A stretch of 61,607 bases of DNA from the NCBI GenBank assembly GCA_018674955.1, contig JABGZB010000090.1, forward strand, positions 1 to 61,607. The letters are read 5' to 3'. The notes under the pieces were generated by a model. The model searched no databases, was not told the origin of the DNA, and saw nothing but the letters and a program-made list of their open reading frames with translations. Below, piece by piece: positions 1 through 61,607 of the stretch. Within the stretch, counting starts at the first letter, position 1. Every line of letters begins with the position of its first letter. The translations under genes and the position numbers were made by a program. Source of the stretch: Verrucomicrobiota bacterium. Its GTDB lineage: Bacteria > Verrucomicrobiota > Verrucomicrobiia > Limisphaerales > UBA1096.

Positions 1-2
1 AT

Positions 3-88
3 GCGCTCGTGATGGAATTGGTAGACATGAAACCTAGAGGTGGTTGTGCTCAAAAGGCGTAAAGGTTCGAGTCCTTTCGAGCGCACCA
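3..88 (+). tRNA. tRNA-Leu (class II, long variable arm), apparent anticodon GAG
   Basis: The acceptor stem is GCGCTCG/CGAGCGC (7 bp). The D-loop is AATTGGTAGA, the variable arm is long, the T-arm is AAAGG-TTCGAGT-CCTTT, and CCA is encoded. The anticodon stem is AACC/GGTT with loop TAGAGGT, so positions 34-36 read GAG and 37 is G. Position 33 reads A instead of the near-universal U. Confidence 0.8.
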
Positions 89-401
89 TACTAAGCTTCA
101 ATGACTTAGGATTTCAGGGAGTCAAAGTTACACCAAAAGTTACACAATTTTCAACGATGTCAGGGATGTTTATTAGTGTTTCAGAGGACGTTACATATCT
201 ATTTTTTATTAGTCAAGTACGGAGTAAGCATCCCACCCCGGAAATGGATCTCATTCATGACTATGACCTTCTCTGAAAAAATGACTTCTCAAACAACTGG
301 ATAATTAACGACCCTCGCCAGCCGGACGAGGATGTTGGGCTGAAGAAACCGAGTGAGGACAAGTCACTGGCTACCCCACGGCATCCTGTAGCTAAATCAA
401 T

Positions 402-809
402 TCAAGTCTGATTGATCGGTTTCTCCTGTTGTAGCCACTGAACAAACTCCAGCACATTGCCGTCCGGGTCTGCGGCGTACAGCCAGCGAACCATCCCGGG
501 GATCTCCATCGGCCCCTTCAGGAGAATCACTTGTTTTCCACGCAGATCCTGCTCGGTGGCGTGAATGTCATTAGACGCAAATGCCATGTGCGGACAAAAC
601 GAGTGATCATCGGCGGCGCGGCTCTTGGGCAAACGCAGCGACTGGAGTAACTCGAGGCGCGCCCCCTTCATCTCGAGATAGGCGAAGGCTTCACCGTGGG
701 CCTCGTCCACTTTTTTGAACAGAAATTTCAGCCCGATTTTCTGCTCATAAAAGTCTATAGCAGCGTCAAGGTTCGACACCCCAACGGCAATATGGTCGAG
801 CTTGATCAT
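402..809 (-). CDS. VOC/glyoxalase-bleomycin resistance family protein
   Basis: The translation MIKLDHIAVGVSNLDAAIDFYEQKIGLKF is a typical VOC N-terminus. I chose the internal ATG at 809 over the ORF-track start at 836. Confidence 0.7.
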   Translation of the reverse strand: MIKLDHIAVGVSNLDAAIDFYEQKIGLKFLFKKVDEAHGEAFAYLEMKGARLELLQSLRLPKSRAADDHSFCPHMAFASNDIHATEQDLRGKQVILLKGPMEIPGMVRWLYAADPDGNVLEFVQWLQQEKPINQT

Positions 810-938
810 AACAACCCAATGAGACGGGAATGCCAATTCACCGTCAAGCGGTCAGAAAAAAAATGTCGATTTAACTCTTGCCGCCGAACAACAACCATGC
901 GGCGTTCAAGTGGTGGAGCGGGTTGGTTTAGTTGCTAG

Positions 939-986
939 CAGCTTCCAGTTCCTTCTTGGTCCTGCCGCTGTGTTTGCGGAGGAGGT
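939..986 (-). repeat. Diverged copy of the junction repeat (encodes ...LLRKHSGRTKKELEAASN-stop on the minus strand)
   Basis: About 36/48 nt match the copy at 4962-5004, and the encoded peptide is similar. It lies between the Gfo/Idh/MocA stop (1062) and the VOC start (809). Confidence 0.45.
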
Positions 987-1061
987 TGACGGTTAAACCG
1001 CAATGCTTAAGGATGATCACTTTGTCTAAAAGTTTTCTTTCTGCACTCTAGACTAAATAGA

Positions 1062-2393
1062 CTAAAGCGCCCATCCCTGACGATATTCACGCTGGACAAA
1101 ACGGTTTGCTGATTTGTTGTTGGTAACTCGCATGTTGGGACCATCCCAAAGAAGAAGTCCTTCGGTACGAATGGCTAAATTACCCAATAAAACCACCTCG
1201 GTCAAGGGGCCGGAATAATCGAAGTGAGAACAGGCCTTTTCACCCCCCTTACATGCATCCACCCAATTCTGTTCATGTGAACCCTTGACACGAGTAAGTG
1301 TTTTATCCGGTTGCTGGAAGTCACGCATACGCGATAATGGTAGCAAGGTTGGCATACCGCCGTGGGATTTATGCATGATCTTACCTTTGCTCCCAACGTA
1401 TAGCACTCCATCGACCGGCCACTCCTCTTCCGGTTCAAGTTCTTCGGGACGCGGTGGTTTGATGCCTCCATCGTACCATATCATTTTTACAGGAGGGAGC
1501 GTTCCTCGAGACGGGAAGTGGTAGGTAACCAAAGAAGCTAGAGGAGCTGTTTCAGCATGAATATGGGTGCTACTAGCTTCAATACTTTTAGGATAACCCA
1601 GTTTGAGAGCCCAATAGGGATGATCGATAATATGACACCCCATGTCTCCCAAGGCGCCAGTGCCGAAGTCCCACCAACCTCGCCAATTAAAAGGGACATA
1701 ATCTGGGCTGTAATCACGATATGGAGCAGGACCTATCCAAAGATCCCAATCCAGAGTCTCGGGAACGGACTGTTTTCTTTTAGGTCGCTGCGCCACTCCC
1801 TGAGGCCAATATAATTTCCTTTCAAACCGCGTGCCGCGTAGAGGTCGATCACTCCAGCAGTGCACTTCACGCACTTCCCCAATAACTCCAGCCCGAATCC
1901 ATTCCACTGTAAGTCTCGAACCCTCTGAAGAGTGCCCCTGATTGCCCATCTGAGTCGCCACTCGATACTGACGAGCGGCTTCGTCCAATTGGCGGGCCTC
2001 CCAGATGCTGTGAGTCAGCGGCTTCTGTGTGTAGACATGTTTTCCTCTACGTATGGCTTCCATTGAGGCAACAGCGTGCGTGTGGTCGGGAGTAGCCACA
2101 ATCACCGCGTCGATCTCTTTCTCCATCTTGTCAAACATTACCCGAAAATCCTTAAACCTTCTGGCTTTAGGGAATTTTTGAAAAGTCTTGGCACCCCGCT
2201 TAAAGTCTACATCACACAGGGCCACAATATTTTCATTGGAGCACTTTTGTATATTCCCTGATCCCATGCCTCCAACGCCAATCGCCGCAATGTTGAGTTT
2301 ATTGTTCGCTGATGTTGCCTGGATTCTGGATAGAGTGAGACCCGAAATTCCGATTGCTGTACCAGTCTGATGCATGAACCGGCGTCGATTCAT
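1062..2393 (-). CDS. Gfo/Idh/MocA family oxidoreductase with TAT signal
   Basis: MNRRRFMHQTGTAIGISG is a twin-arginine leader. GVGGMGSGN is a Rossmann motif, and ATPDHTHA is the family motif. Confidence 0.85.
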   Translation of the reverse strand: MNRRRFMHQTGTAIGISGLTLSRIQATSANNKLNIAAIGVGGMGSGNIQKCSNENIVALCDVDFKRGAKTFQKFPKARRFKDFRVMFDKMEKEIDAVIVATPDHTHAVASMEAIRRGKHVYTQKPLTHSIWEARQLDEAARQYRVATQMGNQGHSSEGSRLTVEWIRAGVIGEVREVHCWSDRPLRGTRFERKLYWPQGVAQRPKRKQSVPETLDWDLWIGPAPYRDYSPDYVPFNWRGWWDFGTGALGDMGCHIIDHPYWALKLGYPKSIEASSTHIHAETAPLASLVTYHFPSRGTLPPVKMIWYDGGIKPPRPEELEPEEEWPVDGVLYVGSKGKIMHKSHGGMPTLLPLSRMRDFQQPDKTLTRVKGSHEQNWVDACKGGEKACSHFDYSGPLTEVVLLGNLAIRTEGLLLWDGPNMRVTNNKSANRFVQREYRQGWAL

Positions 2394-2534
2394 GACGGTC
2401 TGAAATTGAGGGTAGGAATGCATTTTCCAGAAATCTGCCGAGGCGATCTGTTATTTACACGAAATTAAGGTGTGAACCTAGAAAATCTTTCTAATCGAAT
2501 GATCTGGAATCAAAAACTTGGGCCGCTATTTCCC

Positions 2535-2576
2535 TTCAGCTTTGAATTCTTCACCCGTCTTGCCGCCGTGTTTGCC
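2535..2576 (-). repeat. Junction repeat copy (encodes KHGGKTGEEFKAEGK-stop on the minus strand)
   Basis: The sequence ttcagctttgaattcttcacccgtcttgccgccgtgtttgcc starts 3 nt after the esterase stop codon. Its 32-nt core has 1 mismatch to the copies at 3484 and 4962. Confidence 0.7.
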
Positions 2577-2578
2577 TG

Positions 2579-3478
2579 TTATTTGTCAAAGTGTAACCAA
2601 CCGCTTGAGCGTAACCAATCTTCCAAGCGTGCAGGCCATGAGGAGACCGGATTCTTACTTGGCCGCAAACCATAGCCATGCCCCCCCTTGGCGTAGATGT
2701 GCAACTCTGCACCCACGTTGTGACGTTTAAGCTCGGAATAATAAAGAGCAGCAAAAATTGCCCGGTCAGAATCGTCATGGGTAATGGCAATAAATGTTGG
2801 AGCCGTCTTGGCATTGACCTTCACCAGCGGATCAAGCGTTGATGAATCCCTTTTCGCATTCCCGAGATAGGCCGGATAGATCAGCGCCATGAAGTTGGGG
2901 TGCATACCGAGCTTATCAATTCCATCAATCGGTTTATAGGAATCAACATCCTGATAGGAGGTGGACATGACAGCGAGGTGCCCCCCTGCGCTGAAACCCA
3001 TTACGCCAATCCTCTTGGGATCAATATTCCATTCGTTAGCATTGGAGCGAACCAGTCGGATCGAACGTTGTAAATCCTGTAAGGGCCAAGGGTGCGGCTT
3101 CTTGTTGTCCCGACGTGGCACACGGTATTTTAGTACTACCGCATCAATGCCAAGACTATTGAGCCAAGCCGCGACCTCAGTGCCTTCCTTGTTCCATGCG
3201 AGCTTTCCATAGCCTCCACCCGGACAAATGATGACAGAGGTTCCCGCAGACTTACTTTTTGTTACTGGAAAATGCAGAAGCTCTGGAGTGTCCACATAGG
3301 GAATTCGAATGACATTATCAGAGCCAGTAACAGCCTCAGCCTTCTTTTGAGCAATCCATGCCGGTTCATCAGGTGCTTTACCCGGCCAGACAAGAATGGG
3401 CTCATCTGGTTCAGCAGCCTGGTAGCAATCGATATGAATCAAGAGCGCACTAAGGACTAGGATTAGTATGTGTTTCAT
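2579..3478 (-). CDS. alpha/beta hydrolase (esterase/lipase-like), secreted
   Basis: There is a signal peptide, a PGGGY oxyanion-type motif and a GFSAGGH nucleophile elbow. Confidence 0.8.
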   Translation of the reverse strand: MKHILILVLSALLIHIDCYQAAEPDEPILVWPGKAPDEPAWIAQKKAEAVTGSDNVIRIPYVDTPELLHFPVTKSKSAGTSVIICPGGGYGKLAWNKEGTEVAAWLNSLGIDAVVLKYRVPRRDNKKPHPWPLQDLQRSIRLVRSNANEWNIDPKRIGVMGFSAGGHLAVMSTSYQDVDSYKPIDGIDKLGMHPNFMALIYPAYLGNAKRDSSTLDPLVKVNAKTAPTFIAITHDDSDRAIFAALYYSELKRHNVGAELHIYAKGGHGYGLRPSKNPVSSWPARLEDWLRSSGWLHFDK

Positions 3479-3483
3479 TTGCC

Positions 3484-3515
3484 TTCAGCTTTCAATTCTT
3501 CACCCGTCTTGCCGC
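3484..3515 (-). repeat. Junction repeat copy (encodes GKTGEELKAEGK-stop; its TGA overlaps the esterase ATG)
   Basis: The 32-nt core ttcagctttcaattcttcacccgtcttgccgc is identical to 4962-4993. It fills the 50-nt spacer between two genes. Confidence 0.7.
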
Positions 3516-3528
3516 AGGTCATCGAGTT

Positions 3529-4794
3529 CTACCGCTGCGCCTCGATGCGATACAAATGGCCGCCCGTGCGCATGATGAAAGCATCGCCATCGACGGCGGG
3601 CGTCGCCATGAACGGCTGCTTAGCCAGAGCATTACTGGCGATGACCTCAAGTTTGCGAGTTGGCCGGATGATTGTGGCAAGCCCTTCCTCGTTAAACAGG
3701 TAAATTCGCCCCTCTGCGTAGATGGGCGACGCCGAGTACGCGCCCTTCATACGTTCCTTCCAGACGACCTTTCCGGTTCTCGCCTCAAGGCAGGTCGCGA
3801 TGCCGCCGCGGTTCACGACAAACAACAAGTCATCTACCAGCAACGGCGAACAACGTTGCGGCATGCTGCGGATTGACTTCCATTGAATGTGTGAGTCGGT
3901 CACATCGCCGTTTCCATCGAGACGAATAGCCCATAGCTCCGGCCGATCGCGATCCACTGTGGCAAACACCATCCCGTGACCGGACACCGGACGCGGTGCC
4001 ACCGACCAGCCTCGATGCCGCACGTGCCACAGTTCCTTGCCGGTTTCCGGGTCGTAGGCGTACAGGCCGCGTCCTGCTGGGCTGACAAGCTGTGTGCCCT
4101 CACCGCGCGGCGCCAACGCCGGCATGCAGTACGCCTTGCGATGATTGATGGGAAATGTGGAATACTCGAGGGACCGCGGTGTTTTCCAGACCGTCTTCCC
4201 GGTGACCTTGTCGAGAGCGATGATGTACTGCACGTCACGCCCGTCCACATGCACCACCAAATTGCCATCAACGAGAGTCGGCGAACTGGCCGGCCCAGCG
4301 CCCGCCTCGTGGTCGCAGTTTAAGTCGCGCCGAGTCCACAACACCCTGCCAGTGGCAGTGTCCAGACAGGCCGTGCCGTAGGTTCCAAAATGAAGAATCA
4401 CCCGGCCCTCACTGATCACCGGCGTAGGCGTCGCGTAGGTGTTGTCCTTCGTGATCCGCATCGGCTTGGCCACGTCGAACAAATGCAGATCGTGAAGAAT
4501 CTTCCCGTTGTCCTTGTCCACGCAAATCGCGAACAGCTTACGGCCTTTGGCCGTTGCCGTGGTCAACCATACCTGACTACCCCAGATCACCGGTGACGAC
4601 CAACCTCGATTGTGAATGGCCGTTTTCCAAGTCACATTCTGCGACTCCGACCACCTCAGAGGCAGGCCGGTGGACTTCGTGTGCCCGTCGCCGCTTGGCC
4701 CACGGAACTGCCACCAATTTTCCTCGGCAGAAACTGGTGTAAGCACAAGGAACAAAAACGCGAAACAAGCCAACCGCTTGGCCAAGCTTTGCAT
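3529..4794 (-). CDS. PQQ-like beta-propeller repeat protein, secreted
   Basis: MQSLAKRLACFAFLFLVLTPVSA is a signal peptide. Repeated W-x-motifs are typical of PQQ/BamB-like propellers. I chose the internal ATG at 4794. Confidence 0.75.
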   Translation of the reverse strand: MQSLAKRLACFAFLFLVLTPVSAEENWWQFRGPSGDGHTKSTGLPLRWSESQNVTWKTAIHNRGWSSPVIWGSQVWLTTATAKGRKLFAICVDKDNGKILHDLHLFDVAKPMRITKDNTYATPTPVISEGRVILHFGTYGTACLDTATGRVLWTRRDLNCDHEAGAGPASSPTLVDGNLVVHVDGRDVQYIIALDKVTGKTVWKTPRSLEYSTFPINHRKAYCMPALAPRGEGTQLVSPAGRGLYAYDPETGKELWHVRHRGWSVAPRPVSGHGMVFATVDRDRPELWAIRLDGNGDVTDSHIQWKSIRSMPQRCSPLLVDDLLFVVNRGGIATCLEARTGKVVWKERMKGAYSASPIYAEGRIYLFNEEGLATIIRPTRKLEVIASNALAKQPFMATPAVDGDAFIMRTGGHLYRIEAQR

Positions 4795-4820
4795 GGTTGC
4801 CGGAAAAACAAATGAGGCTT

Positions 4821-4961
4821 TCACGTTGCAGTCAATTTGGAGGGAGAGAGGCCCTCTCGGCGGGCGCGAGTGCAGGTAACAGCATATTTGCCAAAATGGC
4901 AATGGACGATCACCACCAGTAACTCAATGAGCGTGAATGCCCGTCTTAATTGAGCTTTCAT
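4821..4961 (-). pseudogene. Truncated prepilin-type N-terminal methylation-domain gene fragment
   Basis: [18 protein letters not shown] is a class III signal/methylation motif. It runs straight into unrelated sequence (VHCHFGKY...) instead of the conserved [13 protein letters not shown] seen in the intact paralogs at 11947 and 12736. It is fused in frame to the junction repeat upstream. Confidence 0.45.
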
Positions 4962-5004
4962 TTCAGCTTTCAATTCTTCACCCGTCTTGCCGCCATGTTT
5001 GCGG
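4962..5004 (-). repeat. Junction repeat copy (encodes ...ADFLRKHGGKTGEELKAE)
   Basis: The sequence is ttcagctttcaattcttcacccgtcttgccgccatgtttgcgg. This is the longest copy. Confidence 0.7.
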
Positions 5005-5108
5005 AGGAAGTCGGCGATCGTTGTGGTTAGGACTGCTTTTCGTAATAAAATGTTTTGCATTTTCTCGCGGGTCTCCTCTTGGTTTTGTCTGGACGGACTT
5101 GCGAAGAA

Positions 5109-7712
5109 TCAGCGCTCAGCCTTGGCATAGACATCGAGCTGATGGATCGACCAGTGCTTGCCATCCGCCATCCCAATCTGGTTAATGCGGACAAAACGCG
5201 TCTTTGTTGCCGGGAGCAGGATGTCGGTGACGGGTGAATTTCCTTTCTGAGGACTGACCACCTGCTTCCATTGCTCGCCATCATCGGAAACTTCCAGCGT
5301 GTAGCGGCGCGGATAATCGGCGGGTGAACCCTCGCAGCGCAACGTGATCCCGGTGAGTTCGCGAGACTCCTTCATATCAAAGGAGAACCACATGCCCTTC
5401 CGCTGCGCACGACCAGTGTCCCATCGTGTTCTCGGATTGTTATCGATGGCCTGATCGCATCCTTTGCTCTGGTGACTGGCGGTCAGTTCCCACTTTGCCA
5501 TCTCGGCTGCAGGAATCGGAGCCATGGCCAAGATCTCTGATGACAGGAACATTTCCTTGCGATCGGCGATGGCTGCACGAACCGCTGCGACGTCATCCTT
5601 ACTGACGGACTTGCCCTTGTTTCCCCATGCACTGCGTACATAGGTCAGCACCGAGCCCAGCCATTCATCATCATAGGATTCGAGCGGCAACATTGGGCCA
5701 GGATACGACTTGCCATCCAGCTCGCCATGCATCCCTTTGAGCAGGATCTTGATGGGGATGGTTTTCCGTCCGAGAACGCGAGGCGAACCCACGAGTGGGG
5801 CTCCGAGCATTACTCCATCCAAACCGGGAGCGGAAGTGCCTTTGCCGTTCGCTCCGTGGCAGGCAACGCAAACGGTCTGGAAATTCACCTCACCCTGGGC
5901 CGCGAATTTGCTCTTCTCCTGACGGCGTTTGGCATCGACCATCCGGGCATGCCCGATCTCGGTGATGCGGCTCATTGCTTCGCTATCGGGATGGCCCGCA
6001 TTGGCTGCCTCCACCAATTCATCGCCGCCTTCGACTCCCGTGTAGGCCATCGACAACACGACTTGAATCGCGACATCGATGTCGGCATCAGAAGCAAGCG
6101 GTTTGATTGCAGTGAGCAATGCTGTATTCCTCTTCAGCAGTTCGGGTTCGCAAAGTCGTACCACCGCCGCACGGACACGGGCATCTGTGTCTCGCATTTT
6201 TTTAACGATCAGATCTGTATCGAAAACTCCGAGTCCCTCCAGCGTCCACAACGCATGTAGCCTGCCTAACGGGCTCCCGCCACTCTCGGCCAGGCTTTTG
6301 AGCGCAGGAACAGCACCCCTATCCTGACGCACGACGATCAACTTCTGAGCCATGTCCCGCCACCAGCCATTCGGGTGAGAAAGCGTGTCGACCAGTTCTG
6401 AGGTCGGCGCCTTGAGCATCTGTGGTTTCTTTCGGCGCTCGATTGATTCATGGACGATGCGATAGATCCGTCCGCGCTGAATGTTCTTATCCAGCCCGTA
6501 GTTTTCGACGATCGGCCGAAGGTACGAACCGGGGCGCACCCAGTTGCCCTCCTGAATGATCCCGCGGTACATGTCACAAAGGTAAAGGCACCCGTCCGGC
6601 CCCGTCTTGGCATTGACGGGCCGAAAGTTGGCATCGCGGCTGCGCAGGAATTCTGTGCCTGGCGTGGCATTGTGCACTACCAATTTACCATTCTCATTCA
6701 CAACCTTTGCACGACGCACCAGCCGCCCGACCGGTTCTGGAATGATGTAGTCGCCGTAGAAATCTTCGGGCAGGCGATCGCCACGAAAAATGTGCTGACC
6801 TGCGCAGCCGGTGAAATTATTGAGCGTCAGACTGTCGGCACGGAATCGTCCCTTGCCACCCTGCACGTCGGGAATCTGTACTAGCGGGAACACTTCGCGA
6901 AAACCATTCACCTGCTCACCGGGGAGAGAAATTTTGCCGTAGACGAGCGGTCGTTGAAAATGCATTGCCGGGTTCTCCCCACCTGCCGTGCAGAAAAAAT
7001 TGCGCCCGACGTCATCATGCGTCACGCCCCATTGACCAGAACCACCGGGAATATCTTCAGCGATCACCTTGTCCCCTGCCCAGCGGTAACGCTTGGCGGT
7101 GTAGGTCACATACATCCAGTTGTCGATGTTCCACTCGAGTCCACTGGGCTGGTGCTCAAGGTTACCCCCGCGCTTGCCCCCTTCGTAGACCAGTTTCTTC
7201 TCATCGGCGATGCCATCGCCGTCCGTGTCTCGATAGCTGTGCAGGTCAAAGGTATCCGTTTCACGAATCAATACCCGATCATCAATCGGCTGGATCATTC
7301 GCGGCAGCTTCAACCCATCCACGAACACCGAGCGTTTGTCCATGCGGCCGTCGTCATCGGTATCCTCAAGGAGCACAACACGACAGATCGGGTTGTGCTG
7401 GTTCTTGCCATCGATTTCCTGCATGTAGGTGTTCAACTCCGCCACGTAGAGTTTTCCATCGCCATCGAATGCAATCGCTGCTGGTTCCTGCACCATCGGT
7501 TCAGCGGCCACAAGCTCGACGCGATAGCCCTCCTGGAGCTCCATCATCGCCATGCTTTCTTCCGGCGAATAGGTGCGGGCTTTGGTATCATAGAGCTTCT
7601 GATCGAAGGGTTCTGCAAGAAGCACATTGCCTGAAAACAAGGCAAGACCGATCCAAGTGAGAGGCCGTAAACTACGGAAACAGGAGAATTGGGGAAACAG
7701 GCAGTGCATCAT
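5109..7712 (-). CDS. PVC-type heme-binding / membrane-bound dehydrogenase-like protein with HEAT repeats, cytochrome c motif and C-terminal F5/8 type C (discoidin) domain
   Basis: CVACHG is a CxxCH heme site. The N-terminal region resembles a dehydrogenase-like beta-propeller. The C-terminus NNPRTRWDTG...YTLEVSDDGEQW is discoidin-like. Confidence 0.8.
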   Translation of the reverse strand: MMHCLFPQFSCFRSLRPLTWIGLALFSGNVLLAEPFDQKLYDTKARTYSPEESMAMMELQEGYRVELVAAEPMVQEPAAIAFDGDGKLYVAELNTYMQEIDGKNQHNPICRVVLLEDTDDDGRMDKRSVFVDGLKLPRMIQPIDDRVLIRETDTFDLHSYRDTDGDGIADEKKLVYEGGKRGGNLEHQPSGLEWNIDNWMYVTYTAKRYRWAGDKVIAEDIPGGSGQWGVTHDDVGRNFFCTAGGENPAMHFQRPLVYGKISLPGEQVNGFREVFPLVQIPDVQGGKGRFRADSLTLNNFTGCAGQHIFRGDRLPEDFYGDYIIPEPVGRLVRRAKVVNENGKLVVHNATPGTEFLRSRDANFRPVNAKTGPDGCLYLCDMYRGIIQEGNWVRPGSYLRPIVENYGLDKNIQRGRIYRIVHESIERRKKPQMLKAPTSELVDTLSHPNGWWRDMAQKLIVVRQDRGAVPALKSLAESGGSPLGRLHALWTLEGLGVFDTDLIVKKMRDTDARVRAAVVRLCEPELLKRNTALLTAIKPLASDADIDVAIQVVLSMAYTGVEGGDELVEAANAGHPDSEAMSRITEIGHARMVDAKRRQEKSKFAAQGEVNFQTVCVACHGANGKGTSAPGLDGVMLGAPLVGSPRVLGRKTIPIKILLKGMHGELDGKSYPGPMLPLESYDDEWLGSVLTYVRSAWGNKGKSVSKDDVAAVRAAIADRKEMFLSSEILAMAPIPAAEMAKWELTASHQSKGCDQAIDNNPRTRWDTGRAQRKGMWFSFDMKESRELTGITLRCEGSPADYPRRYTLEVSDDGEQWKQVVSPQKGNSPVTDILLPATKTRFVRINQIGMADGKHWSIHQLDVYAKAER

Positions 7713-7732
7713 AAGATATATACGGAATTTAT

Positions 7733-7951
7733 TTAATAAAAATTAGTAGTCGCCATCTTCCACACGTCCACGCTGTCTACTTTAATCTGCTCATCTCCAC
7801 TAAAGATTTTCACCTCATTACTATTTTCAGTTTCAGGATAAACAACTTGAGTCATACACTGTCTTCCGTTGACAAATACTTCAATAATAGCCTTATCAAT
7901 GAAAATATTTAATTGCAGTGTTTCGCCCTTCTTTAACTCAAAAGGAGCTCT
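7733..7951 (-). pseudogene. Start-less remnant of a glycoside hydrolase C-terminal beta-sandwich (GH32-like)
   Basis: The minus-strand open frame has no start codon. It reads APFELKKGETLQLNIFIDKAIIEVFVNGRQCMTQVVYPETENSNEVKIFSGDEQIKVDSVDVWKMATTNFY-stop. The L-x-I-F-x-D-x-x-x-x-E-V-F-x-N-x-G pattern is typical of GH32 C-terminal domains. It lies in an AT-rich 355-bp gap between two genes. Confidence 0.45.
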
Positions 7952-8067
7952 CTATTCTGACACCTTTTCTCTAAATCCTAGTTTTCCGAGATCGGCGGTC
8001 TGGCCCATTAAGACAGATCGCATTTTGCCTGTCGATCTCTCCGCCGAAGCAGCCGAGTTCGGAACCC

Positions 8068-9435
8068 TCACAGCAACCAACCTTTTCGATAGGGCGTGTG
8101 AAGAAATTCGTTGGCATCTGCGTGATCGAATTCGAATTTCTCCGCGTTCCAGTTCAGCTTCACCCCGGGCGTTCGCTGGGCGGCTACGCCGAGCAGCACC
8201 ATTTGAGTGAGCTGTCCGCCGTAGTCGGCAAAGTTGGAGCTGGCGGGATTGCCATCCTTGCAGGCGCGAAGCCAATCGCCCATGTGTCCGCCCCTAACGC
8301 GCGGAATCGTTTTCTCGGGGCGGACGAAACCTTTCATCCGGATTTCCGGAATGAGGCGAGCCCCACCCGCTCCGTGAGAACCGTGCAAAATAGTTTCCTT
8401 CTCGCCGTAGATCACCGCACCGCTTGCCGGTAGTTTTCGACCTTCCTCCAGCATGGGTGGGCGGGGAACCGTGTAGACCCCATCATGCCAGACCAGCTTC
8501 ATCGGGCAGAGTGTTCCACGTTGAGGAAACTCGTAGGTTACGGTGGCCGCTATGGGGTGGGCCTTACCGGCTAATTCAGGTTTGTGGTGTTTGACTTCAG
8601 CGGTGATGCTGCTGGGATTCATGAGGTCCAGCGCCCAGCATGCGGGATCCAGAATGTGACAACCCATATCGCCCAGCGCGCCAGTTCCGAAATCCAACCA
8701 GGCCCGCCACTTGAACGGATGATAGGCTGGACTGAACTTCCGATCCTGCGTCGGGCCGAGCCAGAGGTCCCAGTTGAGACTGTCGGGTACAGCAGGAAAG
8801 TCCGAGGGTAAATCTCGAGCGCCAAAGTTGGCGTACCAGGGGCCGTCGTCCGGACGATCGGTCCAGGCGTGCACTTCTTTGACATCGCCGATGGAACCGG
8901 ACTGAACCCACTCGCGGACGACACGGATGGCATCCGAGGAATGCCCTTGATTGCCCATCTGGGTCTGAACCTTGGACGCGCGTGCCGCAGCAGTAATCTT
9001 GCGCGCTTCCTCGACGGTGTGGGTCAGCGGTTTCTGGCAGTAGACATGCTTGCCCATCTCGATGGCTGCCATGGTGATGACTGCATGGGTATGATCCGGA
9101 GTCGCGATCACGACCGCGTCGATATCCTTCTGTTTTTCAAGCATTAGCCGATAGTCGACATACGTGGCTGCGTTGGGATGGGCTTTAAACGTTTTTCCCG
9201 CGTACGCGCTGTCGACATCACACAGGGCGACGACATTTTCCCCTTTGCAGGCTCCGATGTTGCCCCGCCCCATCCCGCCGATGCCGATGCCGGCAATGTT
9301 CAACTTTTCACTGGGCGGGGTCTTTCCGTTCGCCCCGACCACATGCCCGGGAACGATGGAAAAAACAGTGGCCGCGGTGGTACCGATTTTGATGAATGAC
9401 CGGCGTGATAGCTCTTTTTTACGTGTGTTTCTCAT
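8068..9435 (-). CDS. Gfo/Idh/MocA family oxidoreductase with TAT signal
   Basis: The leader is SRRSFIKIGTTAATV, and GIGGMGRGN and ATPDHTHA are present. It is a paralog of the genes at 1062-2393 and 42798-44084. Confidence 0.85.
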   Translation of the reverse strand: MRNTRKKELSRRSFIKIGTTAATVFSIVPGHVVGANGKTPPSEKLNIAGIGIGGMGRGNIGACKGENVVALCDVDSAYAGKTFKAHPNAATYVDYRLMLEKQKDIDAVVIATPDHTHAVITMAAIEMGKHVYCQKPLTHTVEEARKITAAARASKVQTQMGNQGHSSDAIRVVREWVQSGSIGDVKEVHAWTDRPDDGPWYANFGARDLPSDFPAVPDSLNWDLWLGPTQDRKFSPAYHPFKWRAWLDFGTGALGDMGCHILDPACWALDLMNPSSITAEVKHHKPELAGKAHPIAATVTYEFPQRGTLCPMKLVWHDGVYTVPRPPMLEEGRKLPASGAVIYGEKETILHGSHGAGGARLIPEIRMKGFVRPEKTIPRVRGGHMGDWLRACKDGNPASSNFADYGGQLTQMVLLGVAAQRTPGVKLNWNAEKFEFDHADANEFLHTPYRKGWLL

Positions 9436-10045
9436 ACTGTTTCTTCCTGTCGTTTTTTGGTGCTATTTCGTCTCTGGACCAATCCAGTGCTTCTGGATAA
9501 CCAGTCACCAATCGTAGGCGTGCCAAACGGCCATATTTTATGGCAAGAAAAGCTGATCCATCAGCGGCGACGCCACCATTGCCGATGGGGGAATCATCGT
9601 ATCTGTACTCGTGCACACGCTTTTTCTTTTCAAGGTCGTACAGGACGGTAAATAATTTGCCCGTCTTGACATCTCGGTCGTTAAAAAAGAACTGTGTTTC
9701 AGCTTTCAACGGGTTCCAATAAAACATGGTGCCCTGCTGGGGATTGCATGCGTGTGTTTTGTCTAACCGTACAATCTTGTTGTTCTGGTCGGTATCAATG
9801 ACAAACACAGTAGAGGCCTCATCAGGGTTCGGCATGCGATCGATTCTGTCTATTTCAAGGCCCAGCACATATCGTCCACTGGCGTTCCACGGAATCGTCT
9901 GGCATTGGCCGATGTAGCCAAAAAAATGATGCTTTTTGCCAGAATTCAGTTGCTCAACCTTCAAACTGATTAAGGGTTTTATTTCAGCATAATTTTTCAG
10001 GCAACCGACGACGCTAACAAACAAAATGGCTAATACTTTCATCAT
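9419..10045 (-). CDS. Hypothetical secreted protein, possibly a truncated beta-propeller family gene
   Basis: The start is MMKVLAILFVSVVG at 10045. The ORF ends 17 nt inside the start of the next gene and looks short for its family. No recognised catalytic motif. Confidence 0.4.
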   Translation of the reverse strand: MMKVLAILFVSVVGCLKNYAEIKPLISLKVEQLNSGKKHHFFGYIGQCQTIPWNASGRYVLGLEIDRIDRMPNPDEASTVFVIDTDQNNKIVRLDKTHACNPQQGTMFYWNPLKAETQFFFNDRDVKTGKLFTVLYDLEKKKRVHEYRYDDSPIGNGGVAADGSAFLAIKYGRLARLRLVTGYPEALDWSRDEIAPKNDRKKQYEKHT

Positions 10046-10139
10046 AGAATAATTGTTTATATTGTAAGTGAAAATATCTGGAAACAACTGTGCCCCACCA
10101 CCAGCAGCACGGCTGCGATTTTTGTGAGTAGGAGGTGTT

Positions 10140-10988
10140 TCATTTCTTTCGCTTCTGAGAGAACATCCACTCCATAAACCCATCTGTGAAGTACGCGAAG
10201 TCGTCAATAACATGACCTTGTGATTTGTATTCGTGATACCTGACGTCGGCGGCACCTGCATCCTTTAGGGCTTTGAAGCTGATGCGTGAGCCTTTGACCC
10301 CTTTATCGCCATCCCCGTTGAAAATCCAAATGGGGATTTGCTTGATGGCTTTTGCTTCTTCAGCATTTTGCGGGCCGTGGAAGTAGCCAGATAGTGGAGC
10401 AGCGGCTGCAAACTTGTTTGGAAATGCGCGGATAAAATTCCACGTACCCTGGCCTCCTCGAGAAAAACCGGTCAGGTAGAGCCGATCCACGTCTACGTTA
10501 GCGGTATTTGGATTATCATTCAGTTCAGCGACCATGTCATCAAGGGCGTTGATGGTCATCGTTCGATATTCGTCGCTCGACCAATTGTCCTCTTTCTTCC
10601 GATTACGAGGCACGAAAAGAATGTGCGGGTGGGCTTTTTGAATCTTTGGCAGCGACCACACCCCCTTGGGGAAACCTTTGTGCGTATCGATCGTAAGATC
10701 AGTATAGCCGTGAAGAAAAGTCACCACCGGATACTTCACACCGGCCTTGAGATGTTTCGGGACATAGAAGTGATAAGGCAGCCCGTTGTTGTGTTTCCGA
10801 TCTTCGTAAAGCGTATCGAGGTTCTTGATCGACCCTATCTCGTTTCTAATCGCCTTAAGCTTTTTGGTTTCTTCTACGGTTATAATTCTAGAAACACCGG
10901 GCTGAGCAATGGCTAGTTGCACCACAGTGCAACTGAAGATTAGGGCTAAATGAACTTTATTTCGGACATAACGTTTCTTGAGGTTCAT
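10140..10988 (-). CDS. alpha/beta hydrolase (carboxylesterase/dienelactone hydrolase-like), secreted
   Basis: There is a signal peptide, a GFSRGG nucleophile elbow, and C-terminal GDGD...H catalytic-type residues. Confidence 0.75.
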   Translation of the reverse strand: MNLKKRYVRNKVHLALIFSCTVVQLAIAQPGVSRIITVEETKKLKAIRNEIGSIKNLDTLYEDRKHNNGLPYHFYVPKHLKAGVKYPVVTFLHGYTDLTIDTHKGFPKGVWSLPKIQKAHPHILFVPRNRKKEDNWSSDEYRTMTINALDDMVAELNDNPNTANVDVDRLYLTGFSRGGQGTWNFIRAFPNKFAAAAPLSGYFHGPQNAEEAKAIKQIPIWIFNGDGDKGVKGSRISFKALKDAGAADVRYHEYKSQGHVIDDFAYFTDGFMEWMFSQKRKK

Positions 10989-11107
10989 TTTTTCTGCCTA
11001 GTGCTGCCTCGATTTTGGCCCGGGTAGTGGGCTTCAGGTCGGAGCATTGCATGGCCTATTGTAGTTGGGCGCGAAGCGCTGTGTCAAGGGACAGGGCGGT
11101 AGGGATG

Positions 11108-11134
11108 AAGGTTCGAGTCCTTTCAAGCGCACCA
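11108..11134 (+). repeat. Direct repeat of the tRNA-Leu 3' end (candidate att site / displaced tRNA 3' end)
   Basis: aaggttcgagtcctttcAagcgcacca matches positions 62-88 at 26/27 nt in the same orientation. It is followed by a T-run (attttttc). No complete cloverleaf can be drawn upstream of it. Confidence 0.6.
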
Positions 11135-11155
11135 TTTTTTCTTCCTTCAAGCTGC

Positions 11156-11167
11156 ACTTGGCCAAGC
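11156..11167. repeat. Iterated palindrome copy (aCTTGGCCAAGc), intergenic
   Basis: This is the first copy after the tRNA-fragment repeat. Confidence 0.9.
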
Positions 11168-11179
11168 GCAGAACACGAC

Positions 11180-11947
11180 TTACTGGCCGCCGAAGGCTGG
11201 GTTGAGCCAAGGCGTCCTTGCGTAAAACCAGAACGGTTTCATCGCCTCGACATGACCGTCGGAGAGCGAGTTGACACTGCGCCCGCCGTGACGCAGGTGC
11301 GGGCCGCCCCACCACGGGTTTCCAAGCCCGGTCATGCAGGAAGGGCAACCGGAGCCGTTGATCATCACGGCAGGATCGCCAATCATAAACGCGCCGAGCT
11401 TGGTGGTTGAATTCACATCGACACTCGGGTTTTTGCTGGCGTTGGCCTGCACGCCGGAGTCCACGAGGTACACCACTTTCGAGTGGTTCTTCACGCTGGA
11501 ATCCTTGGTGTGTACATAATTGACCCAGTGGCTCAACTCGCCTCCAAGCACGTGGTTCATCGCGTAGTCGGTCGCTACGGGATAGGGGAAGGGCGTGCCG
11601 CCGACGTGGGTGGTCTTGATGCGTTTGCCCTTGCGCGATGGGCAAACGAGGATGTTGGTCGTGTTCAGGTACGGATCAAGCAACTCGTACCAAGTGTGGA
11701 ACACTTTTGAAAAGGGCGGGTGGACGAAGATCACGACGTTTTTGTCTTCGTTGTCGGAAGTGTACATTTTGCCGGCGAGGAGGATCTGCTTGTTGTTGTT
11801 GACGCAGTACGCCTCGTGCGCCTTGGACTTGGCCTTGGCCAATGCCGGCAGCAGCATGGCGGCCAGGATCGCAATGATCGCAATGACTACCAGCAGTTCG
11901 ATCAACGTAAATGCCGCCGGCCTTTGGGGTTTCATTTTAGTCTTCAT
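11180..11947 (-). CDS. Prepilin-type N-terminal cleavage/methylation domain protein, DUF1559 / H-X9-DG family
   Basis: The N-terminus contains [25 protein letters not shown]. The C-terminal [13 protein letters not shown] fits H-X9-DG. Confidence 0.8.
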
Positions 11948-11980
11948 GGGAATTGTTACATCATACTGTTTGCACCCAGG

Positions 11981-12736
11981 CTAATTCGACGGTCTTCGCG
12001 GTCCATCGAACAAGAAGGTCCAGTTCGGTCCATTTTGAAAATCCGGTTTGTCGTATGCGGCTCGAAAATAATCAATGTGGTTATCGAGAAAAGCCACGTT
12101 ACCCCACCCGGGTTCGGAATCGTGATGCCAAAGGCTGTATTGAAAGGGTTTGTTAGTGGGTCCCGGAACCTCCTGTTGCCATCCGTAGGCGCAGACCGAA
12201 TAGTCGTTGGCTAAAATGACCTGAGACGGTGCGCGAATCTGACTCATCTTTTTGCCGTGGAGTCCGTTGGATCCATTGGAGTTGCCGCCACTGTTGTAAA
12301 AATAACTGTTACCGAATGTGTCAAATAAGCTGGGTTTGCGCTTGGCACCCCACCGGCCCGGTGTGGCTCCGTCATCCCTCGGGCATTTGAAAATTCGGAA
12401 GACTCCCTCGTTGTCGTCTTGTTTGACCTTTCGGTTAATTGTGACATACGGATTAATCATCCGTTCCTGGGCCAAGTATTCCGTTCCTCGTTTGCCTCCC
12501 CAAGAATAATAGGACAACACGGGGCCGCCTTTATGGGAAGGTAGTCCGTCTTCGTTGTCATCGACGTAAAGAAGTGTGGCCAAGGATTGCTGGAGAAGTT
12601 GACTGGAACAAGCCGCGCGTTGGGCCGTTTTCTTTGTGGACGCCAACGCCGGCAGCAGCATCGCAGCCAAAATCGCAATGATCGCGATGACCACCAGCAA
12701 CTCTATCAGCGTGAAGGCTCCAGTTTTTTTTATCAT
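11981..12736 (-). CDS. Prepilin-type N-terminal cleavage/methylation domain protein, DUF1559-like
   Basis: [32 protein letters not shown] chose the internal ATG at 12736. Confidence 0.8.
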
Positions 12737-12831
12737 CAGCGGCCCCGCAAAAGACTCAACACCGCCCCAAAGTTCAAGCCCTATTTGGTCGTGCCCCAAA
12801 ATGGCCCGAGTTGTTGACGGCTCCCGGACGG

Positions 12832-14307
12832 TCACTTCACGCCGTGACGGCGTAGGTGTTCCTCGAACCAGGCATTGACGGCGCCGCTCCGGACCGACGG
12901 GTGGTACGGGGCTTCCTCGGTGGGTAGTTCCCTACGGAATTGCTTGAGCAACTTGGCGTATTCGGGACGGGCCGCAAGGTTGATCCACTCGTTGGGATCG
13001 TCGGCGTGGTCGTAGAATTCCTCGGAGCCATCCTCAAAGCGCAGGTAGCGGTGGCGCTCGGAGCGCAATGAATGATTGCCGCGGGCGTAGGTGGTCAGCG
13101 TGGCAAACCGCCAGTCCGCCAAGGGATTCCTGAGCAACGGAACCAAGCTCTCCCCCTGGTTGCTCTTCTTCGCGGGCAAACCGCATATCTCGAGCATCGT
13201 CGGATAAAGGTCGATCAACCCGACCGGCTTGGAGCAAAGCTGCCCCGCTTTACCGAACTGCTTGCCCTGCGACTTGGCCGGGACGATGACGAGAGGCACC
13301 CGCGCCGATTCCTCCCACAGGCTGTGCTTGCTCACGCGATCCTTTTCACCGAGATGGTAGCCGTGATCGCTGAACAGAACGACGACGGTATCGCCACCAT
13401 GCGGCCCCTTGTCCAGGGCGTCGAGTACGCGGCCAACCTGGTGGTCCACGAAGGCCACACAAGCCAGGTAGGCTTGGACGCATTTGCGAAACTGCTCGTT
13501 GTCGTTCGTCTGTAGAAAGGCGAGTCTGGGGTACTTCGGTAGTTCATGGATGCGGCGGCTGATCTCGGGGACGTCGAGCAGATCGTCATTGCGGACAGGC
13601 GGCAACATCACGTCATCCAGGGGAAAAAGGTCGAACCACTTTTGGGGGACGTAGAACGGGACGTGCGGCCGAATAAAACCAACGGCGAGGAAGAACGGCT
13701 CCTTGCTCTCCCCGGCGAGGCGTTCCACGGCCCAGTCGGCCGACTTGTGGTCGCTCATGTCGTCGTCCTTCTCGGGAAAGGCACCCCAGTCGGTCTGGGT
13801 GCCTGTCCACGGCACGTCGGGCAAATGGTAGTTGAAACGCCTCCCGCCGGACGGCTTGGGGCCGGAGCCGTCGAACTTGCTGCCATAGGAATCAAAAGCC
13901 AGCTTGGCCGGATACCCGTGGGTGATCTTGCCGACCGCCAACGTGCGGTAACCATGATCGGCGAAGCAATGCGAAACCATCTGGCCGTGGAAGAAGGTCT
14001 TGTCCTGCTCCATGGCCTTGCCCGCGGGCTGTTGGTAGACACCCGTGACATGGGGATAGTAACCGGAAAGGAGCGACGCGCGAGACGGCCCGCAGATAGG
14101 CCCTTGGCAATGGGCGTTGACGAACAAGGTGCCCCGCTTGGCCAAGCGGTCGATGTTTGGGGTGCGGGCCTGCGGATGCCCATCGAGACAGCCGACCCAA
14201 TCGTTGAGATCATCGATGGCGATGAAGAGCACGTTCGGCTTGGCCAAGGAGTGGGCGGCGGCAGTCAGGCACAGCGCGAGCATGACGGTAAACTTTCGAC
14301 AAGTCAT
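12832..14307 (-). CDS. Sulfatase (formylglycine-dependent arylsulfatase family)
   Basis: There is a signal peptide, the motif [11 protein letters not shown], and [11 protein letters not shown], which is the C-x-P-x-R sulfatase signature. Confidence 0.9.
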
Positions 14308-14443
14308 TTGCTTGGTCAGCAGACGGTGCGCGCGGCCAAGCCGGCTTTCAAGTTTTCAGTTGCACGATTGCTCCGGCGTTTCTGCTGGCCAAGCGGGGGG
14401 TCTTCGGAAAGACTGCCGCCCTCCGAGGCGGCCAGTGAGCAGC

Positions 14444-15727
14444 TTGAATATTGTCCAGATAACCCCCGGCGCCGGGGGCATGTATTGCGGAAACTGTTTC
14501 CGCGACAACGCCCTCGTGGCGCAGCTCAGGCGGATGGGCCACCATGCGCTGATGGTTCCGCTGTACCTCCCGCTCACGCTGGATGAGGCGGACCAAAGCG
14601 AGGGCACGCCGCTCTTCTTCAGCGGGCTTAATGTCTATCTCGCGCAGAAGTTCAACTGTTTCCAAAAAGCGCCGAACTGGCTCCGAAAATGGTTAACCTC
14701 CGGATGGCTACTCAAATGGATTGGCAACTTCGCCGGCAAGACCCGTGGCGCAGAAGTCGGCGATCTGATGCTCTCGATGATGCGCGGCGAGGCGGGCAAC
14801 CAGGCGCGTGAACTCGAGCAGCTTATCGTCTGGCTCAAGGAACACGAGCAACCGGATGTCATCTGCCTGTCCAATGCGTTAATCGCCGGCCTGGCGAAGC
14901 GTATGAGGCAGGAGATTCGCGTGCCAGTAGTCTGCCTGCTAGAGGGCGAGGATGCGTTTCTCGACTCGCTGCCCAGCCCGCAGCGCGAGGACACTTGGGC
15001 CGAGCTTCGTGAGCGCATTGCTGATATCGACCTGTTCATCGCGCCGACCCGCTATTACGCAGACACCATGGCCCAGCGCGCCGGAATCCCCGCCGACAAG
15101 CTCGGGCACATCCATAACGGCATCAACCTCGACGGCTTTGAGCCAAGCGCCCTGCCGGACGACCCGCCGGTGCTCGGCTACTTTGCCCGCATGTGCCCGG
15201 AGAAGGGACTCGACACGCTCGTCGATGCGTTCATCCGTTTGAAGCAAACCGACCAAGTGCCGGGGCTCAAGCTGGCCATCGGCGGCGGCTGCCAACCGTG
15301 TGACGAGGCTTTCGTCAGAGAACAAAAGCAGCGGCTCCGTGATGCCGGTCTGCTCGGCGACGCGAAATTCAACCCGAACCTCGACCGCGACGCGAAGCTG
15401 GCGTTTTACCGCAAACTCACCGTGCTCAGCGTCCCGGCGACATACGGCGAGGCGTTCGGCCTGTACGTGGTCGAGGCGATGGCCAGCGGCGTGCCTGTCG
15501 TGGCGCCTGACCACGCCAGTTTCCCCGAGTTGATTGAACAAAACCAAGCCGGCGTGATCTGCGAAAAAGGCAGCGCCGCCGCCTTGGCCGATGCAATCGG
15601 GCAGTTGCTGCTCGACCGCGAGCGCTTGGCCAAGTGCGCCGCCGCCGGCCGCCAAACCGCCGTGCAAACCCACAACATCGAGCGCATGGCCGAGTCGTTC
15701 ATCGCCCGCCTGGCCAAGCTGACCTGA
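14444..15727 (+). CDS. Glycosyltransferase family 4 (group 1)
   Basis: From the TTG start at 14444 the protein begins (L/M)[21 protein letters not shown]. The C-terminal [18 protein letters not shown] is the GT1/GT4 E-x7-E region. The longer ORF-track start at 14117 overlaps the sulfatase gene. Confidence 0.8.
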
Positions 15728-15776
15728 ATGTTTTCCCGCTTTGCCGCTCGGCAGTCTGGCCGTAAGATCGGCCGCC

Positions 15777-18011
15777 GTGAAAAGGCTCCGACCCACCTTG
15801 ACCCTATTGAGCGCCGCACTGGCTGGCTTGGCATCGACCGGCTGCCAGCCAAGCGCCGCGACCGATGATACCCCCGCCGCGACGGCGGAAGCCAAGCCCG
15901 CCACACCCCAGCTCACCGAAACCGTGACCGAACCCAAGCCACCCCAAGAGGAAGCCAAACCGAAACACACCAACCGTCTCGCCAATGAGGCGTCGCCTTA
16001 CTTGCAGCAACACCAACACAACCCGGTCGATTGGTACGCCTGGGGCGAAGAGGCATTCAAAAAAGCGCGCGACGAGCAGAAGCCGATCCTGCTGAGCATC
16101 GGCTATTCGACCTGCCACTGGTGCCACGTGATGGAGCGCGAGTCGTTTGAGGACGAAGCGACCGCCAAGGTGATGAACGAGCATTTCATCAATATCAAGC
16201 TCGACCGCGAGGAGCGGCCCGACGTGGACAAAATCTACATGACCTTCGTGCAGGCCACGACCGGCAGCGGCGGCTGGCCGCTCAACGTCTGGCTCACGCC
16301 CGACCTCAAGCCATTTTACGGCGGCACCTACTTTCCGCCAGAGGCCAAGTTCGGCAAACCAAGCTTCACCGATGTGCTACGGCAGATCGCTGATGCGTGG
16401 AAGACACAGCGAACGGAGATCCTCAACTCAGCCAACGACATCAGCCAGCGCATCGGTGAAAGCATCGCGCTGAAAGCCAAGGCCAACATCAAACTTGATC
16501 CGCTCTGGCTGGATAAAGCGGTCGGCCAGTTCAAGTCGCAATACGATCCGCGCTTCGGCGGCTTCGGCAACGCGCCCAAGTTCCCCCGGCCCAGCCTGCC
16601 GCTGATGCTGCTGCGCCACGCCCACCGCACCGGCGACCAAGACGGCGTCCGCATGGTGCTGCACACTTGCGACCAAATGGCGGCCGGCGGCATGTACGAC
16701 CAGCTCGGCGGCGGCTTCGCCCGATACTCCGTCGACGAAAAATGGCTCGTGCCACATTTCGAGAAAATGCTCTACGACAATGCGCAGTTGCTCCACCTCT
16801 ACCTCGACGCCCACCTCATCAGCGGCGAGAAAAAGCACGCCGACGTCGCACGCGACATCCTCCGCTACATCCTGCGCGACATGCGCCACAAGGACGGCGG
16901 CTTCTACTCCGCCGAGGACGCCGACAGCGAAGGCAAGGAGGGCAAATTCTACTGCTGGACCGAGGCCGAACTGAAGACGCTGCTCACGCCGGAGGAGTTC
17001 GCTTTGGCCAAGCGACGCTACGGCATCACGCTCCACGGCAACTTCGAGGACCACAGCGACCCCGACCCGCTCAAGAATCAGAACGTCCTCAGCATCGTCG
17101 ATCCCCAGCTCAGCGACACCGAGCGAAAGCTGCTCGACTCGGCCACCAAAAAAATGTTCGACGTCCGGGCCAAGCGCGTGCGACCGCACCTCGACGACAA
17201 GATTCTCTCGTCTTGGAACGGCCTCATGCTCGGCGCGATCGCCCGTGCTGCAGTCGTGCTCAACGAGCCGAAATACCTTGAAGCCGCCGAGGCGAATCTT
17301 GCGTTTTTGCGGCGCGAACTGTGGGACGCCGAAAGCAAGACACTCTACCATCGCTGGCGCGACGGCAAACGTGATGACGTGCAGTTGCTCGACGCCTACG
17401 CCTTCCTGCTCGACGGCGTGCTGCACCTTTACGAAGCCACGCTTGAGCCGAAACATTTGCAGTTCACCATCGAACTCGCCGGCACGATGAAGGCCAAGTT
17501 TTACGACGAGGCCAACGGCGGCTTTTGGCAGAGCGTCCACACCAAAAACCTCATCATGAAGGTTAAGGAGGACTACGACGGCGCCGTGCCCTCCGGCAAC
17601 TCGGTCGCCGCGCTCGCGCTGCTTCGGCTCGGGAAAATCACCGAACAAAAGGAGTTCACCAACATGGCCGAAAAGTCGCTGCTGCTCTTCAGCGACAACA
17701 TGACCAACGGCCCAAGCGCCGTGCCGTACCTTTTGCAGGCGCTCGACTTCCTCGTGCACGAACCGCGCCGCGCCGTGATCACCGGCGACCCCAAGTCAGC
17801 CGAGGCGCGCGACCTCATCGCCGCCGCACACGCCGCCTATCAACCGAACAAAGTCGTGCTCGGCGTCACCGGGCCGGTGGAGGAATTCGCCAAAACATTG
17901 CCGGAGGAAAAAGTGTCGGCCGTGTACCTCTGCACCGGCACCGCCTGCCAACCGCCGACGAGCGACTCACTCAAACTGCGCGAAATGATGGCCTCGAAAA
18001 CGCTGCCGTAA
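15777..18011 (+). CDS. Thioredoxin-domain protein of the DUF255/YyaL family (N-terminal Trx-like plus six-hairpin glycosidase-like domain), probable lipoprotein
   Basis: [35 protein letters not shown] matches the family. The GTG start at 15777 gives the lipobox [10 protein letters not shown] start at 15741 is also possible. Confidence 0.85.
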
Positions 18012-18018
18012 CCGACGC

Positions 18019-18032
18019 CGCTTGGCCAAGCG
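18019..18032. repeat. Iterated palindrome copy CGCTTGGCCAAGCG, intergenic
   Basis: It lies between the yyaL-like stop (18011) and the next start (18042). Confidence 0.9.
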
Positions 18033-18041
18033 ACCAACCCC

Positions 18042-18683
18042 ATGCACTGCATCGTCACCGCCGGACCAACTTATGAGCCGATCGACCAGGTTCGCCGGTT
18101 GACCAACCACTCGACCGGCCAACTCGGCACCGGCCTGGCCAAGCGCTTGGCCGCCAACGGACACGAGGTAACCCTGCTGCGCGGCCGCTCAGCCACCCAC
18201 ACAAAACAGCTTGAGGGCGTTGAGCTTAAACAATTTACAACAACAGCAGACTTGGCTGATAAACTGAAGCACTCGACCAAAGTTGACGCAGTTTTTCACG
18301 CGGCCGCCGTGAGCGACTTTGCCGTTGGCCAGATTTTTCGACGCGCCGCCGACGGCCAACTCAAGCCGCTGAACGTGGGCAAACACAGCACCCGCGATGG
18401 CGACATGCTGCTCGAGCTTAAGCCGACGCCGAAGATCATCGCCAACCTGCGCGAGTGGTTTGCGGTAGCATTTTTGGTGGGCTGGAAGTACGAGGTCGAT
18501 GGCGACCGCGACTCGGCGCTTGGCCGGGGGCGAACGCAGATTTCAGAAAACCAAACCAACGGCTGCGTCGTAAACGGCCCAGCTTATGGCAACGGTTTCG
18601 GGTGGCTGTCAAACAATCACCCAGCGGAGCACTTGGCTGATAAAGCGGAGTTGTTCAGCAAACTGGCCGGCTTGGCCAAGTAG
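18042..18683 (+). CDS. Stand-alone CoaB-like protein (phosphopantothenate-cysteine ligase / DFP C-terminal domain family)
   Basis: The N-terminus is MHCIVTAGPTYEPIDQVRRLTNHSTGQLG and AAVSDF is present. There is no CoaC half. Confidence 0.7.
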   Translation: MHCIVTAGPTYEPIDQVRRLTNHSTGQLGTGLAKRLAANGHEVTLLRGRSATHTKQLEGVELKQFTTTADLADKLKHSTKVDAVFHAAAVSDFAVGQIFRRAADGQLKPLNVGKHSTRDGDMLLELKPTPKIIANLREWFAVAFLVGWKYEVDGDRDSALGRGRTQISENQTNGCVVNGPAYGNGFGWLSNNHPAEHLADKAELFSKLAGLAK

Positions 18684-18689
18684 CCGCGA

Positions 18690-19157
18690 TCAGCGCGGCA
18701 TCGTTTCCTGCATCTCTTGCAATATCCGGGAGAACTCGCCACTGCTGAAAACCCAGATGAGACTGATCAAGCCCAGCACAAAACTCAGGAGGCACATCAG
18801 CTTGGCCTTGGACGCAGCGGCCGCTGCGCCGTCAATGTCGCCCTGTTGCACCTTGGAGTTGGCCTGGACGGCAAACAGGATTCCAGCAATGCCAAACGGC
18901 AGACAGCAAAAGAGGGTGCAGAGAATCGCCGGGACGAGGTAGTTGATTTGGAGCGTGCCCCTTGGCCGGGCGGCTGCCGTCCTGGGAAGTGCACCCGCAA
19001 CGTCAGGCAGATCTCGAAGTTTGATCCACTGGCTGCCATCCACCTGACAAACCAGCGTGTCGGCATCGGCTCGGCCCTCGTCGATCCATTCGCGGATTTC
19101 GTCGATATCCACCGGGCCGTATTCCCGTGAGTCTGATCCGATTATTTTGTAGGGCAT
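18690..19157 (-). CDS. GYF_2 (DUF4339) domain fused to CD225/dispanin membrane domain
   Basis: The N-terminal part EYGPVDIDEIREWIDEGRADADTLVCQVDGSQWIKLRDLPDV is GYF_2-like. The C-terminal part NYLVPAILCTLFCCLPFGIAGILFAVQ is CD225-like. Confidence 0.6.
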   Translation of the reverse strand: MPYKIIGSDSREYGPVDIDEIREWIDEGRADADTLVCQVDGSQWIKLRDLPDVAGALPRTAAARPRGTLQINYLVPAILCTLFCCLPFGIAGILFAVQANSKVQQGDIDGAAAAASKAKLMCLLSFVLGLISLIWVFSSGEFSRILQEMQETMPR

Positions 19158-19166
19158 GGAATTGGC

Positions 19167-20027
19167 TTAAACGTAAAGGGCTTTGCGGAGTTCAGCGACG
19201 AGGTAGCTGATGTGTGGATATCGTTTGTCGGCCTCGAACTCGATGCACGTGAGAATGATCCGCTCGACGGCGGCTGGGATGGACGAATTTAGGTCTCGCG
19301 GCGCGGCGAAATGGGAATCGCGGTTCTTCTGCGCCAGCAACACCTCGCGGCTTGTGTCGCCGTTGAACGGCTTCTGGCCGGTCAGCGTCTCGTACATGGT
19401 CACGCCAAAGGCGAAGATATCCACGCGCTGATCGATCTCGCGCCCACGCAACTGCTCCGGCGCCATGTAAACCGGCGTGCCGGGGTTGTCCGGCATCTTG
19501 GTCGGCTTCTCGGGGATGGGGCGGGAGAGGTCGAAGTCGCACAATCGGACGTTGCCGTTGCGGCTGACGAGGATGTTCTCCGGCTTGAAGTCGTAGTGCA
19601 GGTAGCCGCAGTTGTGCACGTGCTCGAGCGCCTCGGCGACGTCGATCAGGATGTTGCCGACGAACTTCTCGAGCACAGTGTCGGAGCGTGAAATGAGAAT
19701 CTTGAGATTCGGGAACTCGCAATATTCCATCGCGAGAAAATGGTCGCCCTTGATTTTGCCGTGCTCGATGTAATTGACGATGAATTTGTGGTCGCAAACC
19801 TTGGCGAGAATCTCGCAACCACTTACGAATCGCTTCTTCGATCTGGAATCTTTGCGCAACTCTGGGTGCAAACGGCGTACGGCGACGGGGCGCTTGTCGG
19901 GATCGGTCGCCAGCCAAATGTCGGCCATGCCGCCGCTGTTGACGACTTCCTGCAGGTCGTAATCGCCGAAATGTCCGGACTCCCCCGGCTCGGGATTTTT
20001 CGCGCCAAAAATATCCAGCAAACCCAT
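19167..20027 (-). CDS. Serine/threonine protein kinase (Hanks type)
   Basis: The motifs HYDFKPENIL, CDFDLS, and TPVYMAPEQ are present. The ATG at 20027 lies 4 nt after the NRAMP stop. Confidence 0.8.
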   Translation of the reverse strand: MGLLDIFGAKNPEPGESGHFGDYDLQEVVNSGGMADIWLATDPDKRPVAVRRLHPELRKDSRSKKRFVSGCEILAKVCDHKFIVNYIEHGKIKGDHFLAMEYCEFPNLKILISRSDTVLEKFVGNILIDVAEALEHVHNCGYLHYDFKPENILVSRNGNVRLCDFDLSRPIPEKPTKMPDNPGTPVYMAPEQLRGREIDQRVDIFAFGVTMYETLTGQKPFNGDTSREVLLAQKNRDSHFAAPRDLNSSIPAAVERIILTCIEFEADKRYPHISYLVAELRKALYV

Positions 20028-20031
20028 CGAC

Positions 20032-21666
20032 TTACTTTTCCATCGATCGGCCAGACCGAAGGAAATGAACCACCACTGCCGCAAGAATAAACACGCCCAC
20101 CCCTATCACGCCGATCCACTGCACCTTGCTCCATATCGACCAACCGGCGCCGATCGTGGCGGCAACCAGCGCGACTAGCATGGCAGCGTTCAGCGCGATG
20201 CGTTTGTTGCCCTTCGGCAACGCGTCGCCCATGAGGCTCTTGCTGTTGATCATCAGGAAAAAGGTGATGTACGCGATCGGCAACAGCACCATGCCGAACA
20301 CACTCGTCGGCACCGCGAGCCAAAAGCGGGCGTCTCCATCGCCCCACAAAAACAGGAAGCCCAGCGCGCCCGTGATGCCGGGCAGGATGGAGCCAATCCG
20401 GTGCTTCATGCCGCCGATCTCGGCCCCGAGCATCTCGGTGACAGTGAAGCCGTTGATCAGCATCAAAATGATTATCGTCGAGACCGCCATGCCGAGCACG
20501 CCGATACCGAAGACCGTCTGCGATACAGCCTTGTTGCCGGTGAGGTTCTCCAGCGAACCAGCCAGTTGAAAGGCGTCGCGACTCACGAGCATCGCTGCAA
20601 GTTGCTTGTCCGTGCCGTTTGGTTCTTTGGCTTCACCGAGTTTAGCCTGTATGCCGGATAAATTCTTGTCATAAGCGCCCTGCAGCTTTTCTGTCAGCGC
20701 GGTTCTCTTTGCGGGATCCAGCAGTCCTTTGTCGTATTCCCCGTGGAACTGGCTAGCGGAAGCGATCACCACGCAGGTCGTAGCCAGAAAAAACGGCAGG
20801 AACAATCCAAGCGAAAGGTCGAATGTGGCCAAGCCGCGGTGTTCCCTGCCCCAGCCCTTGCGCAGCATCGAGTACGGCAACAGGAAGGTCATATTGATGC
20901 CCACAGCGGTGGCGGCGGCAGTCACCATTCGATCGCGCTGCGAACTGAGGATGACATCGTTCCAATAGCCCGGGTCGCTCGATTCCTTTATAATTTCCGT
21001 GAACTTGGACGCCGGCTCGGAGAGTAGACTGAAATTGGGAATGAAGCCGGTGAAAATCGCCCCCCAATCAAGGCTGCCGGACATCGCCACGACGACACCG
21101 AAAAAACTCACTACCACGATGGCCACCATGATTTTCAGAATAATCTCGAAGACCTTCACCCCTTTACTGCCGCTGTCGTACGACCACACCACTGCCGCAC
21201 CGATGACAAAGAGCAGCAGCGCGCACCAGTACTTGCCGCTGTCGCCGTCGAGGATGCCGAAGTTCTGCTGAATGGCGGCCGTGCCGAGCGAGAACTGCGG
21301 CATAGCCCACACGAGGTTGGCCAGCATCGCGGCGCTGAGCCAGCCCCAGCCGAGCACTGGGTTGATGTGTTTGTTGATCGCGCGAAACGGTTTCTCGCCG
21401 GTAGACAGCGTGACATAGCCGATGACCGAGAGCATCAGCACGCCGAAAACCATCATCATCGGCTGCAGCCAAAGCAGCTCGTAGCCACCAATAACCCCGA
21501 TGTAAAGGCTGCCAGCGAGCGAACCACCACCGAGGGTGATCGCGCCCTGCAGCCAGCCGGGGCCAGACAGCTTGGCGAAAGTGCCCCAGCGGGAAAGGAG
21601 CGGTTTTTGGCCGGCCTCCGCGAGGAGGGTTTTTTCGGCGGCTAAGTTATCGTTCGAGTCACTCAT
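20032..21666 (-). CDS. NRAMP-family divalent metal transporter (long form, 544 aa)
   Basis: It is multi-pass with an N-terminal GPGWLQGAITLGGGSLAGSL motif and MPQFS. A soluble insert of about 90 aa (GEYDKGLLDPAKR...NLTGNKA) is not found in typical MntH. Confidence 0.75.
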   Translation of the reverse strand: MSDSNDNLAAEKTLLAEAGQKPLLSRWGTFAKLSGPGWLQGAITLGGGSLAGSLYIGVIGGYELLWLQPMMMVFGVLMLSVIGYVTLSTGEKPFRAINKHINPVLGWGWLSAAMLANLVWAMPQFSLGTAAIQQNFGILDGDSGKYWCALLLFVIGAAVVWSYDSGSKGVKVFEIILKIMVAIVVVSFFGVVVAMSGSLDWGAIFTGFIPNFSLLSEPASKFTEIIKESSDPGYWNDVILSSQRDRMVTAAATAVGINMTFLLPYSMLRKGWGREHRGLATFDLSLGLFLPFFLATTCVVIASASQFHGEYDKGLLDPAKRTALTEKLQGAYDKNLSGIQAKLGEAKEPNGTDKQLAAMLVSRDAFQLAGSLENLTGNKAVSQTVFGIGVLGMAVSTIIILMLINGFTVTEMLGAEIGGMKHRIGSILPGITGALGFLFLWGDGDARFWLAVPTSVFGMVLLPIAYITFFLMINSKSLMGDALPKGNKRIALNAAMLVALVAATIGAGWSIWSKVQWIGVIGVGVFILAAVVVHFLRSGRSMEK

Positions 21667-21683
21667 AGGTCAGATTGAGTTGC

Positions 21684-21695
21684 GCTTGGCCAATC
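21684..21695. repeat. Iterated palindrome copy (GCTTGGCCAAtc) followed by a partial copy, intergenic
   Basis: It lies in the NRAMP upstream region. Confidence 0.85.
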
Positions 21696-21848
21696 GCTTG
21701 CTTGGCCAGAGAACGCGGGGAGTCTGGAGAAAACCGAGCCGGAAACAAAGGCAATTCTCCCGCCAAGCGCCAAAAGAAAACCGCCGACCCCGTCAAGGGC
21801 CGCCGGTTAAATTTAGCCAAACTTTTGGCTTTGGCTCGTAATGTCCGT

Positions 21849-24680
21849 TTAAAGCTTCGTACTGCCGTAGATGATGCCGGCGTCCAGAGTTTTTTTGATC
21901 AACTCGCCCGCCTCGGAAAGGTGGGCGGCAGTGTAGGGATCGAGCGTTACGCCCTCGGTTTTTTGGGCAACGTCGATGCGCTTGGCCAGGCTACGTAGCT
22001 GCTGGCTCGCCAGATTGGCCAACGGCCGCGAGCTGGCGCCGCGCCACGATCCAGGCATGCTGAGGCTGACCAGGCGCTCAAGGTGTTCGCGCTGCAGGTT
22101 GCGACGCAGGCTCGAGATCAGCGGCTTGCGGGCGGTGTGCTTGCCCTTGGCCGGGGCCTTCAGTTCGGTCCAGATGGCGGCGTCGAGTTTGCCGAGGATT
22201 TCCGGCAGCGTGATGGCGTCCTTGTCGGCCTCAACGAGGAATTCGTTGTCGTACACGCGGCCCAGCGAGGTTGGATTGAGGATCATCGTGAGTGTGGAGG
22301 CCTGGATACCCATGACTTTCTCGTGCACCGGCCAGGTGGTGTCTTTCATTGAACTGGAGAGGTTATCGATCCAGCGATCGCCTCCCATACGGCGGAGCAA
22401 CTCGTTGCTGAGGCCGAAGGCCTCGTCGTTGAAGGCGTTCTCGAGCATGAACTCGAGTGCCTCGCGCTGCCGCTTGGCCGGCACTGGGGTAATGGGATAG
22501 CGGTCGCCAGGGTCACCTTTCTTGTCGCGGTTCACGAACGAACCGCCGATCCAGTTGCCCATCATGCTCAGCGATCGCGACTGCAGCGAGAGGGTGAGTT
22601 GATAGCCGTAACGCGCCTTGGCCCAGCTTTGGCCCTTCTTCACGAAGTGATCGAGCAACTGTCCGCGATGGTGCTTCACGATGTTGATCTGGTTGTGGGC
22701 GTACTGGAGCGGGTTAGAGGCGAAGTCATACCGGCGCGCGAACGGGTCGGGGCCAATCGTGTCCTCGTCGGTGGCGAACTGCAGCTTGGGATCGGACACG
22801 CGGCTCAGGATTTTCTGCAACTCCTCCGGTTTGCTGATGATGGAGTAGCCGTACTCGATGGCCCAATGGTCGTAAGGACCGATGCCGGTCATGGTGTGAT
22901 CTCCCTGTTTTTCACCGACGCCCTTGTGCATATTGATGGGCAGATAATCCATCACCGAGCCGGCCAAGGTCTCCTTGCCCTTGATCTCGTCGCTGTTGAT
23001 TTTTTCCAGCGAGTGGATGCTCGAGGCCTTGAAGTTGTGGCGCAGGCCAAGAGTGTGGCCCACCTCGTGGGCGACCAACTCGGCAATCAGCGGCCCAATG
23101 AACCACTCCGGCACACCGTCGAGTGTGACCTCGGTTTTATTTGGCTTGGGCTTGTCACCGTCCTTGTCATCCTTCTCGCCTTCCTCCTTGGCCAACTCGG
23201 CAGCCAACTCGAGAGAAAACCGCATGGCGGCCAGGTCGAGCGACTTGCACTCGGCGGCACGGCAAAGGCCGTTCACCTGGCTGATGCGCCCGTACAGGCC
23301 GTCAAACTCGTTGTCGCCAATCAATTCGCCATCCACCTTGGCTAGTGGATGCCCGCCGTAGGCTTCCGCGCCGTGGGAGGCCAAATCGGCCTTGATGGAG
23401 GCACGCATCGAGGGATGGGCCAGACGCACACGCGGATCCCACTCGGGATGCTCCTTGAGCCAGGCGAGTGTTTCCGGTGCGAAACCCTCCATTGCGATGC
23501 TCGGGAGGATTTTGTTGAATTGCATCCAGAAATGACGAATCCAGCCGTCGGTCAAAATGATGTCGGCGTCGAGAATCTGGCCGGTCAGCGGATTGACCCG
23601 GCTCGGCCCGATGGCGGTGCCGACGTCGTTGTTGAGCCAGCGCACGAAGTTGTAGCGCGCGTCCTCCGGGTCTTTCTCCATGTGCGCGCCGGTCGTGGCG
23701 TCCTGATAGTAAACCTCGATAGCGTTGGCCAAGCCGATCTTCTCGTAGGCATCATTCCACATCAGGATGCCCTCGCGAACCCAACGGCGGTAGCGCACCG
23801 GCGTGGTGTGTTCGATGTAGAAAATGATCGGGTTTTTCACCGGGCTGACTTTGAGCTTGGGATCGGCCTTCTCCAGGTGCCAGCGGTTGATGTAGCGGAT
23901 TTTCTTTTGCTCGTCCGTGTACTTGCCAAGGTCGGAGTAGCTCGTGGTGAAGTAGCCCACGCGCTGGTCGGCGACTCGCGGCTTGTAGGTTTTGCTCGGG
24001 GCGATCGAGCTGATCGAGTAATGCAGCGTCTTGAGTACGCCGTTGGACGACGGCGCGGTGAAAGCGAGCTCGACGTTGCCCGGGAACGCCTTAGCGGTGC
24101 GGACTTGCGCAAGCTTTGCGTTGAAGCCGCCACCCCGGCTGCCGAAAAACTTCGACGCCTGGCCGACGAGCAGCGCGTCCATGTCGATCACCGGCCGGTT
24201 CTTCGGCAACAGCGTGACAATCGGCACATCGACAATCACGCGATCGGTGAAGAGCCGTTTCACGGAGGCCTTCGACTCAGGATCGCCAGTGGAACGCACA
24301 TTGAGGTTGGGCTCGATGATCAGCAGCCGCTTGTCGAGCCGCTTGAAGTAAACGTACTTCTCACCCGCCTGCAGCCCGGCGTACATCTCGCCGCTGGCCA
24401 CGGTGGTCGCGATAAAAAACCGCTTCGACTCAAACCCCGCAGGCAGCGCGCCGAGCATTTGCTGATCCTTCTTGCGCACGTAGATGGAGAGCAAGCTGGA
24501 CTTTTTGTCCATGCTAGAGATGACCTGTTCGTACCCCTTGAGCACTGTCGTGTACGCCGGGAAATCCGGCTTCGCGGTCGGCGGCTTCGCGGCCGGCTTG
24601 GCCGGGGCGGGGGTTTGGGCAAATGCGGTGGCTGTTAAAAGGCCAATCGAGGCGACGATGAAGATGCTCTGTTTTTTCAT
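21849..24680 (-). CDS. Secreted zinc-dependent metalloprotease (DUF5117/DUF4953-type)
   Basis: HEVGHTLGLRHNF is an HExxH zinc site. The signal peptide is MKKQSIFIVASIGLLTATAFA. I chose the internal ATG at 24680. Confidence 0.8.
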   Translation of the reverse strand: MKKQSIFIVASIGLLTATAFAQTPAPAKPAAKPPTAKPDFPAYTTVLKGYEQVISSMDKKSSLLSIYVRKKDQQMLGALPAGFESKRFFIATTVASGEMYAGLQAGEKYVYFKRLDKRLLIIEPNLNVRSTGDPESKASVKRLFTDRVIVDVPIVTLLPKNRPVIDMDALLVGQASKFFGSRGGGFNAKLAQVRTAKAFPGNVELAFTAPSSNGVLKTLHYSISSIAPSKTYKPRVADQRVGYFTTSYSDLGKYTDEQKKIRYINRWHLEKADPKLKVSPVKNPIIFYIEHTTPVRYRRWVREGILMWNDAYEKIGLANAIEVYYQDATTGAHMEKDPEDARYNFVRWLNNDVGTAIGPSRVNPLTGQILDADIILTDGWIRHFWMQFNKILPSIAMEGFAPETLAWLKEHPEWDPRVRLAHPSMRASIKADLASHGAEAYGGHPLAKVDGELIGDNEFDGLYGRISQVNGLCRAAECKSLDLAAMRFSLELAAELAKEEGEKDDKDGDKPKPNKTEVTLDGVPEWFIGPLIAELVAHEVGHTLGLRHNFKASSIHSLEKINSDEIKGKETLAGSVMDYLPINMHKGVGEKQGDHTMTGIGPYDHWAIEYGYSIISKPEELQKILSRVSDPKLQFATDEDTIGPDPFARRYDFASNPLQYAHNQINIVKHHRGQLLDHFVKKGQSWAKARYGYQLTLSLQSRSLSMMGNWIGGSFVNRDKKGDPGDRYPITPVPAKRQREALEFMLENAFNDEAFGLSNELLRRMGGDRWIDNLSSSMKDTTWPVHEKVMGIQASTLTMILNPTSLGRVYDNEFLVEADKDAITLPEILGKLDAAIWTELKAPAKGKHTARKPLISSLRRNLQREHLERLVSLSMPGSWRGASSRPLANLASQQLRSLAKRIDVAQKTEGVTLDPYTAAHLSEAGELIKKTLDAGIIYGSTKL

Positions 24681-24814
24681 GATAAAAAAGCGATTCAGGC
24701 CGGAGCCATTCAAAAACACGCCCTGTGTGGGCAACGGGGAATGTGCCTCATGCTTGGCCGATTTCAAGTAAGAACCAGCCTGTTTCTAAAGCCAAACGGC
24801 CCTCGGTTCTCGAC

Positions 24815-24828
24815 CGCTTGGCCAAGCG
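24815..24828. repeat. Iterated palindrome copy CGCTTGGCCAAGCG, intergenic
   Basis: It ends 29 nt upstream of the ribBA start. Confidence 0.9.
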
Positions 24829-24856
24829 CGGGTAGCCTTTTGAGCGGGCAGTTAAC

Positions 24857-26071
24857 ATGGCAGCAAAGAAAATCACGGGGAAATTTGACTCCATCGAGGC
24901 GGTGCTGCGCGACATCGCGCGCGGCAAAATGGTCGTCGTCGTCGACGACGCCGATCGCGAAAACGAGGGCGACCTGATCATGGCCGCCGAGAAGACCACG
25001 GCCAAGGCGATCAACTTCATGGCCAAGTTCGGCCGCGGCCTCATCTGCGTTCCCACCGTGCCGGAGCGCCTCCAGCAACTCGGCATCGAGCGCATGGTGC
25101 TCAACAACCGCGAGGGCCATCGCACTGACTTTCAGGTTAGCGTCGATGCAGCACAAGGCATCACCACCGGCATCAGCGCCGCCGACCGCGCCCAAACCAT
25201 CAAAACTCTGGCCAACCCCACCTCAATCGCCGACGACCTCGTGCAACCGGGCCACGTCTTTCCGTTGCGAGCCAAGACCGGCGGCGTCCTCCAGCGCGCC
25301 GGCCACACCGAGGCGGCGGTCGATCTCGCACGGCTTGCCGGCTGCCGGCCGATGGGCGTCATTTGCGAGGTCATGAACGACGACGGCACAATGGCCCGCC
25401 TCCCGGAGCTGCGCCGCTTCGCAAAAAAACACAAACTCAAGCTCTGCTCCATCGAGCAGCTCATCGAGTTTCGGCGCAAGCGCGAAAAGCTCGTCGCCTG
25501 CGAGGAGATCGTCCAGATGCCGACCGACTTCGGCGAGTTCGACCTCCACCTTTACCTCTCCACCATCGACGGCCAACACCACCTCGCTCTCGTCAAAGGC
25601 AGCATGAACGCCCGCCGCCGCACCCTCGTGCGCGTGCACAGCGAATGCCTCACCGGCGACGTGTTCGGCTCGCGCCGCTGCGATTGCGGCCCGCAGTTGC
25701 AACAGGCCATGAAACAGGTTTCCGCCGACGGCCACGGCGTCATCCTTTACATGCGCCAAGAAGGCCGCGGCATCGGTTTGGCCCCTAAAATAAAGGCTTA
25801 CAAGCTCCAGCAAAAAGGCTATGACACCGTCGAGGCCAACGAGAAACTCGGCTTCCCGATGGACCTGCGCGAGTACGGCATCGGGGCGCAAATCCTCGCC
25901 GACCTCGGTATAAAGAAAATCCGGCTACTCACCAACAACCCTAAAAAAATCGTCGGCTTGGAGGGGTACGGGCTCGAGGTTGTCGAACAAGTGCCGATCC
26001 GCGTGAAGCCAAACAAGCACAACAAAAAATACCTCAAGACCAAGCGCGAAAAACTGGGCCATCTGCTTTGA
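24857..26071 (+). CDS. ribBA: Bifunctional 3,4-dihydroxy-2-butanone-4-phosphate synthase / GTP cyclohydrolase II
   Basis: DRENEGDLIMAAE marks the DHBP synthase half. RVHSECLTGDVFGSRRCDCGPQL marks the GCH II zinc site. Confidence 0.92.
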   Translation: MAAKKITGKFDSIEAVLRDIARGKMVVVVDDADRENEGDLIMAAEKTTAKAINFMAKFGRGLICVPTVPERLQQLGIERMVLNNREGHRTDFQVSVDAAQGITTGISAADRAQTIKTLANPTSIADDLVQPGHVFPLRAKTGGVLQRAGHTEAAVDLARLAGCRPMGVICEVMNDDGTMARLPELRRFAKKHKLKLCSIEQLIEFRRKREKLVACEEIVQMPTDFGEFDLHLYLSTIDGQHHLALVKGSMNARRRTLVRVHSECLTGDVFGSRRCDCGPQLQQAMKQVSADGHGVILYMRQEGRGIGLAPKIKAYKLQQKGYDTVEANEKLGFPMDLREYGIGAQILADLGIKKIRLLTNNPKKIVGLEGYGLEVVEQVPIRVKPNKHNKKYLKTKREKLGHLL

Positions 26072-26089
26072 CGCCCCGAACACCTTCCA

Positions 26090-26103
26090 CGCTTGGCCAA
26101 GCG
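26090..26103. repeat. Iterated palindrome copy CGCTTGGCCAAGCG, intergenic
   Basis: It ends 9 nt upstream of the hrpB start. Confidence 0.9.
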
Positions 26104-26111
26104 CACGCGGC

Positions 26112-28688
26112 ATGAACGAGTCGCTTCCCATCTGGGACATCCACAGCGAGATCACCGACACCCTCGCCGTGCAAAACCGCCTTGTGCTTGCCGCGCCGAC
26201 CGGCTCAGGCAAATCCACCCAAGTCCCGCAAATCATCCTCGACGACGTCCTCTGCGGCGGCAGCAAAGTCGTCGTGCTACAGCCGCGCCGCGTCGCCGCC
26301 CGCTCGCTCGCCCGCCGCGTCGCGTGGGAACGCTCGGCCAAACTCGGCGACGAAGTCGGCTATCAGGTTCGCTTCGAAAACCACACCGGCCCCGAAACCA
26401 AAATAGAGTTCATCACCGAAGGCGTGCTGCTGCGCCGCCTGCAGGATGACCCGCGCTTGGCCAACGTCGGCGCGGTGCTCTTCGACGAGTTTCACGAACG
26501 CAACCTAATGAGCGACCTCGCGCTTGGCCTCGTCAAAAACCTGCAACGCACCGGACGCACCGACCTCAAGCTTGTCGTCATGTCGGCGACGATTGAGACC
26601 GGCCCGATCGCCCGCTACCTTGGCCAAGCGGATGACGATCCCTGCCGCATGCTCGCCTCCGACGGGCGCACCTTTCCGGTCGAGATTCGCTTCGGTAAAT
26701 ATCGCAATCGCGACCCCATCACCGAGCAGGCAGCCGGGGCCGTCGAGCAGATAATTCGCGACAACTCTCCCGGCGATATTTTGATTTTCATGGCAGGAAT
26801 GGGCGAAATTCGTGGCACAATCAGGGCGATCGGCCACCGGCGACTGCCCGAGCCGGTCGAGTTGATCCCGCTGCACGGCGACCTCCCGCCTGCCGATCAG
26901 GACCGCGCTTTCGGCGGTAGCGACCGCCGCAAAATCGTCGTCGCCACCAACGTCGCCGAGACCTCGGTGCCCATCGACGGCATCCGCCACGTCATCGACA
27001 GCGGCATGGCCCGCGTCGCCCGGTTCGACGCCGAGCGCGGCTTTGGCACGTTGTTGATCGAGGAGATCAGCCGCGCCTCCGCCGACCAGCGCGCCGGTCG
27101 CGCCGGCCGCACCGCGCCAGGAACGTGCCACCGGCTTTGGACCGAGAGCGGCCACCTCAATCGCCCCGGGCACAACACGCCGGAAATCCACCGCACCGAT
27201 TTGTCGGAGTCGGTGCTGATGCTGCACGCCGCCGGCATCGACGAGGCCACCCAGTTTGACTGGCTCGACAAGCCGGACGCCAACGCCGTGGCCAAGGCCG
27301 AGTCGCTGCTGCACTCGCTCGGCGCCTTGGCCAAGCACGACGGCGGCGGGCTGACCGACGTCGGCCGCGCGATGCTGCGACTGCCGATGCACCCGCGCCC
27401 GGCCCGGATGATCGTCGAGGGCAGTCGCCGCGACTGCATCAACGAGGCAGCGTTGTGCGCGGCGTTCATGAGCGGGCGCAACATTCTCATCCGCTCCGCC
27501 CGCGACGACAAAAATGTGCAGGCTGCACAGGAGTCGTTCCGCGACGGAGCCGACTCCGACTTCGAGGTGCTGATGCGCGCGTGGCAGTTCGCCAACGCGC
27601 GCCGTTACAACATCGACGACTGCCGCGCTCACGGCATCCACGCAGGGGCGTGCCGTGAGGTCGAGTCTGCGTTCCGGCAAATCCTCCGCTTGGCCAAGTC
27701 TAGCGACGCGCGAGCAGCTCCCGACCGGTCGAAGTCCACCGCCCTGCGCCACTGCATCCTCGCCGCGTTTGCCGACCAACTCTGCGTGCGGCGCGACAGC
27801 GGCACGCTATTTTGCAACCTGACCGATGGCCGCAGCGGCACGCTCGTCCGCGAGAGCGTCGTGCAAAAATCTCCGCTGCTCGTCATCGGCGAAATTCGGC
27901 AAGTGTCTGCCCGGGGCGACCGCGCCCAAACTCTGCTGAGCCTGGCAGCAGCAGTAGAACTGGACTGGGTGCGCGAGCTGTTTCCTGGCGACTTGACGAC
28001 CCGCACCGAGTGCGGGTTCGATCCCGGCATGAAACGCGTTGAGGCCCTTGAAATAACTCGTTTTCGCGATCTCGAGCTGGGCCGGGCACGGGCGAAAGAG
28101 GCCGATCCAGAAGCCGCCGGCCAAGCGCTAGCCAAGGCCTGTTTGGGCGAGTGGTTCACGCCGAAATCGTTCGACCACTCGATCCGGCAACTCATCAGGC
28201 GGCTCAATTGGCTGTGCGTCGCCCGGGCAGATTTGGAATTCCCGCCGCTCGACGAGACGGCGATTTTGAATTGCCTGAGTGCCGCGTTTGCGGGCATGAC
28301 CTTGGCCAAGCAGGCGGTTGCCGCCGACGTAAAGCCGGCGTTCCGCAAACATATGCCGAGCGAGCAGTGGGAGTGGCTCGACGAGTTCGCGCCGCAAACG
28401 ATCCCTTGGCTGGACGACAAACCGAAACGCTTGGAGTACCCTGAAAAACCGACGGACAAACACGGCAACATGCTGCCGGTAGAGTTGCACGTGAAGCTTC
28501 ACGACTGCTTCCGTCTGGCCGAGCATCCGCGCATCTGCGATGGCGAACACATCGTGCGGTTCAAGCTGTTGACCCCGAAAAACAGGAAGATCGATTACTG
28601 CGACAACTGGCCGACATTCAAGCAGCGCGAATATCCGAGAATCCGAAAAGACCTCCTGGCCAAGTTCCCCGGCGTGGGCTGGGTATGA
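26112..28688 (+). CDS. hrpB: ATP-dependent RNA helicase HrpB (DEAH box)
   Basis: The motifs APTGSGKSTQVPQ, DEFHER, SAT and QRAGRAGR are present, and the C-terminal region is HrpB-specific. Confidence 0.9.
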   Translation: MNESLPIWDIHSEITDTLAVQNRLVLAAPTGSGKSTQVPQIILDDVLCGGSKVVVLQPRRVAARSLARRVAWERSAKLGDEVGYQVRFENHTGPETKIEFITEGVLLRRLQDDPRLANVGAVLFDEFHERNLMSDLALGLVKNLQRTGRTDLKLVVMSATIETGPIARYLGQADDDPCRMLASDGRTFPVEIRFGKYRNRDPITEQAAGAVEQIIRDNSPGDILIFMAGMGEIRGTIRAIGHRRLPEPVELIPLHGDLPPADQDRAFGGSDRRKIVVATNVAETSVPIDGIRHVIDSGMARVARFDAERGFGTLLIEEISRASADQRAGRAGRTAPGTCHRLWTESGHLNRPGHNTPEIHRTDLSESVLMLHAAGIDEATQFDWLDKPDANAVAKAESLLHSLGALAKHDGGGLTDVGRAMLRLPMHPRPARMIVEGSRRDCINEAALCAAFMSGRNILIRSARDDKNVQAAQESFRDGADSDFEVLMRAWQFANARRYNIDDCRAHGIHAGACREVESAFRQILRLAKSSDARAAPDRSKSTALRHCILAAFADQLCVRRDSGTLFCNLTDGRSGTLVRESVVQKSPLLVIGEIRQVSARGDRAQTLLSLAAAVELDWVRELFPGDLTTRTECGFDPGMKRVEALEITRFRDLELGRARAKEADPEAAGQALAKACLGEWFTPKSFDHSIRQLIRRLNWLCVARADLEFPPLDETAILNCLSAAFAGMTLAKQAVAADVKPAFRKHMPSEQWEWLDEFAPQTIPWLDDKPKRLEYPEKPTDKHGNMLPVELHVKLHDCFRLAEHPRICDGEHIVRFKLLTPKNRKIDYCDNWPTFKQREYPRIRKDLLAKFPGVGWV

Positions 28689-28697
28689 TTTTTTGAA

Positions 28698-29480
28698 ATG
28701 ATAAACGACATCCGACGGATCGCCGCCGAGGCCGGTGAGGCGATCATGAAAACCTACGACGGCCCAGCCGAGATCGAGACCAAAGAAGACGACTCGCCAC
28801 TCACTCAAGCCGACCGCGCCGCGCACGACTGCATCATCGCCGCGCTGGAGCAACTCACGCCGGACATCCCGGTTTTGTCTGAGGAATCGGAGGGCATCCC
28901 GACCGAAGAGCGGCTGGGCTGGAAACGCTTCTGGCTCGTCGACCCTCTCGACGGCACCAAGGAGTTCATCAAAAAAACCGGACAGTTCACCGTCAACATC
29001 GCTCTGATCGAAAACAGCGAACCAACGCTTGGCGTGGTGTTGGCCCCGGCGTCTGACTTAGAATATTTCGCGGCTCGCGGCAACGGCGCATTCAAGCGGC
29101 TTGGCCAAGCAGAGCCGCAACCGATCAAGATCGCCGAGGCCGACAAGGCCAAGCTGCGCATCGTCGCCAGCCGCGATCACGCCGGCCCGAAAGTCGCAGC
29201 CATGCTCGAGCAACTCCCGGATGCCGAACTGGTGAGCATGGGCAGTTCACTGAAATTCTGCCTCGTCGCCGAGGGTGCGGCCGATCTTTACCCGCGCTTT
29301 GTCCCGACGATGGAATGGGACACCGGTGCGGCCCAATGCATACTCGAGCAAGCCGGAGGCGCCGTCTGCACCCTCGACGGCTACCGCCTGGCCTACGGCC
29401 GTGAAGACCTACGAAACCCCTCCATCATCGCAGCCGGCCACCCCGCAATAGACTGGAAGTCACTGTTGCCAAGTGATTAA
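28698..29480 (+). CDS. cysQ: 3'(2'),5'-bisphosphate nucleotidase
   Basis: The motifs SEE, WLVDPLDGTKEF and WDTGAAQ belong to the inositol monophosphatase/CysQ family. Confidence 0.85.
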   Translation: MINDIRRIAAEAGEAIMKTYDGPAEIETKEDDSPLTQADRAAHDCIIAALEQLTPDIPVLSEESEGIPTEERLGWKRFWLVDPLDGTKEFIKKTGQFTVNIALIENSEPTLGVVLAPASDLEYFAARGNGAFKRLGQAEPQPIKIAEADKAKLRIVASRDHAGPKVAAMLEQLPDAELVSMGSSLKFCLVAEGAADLYPRFVPTMEWDTGAAQCILEQAGGAVCTLDGYRLAYGREDLRNPSIIAAGHPAIDWKSLLPSD

Positions 29481-29492
29481 CAATGATTTTCT

Positions 29493-29504
29493 GCTTGGCC
29501 AAGC
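29493..29504. repeat. Iterated palindrome copy GCTTGGCCAAGC, intergenic
   Basis: It sits in the fur-suf promoter region between two AT-rich patches. Confidence 0.9.
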
Positions 29505-29571
29505 GGGCTTATTGCAATTTAGAATTATTCCAAGTATTGACACTGCGCTTGGCCAGTGGCATCTTTCCGGC

Positions 29572-30029
29572 ATGGCAACGGACCATCCTCCAGCGTCCGG
29601 TGAATCCCTCAACAAACGCTTAGCCGAGAAGGGACTTCGGTCCACTTCCCAGCGGCAACACGTTTTTGAGGTGCTGCTCAGCCAACGCGATCATCCCTCC
29701 GCCGAGGAGGTATTCATGCGGGCTAAGCAGTCGAAACCGGAGATTTCCATGGCCACGGTGTACAACAGCCTCGACGCGCTCGTGAAGTGCGGCGTCGTGC
29801 GGCAAGTAAATGTGGATCGTGGCGCAACACTGTTCTGCTCCAACATGGGCGAGCATGCGCACTTCTCCTGCGACGACTGCGGCAAGGTTTTTGACATGAA
29901 CTTGAAGGGCCTGCCGCAGGTGCCGATGGTCGACGTGCCAGGTGAGTTTGAGGTGAGAAAAATCGACATAGCACTGCACGGCCGCTGCACCGGCAAGTGT
30001 TCGGACTGTGGACGAAAGGAAGCCGTCGC

Positions 30030-30033
<4 letters not shown>
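29572..30033 (+). CDS. Fur-family transcriptional regulator (Fur/PerR/Zur subtype undetermined)
   Basis: [14 protein letters not shown] is a winged-helix motif, [14 protein letters not shown] is present, and a second CxxC is CSDC. The ATG is at 29572. The stop overlaps the sufB start (ATGA). Confidence 0.8.
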
Positions 30034-31475
<1,442 letters not shown>

Positions 31476-31491
31476 AATTTTTTAAAACGGA

Positions 31492-32241
31492 ATGCTACAG
31501 ATTAAAAATCTACAGGCGGGGATCGAGGATAAGTCGATCCTCAAGGGAATCGACCTCACGGTGAACGCCGGCGAGGTGCACGCCATCATGGGCCCGAACG
31601 GAAGCGGCAAAAGCACGCTCGCCTCCGTGCTCGCGGGACGCGACGGCTTTGACGTCACCGGCGGCGAGGCTCTTTACAACGGCAACGACTTGCTCGACCT
31701 CGCGCCGGAGGAACGCGCTCGCGAGGGTGTTTTTCTCGCATTTCAATACCCTGTGGAAATTCCCGGCGTGAACAGCGCGTACTTTTTGCGTTCCGCCGTC
31801 AACGCGATTCTCAAGCATCGCGGCGAGGAGGAACTCGATGCGATGAATTTCCTCAAAGCCGTGAAAGTGAAGATGAAAGAGCTTGGCCTGGGCGAGAACT
31901 TTCTTAAGCGCCCAGTCAACGCCGGCTTCTCCGGCGGCGAAAAAAAGCGCAACGAGATTTTGCAGATGACGATGCTTGATCCGCGACTGGCCATCCTCGA
32001 CGAGACCGACTCCGGCCTCGACATCGACGCGCTGCGCATCGTCGGCGACGGAGTGAACCGCCTGAAGCGCGACGACAACGCGCAGGTCGTCATCACACAT
32101 TACCAGCGACTGCTCGACTACATCGTGCCGGACTTCGTGCACGTGCTGCACGACGGTCGCATTATCAAGTCTGGTGACAAGTCGCTGGCTCTCGAGTTAG
32201 AGGAGAGGGGCTACGACTGGCTAATCAAGGAAGCCGCATGA
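31492..32241 (+). CDS. sufC: Fe-S cluster assembly ATPase SufC
   Basis: The Walker A motif is GPNGSGKST, the ABC signature is FSGGEKKR, and the Walker B motif is ILDETDSGLD. Confidence 0.95.
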   Translation: MLQIKNLQAGIEDKSILKGIDLTVNAGEVHAIMGPNGSGKSTLASVLAGRDGFDVTGGEALYNGNDLLDLAPEERAREGVFLAFQYPVEIPGVNSAYFLRSAVNAILKHRGEEELDAMNFLKAVKVKMKELGLGENFLKRPVNAGFSGGEKKRNEILQMTMLDPRLAILDETDSGLDIDALRIVGDGVNRLKRDDNAQVVITHYQRLLDYIVPDFVHVLHDGRIIKSGDKSLALELEERGYDWLIKEAA

Positions 32242-33542
32242 GCAGCATTGCCACCGCAAATTCCACCGTCACCCCGGTGGAGGCGTTCGTTGCAATCGAG
32301 CAAAACGGCGCGACACTGTTGCCGCTCCGCAAGGCCGGCTTAGCCCGGTTTTCCGAGTCGGATTACCCGACTTTGAGGGATGAGGATTGGCGCTTTACAA
32401 ACGTCAAGCCACTCTCCGAATTGCCGTTTCGGCCAACGCTCTCGCCGGTTAGCCAAGCGATTTTAGAAGAGCAACTTAGCGATGTTATTTTCGGCCAACT
32501 GGACGCAGATAGACTGGTCTTTGTCGATGGGCATTTCAGCTCTGCCCTGTCGCAAATCGCCGACCAGCCAAACGGCGTAACGATCTCTAACTTGGCGAAT
32601 GTTGAAGTCGAACTGGGCTCACTTTCCACCGGCGACGACAACCCATTTGTCGCGCTCAACGATGCCTTTTTTACGGACGGTGCTGTTATCCAAATCGCCG
32701 ACGGCCAGCGCTTGGCCAAACCGGTTCATTTACTGTTTGTCACCACGGCGAGCGAGGACGGCGACGCGGCGCACATTCGCAACTGGATTTTCGCCGGCAC
32801 TAACGCACAAGGCACAATCATCGAGTCGCACATCTCGCTTGGCCAAGCGGCGAGCGTGACCAACGTCGTCACCGAGTCGCGTATCGGCGACGGGGCGGAC
32901 ATTGAGCACATCAAGTTTCAGGATCAATCGAACAGGGCGTTTCACCTGGCGTCGCTGTACTCGAAGCTGGGCCGCGACGCACAGTATGGTTTCCACTCGA
33001 TCGCTCTTGGCGCGCGGTTGTCGCGCAACAACCTGCGCATGCGCCTGGCCCAGCCGGGCATCGAGTGCGTGCTTAACGGGTTGTACATGCTGCGTGGCCA
33101 GCAGTTGGCCGATCACCACATGATCGTCGAGCACGCCGCGCCGCACTGCGACAGCCACGAATATTTCAACGGCATCCTCGACGACCAATCGCGGGGGGTT
33201 TTTCACGGGCGCATCCTCGTGCAGCCCGGCGCGCAAAAGACCGACGCGAAGCAGACCAACAAAAACCTGCTGCTCAGCGACGACGCCACGGCGAACACAA
33301 AGCCGCAGCTCGAGATTTATGCCGACGACGTGAAGTGCACCCACGGCGCGACGATCGGCGCGATGGATGACGACGCGATTTTTTACCTGCAAACCCGGGG
33401 GATCGACACCGCCACCGCTCGGCGAATGCTGTTGCACGGGTTCGCCGGCGAGATCGTCGAGCGCATTCGGCACGACGCCGTGCGCGAGGAACTCGACGCG
33501 CTGGTGTGGAACCGGCTCGAGTCAGAGCACAAACTGGACTGA
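32238..33542 (+). CDS. sufD: Fe-S cluster assembly protein SufD
   Basis: An ATGA overlap with sufC is present. The C-terminal region resembles the SufB/SufD beta-helix (NGILDDQSRGVFHGRILV...THGATIG). Confidence 0.9.
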   Translation: MSSIATANSTVTPVEAFVAIEQNGATLLPLRKAGLARFSESDYPTLRDEDWRFTNVKPLSELPFRPTLSPVSQAILEEQLSDVIFGQLDADRLVFVDGHFSSALSQIADQPNGVTISNLANVEVELGSLSTGDDNPFVALNDAFFTDGAVIQIADGQRLAKPVHLLFVTTASEDGDAAHIRNWIFAGTNAQGTIIESHISLGQAASVTNVVTESRIGDGADIEHIKFQDQSNRAFHLASLYSKLGRDAQYGFHSIALGARLSRNNLRMRLAQPGIECVLNGLYMLRGQQLADHHMIVEHAAPHCDSHEYFNGILDDQSRGVFHGRILVQPGAQKTDAKQTNKNLLLSDDATANTKPQLEIYADDVKCTHGATIGAMDDDAIFYLQTRGIDTATARRMLLHGFAGEIVERIRHDAVREELDALVWNRLESEHKLD

Positions 33543-33545
33543 ATA

Positions 33546-33980
33546 GTGGCGAACTTTTTGGACACAACCGTCGATGAACTGGTCGAGAATTTCGAGATTC
33601 TCGGCGACTGGGAGGAGCGTTTCGCCTACCTGATCGAGCTGGGCAAAAAACTGCCGCCACTCGACGAGTCCGAGATGGTGGAGGACAACCGCGTGCACGG
33701 CTGCCAAGCGGCCGTCTGGCTGAAAATGCTGCCGACCAACGACTCGACATTTCATATTCACGCCGACTCGGACGCCTTCATCGTCAAGGGGTTGATTGCT
33801 GTTTTATTGATGATTTACAACGGAAAAACTGCCGAACAAATCTTGGCCGATGACGGCACGGCGACATTCGCCAAACTTGGGCTCGACCGGCACTTAAGCC
33901 CGACTCGCCGCAACGGATTGTACTCGATGTTGAGCCGAATCAAGGCCCTCGCCGCTGCATCGGTCGCACAGCCCGCTTAA
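33546..33980 (+). CDS. sufE: SufE-family sulfur acceptor
   Basis: ILGDWEERFAYLIELGKKLPPL is followed by RVHGCQAAVW, which carries the conserved acceptor Cys. The start is GTG. Confidence 0.8.
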   Translation: MANFLDTTVDELVENFEILGDWEERFAYLIELGKKLPPLDESEMVEDNRVHGCQAAVWLKMLPTNDSTFHIHADSDAFIVKGLIAVLLMIYNGKTAEQILADDGTATFAKLGLDRHLSPTRRNGLYSMLSRIKALAAASVAQPA

Positions 33981-33982
33981 AT

Positions 33983-34531
33983 ATGACCACCGCCGAACCC
34001 ATCGAACTCAGCCGCGACGTCGAGGCGTCGATCGTCCCCTCCGGCGACAAGGTGACGCTGCAAAAGGGCGAGGCAGCGCAGGTCACCCAGACGCTCGGCG
34101 GCACGTTCACGGTGATCGTCAACGGCAACATGTTTCGCATCGAGGGAAGCGACGCGGATGCGCTTGGCCTCGAACCGGTCAAGACTCCGGCGGAGGAAAC
34201 CAAGCGGCCGGAAACAGAGGACGACCTGAAGCAGCAGATCGAGGCGCAGCTCAAGACGGTTTACGACCCGGAGATCCCGGTGAACATCATTGACCTTGGC
34301 CTCGTGTACGACAGCACGCCAACCCAGCTCGACGGCGGCTGGCGCGTCGATGTGAAGATGACGCTCACCGCGCCCGGCTGCGGCATGGGGCCGGTACTGC
34401 AACAGGACGCACAAAACCGGCTGCTGTGCATCGAGGGCGTCGACGAGGTGGACGTGCAACTCGTCTGGGATCCGCCCTGGAATCACGATATGATGAGCGA
34501 GGCAGCCAAGCTGGAACTCGGCATGATGTGA
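33983..34531 (+). CDS. sufT: SufT-like Fe-S assembly protein (DUF59 with N-terminal extension)
   Basis: VYDPEIPVNIIDLGLVY and MTLTAPGCGMG are the DUF59 core. Confidence 0.75.
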   Translation: MTTAEPIELSRDVEASIVPSGDKVTLQKGEAAQVTQTLGGTFTVIVNGNMFRIEGSDADALGLEPVKTPAEETKRPETEDDLKQQIEAQLKTVYDPEIPVNIIDLGLVYDSTPTQLDGGWRVDVKMTLTAPGCGMGPVLQQDAQNRLLCIEGVDEVDVQLVWDPPWNHDMMSEAAKLELGMM

Positions 34532-35793
34532 TGAACCCACCCGCGGAAACAGCGAACTTGGCCAAGCGCGACGAATCAGTCGATTGGACAGCGCTCCGTG
34601 ACGACTTCCCGATCCTGCGCGAAACCGTCAACGGCCACCCGCTGGTTTATCTCGACAACGCCGCAAGTAGCCAGAAGCCGCAACAGGTCATCGATGCGGT
34701 TCGCCGCTACTACGAGCATGATAACGCCAACGTGCACCGTGGCATCCACGAATTGAGCAACCGCGCCACCGAGGCGTACGAGGGCGCGCGCCAGCGAGTC
34801 GCTGACTATCTTAACGCCGGCTCCCGCCAGGAAATTATTTTCACGCGCGGCACCACCGAGGGGCTGAACCTCATCGCCAACACCTGGGCGCTCGAAAAGC
34901 TGCGCGAGGGCGACACGATTCTCCTCACCGAGATGGAGCACCACAGCAACCTCGTGCCGTGGCAAATTCTGGCCAACCGGATCGGCGCAAAACTCGACTT
35001 CATCGAGATCACCGGCGACGACGGGCAGCTTGATTTGCAGTGGCTCGATGAGCAACTCGCCCGTGCCCGGCTGCTCTCGCTCACGCATATTTCCAACACG
35101 ATGGGCACAGTCAACCCGGTCGCCGAGATTTGCGCCCGTGCCCGTGCCGCAGGGGTGGTCACCGTGGTGGATGCCGCCCAAAGCGCCGGCCACGCACAGG
35201 TCGATGTGCAGGCGATCGACTGCGATTTCCTCGCCTTTTCCGGGCACAAAACCTGTGGGCCGACCGGCATCGGCGTGCTGTACGGCCGCCGCGAACTGCT
35301 CGAGGCCATGCCGCCGTATCAGGGGGGTGGCGAGATGATTTTGAAGGTCGAGTACCGCGATTCCACCTTCAATGTCGCTCCGCACAAGTTCGAGGCCGGC
35401 ACACCGAACGTCGCCGGCGCCGTTGGCCTGCACGCGGCGCTGGACTACCTCGACGCCATCGGCCGCGAGGCGATTTACGAGCACGACCAGCGCTTGGCCA
35501 AACGGGCCTGCGAGCGCCTGGCCGAGATCGACGGCATCCGGGTTTTTGGCCCGGCGGAAGGCCGCTCGGGCGTGGTGAGCTTCGTGCTGCCGGACGCCCA
35601 CGCTCTCGACCTAGCCACGATGGCCGACCAAAAGGGCGTCGCGTTGCGGGCGGGTCATCACTGCAATCAACCGCTCCTGGCCAAGCTCGGTGTCGCGGCG
35701 ACCGCCCGTGCGAGTTTTTACTTTTACAACACCGAGTCCGAGGTCGATCGCTTCATCGAGGTACTCCACGGCGTCAGAAAAATATTTGTCTGA
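34531..35793 (+). CDS. sufS: Cysteine desulfurase SufS (group II)
   Basis: The motifs YLDNAASSQKP, HISNTMGTVNP, SGHKTCGPTGIGVLY (PLP Lys) and RAGHHCNQPL (catalytic Cys loop) are present. The start overlaps the sufT stop by 1 nt. Confidence 0.92.
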   Translation: MNPPAETANLAKRDESVDWTALRDDFPILRETVNGHPLVYLDNAASSQKPQQVIDAVRRYYEHDNANVHRGIHELSNRATEAYEGARQRVADYLNAGSRQEIIFTRGTTEGLNLIANTWALEKLREGDTILLTEMEHHSNLVPWQILANRIGAKLDFIEITGDDGQLDLQWLDEQLARARLLSLTHISNTMGTVNPVAEICARARAAGVVTVVDAAQSAGHAQVDVQAIDCDFLAFSGHKTCGPTGIGVLYGRRELLEAMPPYQGGGEMILKVEYRDSTFNVAPHKFEAGTPNVAGAVGLHAALDYLDAIGREAIYEHDQRLAKRACERLAEIDGIRVFGPAEGRSGVVSFVLPDAHALDLATMADQKGVALRAGHHCNQPLLAKLGVAATARASFYFYNTESEVDRFIEVLHGVRKIFV

Positions 35794-36336
35794 ATGAGCG
35801 AAACCATCACAGGCGACTCCCCGATGCAGGCGGTGCTGCAGGTTTTTCCCGGCGCGCAGCGGGCGCTGTTTCGCAAGTACCACATCGGGGGGTGCAGCAG
35901 TTGCGGGTTTCAGCCGGAGGAAACGTTGGCCGGGGTTTGCGAGCGCAATGGCGATCTCCCCGTAGCCGACGTGTTGGAACAGATTCGCCAGAGCCACGAG
36001 GAGGATGCCCGCATTTTGATCGAGCCGAGCGACCTGGCCAAGCGGCGCGGCAACGGGGCGGACGTTCGCGTGGTGGACATCCGTTCGCGTGAGGAATTTG
36101 AGGCGGTGCACATCGACGGCTCGCAGTTGCTGACGCAGGACTTGATGCAGGAGATTCTCGGCAGTTGGGACAATGACCAGTTGTTCGTCATCGTCGATCA
36201 CCAAGGGAACAAATCCCTCGACGCGGCGGCCTATTATCTCGGCCACGGCATGCCGAATGTCCACGCACTGCGCGGCGGAATCGATGCCTGGTCGCTTGAG
36301 GTTGACTCGGCCGTCCGGCGCTACACTCTGAATTAA
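35794..36336 (+). CDS. DUF1858 (redox-disulfide CxxC) domain fused to a rhodanese-homology domain lacking the catalytic Cys
   Basis: The N-terminal HIGGCSSCGF is DUF1858-like. The C-terminal rhodanese fold is VRVVDIRSREEFEAVHIDGS...VIVDHQGNKSLDAAAYY...LRGGIDAW. In it, the C-x-x-G-x-R-S loop reads D-H-Q-G-N-K-S. Confidence 0.65.
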   Translation: MSETITGDSPMQAVLQVFPGAQRALFRKYHIGGCSSCGFQPEETLAGVCERNGDLPVADVLEQIRQSHEEDARILIEPSDLAKRRGNGADVRVVDIRSREEFEAVHIDGSQLLTQDLMQEILGSWDNDQLFVIVDHQGNKSLDAAAYYLGHGMPNVHALRGGIDAWSLEVDSAVRRYTLN

Positions 36337-36337
36337 A

Positions 36338-36835
36338 ATGAACGACGAGCTTCAAAAAAAAGTCGCCGAGGCGATCCGTGACCCGAAAAATGTCGGCGAG
36401 ATGGCGGACGCCGACTCGGTCGGCACGGTGGGCAATTCCGAGTGCGGCGAAATGCTGAGGCTGTGGGTGAAGTACAGGGAGCAGGACGGCGAAAAGATCA
36501 TCGACAAGGCCAGTTTCCAGAGCTTTGGCTGCGAGACGGCGATCGCCGTGGCGAGCCTGGCGACTGAATTGATCCAGGGAAAAACCGCCGACGAGGCAAT
36601 GGAAATGAAGCCGGAGGAACTCTCCGGCGAACTCGGCCCGCTGCCACCAATGAAGATTCACTGCGCCGAACTGGTGCAGGGTGCGCTGCATGATGCGCTT
36701 TCGCCCGAGAGCCAAGCGCTTGGCCAACCGGAGTCGCCGGCCAAGCCGGACGGGCTCGCCCCCACGCTCCGGGACAGCCTCAACGAGGGTCAGGCCAAGT
36801 CCGGCAGCATCAACATCCAGTTCCTCGACGAGTAA
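36338..36835 (+). CDS. iscU: IscU/NifU-type Fe-S scaffold
   Basis: Three Cys contexts are present: NSECGE, FGCETA and LPPMKIHCAEL. The last resembles the IscU LPPVK-x-HC motif rather than the SufU type. Confidence 0.8.
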   Translation: MNDELQKKVAEAIRDPKNVGEMADADSVGTVGNSECGEMLRLWVKYREQDGEKIIDKASFQSFGCETAIAVASLATELIQGKTADEAMEMKPEELSGELGPLPPMKIHCAELVQGALHDALSPESQALGQPESPAKPDGLAPTLRDSLNEGQAKSGSINIQFLDE

Positions 36836-36860
36836 ACCTCCGTCGCCTGCTTCCCGTCGC

Positions 36861-37718
36861 TCAGACCTCCTTGACGACTCCCCAGTGGACGTCGAGCTGT
36901 TTGGTGAGGTAGAGCCGAATGCCGTTCACCAGCGCCTTGGATTCCAGCTTTTGCCCGGCGGCGACGATCTGCTTGAGTGTCATCCCCGGCTTAATGCGGA
37001 AACTTTCCTGCGCGATGATAGGCCCCTCGTCGAGATGCATGCTGACGAAGTGCGCCGTAACGCCGGCAATTTTTACGCCATGCTCGTGCGCCTGCCGGTA
37101 CGGCTGCGGGCCGGGGAAACCCGGCAGCAACGAAGGGTGAATGTTGATGATCTTGTTCTTGAATCGCCAGACGAAGTTCGGCGACAAAATTTTCATGAAC
37201 CGCGCCAGCACGACGAAGTCCGCCTGCGCCTTCTCGAGGATGCGAAGTGCCTTGGTCTCCGCCTTGGCTCGGTTCGTCCAAGCAACATAATGAAATGGCA
37301 GGCCGGCTTTTTCGACCTTGGCCTTTAGATCGCGGTGGTTGCCAACGACGGCCACAATCTCCGTCTTGAGTTTTCTGGATTTCACCGACTCCAGAATGGC
37401 GTCGAGGCAATGCAGTTCACGGGTGACCATCAGGGCCATGCGTTGCGGGCGCTTGGGGTCCGTGAACCACCACTTGATCTCCATGCCCAAGTCGCGGCCC
37501 AGCGCGCGCAGTCCCTGGCCAAGCGATTTCTCGTTAAAAACCGTCACCCGCCAACTGGCCTGAATCGTCATGCTGAACTGCCCGCGCGTGACCTGCTCCT
37601 CCAACGCCTCGATGTTGGCCTTGGTTTCGAACAGCAGATTGGTGACTTTGGCCACGACGCCGGTCTTGTCCCGCCCGATGACAGTGATGGTCGCGTAACA
37701 ATTCATTGCGGGGCGCAA
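36861..37718 (-). CDS. purU: Formyltetrahydrofolate deformylase
   Basis: An N-terminal ACT domain is followed by a formyltransferase core (INIHPSLLPGFPG, HFV). Confidence 0.9.
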   Translation of the reverse strand: MRPAMNCYATITVIGRDKTGVVAKVTNLLFETKANIEALEEQVTRGQFSMTIQASWRVTVFNEKSLGQGLRALGRDLGMEIKWWFTDPKRPQRMALMVTRELHCLDAILESVKSRKLKTEIVAVVGNHRDLKAKVEKAGLPFHYVAWTNRAKAETKALRILEKAQADFVVLARFMKILSPNFVWRFKNKIINIHPSLLPGFPGPQPYRQAHEHGVKIAGVTAHFVSMHLDEGPIIAQESFRIKPGMTLKQIVAAGQKLESKALVNGIRLYLTKQLDVHWGVVKEV

Positions 37719-37759
37719 TTAAGCCGGTTTAAAGCGCGGAGAAAAGCGAAAACGGCCAG

Positions 37760-37773
37760 GCGCTTGGCCAAGC
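37760..37773. repeat. Iterated palindrome copy CGCTTGGCCAAGCG, intergenic
   Basis: It lies between the murJ stop and the purU start. Confidence 0.9.
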
Positions 37774-37776
37774 GGG

Positions 37777-39351
37777 TTAATCCTCTGCCTGGTTTTTTCG
37801 GATCAAGGCGAACAGGTCGCGAGCCTCGCGGAGGCCGATTGCGGCGGTGATTCCCCAGTAAACCAAGGCCGCGACGATGGCCGGGGCGAACACTTCGCCG
37901 ATTTTCAGCCACACCGTCTCGTAGCCGAGATTAACCACCCATTGGCCGTGCAAAAACCAGGCGACGCCACCCGCAACCACGGCCGCCAACAGCATGCCGG
38001 CGACCGGGCGCAGCAGCGACTGAATCTCCCACTTGGGCATCTTGCGTTTGAGGGCGTACGAGAGAAGCCCGACATTCAAGAGGGAACTGAGGGCATTGGC
38101 CACTCCGAGCGCGCCGGCTTGCAGTCCTTTCGGGAACATGAAAATGAGCGGCAACAACACCACGATGTTCATGCAGAGACACACCGCGCTGATCTGCATC
38201 GGCACCTTGGTGTCGCCCAGCGCGTAAAACACCCGAGCCATCACGTTGACCGCCGAGTAGGTCAGCAGGCTCGGCGCAAGGCACATTAGCGCGAAGGACG
38301 CGCGACGGGTCGAGACGGCGGTAAACTCGCCGTGCTCGAAAAGTAACCGCACCATCGGTTCGGCCAGCACCATCAGCATCGCCGCCGCGATTGCGTTCAC
38401 GAAAAACAGGTAACACATGCCACGCCGGAGGTTGTCGCGAAACTCGGGGAACTGTTTGTCCGCGGCCAAGCCGGCCAGCGTCGGCAAAAGGAACGTCGCC
38501 AGCGACACGCCGAACACTCCCTGCGGCAGCTCCATCAGCCGCACCGCGTACTCGAATGACGCCACGATCTGCGCGCCGCTGGAGCGCTCGATCCAGAACG
38601 CCAGCGTCTGGGTGATAATGATGTTGAACTGGAACGCCGCCACGCCGATCGTCGCCGGGATCATTTTGCGGACGACCTCCCGCACCGAGTCGTTGCGCCA
38701 CGGCGCGACCCAGCGGAGCCTGTAGCCCTCGCGATACAGGTACGGCACTTGAAACGCCGCCTGCGCCACGCCGGCGACCAGCACGCCAAACGCCAGCGCA
38801 AAAATCTGTTCACCCAAGTCCTCCCCCCAGCGTGGCGCGACGAGCAGCACCGTGGCGATCATCACCACGTTGAGCAGCGTGGCCCCCAGCGCCGGGATGA
38901 AAAAGTAGCCGCGCGAGTTGAGCATGCCCATGAACACCGCCGCGAGACAAACCAGCAACATGTACGGGAACACCACCCTCAACAGCTCGAGCATCAACCG
39001 CGTATGCGTGTCGAACTCCCCCCACATCAGTGCCGCAGAGAGGCCCAGCATCACCACTCCGATTACCAGCGAAGAGATCACCACCAGCGCGGAGACGACG
39101 GCGTTGGCCGTGTGCCACATCGCCTTGTCGCCCTCGGTTTTCTCCTTGTTTTTGAACAGCGGAATGAATGCCGCCGTGAGCGCGCCCTCGCCCAGCAGGC
39201 GGCGGAACAGGTTGGGAATCTGGAAGGCGTAAACGAAGGCGCTGGCGATCGGTCCGTCGCCCATGAACCGGGCGTAAATCATCACCCGCACCATCCCGAG
39301 CAGGCGACTGAGCAACGTGGCCCCGGCCATGGCACCGGAGGATTTGAGCAT
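37777..39351 (-). CDS. murJ: Lipid II flippase MurJ
   Basis: The N-terminus is MLKSSGAMAGATLLSRLLGMVRVMIYARFMG, and the protein has about 14 TM segments typical of MurJ/MviN. I chose the internal ATG at 39351. Confidence 0.85.
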   Translation of the reverse strand: MLKSSGAMAGATLLSRLLGMVRVMIYARFMGDGPIASAFVYAFQIPNLFRRLLGEGALTAAFIPLFKNKEKTEGDKAMWHTANAVVSALVVISSLVIGVVMLGLSAALMWGEFDTHTRLMLELLRVVFPYMLLVCLAAVFMGMLNSRGYFFIPALGATLLNVVMIATVLLVAPRWGEDLGEQIFALAFGVLVAGVAQAAFQVPYLYREGYRLRWVAPWRNDSVREVVRKMIPATIGVAAFQFNIIITQTLAFWIERSSGAQIVASFEYAVRLMELPQGVFGVSLATFLLPTLAGLAADKQFPEFRDNLRRGMCYLFFVNAIAAAMLMVLAEPMVRLLFEHGEFTAVSTRRASFALMCLAPSLLTYSAVNVMARVFYALGDTKVPMQISAVCLCMNIVVLLPLIFMFPKGLQAGALGVANALSSLLNVGLLSYALKRKMPKWEIQSLLRPVAGMLLAAVVAGGVAWFLHGQWVVNLGYETVWLKIGEVFAPAIVAALVYWGITAAIGLREARDLFALIRKNQAED

Positions 39352-39477
39352 GTCAGACAACGCGCGGGAGGCTAGGGACAAAGGCGATTGGAGTCGAGTG
39401 GGCAAGGCCAAGCGGCTGTCTTTTTTTGAACATCTTGCGAAATTTGACTCCAAATCAGCGATCAAAACCGATTCACT

Positions 39478-39489
39478 GCTTGGCCAAGC
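39478..39489. repeat. Iterated palindrome copy GCTTGGCCAAGC, intergenic
   Basis: It lies in the divergent murJ-glnB spacer. Confidence 0.9.
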
Positions 39490-39551
39490 TTTGCCTATAC
39501 TAACTCATAATTCACTTGCAATGAACAGGTTACGGATTCGGGTTCGGGCGT

Positions 39552-39566
39552 TGGCACGGGACTTGC
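39552..39566 (+). promoter_or_regulatory. Candidate sigma-54 (-24/-12) promoter for glnB
   Basis: TGGCAC-gggac-TTGC matches TGGCAC-N5-TTGC exactly. It is oriented toward glnB, about 66 nt before the ATG. Confidence 0.45.
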
Positions 39567-39622
39567 CGCTTTTTTGGAGCGAAGAGTTCCGCAGACCGGT
39601 AACTCCGCTCGCGAAGAATTGA

Positions 39623-39970
<348 letters not shown>

Positions 39971-40004
39971 GGCTAATCTTGTTTGTCGAAAGACAAAACA
40001 AAAA

Positions 40005-40031
40005 GGGAGCCGTTTCCGGCTCCCTTTTTTT
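40005..40031. terminator. Bidirectional rho-independent terminator
   Basis: GGGAGCCG-tttc-CGGCTCCC forms an 8-bp stem. It is flanked by an A-run upstream and a T-run downstream. It lies between the convergent glnB and the 40061-42652 gene. Confidence 0.75.
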
Positions 40032-40060
40032 AATCTCATCTGCCAGGCGTTTGGTCAGGG

Positions 40061-42652
40061 TCACTCGTACTTAAGCGTCACCTGGCCGTTGGCCACCTGA
40101 ATGCTCTTGATTTTCACTGCGGAGCCGCTTAAGCGGTAAAACTGGGTTGTGGTGCCCCCCTGGCCAAGCGTGATCGTGCGGCTGGCCTCGTCTATGGCGG
40201 CACCACCGTCGGTCTTGTACGGGCCGTTCACGGCGGAGCTGAACTCCAACGCCAGCGTCGGCTGTACAGGCTCCTCATACTTAACGAATACAAGATAGTT
40301 CTGAACAAGGTACAAATCATTAGGATCAGTGATGTGCTGAGCAAGGCGTAGAGTAGCCTTCCCTCCAAGCTCCACAATAACCGGCTTCTTTCCTGTTTCG
40401 TTTGTTAGCAGAACATTGCGAAACTCCACGCCGGATTCACTGCCAAGGAAACTACCCAACACCTCAGTAGTCTGCTCCTCCTCATCAGTGGCACTCGTAA
40501 CAAGCTCCAATGTAGCCTTAGACTCCGGCATATCAAACTGTGCCTGACGCAAATAGACCAAATAGTCACCATTTGGATAGGTTCGTGTGTAGTTAAGCCA
40601 TTCTCCTTCTTCAATGTCACCAACTCCAAAATCGTATATTCCCTTTTGAGCACCACCAGCCTCGATAAATTTCTCCCTTGCCAAATCAAGTGCCGGAGCT
40701 GTGCTGACTCCGTCGTAAGGACGATAGCGGTGAGTCGCGGGCACAAGGGTCTCATTCGTATCAAAAAAATCGATCCCGATTGAGCCCTCTAATGAATTAT
40801 AGGAGTCATCTCCCCAATTCGAGTCGATGCCATCCTCGGTCAATTCAGGTATCAAAACAGGGTTATCAATAAATTCACCCCACTCATAATTATAGTCCTC
40901 AATCTCAACTACAAAACTGTTTGTATCGAATGTATCAAAGTACAAATTGCGGGTGTCGGTCTCACCGTCAGCATCAGTAGCAGCAAGTACGGCATGATAG
41001 TTGACCCCTGGTTCAAGACCGTCAAAGGATACTTGTCGAGCAGTTGGGGTACCCACAACCTTTAGGCCATTGGCAATGGTATATTTTGACCCATTCAACG
41101 TGACAGAAACGTCATTCGGTTCGACCCCCTGATCGTCATTAACCACAAAAGTTATCTCTGTTGAAACCGTCAAAAAAAGGCTGCTGGCTGCTGGCATAAC
41201 AGAGGCAATATTTGGTGGTTGATTCTTTCCTTTGGCACCAGAAACGGATGCATAAGCATTATCTAATATTACATTAGAGGCAGGCAATGAACCGTTGCCA
41301 TCATTGTGATAAAGCAAAAGAACAAAATTCCCAGGTTTGTCGATGAAGCTGCCAGCGGGTGAATCATTCCCTGTACTAAAGTCCTCCGCTTCAGGGGTGT
41401 CCGTTACCGTTTCTTTAAACAATACTGTCTGATTGTTTTCAAGATCCAGCACCTTTGTCGTCACCTCCACCGAATTACCAGAGCCAGTCATAGACATGAC
41501 GAGTCGAATATTCTCCTCCCTATCAACCCATTCCCCTTCAGTCGTCTCAGAAAAATATTTGCTCAGGCCCTTGGCAAAAAGCAGATCGTTTATGTCCTTT
41601 GCAAAGCTATAACCGGAAAGCGTACTGACGGAATTCTCCTTGGGAATAAAACTGAGAACCGCAAAGGAATCGGGCTGATTAGACGCGACCAGATCAACAC
41701 TGAACTCAACCGTGGTTCCATCCTCGATTGTAAATGTCTTGGGTTCGTAAGTTGCCGCCACAAAAAAAGGCTGCCCCGAAGGTTGGCGCATCCCGATAGT
41801 CAACTGGCCCTCCTCTTCACTCAAGAAGCCATTGCCACTTCCGAAATCGAACATCTTCCAATCAGTAACCTTGTTGTCGTCAAAATCATCCACCGTCGCA
41901 GCCTCGTACTCAAACACCTTGGCGTTGTCCAATGTCACCGTGGAGGCTGGCAACGAACCATTGGTATCGTTGTGATATAGCAGTATGACAAAATTACCCG
42001 GTTTACCTAAGAAGGGAGCAGCTGGGGAATCTGTGCCTGTTTGAAAGTCATCCGCATCCGGCGTGTCTATGGAAGTTTGATCAAACAAAACTGCATTATT
42101 GTTTTCAATATCAAGCACCTTGACTCTCATAACAACACTCTCCCCCTCACCGGTCATGGAAATACTCAACGTGATATTTTCGGGTGTTTCTGTCCACTCT
42201 CCATCGGTAATGTCATAAAAAAATTTGTTCAGCCCTTTGGCTAAAATAACATCTCCACTGTCCTTGACTGCGGAGTAACCCGACAACTGACTTACCGAGG
42301 TTTCAGTTGGAATAAAACCCACGGCTGCATAAGCCTCGGCTTGGTTCGCTCCGATTAAATCGATCTGAAATTCCAGAGTCACACCATCCTCAATAGTAAA
42401 AGTTTGAGAGCCATAAGTAGCCGCCACGAAAAATGGCTGCTTTGGGGCCTGATACATACCAATAGTAAGCTGCCCATCCTCCTCCTTGAGAAAGCCGTTG
42501 CCACTGCCGAAGTCAAATTTCTCCCATCCGGTGACTTTGTTGTCATTGAAGTCATCCAACACCTTAGCCAGCGGGGATTGATTCATGGCGAAAAAGAAGG
42601 CTACGACGGGCGCAGCCTTCATCCAGTATGTGAATAAACGAGTTGTTTTCAT
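40061..42652 (-). CDS. Secreted repeat protein with two tandem ~225-aa modules, an Ig-like domain and a CBM6/35-like C-terminal region
   Basis: There is a signal peptide. The module DDFxDNKVTxWxxFDFGSGNGFLxEEEGQLTIGM...LLYHNDxNGSLPAS is duplicated. Motifs IEDYNYEWGEF and GEWLNYTRTYPNGDYLVYLRQA resemble carbohydrate-binding modules. G+C is visibly lower than in the neighbours. Confidence 0.6.
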   Translation of the reverse strand: MKTTRLFTYWMKAAPVVAFFFAMNQSPLAKVLDDFNDNKVTGWEKFDFGSGNGFLKEEDGQLTIGMYQAPKQPFFVAATYGSQTFTIEDGVTLEFQIDLIGANQAEAYAAVGFIPTETSVSQLSGYSAVKDSGDVILAKGLNKFFYDITDGEWTETPENITLSISMTGEGESVVMRVKVLDIENNNAVLFDQTSIDTPDADDFQTGTDSPAAPFLGKPGNFVILLYHNDTNGSLPASTVTLDNAKVFEYEAATVDDFDDNKVTDWKMFDFGSGNGFLSEEEGQLTIGMRQPSGQPFFVAATYEPKTFTIEDGTTVEFSVDLVASNQPDSFAVLSFIPKENSVSTLSGYSFAKDINDLLFAKGLSKYFSETTEGEWVDREENIRLVMSMTGSGNSVEVTTKVLDLENNQTVLFKETVTDTPEAEDFSTGNDSPAGSFIDKPGNFVLLLYHNDGNGSLPASNVILDNAYASVSGAKGKNQPPNIASVMPAASSLFLTVSTEITFVVNDDQGVEPNDVSVTLNGSKYTIANGLKVVGTPTARQVSFDGLEPGVNYHAVLAATDADGETDTRNLYFDTFDTNSFVVEIEDYNYEWGEFIDNPVLIPELTEDGIDSNWGDDSYNSLEGSIGIDFFDTNETLVPATHRYRPYDGVSTAPALDLAREKFIEAGGAQKGIYDFGVGDIEEGEWLNYTRTYPNGDYLVYLRQAQFDMPESKATLELVTSATDEEEQTTEVLGSFLGSESGVEFRNVLLTNETGKKPVIVELGGKATLRLAQHITDPNDLYLVQNYLVFVKYEEPVQPTLALEFSSAVNGPYKTDGGAAIDEASRTITLGQGGTTTQFYRLSGSAVKIKSIQVANGQVTLKYE

Positions 42653-42797
42653 TGTTTTTTGGTCGGCTGGAGAGGCGAGTGTTCTGCGTTTCCCCGGGCA
42701 GGTCAATCCCAAAACACCACGCCGAATCGCTTGGCCATGCGCGGCCGGCTGTGGCAAGCTTGACCAAGCGCTAAACCGACTCTTTTATCGAAAAACA

Positions 42798-44084
42798 ATG
42801 AAAAACAGTATCCTCAACCGTCGCCGTTTCCTGCAACACTCCGCCGCTGGAGTCACCGCCGCCGCCTTGGCCAAGCGCCACTCGCTACACGCCGCCAACA
42901 AGGCCGCCAACAAGCTGCGAGTCGGCGTGATAGGCCTTGGCCGCGGCATGGCACACGTCAAGAATTACCTGAAACTCTCCGACGTCGAGGTGGCCTACGT
43001 TTGCGACGTCGATGACAACCGCACCGCCAACGGCCTGTCGGTCGTCACCAAGAGCCAGGCGGCGGCGTGCCGGGGCATCACCGATCTGCGACGCATGCTC
43101 GACGATCCGCACCTCGACGCCATCTCCATCGCCGCGCCGAATTTCTGGCACGCGCCGGCGACCATCCTCGGCTGCCAAGCCGGCAAGCATGTTTACGTCG
43201 AGAAACCCGGAAGCCACAACGCCGCCGAGGCGGGGTTAATGGTCGCCGCCGCGCGCAAGCACAAGCGCCTTGTGCAGATGGGCAACCAGCGGCGTAGCTA
43301 CCCGCTCATCATCGAGGCGATACAGCGGATGCGCGAGGGCGTCATCGGGCGAGTGCTCGCGTCGCGCAGTTTCTACTCAAGCGGCCGCGGCTCCATCGGC
43401 AAGGGCAAACCGGCGCCCGTGCCCAAGCATCTCAATTACGACCTGTGGCAAGGGCCGGCACCGGAGCGCCCGTACAAGGACAACCTCATCCCGTACAACT
43501 GGCATTGGCACTGGCATTACGGCGGCGGCGAGATGGCCAACAACGGCGTGCATGCGCTTGACCTCGCCCGCTGGGGGCTCGGCGTCGATCTGCCGCAGCG
43601 CGTCACCTACGGCGGCGGACGCTACCACTTCGACGACGACCAGGAATCCCCCGACACCGGCACGGCGCTGTTCGATTTCGGCAACTGCACCGCTATTTGG
43701 GACCAGAGCAGTTGCCTCCGGCGCAAGCACGAGGCGCTGCCGTTTGTGGTTTTTTATGGGGACAACGGCACCCTCACCATGACCACCGGGAACAAGTACA
43801 TCATCCACGACCTCGCCGGAAAGGAAGTCGAAACCAAGAGCGCACCGGCCAGCGATTTTTTGCACTTCACAAACTTCGTGAACGCCATTCGCAACGGCGA
43901 AAAACTTAACGCAGAAATCGGCGACGGGCAGGTCAGCACCCTGCTCTGCCACTTGGCCAACATGGCCTGGCGCTCAGGCAGCACGGTGGACTTCGACCCG
44001 GCCAAGCGCAGCATCGTCGACAACCCGGCCGCAGCCAAGCTGTGGGCACGTGAGTACCGACCCGGCTGGGAGCCTCAAGTTTGA
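42798..44084 (+). CDS. Gfo/Idh/MocA family oxidoreductase with TAT signal
   Basis: The leader is MKNSILNRRRFLQHSAAGVTAAALA, with GLGRGMAH and AAPNFWHA present. I chose the internal ATG at 42798. Confidence 0.85.
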   Translation: MKNSILNRRRFLQHSAAGVTAAALAKRHSLHAANKAANKLRVGVIGLGRGMAHVKNYLKLSDVEVAYVCDVDDNRTANGLSVVTKSQAAACRGITDLRRMLDDPHLDAISIAAPNFWHAPATILGCQAGKHVYVEKPGSHNAAEAGLMVAAARKHKRLVQMGNQRRSYPLIIEAIQRMREGVIGRVLASRSFYSSGRGSIGKGKPAPVPKHLNYDLWQGPAPERPYKDNLIPYNWHWHWHYGGGEMANNGVHALDLARWGLGVDLPQRVTYGGGRYHFDDDQESPDTGTALFDFGNCTAIWDQSSCLRRKHEALPFVVFYGDNGTLTMTTGNKYIIHDLAGKEVETKSAPASDFLHFTNFVNAIRNGEKLNAEIGDGQVSTLLCHLANMAWRSGSTVDFDPAKRSIVDNPAAAKLWAREYRPGWEPQV

Positions 44085-44309
44085 GCGAGGACTCGCAAGC
44101 CAGGCGGGGAAGACGCCCGCTGCTGTTTCTCCTTGGCTTTATCGCCGGGGATTTTGTCCACGCCTACATCATGGACAGGCAGAATTCCGGTGACTTTTTC
44201 GATCCGGAGGGTTTGATGATCCTGCTGTTCGCCGGCCCCTTCACAGCTCCGGCGGTTTGCCTCTCGATCATGTTTGCCTGCGGTTTTGCGGCAGCCTCGC
44301 TGCCGTGGC

Positions 44310-47300
44310 TCACTCGGCGCGTACGCGGAAAAACAGCCGGCCGGCATCCGCGCCTCGATTGATGTTGATCCACAACTGGCCGCTCTCGTTGGTGTAGGTT
44401 TGCATGTCGGTCCACTTGTCGAGGTTCTCCGAGAACTGCAGCACCACCTTGCCGCCCTTGTCGCCGGTGACGAGGAATCGGAACTTGTCATCGACTGCCA
44501 ACTGAACCGCACTGAGCGTGGGCGCATTCGGGTCGACCGGTGTCACGTCCTCGATGAAGCCGTACTTCACTCCGAGGTACTGGCTCACAGATTCGCGCTC
44601 GCCGACGCCAAGCGCGCGGTTGTAGATGAGCACCTCGGCAATCTCGCCGCCAAAAGCCAGAGTCGCCGCCTCACCCACCAGCAACGTGCCGGACACGTCC
44701 ATCTTCAGCGCGGCACCGAACTCGCCCAACTCAAGCGCATCACTGTCAACGTTCACTGTCGCTGTGTTCCCCTCTCTCATAAACTCCAGCACGTGCCATG
44801 CGTCGTCCCATCCTTCCGGTTGCGCAGCACTGACACGGCCTCCTTCCGACACGTTGCCGTAGTCAATCAGGAACTGGTTGTTGTAACTCGTCAGCAACGC
44901 TAGGTGATTTTTGTAGTTGGGAGCCTCCCATGCCAGCACGGTGTTCATTTTGCTCTGCCATTTTTGCCGCACGACGGCGTACACGCTCACGGCGTCGGGT
45001 GAAAGAAGCGCTTCACCTGCCACGGCTGCGCGCGCTAACACGTCGTTCTCGCCGTCGAACAGCACGGCGGCTAGGCCGTTGAGTGAGTCGGCGGCAAGCG
45101 TCGGTTGCAAATCTTCGTCCGCCTGACTGACATCATGCCCAAACAGGCTCCGATCCGCCCAAGCGCTCACTTTGCCGCCCTCCTGCGTCACGCTGCTCCC
45201 ATCAAGCCACAGCCGCAGTCCGTCCACCGGCACTGGTGAGTCGCCGTACACCGCCACGGTCACGGTGGCTTCGCTGGTCGCTCCGTCGTTGTCGGTCGCC
45301 CGCACGGTCACCGTTTGCAACCCCTCCTTGGCCAACGTCCAGTCTACCTCAAACGGCGCTTCGCTCCGCTTGGCCAAGCTCTCGCCGTTGGCCAAGATTT
45401 CCACCGACACCACGGTGCCGTCGCTGTCGGTTGCGCTTGCGCTCACTTTCAGTGTCGCGCCAACACTCACGCCCAAACCGGCGTTGGGCGAATTGATCAC
45501 CACTTCCGGTACTGTGTTTGGCGGCAGCACGGTCACGCTCACTACTTCCGAAATCGTCTCCGCTCCCCGGTTGTCCACCGCCACCGCTGTCAGTAAATGC
45601 TCTCCCTCGGTCGCTACGGCCCACTCCATTTCGTACGGAGCGGTTTCATCCACTCCCAACGTTGTGGCTCCGCTGAAGAACAACACTTTCACCACGCTCC
45701 CATCGGCATCTGCAGCATCCGCCCTAAGTGCGAGGCTTTTGCCCTGTTTGATCACTGTCCCGGAGGCGGGCGCGCTCAGCGTCACGGTCGGCGCCTGGTT
45801 CGCTGTCACGAACAGGCCGTACCGTGCCCCCAAGTATCCCTTCACTCCGTCCTGCTCCGGCTTGGTCAGCGCTCGATTGTAAACGAGCACCTCCGCAATC
45901 TCGCCGCCAAACGCCAGACCCGGCGACGCTCCCACCGATAGTGTGCCAGACACGTCCGCATTCAGTGCGCTCCCAAACTCACCCAACTCAAGCGTATCAC
46001 TGTCGACGTTCACTGTCGCTGTGTTGCCTCCCCTCACGAACTCCAGCACGTGCCATGCGTCGTCCCACCCTTCCGGCTGCGCGGCGCTCACACGGCCTCC
46101 TTCCGTGGCGCTGCCGTGGTCGACCAAAAACTGGTCGTTGTAACTCGTCAGCAGTGCCAGATGGTTTTTGTAGTTGGGTGCTTCCCACGCCAGCACGGTG
46201 TTGGCCGCGCTCTTTTTGCTCTGGCGAACCACGGCGTAAACACTCACGGCGTCGGACGAGAGTAAACTCGTACCGGCCACATCTGCCCTCGACAGATTGT
46301 CGTCAGCACCGTCGAACAGCACAGCCGCTTTGCCGTTGAGCGTGTCGATGGCCAACGCCGGTTGTAGGCCCAGTTCCGCCTGGCTCACGTCGTGCCCAAA
46401 CAGACTCCGGTCTCCCCACGCGCTCACCACCCCGGCGTCGCTCACAGTCAACTCTTCCCCCGCGTCGAGCCACAGCCGGAGGCCATCCACCGGCACTGGG
46501 GTCTCCCCGTACACGGCCACGCTCACGCTGGCTTCGCTTGTGGCTCCGTCGTTGTCGGTCGCCCGCACAGTCATGGTTTGCAACCCCGCCTTGGCCAAAT
46601 GCCAGTCAGCCTCATACGGAGCTTCGCTCCGCTTGACCAAGCTCTCGCCGTCGGCCGAGATTTCCACCGACACCACGGTGCCGTCGCTGTCGGTTGCGCT
46701 CGCGCTCACTTTCAGTGTCACCCCGACGCTTACGCCTTGGCCGGCGTTAGGCGAAGTGATCACCACTTCCGGTGCCACGTTCGGCGGCAGCACGGTCACA
46801 CTCACGACGGCGGAGATGCCTTGGCCGTCGCGGTCGTCGATCGCCACGGCACTCAGCTGCACCTCGCCAGCCTCCGCCGGTGTCCACTCAAGCTTATACG
46901 GGGCCTCGGTGTCCTCTCCGATCACTTGTTCGCCCGCCAGGAATCTCACCTTCACGACGCTCCCGTCGGCGTCGCTCGCCCTCGCCGCCAGTTGCAGCGT
47001 TTTCCCGGCTTTCAGCGACACTCCACCTTCCGGCTTGGTCAATGACACTGTCGGCGGTTGATTTGCCGATACCGGCAGATCAAATTTCGCCGCCATCACG
47101 CTGCGCACCTGAGCGATTTCCGCATCGCTCAACGCTCGGTTGTACACCAGCATCTCGGCAATCGCTCCGCCGTAATGCAGTCCCCCGACGCCTCCCAGTG
47201 TCAGCGCTCCATCGACTTCGACATCAAGTTCGCCGGCGAATGTGCCGCTGAACACGGTCTCGCCCGCGACGGCCACCCGGCCGTTTGTCCCGGCTCGGTG

Positions 47301-50300
47301 CACTTCCACCAGATTCCACAGGTCATCCCAGCGCTCCGGCTGCGGTGCCGAGATACGGCCCCCGGCGGAGACGTTGCCGTGGTCGAAAAGCAACTGGTCG
47401 TTGTACGTAAACAGCAGGTCCAGATGGTTGCTGTGGCTGTCCGACTCCCAGCCGAAAACCGCGTTGTTCGCACTCGCCTTGGCCTGCTTCATCACGATGA
47501 AAATGCTCGCCGCGTCACTGCTCAACAGCCCGGTTCCGTTCACTGTCGCGCCAAGCACATCATCCGCTCCGTCGAACTCGACTGCTGCTTGGCCGTTCAC
47601 TCCCTCTCCGGCCAAGGCGGGTTGCTTGCCTGCTTCGACTTGGCTCACATCGTGCCCGAACGGCGTGCGATCTGCCCAGGCGCTCACTTTGCCGCCATCC
47701 TGCGTCACGCTGTTCCCGTCGAGCCAGAGCCGCAGACCAAGCGCGGGGAGCGTTGCGCTGTCGAACACCGCCGCCCCGATCGCGCCGGACGTCGCCGAAC
47801 CGCCCTTGGCATCGGTCGCCGTGGCGGAAATTCGGTACAAACCGGGCTCGGGCTCGGCCCAGTCCAATTCGTACGGAGCCTCAGTGTCGGTGCCGATCAA
47901 CTGGTCGTTTTTGAAAAAATCGACCTTGGTGATGGCGGCGTCGCCCGGCGTCACGCTGGCAGCCAGCCGGGTTGTTCCGCCCGGCGCGAAGGCGATGTCC
48001 TCGGCCGGCGCGGTCAGGGTGATGTCCGCGCCTTGGGACACAGTGATCGACACGGGAGCAGTCTCGACCTTTTGGCCGTGTCGATCGGTCACGGCTGCGA
48101 TGATTTCGTAGTCACCGGCGCTCACGCCTTCCCAAGCAGCCTCGAAGGGTGCACTGGCAAGGTTTGCGATCATTTCGCCGTTGGCGAAAAACTCCACCTT
48201 GCGCATCGCTCCATCCGCGGCGTTGTCGGACGCCGTGGCAGCGAACGCGATGGTCGCCGGGGAGACGAACTCCGCGCCGTTCGTCGGCGAAGTCAGCTCG
48301 ATCGTCGGCGCGTGGTTGACGGTGAAGCTCACCTTCTCGGTTGTGATTTTGCCCTGATTGTCCTCGACGTCCACGGTGAACACTGTCGGCGTGGAGTTGG
48401 CATAAGCACCGCCCATCCAGCGGATATCCGTGAGCACTGTTTGGCCCTCGTCGTTCTCGGTCCAGTAAGTCGGGCCATTCGCTTTTGTAAATGTATATCC
48501 CTCGTTTATCCTGATCGACTTGATCTCGCCGTCGGGATCGTACGCCGCGACCGTGAAGGTGAACTTGCCCGGCACCGGCACGAAGTCGCCCGCCGCCGGC
48601 GAGGTGCTGACGACGACCGGCGGCAGGTTGCCGGTGGTGAGGGTGATCTGGATCGGCGCTGACACGCCCTTGGCCCCTCGGTTGTCTGTGACCGTGGCGC
48701 GAATCTCGTAAACGCCCTCACTCGCGCCCTCCCACGTGAACGGCGCCGCAACATCGGCCGCTTGGCCAAGCGCCACCCAATCGGCGGCCTCGAGCAGTTT
48801 GCGCTCATATGAAATGCTAGCGATCGAGCCATCGGCATCGGCGGCGGCGGCCGTTATGACCACGTCACTTGGCGCGCTGAAGAATCGGCCGTTTTTCGGC
48901 GAGGTGATCGCCACCGTCGGCGGCTGGTTGTCGGCGATGTAGCGGATCGAGACCGACTTGTGATCGTCCATCACCAGCGTGACCGACTCGGCCGAGCCGC
49001 TGGCGTCACCCTCCCACTCGTCGTAGCCAAGCCCCTCGCCCGGTCTGGCTGTGAGGGTGACGGTGGTGCCCGGCGGGTAAGTGGCCAAGCTTGGGTTGAT
49101 CTCAATCGTGCCTTCGCCCTCCGCGACGGTTGTCGTGAGCGAGTAGTGGACATTGATCTCGACCGGGTTGCTGTTCTCGATGCCGAAGGCATTACGCAGC
49201 GTCACGGCATAACGCCCGGCGTGACTCGGCGCGAGGTTCACCAACTGCAACTGCTGCTGGGTCGCGCCCACGATCGGCTCGCTGTTTTTGGTCCACTGGA
49301 TGGTCATCGGTGTGCCGACGGCGTCCAATCCGATTAGCAGCGTTTCCGTTCCGGCGAGGTACGTGCCGGCACCGGTGATCGCGCGCAACTTCGGCTTACT
49401 GTTGAAGTCCGGCATGCCGTGAGTCGCCCACGAGAGGTCGGCGGCCAGATCAATCTCCCCGGCCTGCATCGTCGCGAGGCTCGGCTCGCTCGGGCTCCAG
49501 TTTGCGCCGTCGTAAGTGTGCCATGCGGTTTCGCCGTTGGCCTGCAACAGGCCAAGCTTCGTGCCGGCCGGAGCCGACGCGGGGAACTGCAGGTCGTACC
49601 CGGCCGCGCCGGAGAGCGGCGACGGATAACCAAAGTATCCCGAACCGCTGGCCAGAGTCACCTCAGCGCCTTGGCCAAGGTACGAGCCGACGAACACCGC
49701 GCGAAACGCCTTGGTGTCCGGGTTGGTGAACTTGAAAATGCTCCCTTGGCCAAGCTCGACCGCGCCGTTGCTCCACGTGTCGCTCAGTTCGCCCTCGGCC
49801 CACTCGCCAGTTTCCGCGTTGAGAACGGCCACCTTGGAGCCCTTGGCTGCGCCCTGAAACAGCGTGGCGACGGTCTTATTGCCGCTCAGCGCCAACGGCA
49901 CATGATAGAGCGACTGGCCAGGCGGGATGTCGAGATTGACGTAGCCCACGCCGTTAAGCGAATGACCGGCGAGACGGCCCGGGGCCAACTCATCCGCCAC
50001 CAGCACGCGCACAAACTGTTTCTCCACACCAGCGTTGTAGGCCATTGGGATGCGCACCAGCCCATTCTTGTTCTGGTAATCGACGAGCTTGTACCAGCGA
50101 ATCCCGTCGGTGGAGCCCTGTATCTCGCAGTTCGCACCCGGCTCGCTAGATAGCAAAAAGGTGAATCGGCCCTTCACGTCGAAGCCGGCGCCGCTGAGGT
50201 CGGGCAAAATGTAGTCGCGGCTGAAGTTCGCGGTGATCGTCTTGTGCGCGTCCATCGTCACGCTGATCGTCTCATCACTGCCCGCCGCGTCGCCGCTCCA

Positions 50301-53300
50301 GTGCATCCACGAGTAACCGGTCGCCGACGAGGCGGACAACGTCACTTTGTTCCCGGCGAGGAACACCGATTTCTCCGGGTCAACCCCGATGCCACCGCGG
50401 CCCTCGAGGGCCAGCTTGAGTTTGTAATAAATGTCGAGCCGGGCCGACTCGCTGATCGTTTTGCCAAAACCGTTGCTCACCAGCACCGAGTAATGCCCGG
50501 CGTTGGCGATGCTCACGACCGGTAACTGGATCGCCGACGCGGTCGCCCCGGCAATCGGCTTGCCGTCGAATAGCCACTGATAAGCCAGCGGCTCGCCGAC
50601 GGCCTTGACAATGAAACCAGCCTGGCCACCGGATAACACCTGCGCGTCCGACGGTTGCGAAGTGACCTGCGGCAACGTCGGGTCGTGGCTCCATTGCATC
50701 GCGCTAGGCGCGGTGACGATGAACGCCTGGCCAAGCGCCACCACCGGCTCGGCCGGCGTCCATGCGCCGTTCGAGACTGTATATGCGTCGTACTTGCCGG
50801 TGCCGTTTTTGAGCAGTTTCACGACAAGCCCCTCCGCAAGCGGCAGTCCAAGCCGGCTGCTCAGCAGTCCGCCCTTGGCCAAAGCTGGTGACACAACCGA
50901 GTCGCCCGCCGGGATGAAGAGCGATGTTTTTTGCCACGGCGTGAAGCCGGTTAGCAACACGCTGAAAGCGTCGCCCTTATTGTCGAGAACCGCGCCCTCG
51001 CCCGGGGCGAGCGTCATGCCGGGATGGCTCCACGCGCTGTTGAATGTGTTGGTCTCCCACTTGCCGGTGGCCGGGTTGAACTTGGCCAGCGTGCTGCCGC
51101 TCGGGACGCTTGGCAGGATATCGGAAACACGGTTGCCACCGTTGGCCAATGGGTTGGAAATCAATGACTTGCCAGATGGCAATGTCAGCGTCACGTAGCC
51201 AATCGCGCGTGCGGCATAGCCGGTGTCCTCCTCCCACGTCCGGATAAACAAATGATTGATGCCCTGCGGCCGGTCAAACGGAACACGCATTTCGCCGGAG
51301 GCACTGCTGTCGCTGGTGAATTCTTTCCAGTTCAGCAAATCCAGCGAGTAGTCGGAGGTCAACTTTTTGCCGGGCCGGGCAACCTGCACCCACTCTAGTT
51401 GACCCGCAGTGTTGATCTCCACGCTGCGATATTCCGGCGGCACAACGTCGCGTGTGAACGAACCGGTGATGACCTTGTTGGCGTCCATCGTCACCGCTAA
51501 CGGATTGGCCGCGCCACTGGCCGCGCCACTCCATCCGGTGAAAACGTAGCCTTTTTTCGGAGTCGCATTGAGCACCACGCGCGCCTTGTTCGGGTATGTC
51601 TCCAACTCCGGTGTGTGGGTGACCGTGCCGCGCCCTGCACCAGCGACGCCCAGCGTGTAGTGCACCGCGAGACTGGCGGTGTCGCTGAGGATGTTGCCGA
51701 ACGGATTCCTGATGTACACCGAGTAGTCACCGGCGTTGGCCTGTTGCACATCGGCCAGCTCAAGCGTCGCCGCGTTGGCGCCGTTGATGTTCAAGCCGTT
51801 GAACCGCCACTGGTACTCGAGCGGCGTGCCGGTGGCCTCGACGCTGAAGGCGACCGGCTGCCCGGCAATACGCATGGCGCCGATCGGCTGGATGGCAATC
51901 TTCGGCGTGCCCTGCGAGTTGAGGTTGATGTCGCGATCCCAACTCGTCGCCGCGTTGGCCGTCACGCGAAAGCCCTGTGCGGCGGCCAGGCTGAGTTCGC
52001 TTGGGCTCCATGCGCCGTCGGAGAAAGTTGACGTCACCCAGTCGCCGGTAGCGTTGTCAAGCAGCGCGACTTGCAGCCCCTTCACCGCAGGGAAACCGAA
52101 GTCCGTGGCCAAGCCGCCGGCAATCGGAAGCGTGGCGGCGTGGTACGACTCACCGCTTGGCAACGACGACGAGAGACTGCCCTGCAAGACTGAGCCGGTG
52201 AATTGCAGAGTCAGCGCAGCGCCGGTTTGGTTGTCGAACATCACCGCTTGGCCCGGCGCAACAACGAGGCCGACGTCGCTCCATGCGTCACCAAACGTGC
52301 TCGCCTTCCACGAGCCGGAACCGCTGTTCCAAGTCGAGACGCTCAGCTTGGGCGGCCCGTCAGGCAACAGAGTGGCCAGCGTGTTGTCCCCCTTGACCAA
52401 GGGATTGGACAACAATGACTTGCCAGTGGGAACATCAAGCAACTGGAAGCCGACGATGTTGTCCGAATAGCCCTTGCCGGTCACAAGCACGCGGAAGTAC
52501 ATGCCCTTCGCGCCGACTGGCGGGATCACTGGAATGTACAGTTCGCCGGGGTTGGTGTCGGTGCGGTAATCGACCCAATTCTCGAGATCAAAACTGTACT
52601 GAATGTTGTTCTCCACACCCGGCTCAGCGACGACGGTAAATTGAAAATTTCCGTCCGACCGGAAATCCGGATCGGTTAGCGTCGGCATGATGTAGTCGCG
52701 CGAAAAATCAGCGGTCACCGTAAGGTGCTTGTCAACGGCGACGGTGGTTTGCGCGGAGTCGCCGCTGGCATCGCCGCCCCAACTTGCGAACGAGTAACCT
52801 TCCTCCGGCACGCCGGTGAAGGTGACTTGCGTGCCCGGCGCGTAATGATCCTGCAACGGGTTGAGCACGATGCGTCCCGCGCCGGTGGTGGCGCGGTTGA
52901 TGACGTAATGCACCGCCACACTCGACGGCAAACTGGTGGCCGCGCCGAAGCGGTTGGTGAGCTTGACGGTGTACTGTCCGGCGTTGGCTTCGGCGGCTTC
53001 CTCGAACGCCAGCGCGTTGCGTGTTGCGCCGTCAATCGCCGCGCCGTCGAAGTACCATTGGTACTCGAGCGGGTCGCCCTTGCCGCGTACGGACAGCGCG
53101 AGCCATGAGCCGCTCGTGACGACTTGATCCTCCGGCTGCGTTGTGACCTCGGGTAAAATAATCTCGTTGTACGCGACCGACTGTTGCCACTCGAACGCCG
53201 CGCCGGAGATGACACGGAACGCTTGGCCAAGCGCAATCACCGGCTCACTCGGTTGCCACGCGTCGGCCGTGAAAGTGTAGGTGTCGTACGAGCCGGAGTC

Positions 53301-56300
53301 GTTGTCGAATAATTGCACCTGCAGCCCCTCGGCTGTTGGCAGGCCAAGCGCAGTGGTGACGCCACCGTCGACCGGCGTCATCGCGCTGCGGAATGCCGCC
53401 GCCGCTGGGATGGCCGAGGCGAGGTCGCCCTGCAATGCCACGCCAAAGTATTCCACCGCAATCTGCCCCTCGCCGGTGATGTCGAGCACCGCGCCTTCGC
53501 CGGGATCGAGTGTCATCGCCGGGTTGCCCCACGCGCCGCCCTCGAACACGTTCACCACCAACTCGCCACCGTCCTCGTCAAGCTGGGCCAAGCTGCTGCC
53601 CTCCGGCAGGGAGGCGAACAGGTTTGCCACCGTGTTGCCGTCCTCGCGGTCGAGCGGGTTGGCAATAAGCGACTTGCCTTTGGGATACGTCACCCGCACG
53701 AAGCCGATGGCGTTTTTCGAGTATTTCTCGGTCTTGAGCAGCGCGCGGACGAACAGCGTGTTCACCCCGTCAGGCCGGTTGATCGATTTGCTGCTTTGGC
53801 CAGAGGCGTTGAACATTTCGTCTGCTTGATCGCCTTTTTTCAGCAGCTTCCAATTCCGCAAGTCGCCCGAATACTCGAACGCATTCGTCGTCCAACGATG
53901 CCCTCTCACCTGAAAGCCAAGCTGCGCCTCGGTGAGGTTGAGGTTGAAAAATTCCGGCTCGTCGAAGATGAGCCACTCGAGCGCCGTCAGTTCGGAGGTG
54001 GTCTCGCCGATGGCGGTGCGGACATTGACTGAGTAGGTGCCCTCGGTGTCCGGCGTCATCACGCCCAGTTCAACCGTTGCGGCGGTGGCACCGTCGATCG
54101 CCTCGCCGTTGAAACTCCACTGATACCCGAACGGCCCCGTGCCCTTCGGTTCGACCCGCAGCACGACGTTGGTGTGAATGCCGATAACTGTATCGACCGG
54201 CGTCGGCGCGGCGGTCATGGTGACGTTCGCACCGCTTATGAGCTTGGCTTTTTCCGGCGCGCCGATGGTCGGCAGGATGGCGTCGAGAACAGCGGTCTTG
54301 CTGCGTGTAAAACCAACGCCATTGCGGATCACCACCTCGTAGCGGCCCATGTGTTCCGGCTGGTAATTATCGATCGTGTACGTCGCCGCCGTGGCCCCGG
54401 CGATGTCCTTTTTCTCAAACCGCCACTGGTAAGTTAGCGGCGCAGCCCCACTGAGCTGCACCTCCAGCGAGACCGTCGAGCCGAACTGCATGACGGTCTG
54501 GCTGGCCGGCTGCTGTGTGACCACCGGCGGGTCGTCCGGCTGGAACGCCATGAATCCCCACCACGTGCCCCACCGATCGCGCTTCTCATCCGGGATGTTT
54601 GCCTGCTCGATGTTGCGCGTCTCGGCGTACATCTGGATGGTCCACATGTCGGTGTCGTTGTTGGGATCGACCTGCGCCGCGCTGTAATCGCCCCAACTGT
54701 TTCGGCCGTCGGCGCGCAGCTTCACATACGGGGCGACGCCGGCCTTAAACAGCGCCGGTTTGCTCATTTTGCCAAGCGGATCGGACGCTTTGCGGTAGGA
54801 AAAATAAGCACTGGCGTAAGTGCCCTTGGTGAACCCGGAGTAGCCGATCAGCACGTCGTCGTTTTTGTTCACCGCCACGCTGGGGAAGGTGTAGTGCTTG
54901 ACGGCGTTCGTGTCCTGAATGTAGCCGCGTTGGAGGATCGCCGCGTTGGTCTCGAGGTTCCACCACTGGATCGCCGTGCGGTTCACATTGGTTATGCCCT
55001 CCGGCAAAAAAACATGGTGCGCGGCCCACAGTTCACCGTTGCGCTTGGCCAGGGCGTGCATGCGCGAGTCGTTGGCGAAGATGCTCTTGGTGGCCGCTTT
55101 TTGCGGCGAGATGTTCGTCTTGCCGATGGAAAACTCCCACGCCTCGATGCCGTCCAGAGACGTGCGAGCGTAGTTGGGGGTGTAGTGCTCCTGGCCCACC
55201 CTGCCGGACAGGGCGCTGATCCGCAGGGCGGACGTGCCCTGCTCAGTGATGAACAGCAGGTTGGTGTCATTGGCATCGTACGTCGTCGCTGGCACGACGG
55301 TAAAAAAACCGGGATCGTCAAACTGCGTGTAAAAGGCACGGCGGCCCCGGATGTAGTCCGGTTTGTGGAAGGCATAAATTCGCGAACCAACAAATTCCTT
55401 GGTACCTTCAACTTGGTTAGTGCCCTTGTAGAGGTTCACAGAGGCCGCCAGCCATTTCTTGTTGTAGCCAACGCTGGGATAATCGGCATACAGGTAGTTG
55501 TCCGCCTCCGCCTCTGGGTGGACGCGGATCGAGGCCATGTCCCAGTCGCCGCTCGGGTCACTCGTCTGCGACAGGGCAATCAACACCGCCGACTTTGTGG
55601 TGTTCACATCGGCGATGGTGAATACAACCCAGCGCTTGGCCAAGTGGTCATAAACGACCTTCGGGTCGAACACAAAACCGTGGCTGAAGCCGGCCCAAAA
55701 ATCGCCCAACCCCACCTTGCTCAGCAGCTCACCCTCACGCGTCTGGATGGCGATCTCGGTATTGAGAGCCACCACCAGATGCTCGGGGCCGACCGCGCCG
55801 TGCGTATCGGCCGGGATGGCCGTATGGTTGTCGATCACCCCAAGAAAATCATCGCGCACGCCCGGCTCGAAATCGCCTCCCAACAGCCTCGGGCCGTTCG
55901 GCCTTAGCTTGGCCGCCTCGCCAGGCGCACCCATTTTTTGAATGCTCAACAACCGGTGCCGCCGAACCGTCTCGTCCAGCTCTGGGTTGGCAGCAGCCAC
56001 CCGACCGGCCAAGTCGGTGAAGTTCATCATCAGGGTCCGAATCTCAGGGTAGTCGTCACCGAGCACACTTGGCTTTGTGTCGAACCGCTCCGGCGCGGCG
56101 GCGGCCATTCCCGGCGGCAACGGCGGCAGCGGAGCGACCCCGACCAAGTCATCGCTTGGCAGGGCGTCCGTGCTGTCCGCCCCGGCGAGCCACCTCACGT
56201 AGCCCGGCAGCAACTCGCCCAGGCCAGAATCTAGTTCGTGCCTGGCCAAGCCGATGGCCAGCGGCGTCATCCTGTCGCCGTCGTTGGTGAACACGTCGAC

Positions 56301-56534
56301 CGCCCCGCCGTCCGCTTGGCCAAGCGGCGTTTGCGACTCAATCAGCATGTCGAGGTCACCGTCACCGTCGAGATCCGAAAGCGTGATGGACGGCGTCTCG
56401 CTCGGCGCAGGTGCCTTGGCCGGCCCGCTCGCCCAAGTGACGGCAAAAGCCATCCCGGCGGTGATGCAGACGGGGACAAAAAGAAACTTCCAGCGACGGG
56501 CCAAAAGCTGAATCTGGCGAACTTGGGGAATCAT
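44310..56534 (-). CDS. Giant modular surface/adhesin-like protein (4074 aa)
   Basis: This is a single uninterrupted ORF. The N-terminus has a TM/signal segment, a DLDGDGDLD FG-GAP/VCBS-like motif and a ~600-aa propeller-like region. Six Ig I-set-like domains carry the (Y/I)QW motif. InlB B-repeat-like domains are present (GxGxVxxxP...GYxFxxWxGDASG). There are bacterial Ig-like domains (PPTVxxTSP...DxDGxV) and three LamG/ConA-like domains (LRLWLD...FDGxDD...VYNRAL). A C-terminal beta-sandwich repeats a domain seen four more times. Confidence 0.85.
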   Translation of the reverse strand: MIPQVRQIQLLARRWKFLFVPVCITAGMAFAVTWASGPAKAPAPSETPSITLSDLDGDGDLDMLIESQTPLGQADGGAVDVFTNDGDRMTPLAIGLARHELDSGLGELLPGYVRWLAGADSTDALPSDDLVGVAPLPPLPPGMAAAAPERFDTKPSVLGDDYPEIRTLMMNFTDLAGRVAAANPELDETVRRHRLLSIQKMGAPGEAAKLRPNGPRLLGGDFEPGVRDDFLGVIDNHTAIPADTHGAVGPEHLVVALNTEIAIQTREGELLSKVGLGDFWAGFSHGFVFDPKVVYDHLAKRWVVFTIADVNTTKSAVLIALSQTSDPSGDWDMASIRVHPEAEADNYLYADYPSVGYNKKWLAASVNLYKGTNQVEGTKEFVGSRIYAFHKPDYIRGRRAFYTQFDDPGFFTVVPATTYDANDTNLLFITEQGTSALRISALSGRVGQEHYTPNYARTSLDGIEAWEFSIGKTNISPQKAATKSIFANDSRMHALAKRNGELWAAHHVFLPEGITNVNRTAIQWWNLETNAAILQRGYIQDTNAVKHYTFPSVAVNKNDDVLIGYSGFTKGTYASAYFSYRKASDPLGKMSKPALFKAGVAPYVKLRADGRNSWGDYSAAQVDPNNDTDMWTIQMYAETRNIEQANIPDEKRDRWGTWWGFMAFQPDDPPVVTQQPASQTVMQFGSTVSLEVQLSGAAPLTYQWRFEKKDIAGATAATYTIDNYQPEHMGRYEVVIRNGVGFTRSKTAVLDAILPTIGAPEKAKLISGANVTMTAAPTPVDTVIGIHTNVVLRVEPKGTGPFGYQWSFNGEAIDGATAATVELGVMTPDTEGTYSVNVRTAIGETTSELTALEWLIFDEPEFFNLNLTEAQLGFQVRGHRWTTNAFEYSGDLRNWKLLKKGDQADEMFNASGQSSKSINRPDGVNTLFVRALLKTEKYSKNAIGFVRVTYPKGKSLIANPLDREDGNTVANLFASLPEGSSLAQLDEDGGELVVNVFEGGAWGNPAMTLDPGEGAVLDITGEGQIAVEYFGVALQGDLASAIPAAAAFRSAMTPVDGGVTTALGLPTAEGLQVQLFDNDSGSYDTYTFTADAWQPSEPVIALGQAFRVISGAAFEWQQSVAYNEIILPEVTTQPEDQVVTSGSWLALSVRGKGDPLEYQWYFDGAAIDGATRNALAFEEAAEANAGQYTVKLTNRFGAATSLPSSVAVHYVINRATTGAGRIVLNPLQDHYAPGTQVTFTGVPEEGYSFASWGGDASGDSAQTTVAVDKHLTVTADFSRDYIMPTLTDPDFRSDGNFQFTVVAEPGVENNIQYSFDLENWVDYRTDTNPGELYIPVIPPVGAKGMYFRVLVTGKGYSDNIVGFQLLDVPTGKSLLSNPLVKGDNTLATLLPDGPPKLSVSTWNSGSGSWKASTFGDAWSDVGLVVAPGQAVMFDNQTGAALTLQFTGSVLQGSLSSSLPSGESYHAATLPIAGGLATDFGFPAVKGLQVALLDNATGDWVTSTFSDGAWSPSELSLAAAQGFRVTANAATSWDRDINLNSQGTPKIAIQPIGAMRIAGQPVAFSVEATGTPLEYQWRFNGLNINGANAATLELADVQQANAGDYSVYIRNPFGNILSDTASLAVHYTLGVAGAGRGTVTHTPELETYPNKARVVLNATPKKGYVFTGWSGAASGAANPLAVTMDANKVITGSFTRDVVPPEYRSVEINTAGQLEWVQVARPGKKLTSDYSLDLLNWKEFTSDSSASGEMRVPFDRPQGINHLFIRTWEEDTGYAARAIGYVTLTLPSGKSLISNPLANGGNRVSDILPSVPSGSTLAKFNPATGKWETNTFNSAWSHPGMTLAPGEGAVLDNKGDAFSVLLTGFTPWQKTSLFIPAGDSVVSPALAKGGLLSSRLGLPLAEGLVVKLLKNGTGKYDAYTVSNGAWTPAEPVVALGQAFIVTAPSAMQWSHDPTLPQVTSQPSDAQVLSGGQAGFIVKAVGEPLAYQWLFDGKPIAGATASAIQLPVVSIANAGHYSVLVSNGFGKTISESARLDIYYKLKLALEGRGGIGVDPEKSVFLAGNKVTLSASSATGYSWMHWSGDAAGSDETISVTMDAHKTITANFSRDYILPDLSGAGFDVKGRFTFLLSSEPGANCEIQGSTDGIRWYKLVDYQNKNGLVRIPMAYNAGVEKQFVRVLVADELAPGRLAGHSLNGVGYVNLDIPPGQSLYHVPLALSGNKTVATLFQGAAKGSKVAVLNAETGEWAEGELSDTWSNGAVELGQGSIFKFTNPDTKAFRAVFVGSYLGQGAEVTLASGSGYFGYPSPLSGAAGYDLQFPASAPAGTKLGLLQANGETAWHTYDGANWSPSEPSLATMQAGEIDLAADLSWATHGMPDFNSKPKLRAITGAGTYLAGTETLLIGLDAVGTPMTIQWTKNSEPIVGATQQQLQLVNLAPSHAGRYAVTLRNAFGIENSNPVEINVHYSLTTTVAEGEGTIEINPSLATYPPGTTVTLTARPGEGLGYDEWEGDASGSAESVTLVMDDHKSVSIRYIADNQPPTVAITSPKNGRFFSAPSDVVITAAAADADGSIASISYERKLLEAADWVALGQAADVAAPFTWEGASEGVYEIRATVTDNRGAKGVSAPIQITLTTGNLPPVVVSTSPAAGDFVPVPGKFTFTVAAYDPDGEIKSIRINEGYTFTKANGPTYWTENDEGQTVLTDIRWMGGAYANSTPTVFTVDVEDNQGKITTEKVSFTVNHAPTIELTSPTNGAEFVSPATIAFAATASDNAADGAMRKVEFFANGEMIANLASAPFEAAWEGVSAGDYEIIAAVTDRHGQKVETAPVSITVSQGADITLTAPAEDIAFAPGGTTRLAASVTPGDAAITKVDFFKNDQLIGTDTEAPYELDWAEPEPGLYRISATATDAKGGSATSGAIGAAVFDSATLPALGLRLWLDGNSVTQDGGKVSAWADRTPFGHDVSQVEAGKQPALAGEGVNGQAAVEFDGADDVLGATVNGTGLLSSDAASIFIVMKQAKASANNAVFGWESDSHSNHLDLLFTYNDQLLFDHGNVSAGGRISAPQPERWDDLWNLVEVHRAGTNGRVAVAGETVFSGTFAGELDVEVDGALTLGGVGGLHYGGAIAEMLVYNRALSDAEIAQVRSVMAAKFDLPVSANQPPTVSLTKPEGGVSLKAGKTLQLAARASDADGSVVKVRFLAGEQVIGEDTEAPYKLEWTPAEAGEVQLSAVAIDDRDGQGISAVVSVTVLPPNVAPEVVITSPNAGQGVSVGVTLKVSASATDSDGTVVSVEISADGESLVKRSEAPYEADWHLAKAGLQTMTVRATDNDGATSEASVSVAVYGETPVPVDGLRLWLDAGEELTVSDAGVVSAWGDRSLFGHDVSQAELGLQPALAIDTLNGKAAVLFDGADDNLSRADVAGTSLLSSDAVSVYAVVRQSKKSAANTVLAWEAPNYKNHLALLTSYNDQFLVDHGSATEGGRVSAAQPEGWDDAWHVLEFVRGGNTATVNVDSDTLELGEFGSALNADVSGTLSVGASPGLAFGGEIAEVLVYNRALTKPEQDGVKGYLGARYGLFVTANQAPTVTLSAPASGTVIKQGKSLALRADAADADGSVVKVLFFSGATTLGVDETAPYEMEWAVATEGEHLLTAVAVDNRGAETISEVVSVTVLPPNTVPEVVINSPNAGLGVSVGATLKVSASATDSDGTVVSVEILANGESLAKRSEAPFEVDWTLAKEGLQTVTVRATDNDGATSEATVTVAVYGDSPVPVDGLRLWLDGSSVTQEGGKVSAWADRSLFGHDVSQADEDLQPTLAADSLNGLAAVLFDGENDVLARAAVAGEALLSPDAVSVYAVVRQKWQSKMNTVLAWEAPNYKNHLALLTSYNNQFLIDYGNVSEGGRVSAAQPEGWDDAWHVLEFMREGNTATVNVDSDALELGEFGAALKMDVSGTLLVGEAATLAFGGEIAEVLIYNRALGVGERESVSQYLGVKYGFIEDVTPVDPNAPTLSAVQLAVDDKFRFLVTGDKGGKVVLQFSENLDKWTDMQTYTNESGQLWININRGADAGRLFFRVRAE
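44560..47760 (-). repeat. In-frame tandem repeat, period 1263 bp (LamG + 2 Ig-like domains), about 2.5 units
   Basis: The stretch ccgcttggccaagctctcgccgttggccaagatttccacc at 45366 recurs at 46629 with 3 substitutions. Long near-identical runs include ccaccgacaccacggtgccgtcgctgtcggttgcgct. A third, more diverged unit lies near 47.1-47.7 kb. Boundaries are approximate. Confidence 0.75.
48950..53400 (-). repeat. Tandem array of ~1.25-kb modules (Ig I-set + InlB-B-like + beta-sandwich + ~200-aa domain), diverged
   Basis: The (Y/I)QW Ig motifs recur at about 53.06, 51.81, 50.58 and 49.30 kb. Protein-level repeats include GKSLISNPL, YxFxxWxGDA and FxRV. Boundaries are approximate. Confidence 0.65.
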
Positions 56535-56655
56535 GGTTGGGTTGCGTTAAAGTTTATCGGATTTCAACGGACGGTAACAGGCACCGATTATGGCCCCCCG
56601 GCCTCGGCCGAGTCAATGCCTTGCGCCCCCCATAAACCGCCCTATACTGCCGCCC

Positions 56656-57960
56656 GTGCTGGATATCAGAGAGATTCGAGATAACCCCGACCACGTCCGC
56701 GAACGCCTCGCCACCCGAGGGAAGGAGTTCGCCACCAAGGTCGATGACCTCGTGCGGCTCGACGCCGAGCGCCGCGAGGCGATCACCGCCGTCGAGGAAC
56801 TCAAGGCCAAGCGCAACGCCGCCTCCAAAGAAATCGGCGCGCTTATGGGCAAGAAAAAGACCGACGAAGCCGAAGCCAAAAAAGCCGAGGTGCGCGACAT
56901 CGGTGACCGGATTTCCGCGTTAGACAGCCAAGCCGCCCAAGTCGACGGCGAGTTGCGCGACATCCTGCTGCGACTGCCCAACCTCCCGCACGCCGATGTG
57001 CCGGTCGGTGCCAGCGAGGATGACAATGTGGAAACCCGCCATTGGGGCGAGAAGCCAAGTTTCGATTTCGAGACCAAGCCGCACACCGAGCTTTGCGAGA
57101 GCCTCGGGTTGGTGGATTTCGCGCGCGGGGCCAAGCTCGCTGGCAGCGGCTTCCTGCTTTACAGCGGCTGGGGTGCGCGGCTCGAGCGCGCACTCATCCA
57201 ATACCTGCTCGATATGCACGTGCACGAACACGGCTACACCGAAATGTCGCCGCCGTTCATGGTCAGCTACGACTGCATGATCGGCGTCGGCCAGTTTCCC
57301 AAGTTCGAGGATCAGGCTTACATGGTGCAGGAGGGGCTCGACGAGGAGAGCCGGGGCAAACTTTACCTCGTCCCCACCGCCGAGGCGCCGGTCGCCAACA
57401 TCCACCGCGAGGAGTTGCTCAAGGCCGGCGAGCTGCCGAAAAACTACTGCGCATACAGCCCTTGTTTTCGCGCCGAGGCCGGTGCGGCCGGGGTCGGAAC
57501 GCGCGGCATGATTCGAGTGCACCAGTTCGACAAGGTCGAGCTGATCAAAATCGTCGAGCCGGAGACCAGTTACGACGAACTCGACAAGTTGCTCGGCCAC
57601 GCCGAGAAGGTGCTGCAGTCGCTCAATCTCCATTACCGCATCCTGCAACTTTGCACCGCCGACATGAGCTTCGGCAGCGCGACCACCTACGACATCGAGG
57701 TCTGGGCGCCGGGCCAGGGCAACTACCTCGAGGTGTCCAGCTGCTCCAACTGCGAGGACTACCAATCGCGCCGGATGAACCTCCGCTACAAGGATGCCGA
57801 CGGCAAAAACCGCCATCCGCACATCCTTAACGGCAGCGGCACGGCGCTCGCGCGGCTGTTCGTCGCGCTCATCGAGACCTATCAGCAGCCGGACGGCAGC
57901 ATCCTGATCCCTGAGCCGCTGCAAAACTATCTTCGAACTGACCGCATCCCCGCCAATTAA
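56656..57960 (+). CDS. serS: Seryl-tRNA synthetase
   Basis: (V/M)LDIREIRDNPDHVRERL begins the coiled-coil N-terminus. Class II motifs include FRAEAGAAG and GSGTALARL. The start is GTG at 56656. Confidence 0.92.
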   Translation: MLDIREIRDNPDHVRERLATRGKEFATKVDDLVRLDAERREAITAVEELKAKRNAASKEIGALMGKKKTDEAEAKKAEVRDIGDRISALDSQAAQVDGELRDILLRLPNLPHADVPVGASEDDNVETRHWGEKPSFDFETKPHTELCESLGLVDFARGAKLAGSGFLLYSGWGARLERALIQYLLDMHVHEHGYTEMSPPFMVSYDCMIGVGQFPKFEDQAYMVQEGLDEESRGKLYLVPTAEAPVANIHREELLKAGELPKNYCAYSPCFRAEAGAAGVGTRGMIRVHQFDKVELIKIVEPETSYDELDKLLGHAEKVLQSLNLHYRILQLCTADMSFGSATTYDIEVWAPGQGNYLEVSSCSNCEDYQSRRMNLRYKDADGKNRHPHILNGSGTALARLFVALIETYQQPDGSILIPEPLQNYLRTDRIPAN

Positions 57961-57975
57961 CCCGGCGACTCAGTC

Positions 57976-59361
57976 ATGAAGATCCTCCACGCCAGCAGCG
58001 AGGTGTTCCCGTATTCCAAGACGGGCGGGCTGGCGGACGCCACGGCGGCCTTAGCCAAGGCGCAGGCGGTGGCCGGGCACGCCGTCACCCTCGTCACGCC
58101 GTTGTATCGCGGCATCCGCGAAAAGTTCGATGGCCTCAAGCCGCTTGGCCGGGCGCGGATGCCGACCAAGGTTTGGCGGCTCGAGCCGTCGCCAAACCTG
58201 ACCGTGCTGTTTATCGACGAACCGGAGTGGTTCGATCGCGACGGCCTTTACGGTCACGCCGATGACGCCGAGCGGTTCATCTTTTTTTCAAAGTGCGTCG
58301 CCCATTTGGCCTGGCGCGCGGAGATCGTCAACGCGCACGACTGGCAAGGCGGCCTCGTCATGCCGCTGCTAGGGGACGCGCCGGTCGGCAAGGTTTTCAC
58401 CATTCACAACGCCGCTTATCAGGGCTGCTTTCCCGCCGATAAGTTTGAGCTGACCGGATTGCCGAAATCTTTTTTCGATTGGCGGCAACTTGAGTTTCAC
58501 GGCGGCGTCAGTTTCCTCAAGGGCGGTATCGTGTTCGCCGATCTTGTCACCACCGTGAGCCCGCGCTACGCCCGCGAATTGTTGACAGAGGAATACGGCT
58601 GCGGCCTCGAGGGGGTGTTCCAAGCACGGGGCGACGCGCTGACCGGCGTGCTTAACGGCGTCGATTACACCGAGTGGAACACGACCGACAATCCGCACCT
58701 CGCAGCCGCCTATTCCGCCGATTCGCCGGATGGCAAATCTCTCAACAAGCGAGCGCTGCAACGTGAGCTTGGCCTGCCGCTACTCGACGGAGTGCCGCTA
58801 CTCGGCAACATCAGCCGTTTCACCGATCAGAAGGGGATCGATATTTTACTCGGAGCGCTGGAGGCATTGATTGGCAGCGGGGCGGCGTTTCAGTTTGCCG
58901 GGCTGGGCAGCGGCGATCCGTTGCTCGAGAAGGCGATGAGCGGCTTGGCCAAGCGGCACCCGGAACAGGTCGCCGTGAAGGTCGGCTACGACACCGGCTT
59001 GGCGCACCGCATTGAGGCCGGCAGCGATTTTTTTGTGATGCCGTCCCGCTTCGAGCCGTGCGGCCTGAACCAGCTTTACAGCCTGCGTTACGGCTCGGTG
59101 CCGGTCGTGCGCGCCACCGGCGGGCTGGACGACTCGGTGATTGATCTTGGCCAAGGGGAGGCGTCGGCGACCGGTATCAAGTTTGCGGACTGCTCAGCGG
59201 AGGCGCTTGGTCGCGCGCTTGGCCGCGCGCTGTCGATTTACGCCAGGCCCAAGAGCCTGACCAAGGTGCGCGACAACGGCATGCGGGCCGACTTTTCGTG
59301 GGGACAAACAACAGCTGAGTACGAGAGGTTGTACGCCAAAATAAAAAAGCCGGCTGCGTAA
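57976..59361 (+). CDS. glgA: Glycogen synthase (ADP-glucose type)
   Basis: The N-terminus is MKILHASSEVFPYSKTGGLADA, and MPSRFEPCGLNQLY is present. Confidence 0.9.
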   Translation: MKILHASSEVFPYSKTGGLADATAALAKAQAVAGHAVTLVTPLYRGIREKFDGLKPLGRARMPTKVWRLEPSPNLTVLFIDEPEWFDRDGLYGHADDAERFIFFSKCVAHLAWRAEIVNAHDWQGGLVMPLLGDAPVGKVFTIHNAAYQGCFPADKFELTGLPKSFFDWRQLEFHGGVSFLKGGIVFADLVTTVSPRYARELLTEEYGCGLEGVFQARGDALTGVLNGVDYTEWNTTDNPHLAAAYSADSPDGKSLNKRALQRELGLPLLDGVPLLGNISRFTDQKGIDILLGALEALIGSGAAFQFAGLGSGDPLLEKAMSGLAKRHPEQVAVKVGYDTGLAHRIEAGSDFFVMPSRFEPCGLNQLYSLRYGSVPVVRATGGLDDSVIDLGQGEASATGIKFADCSAEALGRALGRALSIYARPKSLTKVRDNGMRADFSWGQTTAEYERLYAKIKKPAA

Positions 59362-59370
59362 ACAGCCGGC
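59349..59370. terminator. Hairpin between convergent glgA and the secretin gene
   Basis: GCCGGCTG-cgtaaa-CAGCCGGC forms the stem, and the glgA stop lies in the loop. On the minus strand it is followed by cTTTTTTaT, so it is best placed to terminate the secretin transcript. Confidence 0.5.
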
Positions 59371-59390
59371 TTGGGTAAAATCGATCCCGA

Positions 59391-61523
59391 TCAGAACGGC
59401 GGCTTGGAGCGTGATTTGCGGGTTGGCAACTGCAATTTGCGGGCCGGTTTTTCGCTGATGTTTGCGTTGTCGCTTCTCCTGGAAATCTTTTTATCCACTT
59501 TTCTCCGGCGAGCTTCCTCGGCGGCCTTGAACTCGGCCTCGGCCTCGCGAATGCCAGGCAGGCGCATGCGTTCCTGCGAGACCATCAACGCGGCGTCCTC
59601 GGGCGACTTAAGAATGGTCGGGCGAATCAAGACGAGCAGTTCCGATCGTTTGCTTGTAGCGGATTGATTCTTGAACAGGTTCCCCAGGAGGGGAATGTCC
59701 TTGAGAAACGGCACGCCGGACTCTGTGTCGGTCTTGGCGTCCCGGACGAAGCCGCCCAACAGGATCGTGTCGCCGTCCCGGACCGAGATGGTGGAGCTAG
59801 CCTCGCGCTCGGTCGTTTGCGGGGCCTTCTGGCCGGCAGCTCCCTGCTGCCCGCCGCCCATGTCGATAAAGCCGTCCAACTCCGATATGGTTTGCTGAAT
59901 CTCCATGACGACCAAGTCATCCGGTGTGATGTATGGCGTCACGTCCAGCGTGATACCCACATTTAGAAACTGGGTGTAGCCGCCGCCGTAACCGCCGCCG
60001 TAACCGCCGCCGTAACCGCCGTAACCGCCACCGTAACCGCTGCTCCCCTGGTAGGGAACCTGCTCACCGTTGAAGAATGTCGCCGGAACGGCGTGACTGG
60101 TCTGCACACGCGGGGTTTGCAGCACCTTGGCCGTGCTGTTGCTCGCCAATGCGCTTACGGCAAACTCAAGTGAATTGTCATAGCGGCTGATATAGGAAAA
60201 CCCACCTGCCAAGGCACCGGCGCCGAGTGTGTTGAGGGCACTCCCTGCAGCGGCGACGACATTACCAGCATCGGCAGCATCGGCAGCATCCGTAGGTGTT
60301 GTGGGAGCAGCCCCGGCTGCCGAAGGGCCGCCGTTCATAGAACCGCCGATATGGCGGGTGTCTCCGGGGCCTGCCGCCGTATGCATAAAGGCGTTCATCC
60401 CGGTGTCCATGCCGTCGGTCAGGGTCACGTTCACGATGATGGCCTCGATGAGCACCTGCGCCAACAGGCTGTCCACGTAGCCGACGATTTCTTCAATTTT
60501 CGCCATGTCGCCGTCATTGGCGAATATGATTAATGAGTTGGAACGGTAATCGGGGATGATGCGGGCATTCTCCAAAATTTGAATGTCGCCGCCGGCGGCG
60601 CGGTTCACGATGCCTTGTAGCCTGTTGCGGAATGAGCTGGACGTACTACTGGAGGTCGAGGGGCGGTTCTGAAGGGACCGAACCGAACCCCGCGATGAGC
60701 TGGTTCGGCCCATGCTGCCCTGCGATGAACTGGTTCGGCCCGAGGTCCTCGAGGTGCCGGAGGAGCTTGGCCGAGGCGAACTGGAGCCAGTGATCAGATC
60801 CTGCATGGTGGCGTAGATTTCCTCCACCTTGCCGTATCGGATCGGGATGACCTTGAGCTTGTAGTCCTCCTCTGGCTTGATGTCGATGCGCTCGAGCAGC
60901 TCAAGCATCCGCTTGATGTTGGAGGAGTTGTCCCGCAGAACGAGCGTCTTGCTGACGTCGAGCGCCACGATGCCGGCGGCGTTCTTGGCCATCGGCGTGA
61001 GCATCGGCACAGCCTCGCTGGGCAGGATGTGTTTCAACTGCTTGATGTGCGTGATGTACTGGTTGGCCTCAGGCAGTTCCTCAGCACTGTCAATAATCGA
61101 GAACGCAGCTCCCTCCTGCAACGCATTGGCGCTAGGCACGAACGTGACGAATTTTTCCCCGACCGGGATGGTGGTGTAGCCGTTGAGCGAGAGGACGCTG
61201 TCCATGGCCTGAATGGCCTCCACGACGGTCAGCGGTGTCTGCGCCTGAAGGGTGACGTTGAGATTGGGCAACGCCGCCGCTCGCAGGATGGTTCGGTTGA
61301 CGTAATTGGCGTAAATCTCAAGGAACTGCTCCAGCGGCATGTTGACCAGTTGCAGGTCGGCCATCGGGATGACGACGTCCATTGCCAGGGGCGCATCGGC
61401 AGGATCAGCCGGGGCGGCCGCTGCTGCGTTGTCGGGTGTCGGCGGAGCGGGTGGGTTCACGGGTTGCGCTTGGCCAAGCGCTGCGAATGTCAATGTGAGG
61501 ATACCTGTGATGAGTTTTTTCAT
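59391..61523 (-). CDS. Secretin (GspD/PilQ family outer-membrane channel)
   Basis: The secretin C-domain includes VLQTPRV, GITLDVTPYI, RDGDTILLGGF and VPFLKDIPLLGNLF. N-terminal domains are NolW-like. The likely start is MKKLITGILTLTFAALGQA at 61523, and the ORF-track start at 61553 is also possible. Confidence 0.85.
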   Translation of the reverse strand: MKKLITGILTLTFAALGQAQPVNPPAPPTPDNAAAAAPADPADAPLAMDVVIPMADLQLVNMPLEQFLEIYANYVNRTILRAAALPNLNVTLQAQTPLTVVEAIQAMDSVLSLNGYTTIPVGEKFVTFVPSANALQEGAAFSIIDSAEELPEANQYITHIKQLKHILPSEAVPMLTPMAKNAAGIVALDVSKTLVLRDNSSNIKRMLELLERIDIKPEEDYKLKVIPIRYGKVEEIYATMQDLITGSSSPRPSSSGTSRTSGRTSSSQGSMGRTSSSRGSVRSLQNRPSTSSSTSSSFRNRLQGIVNRAAGGDIQILENARIIPDYRSNSLIIFANDGDMAKIEEIVGYVDSLLAQVLIEAIIVNVTLTDGMDTGMNAFMHTAAGPGDTRHIGGSMNGGPSAAGAAPTTPTDAADAADAGNVVAAAGSALNTLGAGALAGGFSYISRYDNSLEFAVSALASNSTAKVLQTPRVQTSHAVPATFFNGEQVPYQGSSGYGGGYGGYGGGYGGGYGGGYTQFLNVGITLDVTPYITPDDLVVMEIQQTISELDGFIDMGGGQQGAAGQKAPQTTEREASSTISVRDGDTILLGGFVRDAKTDTESGVPFLKDIPLLGNLFKNQSATSKRSELLVLIRPTILKSPEDAALMVSQERMRLPGIREAEAEFKAAEEARRRKVDKKISRRSDNANISEKPARKLQLPTRKSRSKPPF
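59976..60040 (-). repeat. Imperfect GCCGCCGTAACC-type microsatellite encoding GYGGGYGGYGGGYGGGYGGGY
   Basis: Units of 9-12 nt are repeated about 6 times inside the secretin domain coding region. Confidence 0.85.
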
Positions 61524-61557
61524 GGCTCTCGAATGGTTTGTGTAAAGTTTCATGGCT

Positions 61558-61607
61558 CTATTGTGTCTTGCGGATCGTACGGGGCATCTTGCGCTTGCCG
61601 CCTTCTG
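61558..61607 (-). CDS. 3' end of an unidentified upstream gene (partial, runs off the window)
   Basis: The minus-strand frame reads ...EGGKRKMPRTIRKTQ-stop and ends 4 nt before the first possible secretin ATG. It is too short to identify. Confidence 0.3.
   Translation of the reverse strand, partial: EGGKRKMPRTIRKTQ

Follow-up and report, generated by a model that had tools for sequence, protein, structure and literature searches.

A tRNA-Leu(GAG)-associated accessory block in a marine Verrucomicrobiota genome and its probable origin in a composite, decayed island

The block and its cargo

Here, we describe the block at positions 3 to 11134 of a window of 61,607 nucleotides (the whole stretch of DNA that was analysed) from a MAG (G000) of a free-living marine Verrucomicrobiota bacterium. 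The first-pass annotation had read this block as an island integrated at the 3' end of a tRNA-Leu gene, with metabolic cargo and no integrase. The features of the block and of its right border are as follows.

3–88, plus strand: tRNA-Leu(GAG), complete but atypical, in attL position (ARAGORN, Rfam, sequence comparison)
89–357, plus strand: conserved island end of ~270 nt (tRNA-side arm, P'), found after the CCA end of many congener tRNAs
402–836, minus strand: VOC/glyoxalase-family enzyme (PF00903, 6.8e-15)
931–977, minus strand: remnant of the tail of an ankyrin-lipoprotein gene (..KHGGKTGEELKAEGK; repeat search, translations)
1062–2423, minus strand: Gfo/Idh/MocA oxidoreductase with TAT signal NRRRFM (PF01408, PF19051, N-terminus)
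2579–3478, minus strand: alpha/beta-hydrolase esterase (BD-FAE / Abhydrolase_3) with an MKH.. signal-peptide start (Pfam, translation)
3529–4902, minus strand: PQQ-like beta-propeller protein (PF13360, 1e-24)
4903–5108, minus strand: decayed fragments, namely an ankyrin tail and a prepilin-type N-terminal methylation motif (translation)
5109–7712, minus strand: DUF7133-HEAT-cytochrome c-F5/8 type C protein (Pfam)
7713–8067, minus strand: decayed C-terminal gene fragment (..IEVFVNG..), now non-coding (translation with stop codons)
8068–9435, minus strand: second Gfo/Idh/MocA oxidoreductase, with TAT signal SRRSFIK (Pfam, N-terminus)
9419–10261, minus strand: 280-aa ORF without a Pfam match
10140–10988, minus strand: esterase (DLH/Esterase family), first gene of the array (Pfam)
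10985–11103, minus strand: 3' remnant of orfX, covering roughly its final 45 codons and containing an in-frame TAG (tBLASTn against orfX of G008:C2)
11101–11134, plus strand: displaced 3' fragment of tRNA-Leu(GAG) (attR core), comprising T arm, acceptor strand and CCA (26/27 to 62–88)
11135–11145, plus strand: T-run and ~11 nt of tRNA-Leu downstream flank (TTTTTTCTTCC), matching TTTTTCTTCC after the tRNA-Leu fragment of G010:C212
11157–11166, no strand: first iterated palindrome (CTTGGCCAAG) and start of congener homology (BLAST, palindrome positions)

All large ORFs of the block lie on the minus strand, and Pfam, the translations and the twin-arginine motifs, of the form RR(R/S)F in both Gfo/Idh/MocA proteins, bear out the cargo of metabolic genes and decayed fragments listed by the first-pass annotation. 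The ankyrin tail occurs four times in the block (also at 2529–2575, 3478–3524 and 4956–5002), contig C466 of the same genome holds an ankyrin gene of 104 aa that is intact and ends in the same tail as 931–977, and the 280-aa ORF overlaps a decayed MKHLLL.. lipoprotein start at 10143. In congeners, the block genes occur one by one at other loci. The VOC gene together with the arm has 87% nucleotide identity to G017:C3 downstream of a tRNA-Ser, copies of the propeller gene with 90% identity sit at different loci of G010 and G021, and the DUF7133 gene is 97–98% identical in G010:C25, G013:C363 and G017:C4, with homology limited to 5012–7643. Despite this identity, we do not claim recent horizontal transfer of the DUF7133 gene because other segments shared by these species reach 94–98%. 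Exact-protein look-ups with the VOC and Gfo proteins returned no records. We suggest that the cargo may have been replaced gene by gene via recombination at the conserved junctions of ankyrin tail and signal peptide.

The lower G+C content that had been noted inside the block is confirmed, at 0.524 (1–11134) versus 0.603 in the rest of the window; the shift is modest, with the 5-kb windows of the block lying between the 7th and the 22nd GC percentile genome-wide. Among the cargo genes, GC3 varies between 0.47 and 0.70. The reported scarcity of the iterated palindrome TTGGCCAA stands against the remainder of the window (one copy inside versus 45 outside, the first of these at 11157/11158; ~9.9 expected inside, Poisson P=5e-4) and is not significant against the low-GC windows of the genome, which carry ~0.3 copies per kb (P=0.14). 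This low-GC, palindrome-poor style makes up ~14% of the genome and also occurs on long single contigs of congeners. Since the contig begins only 2 nt ahead of the tRNA, the first-pass annotation had no basis for placing these changes exactly at the left border.

The two borders

The tRNA at 3–88 is the single tRNA that ARAGORN finds in the window and the only tRNA-Leu(GAG) that it finds in the MAG. Rfam places a tRNA at 3–85 with 37.7 bits, above the gathering score of 29 bits and ~15 bits below the 52.4 and 51.9 bits of congener tRNA-Leu(GAG) genes. The gene has A33 in place of U33 and a compensated change in the D stem. It differs from the G009 gene at six positions, all within the first 60 nt, at which intact congener tRNA-Leu(GAG) genes are otherwise invariant. 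The tRNA at 3–88 is probably a hybrid or island-borne copy and not an untouched chromosomal gene. The MAG consists of 476 contigs, several of which begin or end at tRNAs. It is 88% complete, so that a second tRNA-Leu(GAG), or a cognate integrase, could sit in the missing part.

The left border is not a border between core and island; accessory DNA continues upstream of the tRNA. In three independent metagenome contigs, 98–99.5% identical to the window, the tRNA is preceded by AT-rich sequence and an ankyrin tail on the plus strand. The MAG holds no second copy of the 140-nt spacer that precedes the tRNA. The upstream flank that is conserved at tRNA-Leu(GAG), orthologous to that in G009, is found on the separate contig C466, next to a decayed 5' tRNA-Leu fragment and further low-GC cargo. 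Neither accessory DNA on both sides of the tRNA nor the 5' fragment on C466 is predicted by a single classical integration, and this counts against our best explanation as well.

At the other end of the block, the direct repeat described by the first-pass annotation is real: the 27-mer at 62–88 recurs at 11108–11134 on the same strand with one mismatch, with no match expected (100 shuffles), and the similarity extends over 35 nt (55–89 versus 11101–11135, 89% identity). TTTTTT directly follows the distal copy, as a T-run also follows tRNA-Leu genes or 3' fragments in G009, G010, G018, G005 (C515) and G008. The distal copy is not a functional second tRNA; at 11020–11140, neither ARAGORN nor Rfam at E<=1 detected a tRNA or tRNA pseudogene.

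Core DNA begins at 11157 with the 3' end of a prepilin-type N_methyl gene, and BLAST homology to G009, G010, G022, G016, G017 and G013 begins at 11157–11179. In none of the congeners examined does the orthologous right-flank locus contain the block, the start of homology lying at 11157–11196. Nearly all of them differ in what stands left of 11157, so that the right border is also a synteny breakpoint, and the varied left neighbours mean that a rearrangement at this point is also required, a point that counts against our best explanation. An empty site had been proposed as a check; no congener with tRNA-Leu(GAG) joined directly to 11135 onward was found when the right flank and the tRNA were searched in all 25 congeners and 11 flanks were read, an absence that falls short of proof because G009:C29, G017:C27 and G010:C169 break at the critical point.

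The tRNA-side arm, the lost integrase and orfX

Several lines of evidence connect the two ends of the block to an island family of this genus. First, the stretch at 89–400, for which a search for integrase remnants had been proposed, holds none and is instead the conserved non-coding arm. In 14 aligned copies at no fewer than seven tRNA identities, as in the window, the arm with its tandem AAAGTTACACC repeats starts ~10 nt past the CCA; here, the AAAGTTACAC(C) repeats lie at 124–134 and 136–146, and the invariant CAACTGGATAATTAACG is also present. At least six other tRNA species of the genus have the arm after their CCA end; it lies 3' of tRNAs Ser-CGA, Arg-TCT, His-GTG, Gly-CCC and Glu-TTC, and of tRNA 3' fragments, in congeners and in G000 (C311, C144). 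Within G000, the tandem GTTACAC motif is confined to window position 127 and C311. A transposon end was also considered and rejected, as there is no inverted copy of the arm at the other end of the block.

Second, the arm belongs to islands with an integrase. In G017:C13, a tRNA fragment is followed by the 270-nt arm, four minus-strand genes and a minus-strand, frameshifted PF00589 integrase, beyond which lie GAGTTACACC/GCTACACC repeats, a tRNA-His 3' fragment and core DNA. This integrase end is repeated in G015:C20 and G020:C234 (tRNA-His; integrase cut by the contig end). The family order is, thus, tRNA, arm, minus-strand cargo, minus-strand integrase, an arm with GTTACACC-type repeats, a tRNA fragment of ~30 nt and core. 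In all three islands the repeat motif of the tRNA-side arm also adjoins the integrase, and the integrase-proximal arms of other islands in this genome likewise have tandem repeats. Third, the window has at its far end, as the family does, a tRNA 3' fragment of ~30–34 nt reaching from the T stem (11101–11134); fragments of equal extent come from tRNA-His in G017, G015 and G020 and from tRNA-Ser in G019. Fourth, unoccupied alleles exist. An empty tRNA-His site, in which the tRNA is directly followed by the same flank, lies in G000:C20, and an empty tRNA-Ser(CGA) site lies in G009:C171, its flank being preceded in G019:C183 by an orfX remnant and a 31-nt tRNA-Ser fragment. Altogether, sequence comparison supports a reading of the tRNA and its same-strand 3' fragment as att-type remnants of an integrative island without integrase.

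The integrase is missing, as had been stated. A six-frame PF00589 search of the whole genome gave no match on C185, the contig of the window, tBLASTn with two congener integrases gave none in the window, and neither an integrase on C466 nor a cognate integrase anywhere in the MAG was found. At 10985–11107, beside the fragment, there is neither an integrase nor an arm with GTTACACC-type repeats. Elsewhere, integrases lie ~100 nt 3' of tRNA-Leu(GAG) in G018 and G005, tRNA-Leu 3' fragments are present in G010 and G008, and G000 contains at least 14 tRNA 3' fragments and several tRNA-adjacent integrases. At its present 88% completeness, the MAG would encode nothing able to excise the island. Integrase-less blocks that keep the 270-nt arm might possibly be moved in trans by a G017-type integrase from another island.

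The only mobility-module remnant is the orfX end at 10985–11103, at the opposite end of the block from where remnants had been sought. Module annotation places orfX at the end of a mobility module of the order int-primase-HTH-orfX. The intact island of G008:C2 at tRNA-Lys consists of integrase, D5_N/DUF5906 primase, HTH and, as the fourth gene, orfX, followed by cargo, and this module is seen in a second island type in which the integrase adjoins the tRNA. Because the remnant stems from this other type, the right end is a secondary junction, a further point against our best explanation, with an inferred history in which the integrase and its arm would have been deleted from the window, leaving the orfX 3' end abutting the tRNA fragment. 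A promoter scan predicts TTGACA-N18-TACAAT from 11087 to 11058, directed toward the cargo array and matching 11/12 consensus positions. The genus has 22 orfX remnants with varied truncation points, about ten of which begin at residues 81–98, just upstream of the promoter. We considered and rejected the combination of orfX remnant and tRNA fragment as a site-specific junction because truncation points vary between G019, G022 and the window and across the 22 remnants; deletion with the promoter kept fits better. The remnant probably survives because its near-consensus sigma-70 promoter drives the co-directional cargo array, which would include the secreted esterases, the TAT oxidoreductases, the propeller protein and the cytochrome c protein.

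Interpretation and related systems

We suggest, with a probability of roughly 0.65, that 3–11134 represents the tRNA-distal part of a low-GC, composite accessory region that was built at tRNA-Leu(GAG) by tyrosine-integrase islands and immobilised by decay. This segment would retain the tRNA-side arm of the family (89–357) and the displaced tRNA 3' fragment of ~34 nt (11101–11134). The att remnants and the lost integrase of the first-pass annotation are, thus, upheld, while its discrete island with core DNA on both sides is not. A more tentative extension, which we consider possible, is that 3–88 is an island-borne or hybrid gene that is now the only tRNA-Leu(GAG) of the cell, the native gene having been split and decayed, with its 5' part on C466 and its 3' part at 11101–11134. 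If so, the host depends on a tRNA inside accessory DNA, and the accessory region is locked in place even without an integrase.

The composite-island reading has to be weighed against a history without any integration, in which the distal 27-mer was left by a local duplication or rearrangement of the tRNA, homologous recombination at the repeated junctions of ankyrin tail and signal peptide built the block as an ordinary variable region, and the arm serves another role as a conserved element downstream of tRNAs. Such a history would fit a block that lacks an integrase, cargo genes that are shuffled singly between loci with breakpoints at repeats, a GC3 range that points to a mosaic origin, and a right flank at which synteny breaks in nearly every congener examined; in addition, arm copies at the same tRNA share indels across species and, therefore, look vertically inherited. 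We nevertheless regard it as unlikely: at their far end, islands with the arm bear an integrase together with a tRNA fragment of matching extent, the arm repeats match those beside the integrase of the family, and tRNA-His and tRNA-Ser have both occupied and empty alleles.

Somewhat less probable still is a simple classical island, in which 89–11107 integrated into the chromosomal tRNA-Leu(GAG), regenerating 3–88 with core DNA upstream, and only the integrase was lost. The geometry of the direct repeat is right for this, the T-run stands after the distal copy, and the arm is placed after the tRNA just as at other tRNAs. However, upstream of the tRNA the three metagenome contigs show AT-rich DNA and an ankyrin tail instead of core, the G009 upstream flank has its ortholog on C466 beside the decayed 5' fragment, and a regenerated chromosomal gene sits poorly with the six differences in the 5' 60 nt. 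We consider it very improbable that the first 11 kb and the remainder come from different molecules or strains joined near tRNA-like sequence by assembly or binning, as a fragmented MAG with contigs ending at tRNAs and the change in composition at the join might suggest, since the tRNA-like copies share no exact word >18 nt and could not merge assembly paths, 1–5524 is reproduced in independent assemblies, the same style fills ~14% of the genome and long congener contigs, and the junction carries the tRNA-Leu downstream motif known from G010.

The composite island resembles the tRNA/tmRNA-integrated genomic islands defined by Islander/TIGER, of which Islander requires an integrase inside the island (PMC4383910). 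As in these, the target tRNA lies at one end (a complete gene, though with A33) and a displaced 3' fragment of the same tRNA in direct orientation at the other, composition is foreign, cargo is accessory, several islands have accumulated at one tRNA, and congeners carry tyrosine integrases at the same class of site. It differs in that the integrase is absent, the tRNA-side copy is atypical and lies inside accessory DNA, so that core DNA borders the block only on the right, a tRNA 5' fragment sits beside the conserved upstream flank, and no empty site was recovered at the tRNA-Leu locus. Related islands of the genus itself are the tRNA-His islands of G017:C13, G015:C20 and G020:C234, which share the arm with AAAGTTACACC, the minus-strand cargo and the fragment of ~30–34 nt and, unlike the window, have an integrase and an integrase-side arm.

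Many pathogenicity islands at tRNA genes of E. coli are degenerate (“anchored”), having lost integrase or att function. The block has likewise become fixed through the loss of its recombination module, and its att remnants can still be read; however, its cargo serves carbohydrate and oxidoreductase metabolism in a free-living marine Verrucomicrobiota bacterium, and the remnant beside its attR, a gene end with a promoter, derives from an island of another type. P4-like or PICI-like islands with an integrase and a D5-type primase (G008:C2 at tRNA-Lys; C5, C379 and C307 in G000) are the source of the orfX remnant and share the layout of module, orfX carrying the cargo promoter, and cargo array. 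By contrast, their integrase lies beside the complete tRNA and their cargo reads away from it, whereas the cargo of the window is directed towards the tRNA and all but ~120 nt of the module has been lost.

Taken on its own, the locus is an ordinary decayed genomic island, immobilised and composite, of a common kind with many like it in this genome. Its value, a modest one, is as a starting point for asking how a genus of uncultured marine Verrucomicrobiota builds a large low-GC accessory compartment, in which two island types hit many tRNA genes, one of them marked by the conserved tRNA-side arm, and promoter-bearing module remnants outlast the mobility genes. The arm and the orfX remnant can be used as markers to delimit islands in fragmented MAGs and to explain contig breaks at tRNAs. 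If 3–88 is the sole tRNA-Leu(GAG), the locus also exemplifies dependence of a host on an island-embedded tRNA.

The window differs from integron cassette arrays and CALINs in that its junctions are remnants of ankyrin tails and lipoprotein signal starts and not attC hairpins, and in that IntI is absent; a repeat search, which did not use attC models, found no hairpin at the junctions and, as inverted repeats, only distant, imperfect arm pairs. The block is similar to these arrays in its co-directional single-gene units, in the short conserved repeats at their junctions and in being driven from one end.

The block and its borders

The block at 3-11134 descends from a tRNA-integrated island and behaves like one. 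Because the integrase is absent, and neither an empty tRNA-Leu site nor a core left flank was found, we regard it as a degenerate, immobilised and composite island. It lies on contig C185, which the window comprises entirely, in a fragmented MAG (G000; 476 contigs, 4.04 Mb, 88% complete).

Features of the block and its right flank
3-88: tRNA-Leu(GAG) gene
89-357: conserved non-coding sequence of ~270 nt (the arm)
5109-7712, minus strand: DUF7133-cytochrome c-discoidin gene (homology to other genomes over 5012-7643)
10985-11103: remnant of orfX
11101-11134: tRNA 3′ fragment, including the distal copy of the tRNA 3′ end
11180-11947: prepilin-type N_methyl protein, first flanking gene
11981-12835: second N_methyl gene of the right flank

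Several observations bear on the block as it was described in the first-pass annotation. First, ARAGORN finds a single tRNA in the window, the tRNA-Leu(GAG), which is confirmed by Rfam, and its 3′ 27 nt have a second copy in the same orientation at 11108-11134, differing at a single position (0 such matches in 100 shuffles); beyond the 27-mer, a weaker similarity reaches 35 nt. By both tools, the distal copy belongs to no tRNA. The T-run described behind it is present (TTTTTTCTTCC); a T-run also follows the tRNA-Leu genes or fragments of the congeners G009, G010, G018, G005 (C515) and G008, and the flank downstream of tRNA-Leu in G010 shares TTTTTCTTCC with the sequence after the distal copy. 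Second, GC content is lower inside the block than outside (0.524 vs 0.603), and the iterated palindrome core TTGGCCAA, with a density of 0.78 per kb across the G000 genome, occurs once inside and 45 times outside (~10 expected inside, P=5e-4). Set against the whole genome, the shift in composition is small: 5-kb windows taken from the block lie in the 7th-22nd GC percentile, and ~14% of all genome windows are below 0.54 GC and likewise palindrome-poor. Of the two borders at which the signals were said to change, the left one is simply the contig end. Third, the cargo was correctly identified as a VOC enzyme, two TAT Gfo/Idh/MocA oxidoreductases, two esterases, a PQQ-like propeller and a heme/discoidin protein (DUF7133-HEAT-cytochrome c-discoidin), all on the minus strand and with decayed fragments between genes. 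The reported lack of an integrase is also borne out: the domain is absent from the contig, and tBLASTn with congener integrases finds no remnant. Elsewhere in this otherwise 0.60-GC contig, a second low-GC stretch at 39500-43000 (GC 0.495) is palindrome-sparse and may be another accessory insert.

A 47-nt ankyrin tail (..KHGGKTGEELKAEGK) is found four times at the gene junctions of the cargo, which also have conserved MKH.. signal-peptide starts, and it is at these motifs that individual cargo genes cease to match other genomes. The DUF7133 gene matches copies in three congeners and in public MAGs (ALOHA, ETNP, Fram Strait) at 97-98% identity; on one side the homology stops past the signal peptide, on the other at the ankyrin tail.

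On the right, congener orthologues of the first flanking gene align from 11157-11196 onward, i.e., at least 22 nt past the repeat, at the first palindrome. Because no congener sequence to the left of this point aligns to the window, the block is accessory; its genes are found singly, at unrelated loci, in congeners. Moreover, the DNA left of this point differs in nearly all congeners examined and a tRNA-Leu adjoins the right flank in none of them, and thus the right border is also a synteny breakpoint. The empty site suggested for comparison, in which tRNA-Leu is joined to 11135 onward, was found nowhere in the congener sample.

Gene gain or loss affects the core right flank, too. In G009, an orthologue of the second N_methyl gene is missing from this position: the equivalent of 11914 runs straight into the homologue of 12642 onward, and the alignments of G010, G013 and G022 skip the same segment. 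In G022, the window's right-flank gene has an orthologue with a tRNA-Gly(GCC) (C249, 972-1047) 316 nt to its left; this position adjoins a different tRNA in another species.

A family of islands sharing the 270-nt arm

The suggested search for integrase remnants near the left end uncovered none and instead identified 89-357 as a conserved sequence that starts ~10 nt past the CCA end of different tRNAs.

Loci of the arm in G000 and congeners
After tRNA-Ser-CGA: four species, including G000 contigs C136 and C144
After tRNA-Arg-TCT: two species
After tRNA-His-GTG: two species
After tRNA-Gly-CCC and tRNA-Glu-TTC
After bare tRNA 3′ fragments: C311 of G000, G021:C60 and G017:C13

The arm bears tandem AAAGTTACACC repeats, and G000 islands with a tRNA-adjacent integrase have a tandem 8-10-nt repeat pair between tRNA and integrase. 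Based on this shared feature, the arm looks like an att arm. At 284-313, it contains a nearly invariant CAACTGGATAATTAACG, with aligned copies in 11 of 14 loci; a very short, conserved reading frame, ATGACC TCT CAG GCA ACT GGA TAA, lies before it and has 7 codons, or 13 counted from an upstream ATG.

Integrase-bearing relatives together with empty and occupied sites show that the family marked by the arm is a real integrative element. In the congener contig G017:C13, a tRNA fragment and the arm are followed by four minus-strand genes (an RND efflux operon and a cNMP-binding protein), a frameshifted minus-strand integrase (PF00589), GAGTTACACC/GCTACACC repeats, a ~30-nt tRNA-His 3′ fragment and core DNA (aminotransferase IV, high GC, palindromes). 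G015:C20 and G020:C234 share this integrase end at 88-94% protein identity, although in both the integrase gene is cut off by the contig end. The tRNA-His site is empty in G000, where tRNA-His on C20 continues directly into the flank seen at the occupied locus. Similarly, the tRNA-Ser(CGA) site is empty in G009 (C171) and occupied in G019, G022, G017 and G000; in G019, the tRNA and arm are on C104 and an orfX remnant, a 31-nt fragment and the flank on C183, while in G017, 47 kb separate the tRNA from the flank. The window keeps the tRNA-side arm of this family and a tRNA fragment of matching extent; the integrase and the integrase-side arm are absent from it, and MAG G000 (88% complete) encodes no close homologue of the G017-type integrase.

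The ~47 kb in G017 (C3, 51100-98220, on a single 318-kb contig) are mostly low-GC and palindrome-poor. They hold three orfX remnants, a degenerate tRNA-Leu(GAG) at 64951-65036 and genes homologous to the VOC and esterase genes of the window. An integrase fragment lies just past the ancestral flank, at 46.9 kb.

Beside the window's tRNA fragment, 10985-11103 is a sequence repeated in the genus, corresponding to the final ~45 codons of the 147-aa orfX. The only complete copy is in G008:C2, where it is the last gene of a module, after those for integrase, D5_N/DUF5906 primase and HTH protein; the module directly follows tRNA-Lys and precedes a cargo array including a PQQ propeller. The window copy is interrupted by an in-frame stop, shows an indel and contains a near-consensus promoter, TTGACA-N18-TACAAT, with the TACAAT box at 11058, pointing into the cargo array. 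Among 22 orfX remnants, truncation points range over residues 23-111, with ~10 beginning a short way upstream of the promoter, at residues 81-98; at the tRNA-Ser locus, the cut falls at one codon in G019 and at another in G022. This variation led us to reject the orfX/fragment junction as a site-specific product and to read it as a deletion, which would have removed the recombination genes while sparing the promoter-bearing end of orfX.

Reuse of tRNA-Leu(GAG) and tRNA fragments elsewhere

The tRNA-Leu(GAG) gene is a repeatedly used integration site, and the region in the G000 species is composite. Four observations support this. First, the window tRNA is atypical: it scores 37.7 bits vs 52 for congener genes. 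Position 33 is an A, the D stem carries a compensated change and the anticodon stem an A·G mismatch. Relative to the G009 gene, there are six differences, which are confined to the first 60 nt, and the last 27 nt are identical; no second tRNA-Leu(GAG) was found in MAG G000. Second, upstream of the tRNA, three independent contigs from metagenomes, which match the window at 98-99.5% identity, contain no core DNA; they show an ankyrin tail on the plus strand, a spacer of 140 nt and AT-rich sequence. Third, the flank upstream of tRNA-Leu in G009 is orthologous to another G000 contig, C466. There, a decayed 5′ part of tRNA-Leu(GAG) (5480-5546, minus strand; ~84% identity up to the variable arm, without the T arm) abuts the conserved upstream flank. 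Past it, 1-5200 has a low GC content and encodes a 104-aa ankyrin protein, two sulfatases and an esterase, each of them running counter to the tRNA fragment, as the window cargo does. Fourth, other congeners have additional, degenerate or truncated tRNA-Leu(GAG) copies, and G018 and G005 have an integrase ~100 nt downstream of this tRNA.

The block is a known kind of object, and G000 has many further tRNA fragments: at least 14 tRNA 3′ fragments outside tRNA genes, together with several tRNA-adjacent integrases. In the conserved arm, the integrase-distal architecture and the promoter-bearing remnant, we see useful local details and not a new principle.

tRNA 3′ fragments in G000
Contigs: C63, C25, C451, C373 (two copies), C311, C433, C388, C313, C93, C384, C463, C105
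Identities: Val-GAC, Gly-TCC, Arg-ACG, Gln-TTG, Leu-TAG, Met, Lys-TTT

Among the Gly-TCC fragments, a conserved arm of another island family is found upstream. Many contigs of the MAG, among them C75, C155, C185, C307, C161, C446, C136 and C66, start or end at, or a few bases from, a tRNA gene; repeats linked to tRNAs, the 270-nt arm being one, seem to be where the assembly breaks.

Follow-up and report, generated by a model that had tools for sequence, protein, structure and literature searches.

The 61,607-nucleotide contig analysed here (the window) raises the question of what the 14-bp palindrome CGCTTGGCCAAGCG is, and what drives its repetition. Its octamer core TTGGCCAA is present 46 times (dinucleotide shuffles average 1.40 and never exceed 6), the 12-mer GCTTGGCCAAGC 16 times (0.02 expected) and the complete 14-mer 10 times (0 expected), which reproduces exactly the three counts given in an earlier sequence-only reading of this DNA. 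Of the 12-mer starts listed there, three are slightly off and should be 37762, 48760 and 61468 instead of 37761, 48770 and 61469. The excess of TTGGCCAA remains large under higher-order and codon-aware nulls: an order-3 Markov model predicts 3.9 copies for the 46 present, and for the 39 copies in genes, a synonymous-codon shuffle with all proteins left unchanged gives 6.3 ± 2.4 and codon permutation 2.1. The giant gene is not the source of the enrichment, since its density of 0.98 per kb compares with 0.94 per kb in the remaining native DNA. The motif also extends beyond the window: in a near-identical strain, 7.75 kb of flanking DNA contain 9 copies.

When up to 3 mismatches to the 14-mer are allowed, the window has 74 sites, compared to 7.1 ± 2.7 in shuffles; the unit is a single palindrome of 14 bp, cooperative and present in many degenerate copies (Table 1). 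Around the motif no larger element was found, with no information past ±7–8 bp, and identical flanks (CGC...GCG) surround the core in spacers and in either reading frame. A few of the 39 degenerate copies are noise, since about 7 sites are expected by chance, and those at 29546, 32446 and 36031 are among the ones that are a perfect motif in relatives.

Table 1. Motif copies and island boundaries in the window (L121 to L125 denote relatives).
Feature	Positions	Strand	Location and remarks
tRNA-Leu(GAG)	3..88	+	left boundary of integrated island; internal control, outside motif family
motif-poor island	89..11100	.	low GC3, 52% GC
CGCTTGGCCAAGCT (1 mismatch)	4775..4788	.	PQQ beta-propeller gene, L-A-K; sole core copy within island
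35-nt direct repeat of tRNA-Leu 3' end	11101..11135	+	89% identical; right boundary of island
CACTTGGCCAAGCG (1 mismatch)	11155..11168	.	intergenic, 20 bp outside island's tRNA-end repeat
GCCTTGGCCAATGC (core only)	11832..11845	.	N_methyl pilin-like gene, L-A-K frame
perfect 14-mer	14135..14148	.	sulfatase N-terminus, R-L-A-K-R
GGCTTGGCCAAGGA	14237..14250	.	sulfatase, L-A-K
CGCTTGGCCAAGTG (1 mismatch)	15623..15636	.	glycosyltransferase, L-A-K
GCTTTGGCCAAGCG	17001..17014	.	DUF255 gene, L-A-K; conserved in L125
perfect 14-mer	18019..18032	.	30-bp spacer, tandem genes
GGCTTGGCCAAGTA	18669..18682	.	DFP/CoaB-like gene, final codons (G-L-A-K-stop); conserved in L125
CGCTTGGCCAATCG (1 mismatch)	21683..21696	.	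intergenic, upstream of Nramp
AGATTGGCCAACGG (core only)	22012..22025	.	Met-zincin gene, L-A-N; conserved in 41%-GC relative L123
TCCTTGGCCAACTC (core only)	23185..23198	.	Met-zincin gene, L-A-K
GCGTTGGCCAAGCC (core copy)	23722..23735	.	Met-zincin gene, L-A-N; conserved in L125
perfect 14-mer	24815..24828	.	divergent spacer upstream of ribBA; conserved in L121 and L123; TTAGCCAA in L125
perfect 14-mer	26090..26103	.	40-bp ribBA/hrpB spacer
CGCTTGGCCAACGT	26454..26467	.	hrpB, L-A-N; gain specific to window lineage, relatives CTGGCC..
ACCTTGGCCAAGCG	26617..26630	.	hrpB, L-G-Q
GCCTTGGCCAAGCA	27324..27337	.	hrpB, L-A-K, variable protein position
CGCTTGGCCAAGTC	27687..27700	.	hrpB, R-L-A-K; I-A-R/E in outgroups
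ACCTTGGCCAAGCA	28299..28312	.	hrpB, over ancestral L-A/V-K tripeptide
GGCTTGGCCAAGCA	29098..29111	.	cysQ-like gene, L-G-Q; conserved in L122, L124, L125
TGCTTGGCCAAGCG (1 mismatch)	29492..29505	.	13 bp past cysQ-like stop; N-terminal extension of Fur-family ORF (start uncertain)
CGCTTGGCCAAACC	32709..32722	.	sufD, L-A-K
perfect 14-mer	32836..32849	.	sufD, L-G-Q-A
AACTTGGCCAAGCG	34555..34568	.	sufS, L-A-K-R
CGCTTGGCCAAACG (1 mismatch)	35491..35504	.	sufS, R-L-A-K-R
CGCTTGGCCAACCG (1 mismatch)	36717..36730	.	nifU/sufU, L-G-Q
perfect 14-mer	37761..37774	.	purU/murJ spacer
TGCTTGGCCAAGCT (perfect 12-mer)	39477..39490	.	intergenic, upstream of murJ
GCCTTGGCCAAGCG	42864..42877	.	GFO/IDH/MocA gene, L-A-K-R
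CACTTGGCCAACAT (core only)	43950..43963	.	GFO/IDH/MocA gene, L-A-N
core-only copy	45325..45338	.	giant Ig-repeat gene, L-A-K
CGCTTGGCCAAGCT (1 mismatch)	45367..45380	.	giant Ig-repeat gene, L-A-K-R
core-only copy	45385..45398	.	giant Ig-repeat gene, L-A-N
core-only copy	46588..46601	.	giant Ig-repeat gene, L-A-K
perfect 14-mer	48759..48772	.	giant Ig-repeat gene, L-G-Q-A
GCCTTGGCCAAGGT (core copy)	49668..49681	.	giant Ig-repeat gene, L-G-Q
CCCTTGGCCAAGCT	49743..49756	.	giant Ig-repeat gene, L-G-Q
core-only copy	50872..50885	.	giant Ig-repeat gene, L-A-K
core-only copy	51139..51152	.	giant Ig-repeat gene, L-A-N
perfect 14-mer	53220..53233	.	giant Ig-repeat gene, L-G-Q-A
CGCTTGGCCAAGTG (1 mismatch)	55633..55646	.	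giant Ig-repeat gene, L-A-K-R
perfect 14-mer	56313..56326	.	giant Ig-repeat gene, N-terminal region, L-G-Q-A
GGCTTGGCCAAGCG (1 mismatch)	58942..58955	.	glgA, L-A-K-R
ATCTTGGCCAAGGG	59144..59157	.	glgA, L-G-Q
perfect 14-mer	61467..61480	.	secretin N-terminus, L-G-Q-A
39 further degenerate copies	622..59229	.	at most 3 mismatches to 14-mer, without exact TTGGCCAA core
degenerate-copy starts 1–20			622, 4692, 7333, 14329, 14382, 14888, 15707, 18132, 18517, 18959, 21979, 26331, 29546, 32446, 33042, 35674, 36031, 37512, 39401, 40157
degenerate-copy starts 21–39			42728, 42757, 46630, 49911, 50724, 52245, 52390, 53581, 54765, 55042, 55914, 56153, 56239, 56426, 56800, 57124, 58142, 59204, 59216

It had been suggested that a force at the DNA level, filtered by protein constraint, places the copies, and several results bear this out. 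The excess survives the synonymous-codon shuffle and the flanks are shared across frames and spacers. The 39 genic core copies are read as L-A-K/N (27) or L-G-Q (12) and never in the third, W-P frame, as had been noticed before. LAK tripeptides (38 observed, 9.5 expected) and LGQ tripeptides (17 observed, 5.5 expected) are over-represented 3–4 fold, the motif encoding more than half of them, and in HrpB four of the five copies fall at variable residues, where motif-compatible amino acids occur in this clade only. The earlier gene assignments agree with Pfam (hrpB with five copies, sufD, sufS and glgA with two each, one in the cysQ-like gene, one at the secretin N-terminus and 12 in the giant gene).

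The motif is about 4 times as dense between genes as within them, with tandem (21/62), divergent (5/18) and convergent (7/18) spacers carrying it equally, and promoter-side and terminator-side spacers alike. Seven of the eight copies previously listed as intergenic clearly are so; the exception, at 29493, falls within a Fur-family ORF of uncertain start, in its N-terminal extension. Of the 46 copies of TTGGCCAA, 1 falls in the 11 kb of the integrated island and 45 in the 50.5 kb outside it. Native DNA has about 0.9 per kb, and there is no copy in the low-GC3 genes at 39530–42584.

The motif is clade-specific. It is carried by at least 19 marine, Verrucomicrobiota-labelled species-level MAGs, and syntenic relatives (84–95% identity) have 0.6–1.7 copies per kb; in the 41%-GC relative (L123) the copies have decayed. 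Densities of loci that were chosen for containing the 14-mer are biased upward. Outgroup hrpB loci (n = 75) stand at background, about 0–0.1 per kb. Site positions are conserved in part, and individual lineages have gained or lost copies. Copies outlast average octamers in three of five relatives (8/9 vs. 0.71, 7/11 vs. 0.30 and 2/11 vs. 0.036), positional conservation being only modestly over background and lacking altogether in L121 and L125, and in L124 synonymous codons inside copies were kept in 17 of 18 cases vs. 72% for the same codons outside (p = 0.02). Parsimony gives a minimum of 4 losses and of 6 lineage-specific gains, some of these gains requiring 2–4 changes at a divergence of 5%.

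Taken as a class, CGCTTGGCCAAGCG is almost certainly a highly iterated palindrome of the HIP1/USS type, specific to its lineage and spread across the genome, found about once per kb in both genic and intergenic DNA of a clade of uncultured marine Verrucomicrobiota. We are nearly certain that the word owes its density of about 1 copy per kb to a sequence-specific process that works on resident double-stranded DNA, and that protein-coding constraint and mutation are the only brakes on its number. A mobile element, a peptide motif, an RNA hairpin or structure, a compositional effect and an artefact were all rejected as its identity, and no description of the palindrome was found in the searchable literature. 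The analogy with HIP1 and the contrast with REP/BIME elements drawn in the sequence-only reading both hold, as this is a dispersed, frame-tolerant palindrome of genic and intergenic DNA. The cyanobacterial HIP1 is the closest analogue, from which CGCTTGGCCAAGCG is nevertheless distinct, and it behaves like proteobacterial DNA-uptake sequences as well. HIP1 raises natural transformation and has been proposed as an uptake signal. Its reported density is 300–2700 per Mb (PMC4390886), and that of the CGCTTGGCCAAGCG word, about 750 per Mb, is inside this range.

Regarding the cause, none of the three proposed earlier (methyltransferase and repair, uptake or recombination, the operator of a dimeric protein) is proven. 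Tentatively, and at somewhat less than an even chance, we favour the word as a "self" tag, read by a symmetric protein in uptake and/or recombination of DNA of the same clade. With its perfect two-fold symmetry and a footprint of 14 bp, the word looks like one that a protein dimer reads on duplex DNA. Such a tag would promote the uptake of DNA from its own clade, the homologous recombination of such DNA, or both, and each exchange would spread motif-bearing alleles by molecular drive. Molecular drive spreads the USS alleles of Pasteurellaceae and the DUS alleles of Neisseria, and is now also proposed for HIP1. Point mutation would turn near-matches into new copies, which would subsequently be favoured; unconstrained spacers would become saturated, copies within genes would end up at places that tolerate L-A-K/N or L-G-Q, and newly acquired DNA would lack them until ameliorated. 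By analogy with HIP1, methylation of the central GGCC/TGGCCA may take part in recognition.

Several points count against the self tag. To our knowledge, proven uptake sequences (USS, DUS) are all asymmetric, whereas CGCTTGGCCAAGCG is a perfect palindrome, and no competence-specific gene was identified. A phage contig (terminase and DnaB helicase) carries 8 copies in 13.7 kb, a host-like density, and its close relatives show mild enrichment; phage DNA, as far as we know, does not enter via competence, so an intracellular process fits better, except if the phages in question are recombining prophages. The drive by a methyltransferase plus very-short-patch repair loses ground, as T variants of the motif are not depleted and no Vsr-type signature was seen, the information spans 14 bp, and the DNA examined yielded neither a methyltransferase nor a Vsr homologue.

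The secretin and the pilin-like genes that were put forward earlier in favour of uptake are weak evidence. N_methyl proteins are a large multi-copy family in this superphylum, and the secretin looks GspD-like. This secretin adjoins, and clusters with, an MshE-type ATPase, a weak context for uptake.

The octamer core TTGGCCAA occurs 46 times in the window, while dinucleotide-preserving shuffles contained it 1.4 times on average and never more than 6 times; the 12-mer GCTTGGCCAAGC is present in 16 copies (0.02 expected) and the full 14-bp palindrome CGCTTGGCCAAGCG in 10 (0 expected). The sequence-only reading had given the same three counts, which we reproduced exactly, and most of its 12-mer start positions are right as well, whereas three, which should read 37762, 48760 and 61468, were displaced by 1 or 10 bases. 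The observed-to-expected ratio for octamers is 33 with dinucleotide shuffles and 12 with an order-3 Markov model, which predicts 3.9 copies in the window. The octamer is, by a wide margin, the commonest palindromic octamer of the window, the 14-mer contains each of the seven top-ranking 8-mers and four of the next six, and when up to 3 mismatches are allowed, the 14-mer has 74 sites (7.1 +/- 2.7 expected). When synonymous codons were exchanged within each of the 39 mapped genes, leaving the proteins unchanged, 6.3 +/- 2.4 copies resulted (maximum 14), compared with 39 observed in genes, and permutation of whole codons in the same genes gave an expectation of 2.1. The giant Ig-repeat gene is not the carrier of the signal, since its density (0.98 copies per kb) is close to that of the remaining native DNA (0.94 per kb). 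The spacing of the copies is near random, or at least not clearly different from random in this one window (CV 0.78, n = 44). Some 6-bp palindromes are strongly avoided over the whole window, namely GGGCCC (1 copy, 20 expected), GAGCTC (3 and 23), CAGCTG (4 and 22) and TTCGAA (5 and 23), and restriction pressure may be the cause; TGGCCA and GGCC are not among the avoided palindromes.

When the 46 copies were pooled in both orientations and read from the dyad, position -5 was C in 80% of them, position -6 was G in 61%, position -7 was C in 57% and position -8 was G or C in 84%. Past +/-8 bp, no conservation is found in the pooled copies, and therefore there is no larger element around the palindrome. 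A maximal-order Markov model predicts 43 octamers against the 46 observed, which gave the first hint that an independent half-site, GCTTGGCC, could be the real unit. This idea was dropped, because the two halves are strongly correlated when conditioned on one. The heptamer CGCTTGG occurs 88 times on both strands (28 expected), with 0–2 mismatches in the partner half in 45 of the 88 cases, and with CTT....AAG as fixed arms, 30 of 43 cases have GGCC between them. Because of this correlation, and because fixed arms favour the GGCC centre, the unit is a single 14-bp palindrome with cooperative halves, accompanied by a range of degenerate copies.

Inside genes of unrelated function (sulfatase, hrpB, cysQ-like, sufD, sufS, sufU, glgA, secretin, the giant gene and others) we found 39 copies, or 85%, and seven are intergenic. 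Spacers, which make up 2.2 kb or 3.6% of the window, are the richer compartment (3.1 per kb, compared with 0.66 per kb in genes), and the perfect 14-mer is reached by four of the seven intergenic copies and by six of the 39 coding ones. Of the 11 native-DNA spacers of 30 bp or longer, 7 have the 12-mer, either perfect or with a single mismatch. Across 447 kb of clade DNA, the density is 2.3–3.3 per kb in spacers and 0.72 per kb in coding sequence, and the motif is present in 21 of 62 tandem, 5 of 18 divergent and 7 of 18 convergent spacers; since these rates are similar, the palindrome is tied to neither promoters nor terminators. Copies within 150 nt of gene ends (10 of 39, with 19% expected) are in a mild excess which is not significant (p = 0.18).

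Results for the reading frames show that 27 of the 39 coding copies are read as TTG-GCC-AAx (L-A-K/N) and 12 as xTT-GGC-CAA (L-G-Q), with the W-P frame used by none of them. The LAK tripeptide occurs 38 times, 4x the 9.5 expected from composition, and 21 of the 38 are motif-encoded, while LGQ occurs 17 times, 3x the 5.5 expected, with 12 of the 17 motif-encoded. In an alignment of the HrpB of the window with 27 orthologues, four of the five copies are at variable positions, and the residues compatible with the motif are found in the clade only (e.g., R-L-A-K, where outgroups have I-A-R/E-R/K); the fifth copy is placed on an ancestral L-A/V-K. The most conserved genes (ribBA, sufB, sufC and serS, together 4.8 kb) contain no perfect copy, with about four expected at 0.9 per kb. 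In another part of the window, a GFO/IDH/MocA ORF (42585-44084, + strand) overlaps the start of an 898-aa hypothetical gene (40061-42757, - strand) by about 170 nt, and the start of one or the other is probably called wrongly; the overlap (42585-42757) contains two near-perfect motif copies, at 42728 and 42757.

The window also offers an internal control. An 11-kb stretch of low GC3 is bounded by a tRNA-Leu gene and a copy of its 3' end (see the table), and judged by its sequence it looks like an integrated island, with genes for a glyoxalase, GFO/IDH/MocA oxidoreductases, esterases, a PQQ propeller and a DUF7133/cytochrome c protein; no integrase is visible in it. The stretch carries one octamer (0.09 per kb), while the other 50.5 kb carry 45, the density in native DNA being 0.9 per kb, and two more low-GC3 genes without a Pfam match (39530-42584) carry none. 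The palindrome is a property of long-resident DNA. Four successive genes of the same stretch are separated by a 47-nt direct repeat (66–91% identical; 931-977, 2529-2575, 3478-3524 and 4956-5002), which on the gene strand could read ..KHGGKTGEEFKAEGK.

In a scan of viral loci with the 14-mer, 119 of 120 were single chance matches, and enrichment was seen only in the phage contig IMGVR_UViG_3300032087_002358 (L269/L321, 1-13670), which encodes a terminase large subunit and a DnaB helicase and has 8 octamers and two 12-mers, compared with 0.29 expected. Its close relatives, phages that share 80% or more terminase identity, are mildly enriched (0.1–0.24 copies per kb), and more distant ones have 0; GC content ranges from 44% to 57%, as if it tracked different hosts.

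The contig of the window comes from an NCBI MAG labelled Verrucomicrobia bacterium (its HrpB is MBT7909580.1), it has genes typical of the PVC superphylum, and its relatives are labelled Limisphaerales or Verrucomicrobiales. When the 14-mer was sought in one genome per species, multi-copy matches were obtained from marine Verrucomicrobiota MAGs only (19 assemblies), save two short contigs filed elsewhere, and other phyla gave single chance matches. The two contigs, filed as a Candidatus Poseidoniaceae archaeon (L043, 3.0 kb, 5 octamers) and as the planctomycete Mariniblastus sp. (L071, 2.9 kb, 2 octamers), are probably mis-binned Verrucomicrobiota DNA. Loci chosen by the motif have 0.5–1.75 octamers per kb, densities biased upward by the selection on the 14-mer; the unbiased sample, in which loci were picked by hrpB and not by the motif, gave the same picture. 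The five relatives so obtained (L121-L125) are listed in the table, and no comparable palindrome was found in the 75 further hrpB loci. The DNA of a near-identical strain continues past the end of the window, and its 7.75 kb hold 9 more copies. In that strain (L330, 11416-17388, DNA that runs on from window position 61607), a gene cluster ends with the secretin that stands at the right end of the window; ORFs of 228 and 465 residues without a Pfam match stand upstream of it, preceded by an MshEN+T2SSE ATPase, with a LysR regulator adjoining, and the cluster is a system resembling a type IV filament or type II secretion apparatus.

Features of the window, lineage-specific gains of the motif, and loci of relatives compared with the window
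Feature or locus	Window position	Identity to window	TTGGCCAA per kb	Motif copies kept	All octamers kept	Remark
tRNA-Leu(GAG)	3-88					left end of the putative island
Low-GC3 stretch, 11 kb	89-11100					between tRNA-Leu and its 3'-end repeat
35-nt copy of tRNA-Leu 3' end	11101-11135					closes the putative island
Gain, window lineage	26457
Gains, L121	26692, 28128
Gains, L124	28406, 29678
Gain, L122	32461
L122		94.8% (nucleotide)	1.67	8/9	0.71
L121		89% (nucleotide)	1.53	4/7	0.45
L124		84.6% (nucleotide)	1.0	7/11	0.30
L125		84.5% (nucleotide)	0.58	5/16	0.31
L123 (41% GC)		68%	0.22	2/11	0.036	one perfect 12-mer, several decayed copies
75 further hrpB loci		48-56% (protein)	about 0-0.1

In these comparisons, which comprise 7–16 sites each, motif copies were kept above the average octamer rate in three of the five relatives (L122, L124 and L123). 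Where the amino acid was unchanged, TTG, GCC, GGC and CAA codons inside copies were retained in 17 of 18 cases in L124 (72% outside, p = 0.02) and in 17 of 20 in L125 (70% outside, p = 0.11), and L122, L121 and L123 showed no clear difference between codons inside and outside copies. The copy in the spacer upstream of ribBA is kept at 36% divergence, along with 10 adjacent bases. By parsimony, the multi-taxon table contains at least six lineage-specific gains and at least four losses, while the neutral expectation, roughly estimated from one-off sites mutating to the right base, would be about one gain in the compared region. For the gain in L122, four of eight bases changed between two genomes 5% apart in sequence, in a stretch where the alignment is reliable. 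Copy number seems to be balanced between some copy-making force and erosion by mutation, and the L125-like and low-GC lineages are losing motif ground. In hrpB of L122, beside the site aligned to window position 27327, there is also a 9-bp insertion, a tandem duplicate of TTGGCCAAG, which adds three codons and a second motif copy.

HIP1, the iterated palindrome of cyanobacteria with the word GCGATCGC, is likewise a GC-rich perfect palindrome present in hundreds to thousands of copies per Mb, in and between genes, and the density of our octamer (747 per Mb) falls within its range of about 300–2700 per Mb (PMC4390886). Further likenesses are palindromic extensions past the octamer, common one-off variants and the marking of a whole lineage, and the partial conservation of copies between orthologues may be another (PMC4390886, PMC5861425). 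Unlike HIP1, however, the palindrome is a different word in a Verrucomicrobiota and not a cyanobacterial host, its preferred unit is 14 bp (8–10 bp in HIP1), and no cognate methyltransferase was found for it in 0.48 Mb of clade DNA; the HIP1 word itself is at background in the window (5 copies, 3.9 expected). With the uptake sequences of Pasteurellaceae (USS) and Neisseriaceae (DUS), it shares a density of about 1 per kb (0.9 in native DNA), a location in genes and spacers with the spacers richer, scarcity in recently acquired DNA, over-representation of the tripeptides that the motif encodes, and presence throughout a clade of family or order rank, in some lineages of which it has decayed; all these properties are found in USS and DUS, for the build-up of which molecular drive is a sufficient explanation. 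Those sequences are, however, asymmetric and read by a competence receptor (ComP in Neisseria), whereas our word is a perfect palindrome, the orientation of which has no meaning. The palindrome works like HIP1 and the uptake sequences and belongs to neither family; word and phylum differ from HIP1, and symmetry differs from USS and DUS.

We prefer the reading that the word would be a self-tag for uptake and/or recombination, spread by molecular drive, because its density of about 1 per kb matches the equilibrium of USS, DUS and HIP1, because spacers are saturated, proteins are rewritten and new DNA is without the motif, and because recent work ties HIP1 to transformation. The duplex word would be read by a protein with two-fold symmetry, a step which this reading has in common with that of a nucleoid site. 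Against the self-tag are its palindromy, the absence of any competence evidence found, and the phage contig with 8 copies in 13.7 kb; for uptake, only the GspD-like secretin adjoining an MshE-type ATPase was seen. It is conceivable, if somewhat doubtful, that this clade of uncultured marine Verrucomicrobiota (Limisphaerales/Pedosphaerales-like) independently evolved a palindromic watermark of self, the dimeric reader of which would favour uptake or recombination of kin DNA. If true, such a system would be seen for the first time beyond Cyanobacteria, Pasteurellaceae and Neisseriaceae, these ocean bacteria would have natural transformation with kin discrimination, and at least one phage would be copying the tag.

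A serious rival to the self-tag, although in itself unlikely, is a high-copy site of an abundant dimeric DNA-binding protein (nucleoid, chromosome-structuring or segregation), kept by weak selection on each copy. A 14-bp perfect palindrome is a typical homodimer footprint, some copies, including intergenic ones, are kept to 36% nucleotide divergence, synonymous sites inside copies are somewhat more conserved, and a phage would gain from host-like sites; for HIP1, Xu et al. also argued for a role in chromosome structure (PMC5861425). The palindrome resembles parS, NBS (Noc), SBS (SlmA) and matS in being a word scattered over the chromosome, genes included, as those are palindromes of 12–16 bp read by dimers. 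These sites, however, number tens per genome and not the thousands projected for our palindrome, near-saturated spacers and reshaped amino-acid sequences point to drive more than to selection for enough sites, the spacing is near random, and no candidate protein was identified.

It also seems improbable that an orphan methyltransferase for GGCC, YGGCCR or TGGCCA, together with a linked repair bias, turns near-matches into the motif, either by very-short-patch repair of T:G to C:G or by methyl-directed mismatch repair, as Elhai proposed for HIP1. The core does hold classic m5C/m4C targets, HIP1 has been tied to the orphan methyltransferases DmtA and DmtC (PMC4390886), and a candidate m5C motif TGGC*CA without a REBASE match was described in a marine MAG or viral MAG (PMC8919816). 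Clade phage contigs with the motif fit an intracellular process, and motif-site differences between relatives are mostly transitions; in our reading, however, these transitions follow synonymous positions of the L-A-K frame and are uninformative on methylation, and the surplus of C>T changes seen at the outer C of GGCC, considered as a methylation signature, is explained by the same positions. Dcm/Vsr at CCWGG in E. coli shows that a repair bias can raise a short palindrome genome-wide, genes included, but that mechanism depletes T-containing deamination products within a 5-bp context, whereas the palindrome is informative over 14 bp, more than usual Type II methyltransferase or Vsr contexts, and none of its 12 classes of one-off variants is depleted in 447 kb of clade DNA (the pattern in the window is the same). 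The deamination products are even in excess there (TTGGCTAA 5.1x, TTGGTCAA 1.35x). No homologues of M.HaeIII, Dam or Vsr were found by phmmer and regex among 2700 ORFs in 0.48 Mb of clade DNA and the phage loci, a search that is uninformative rather than negative, as it covered a small part of any one genome. In a marine SMRT study, a technique which detects m5C poorly, five of five marine Verrucomicrobia MAGs, which may not be of this clade, had no methylated motif or methyltransferase gene, and the TGGC*CA candidate came from some MAG other than these (PMC8919816). A methyltransferase with very-short-patch repair is weakened as the cause.

A small mobile or structural repeat (REP/BIME, MITE) or a terminator hairpin, which would likewise be palindromic, repeated and found in many spacers, is very improbable. 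REP/BIME elements and MITEs are intergenic, 20–40 bp or longer and have conserved flanks, whereas 85% of our copies are inside genes, in frame, and nothing is conserved past +/-8 bp; the coding location and the absence of extended similarity refute them. As RNA, the palindrome forms just a 5-bp stem (-3.5 kcal/mol), its z-scores in context being close to 0, and motif-bearing spacers fold no better than shuffled sequence. No other feature of an intrinsic terminator is seen at the copies either, as no T-run follows them in the window, none coincides with a terminator-like hit (promoter and terminator scans were negative), the motif is as frequent in divergent, promoter-side spacers as in convergent ones, and there is no Rfam match. 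Selection for L-A-K and L-G-Q peptides or codon-pair bias, which the over-represented LAK and LGQ would suit, has next to no probability, being refuted by the codon shuffle and by the intergenic enrichment (the same 14-mer is also read in two frames and is densest in spacers, and outgroup HrpB lacks these residues at four of five sites). An assembly artefact is ruled out, since the motif is at the same places in independent JGI, TARA and ENA assemblies.

In a literature search that most subscription journals lay outside, we found no published description of the palindrome, no use of the 12-mer in the sense of an iterated word and nothing linking iterated palindromes to Verrucomicrobia or the PVC group. 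To our knowledge, the purpose of HIP1 is unsettled after 30 years, and HIP1 has been treated as peculiar to Cyanobacteria; an independent HIP1-like palindrome in another phylum allows comparison. Since motif-rich, decaying and motif-free lineages are found close together in Verrucomicrobiota, the genes that co-occur with the motif can be compared with those of HIP1, USS and DUS. The palindrome is also a case of DNA-level pressure visibly rewriting protein sequences in abundant ocean bacteria. In practice, being diagnostic of the lineage, the word can serve in binning and reveal contigs placed in the wrong bin; it also marks DNA of recent acquisition and may connect phages with their hosts. Other Verrucomicrobiota-like hrpB loci have frequent words of their own, such as the non-palindromic CACGCATC (15 times in 19.8 kb in L198, 9 times in L131) and the non-palindromic CCGGATCC (13 times in 22.6 kb; L176 and L180), which may be further lineage-specific iterated words.
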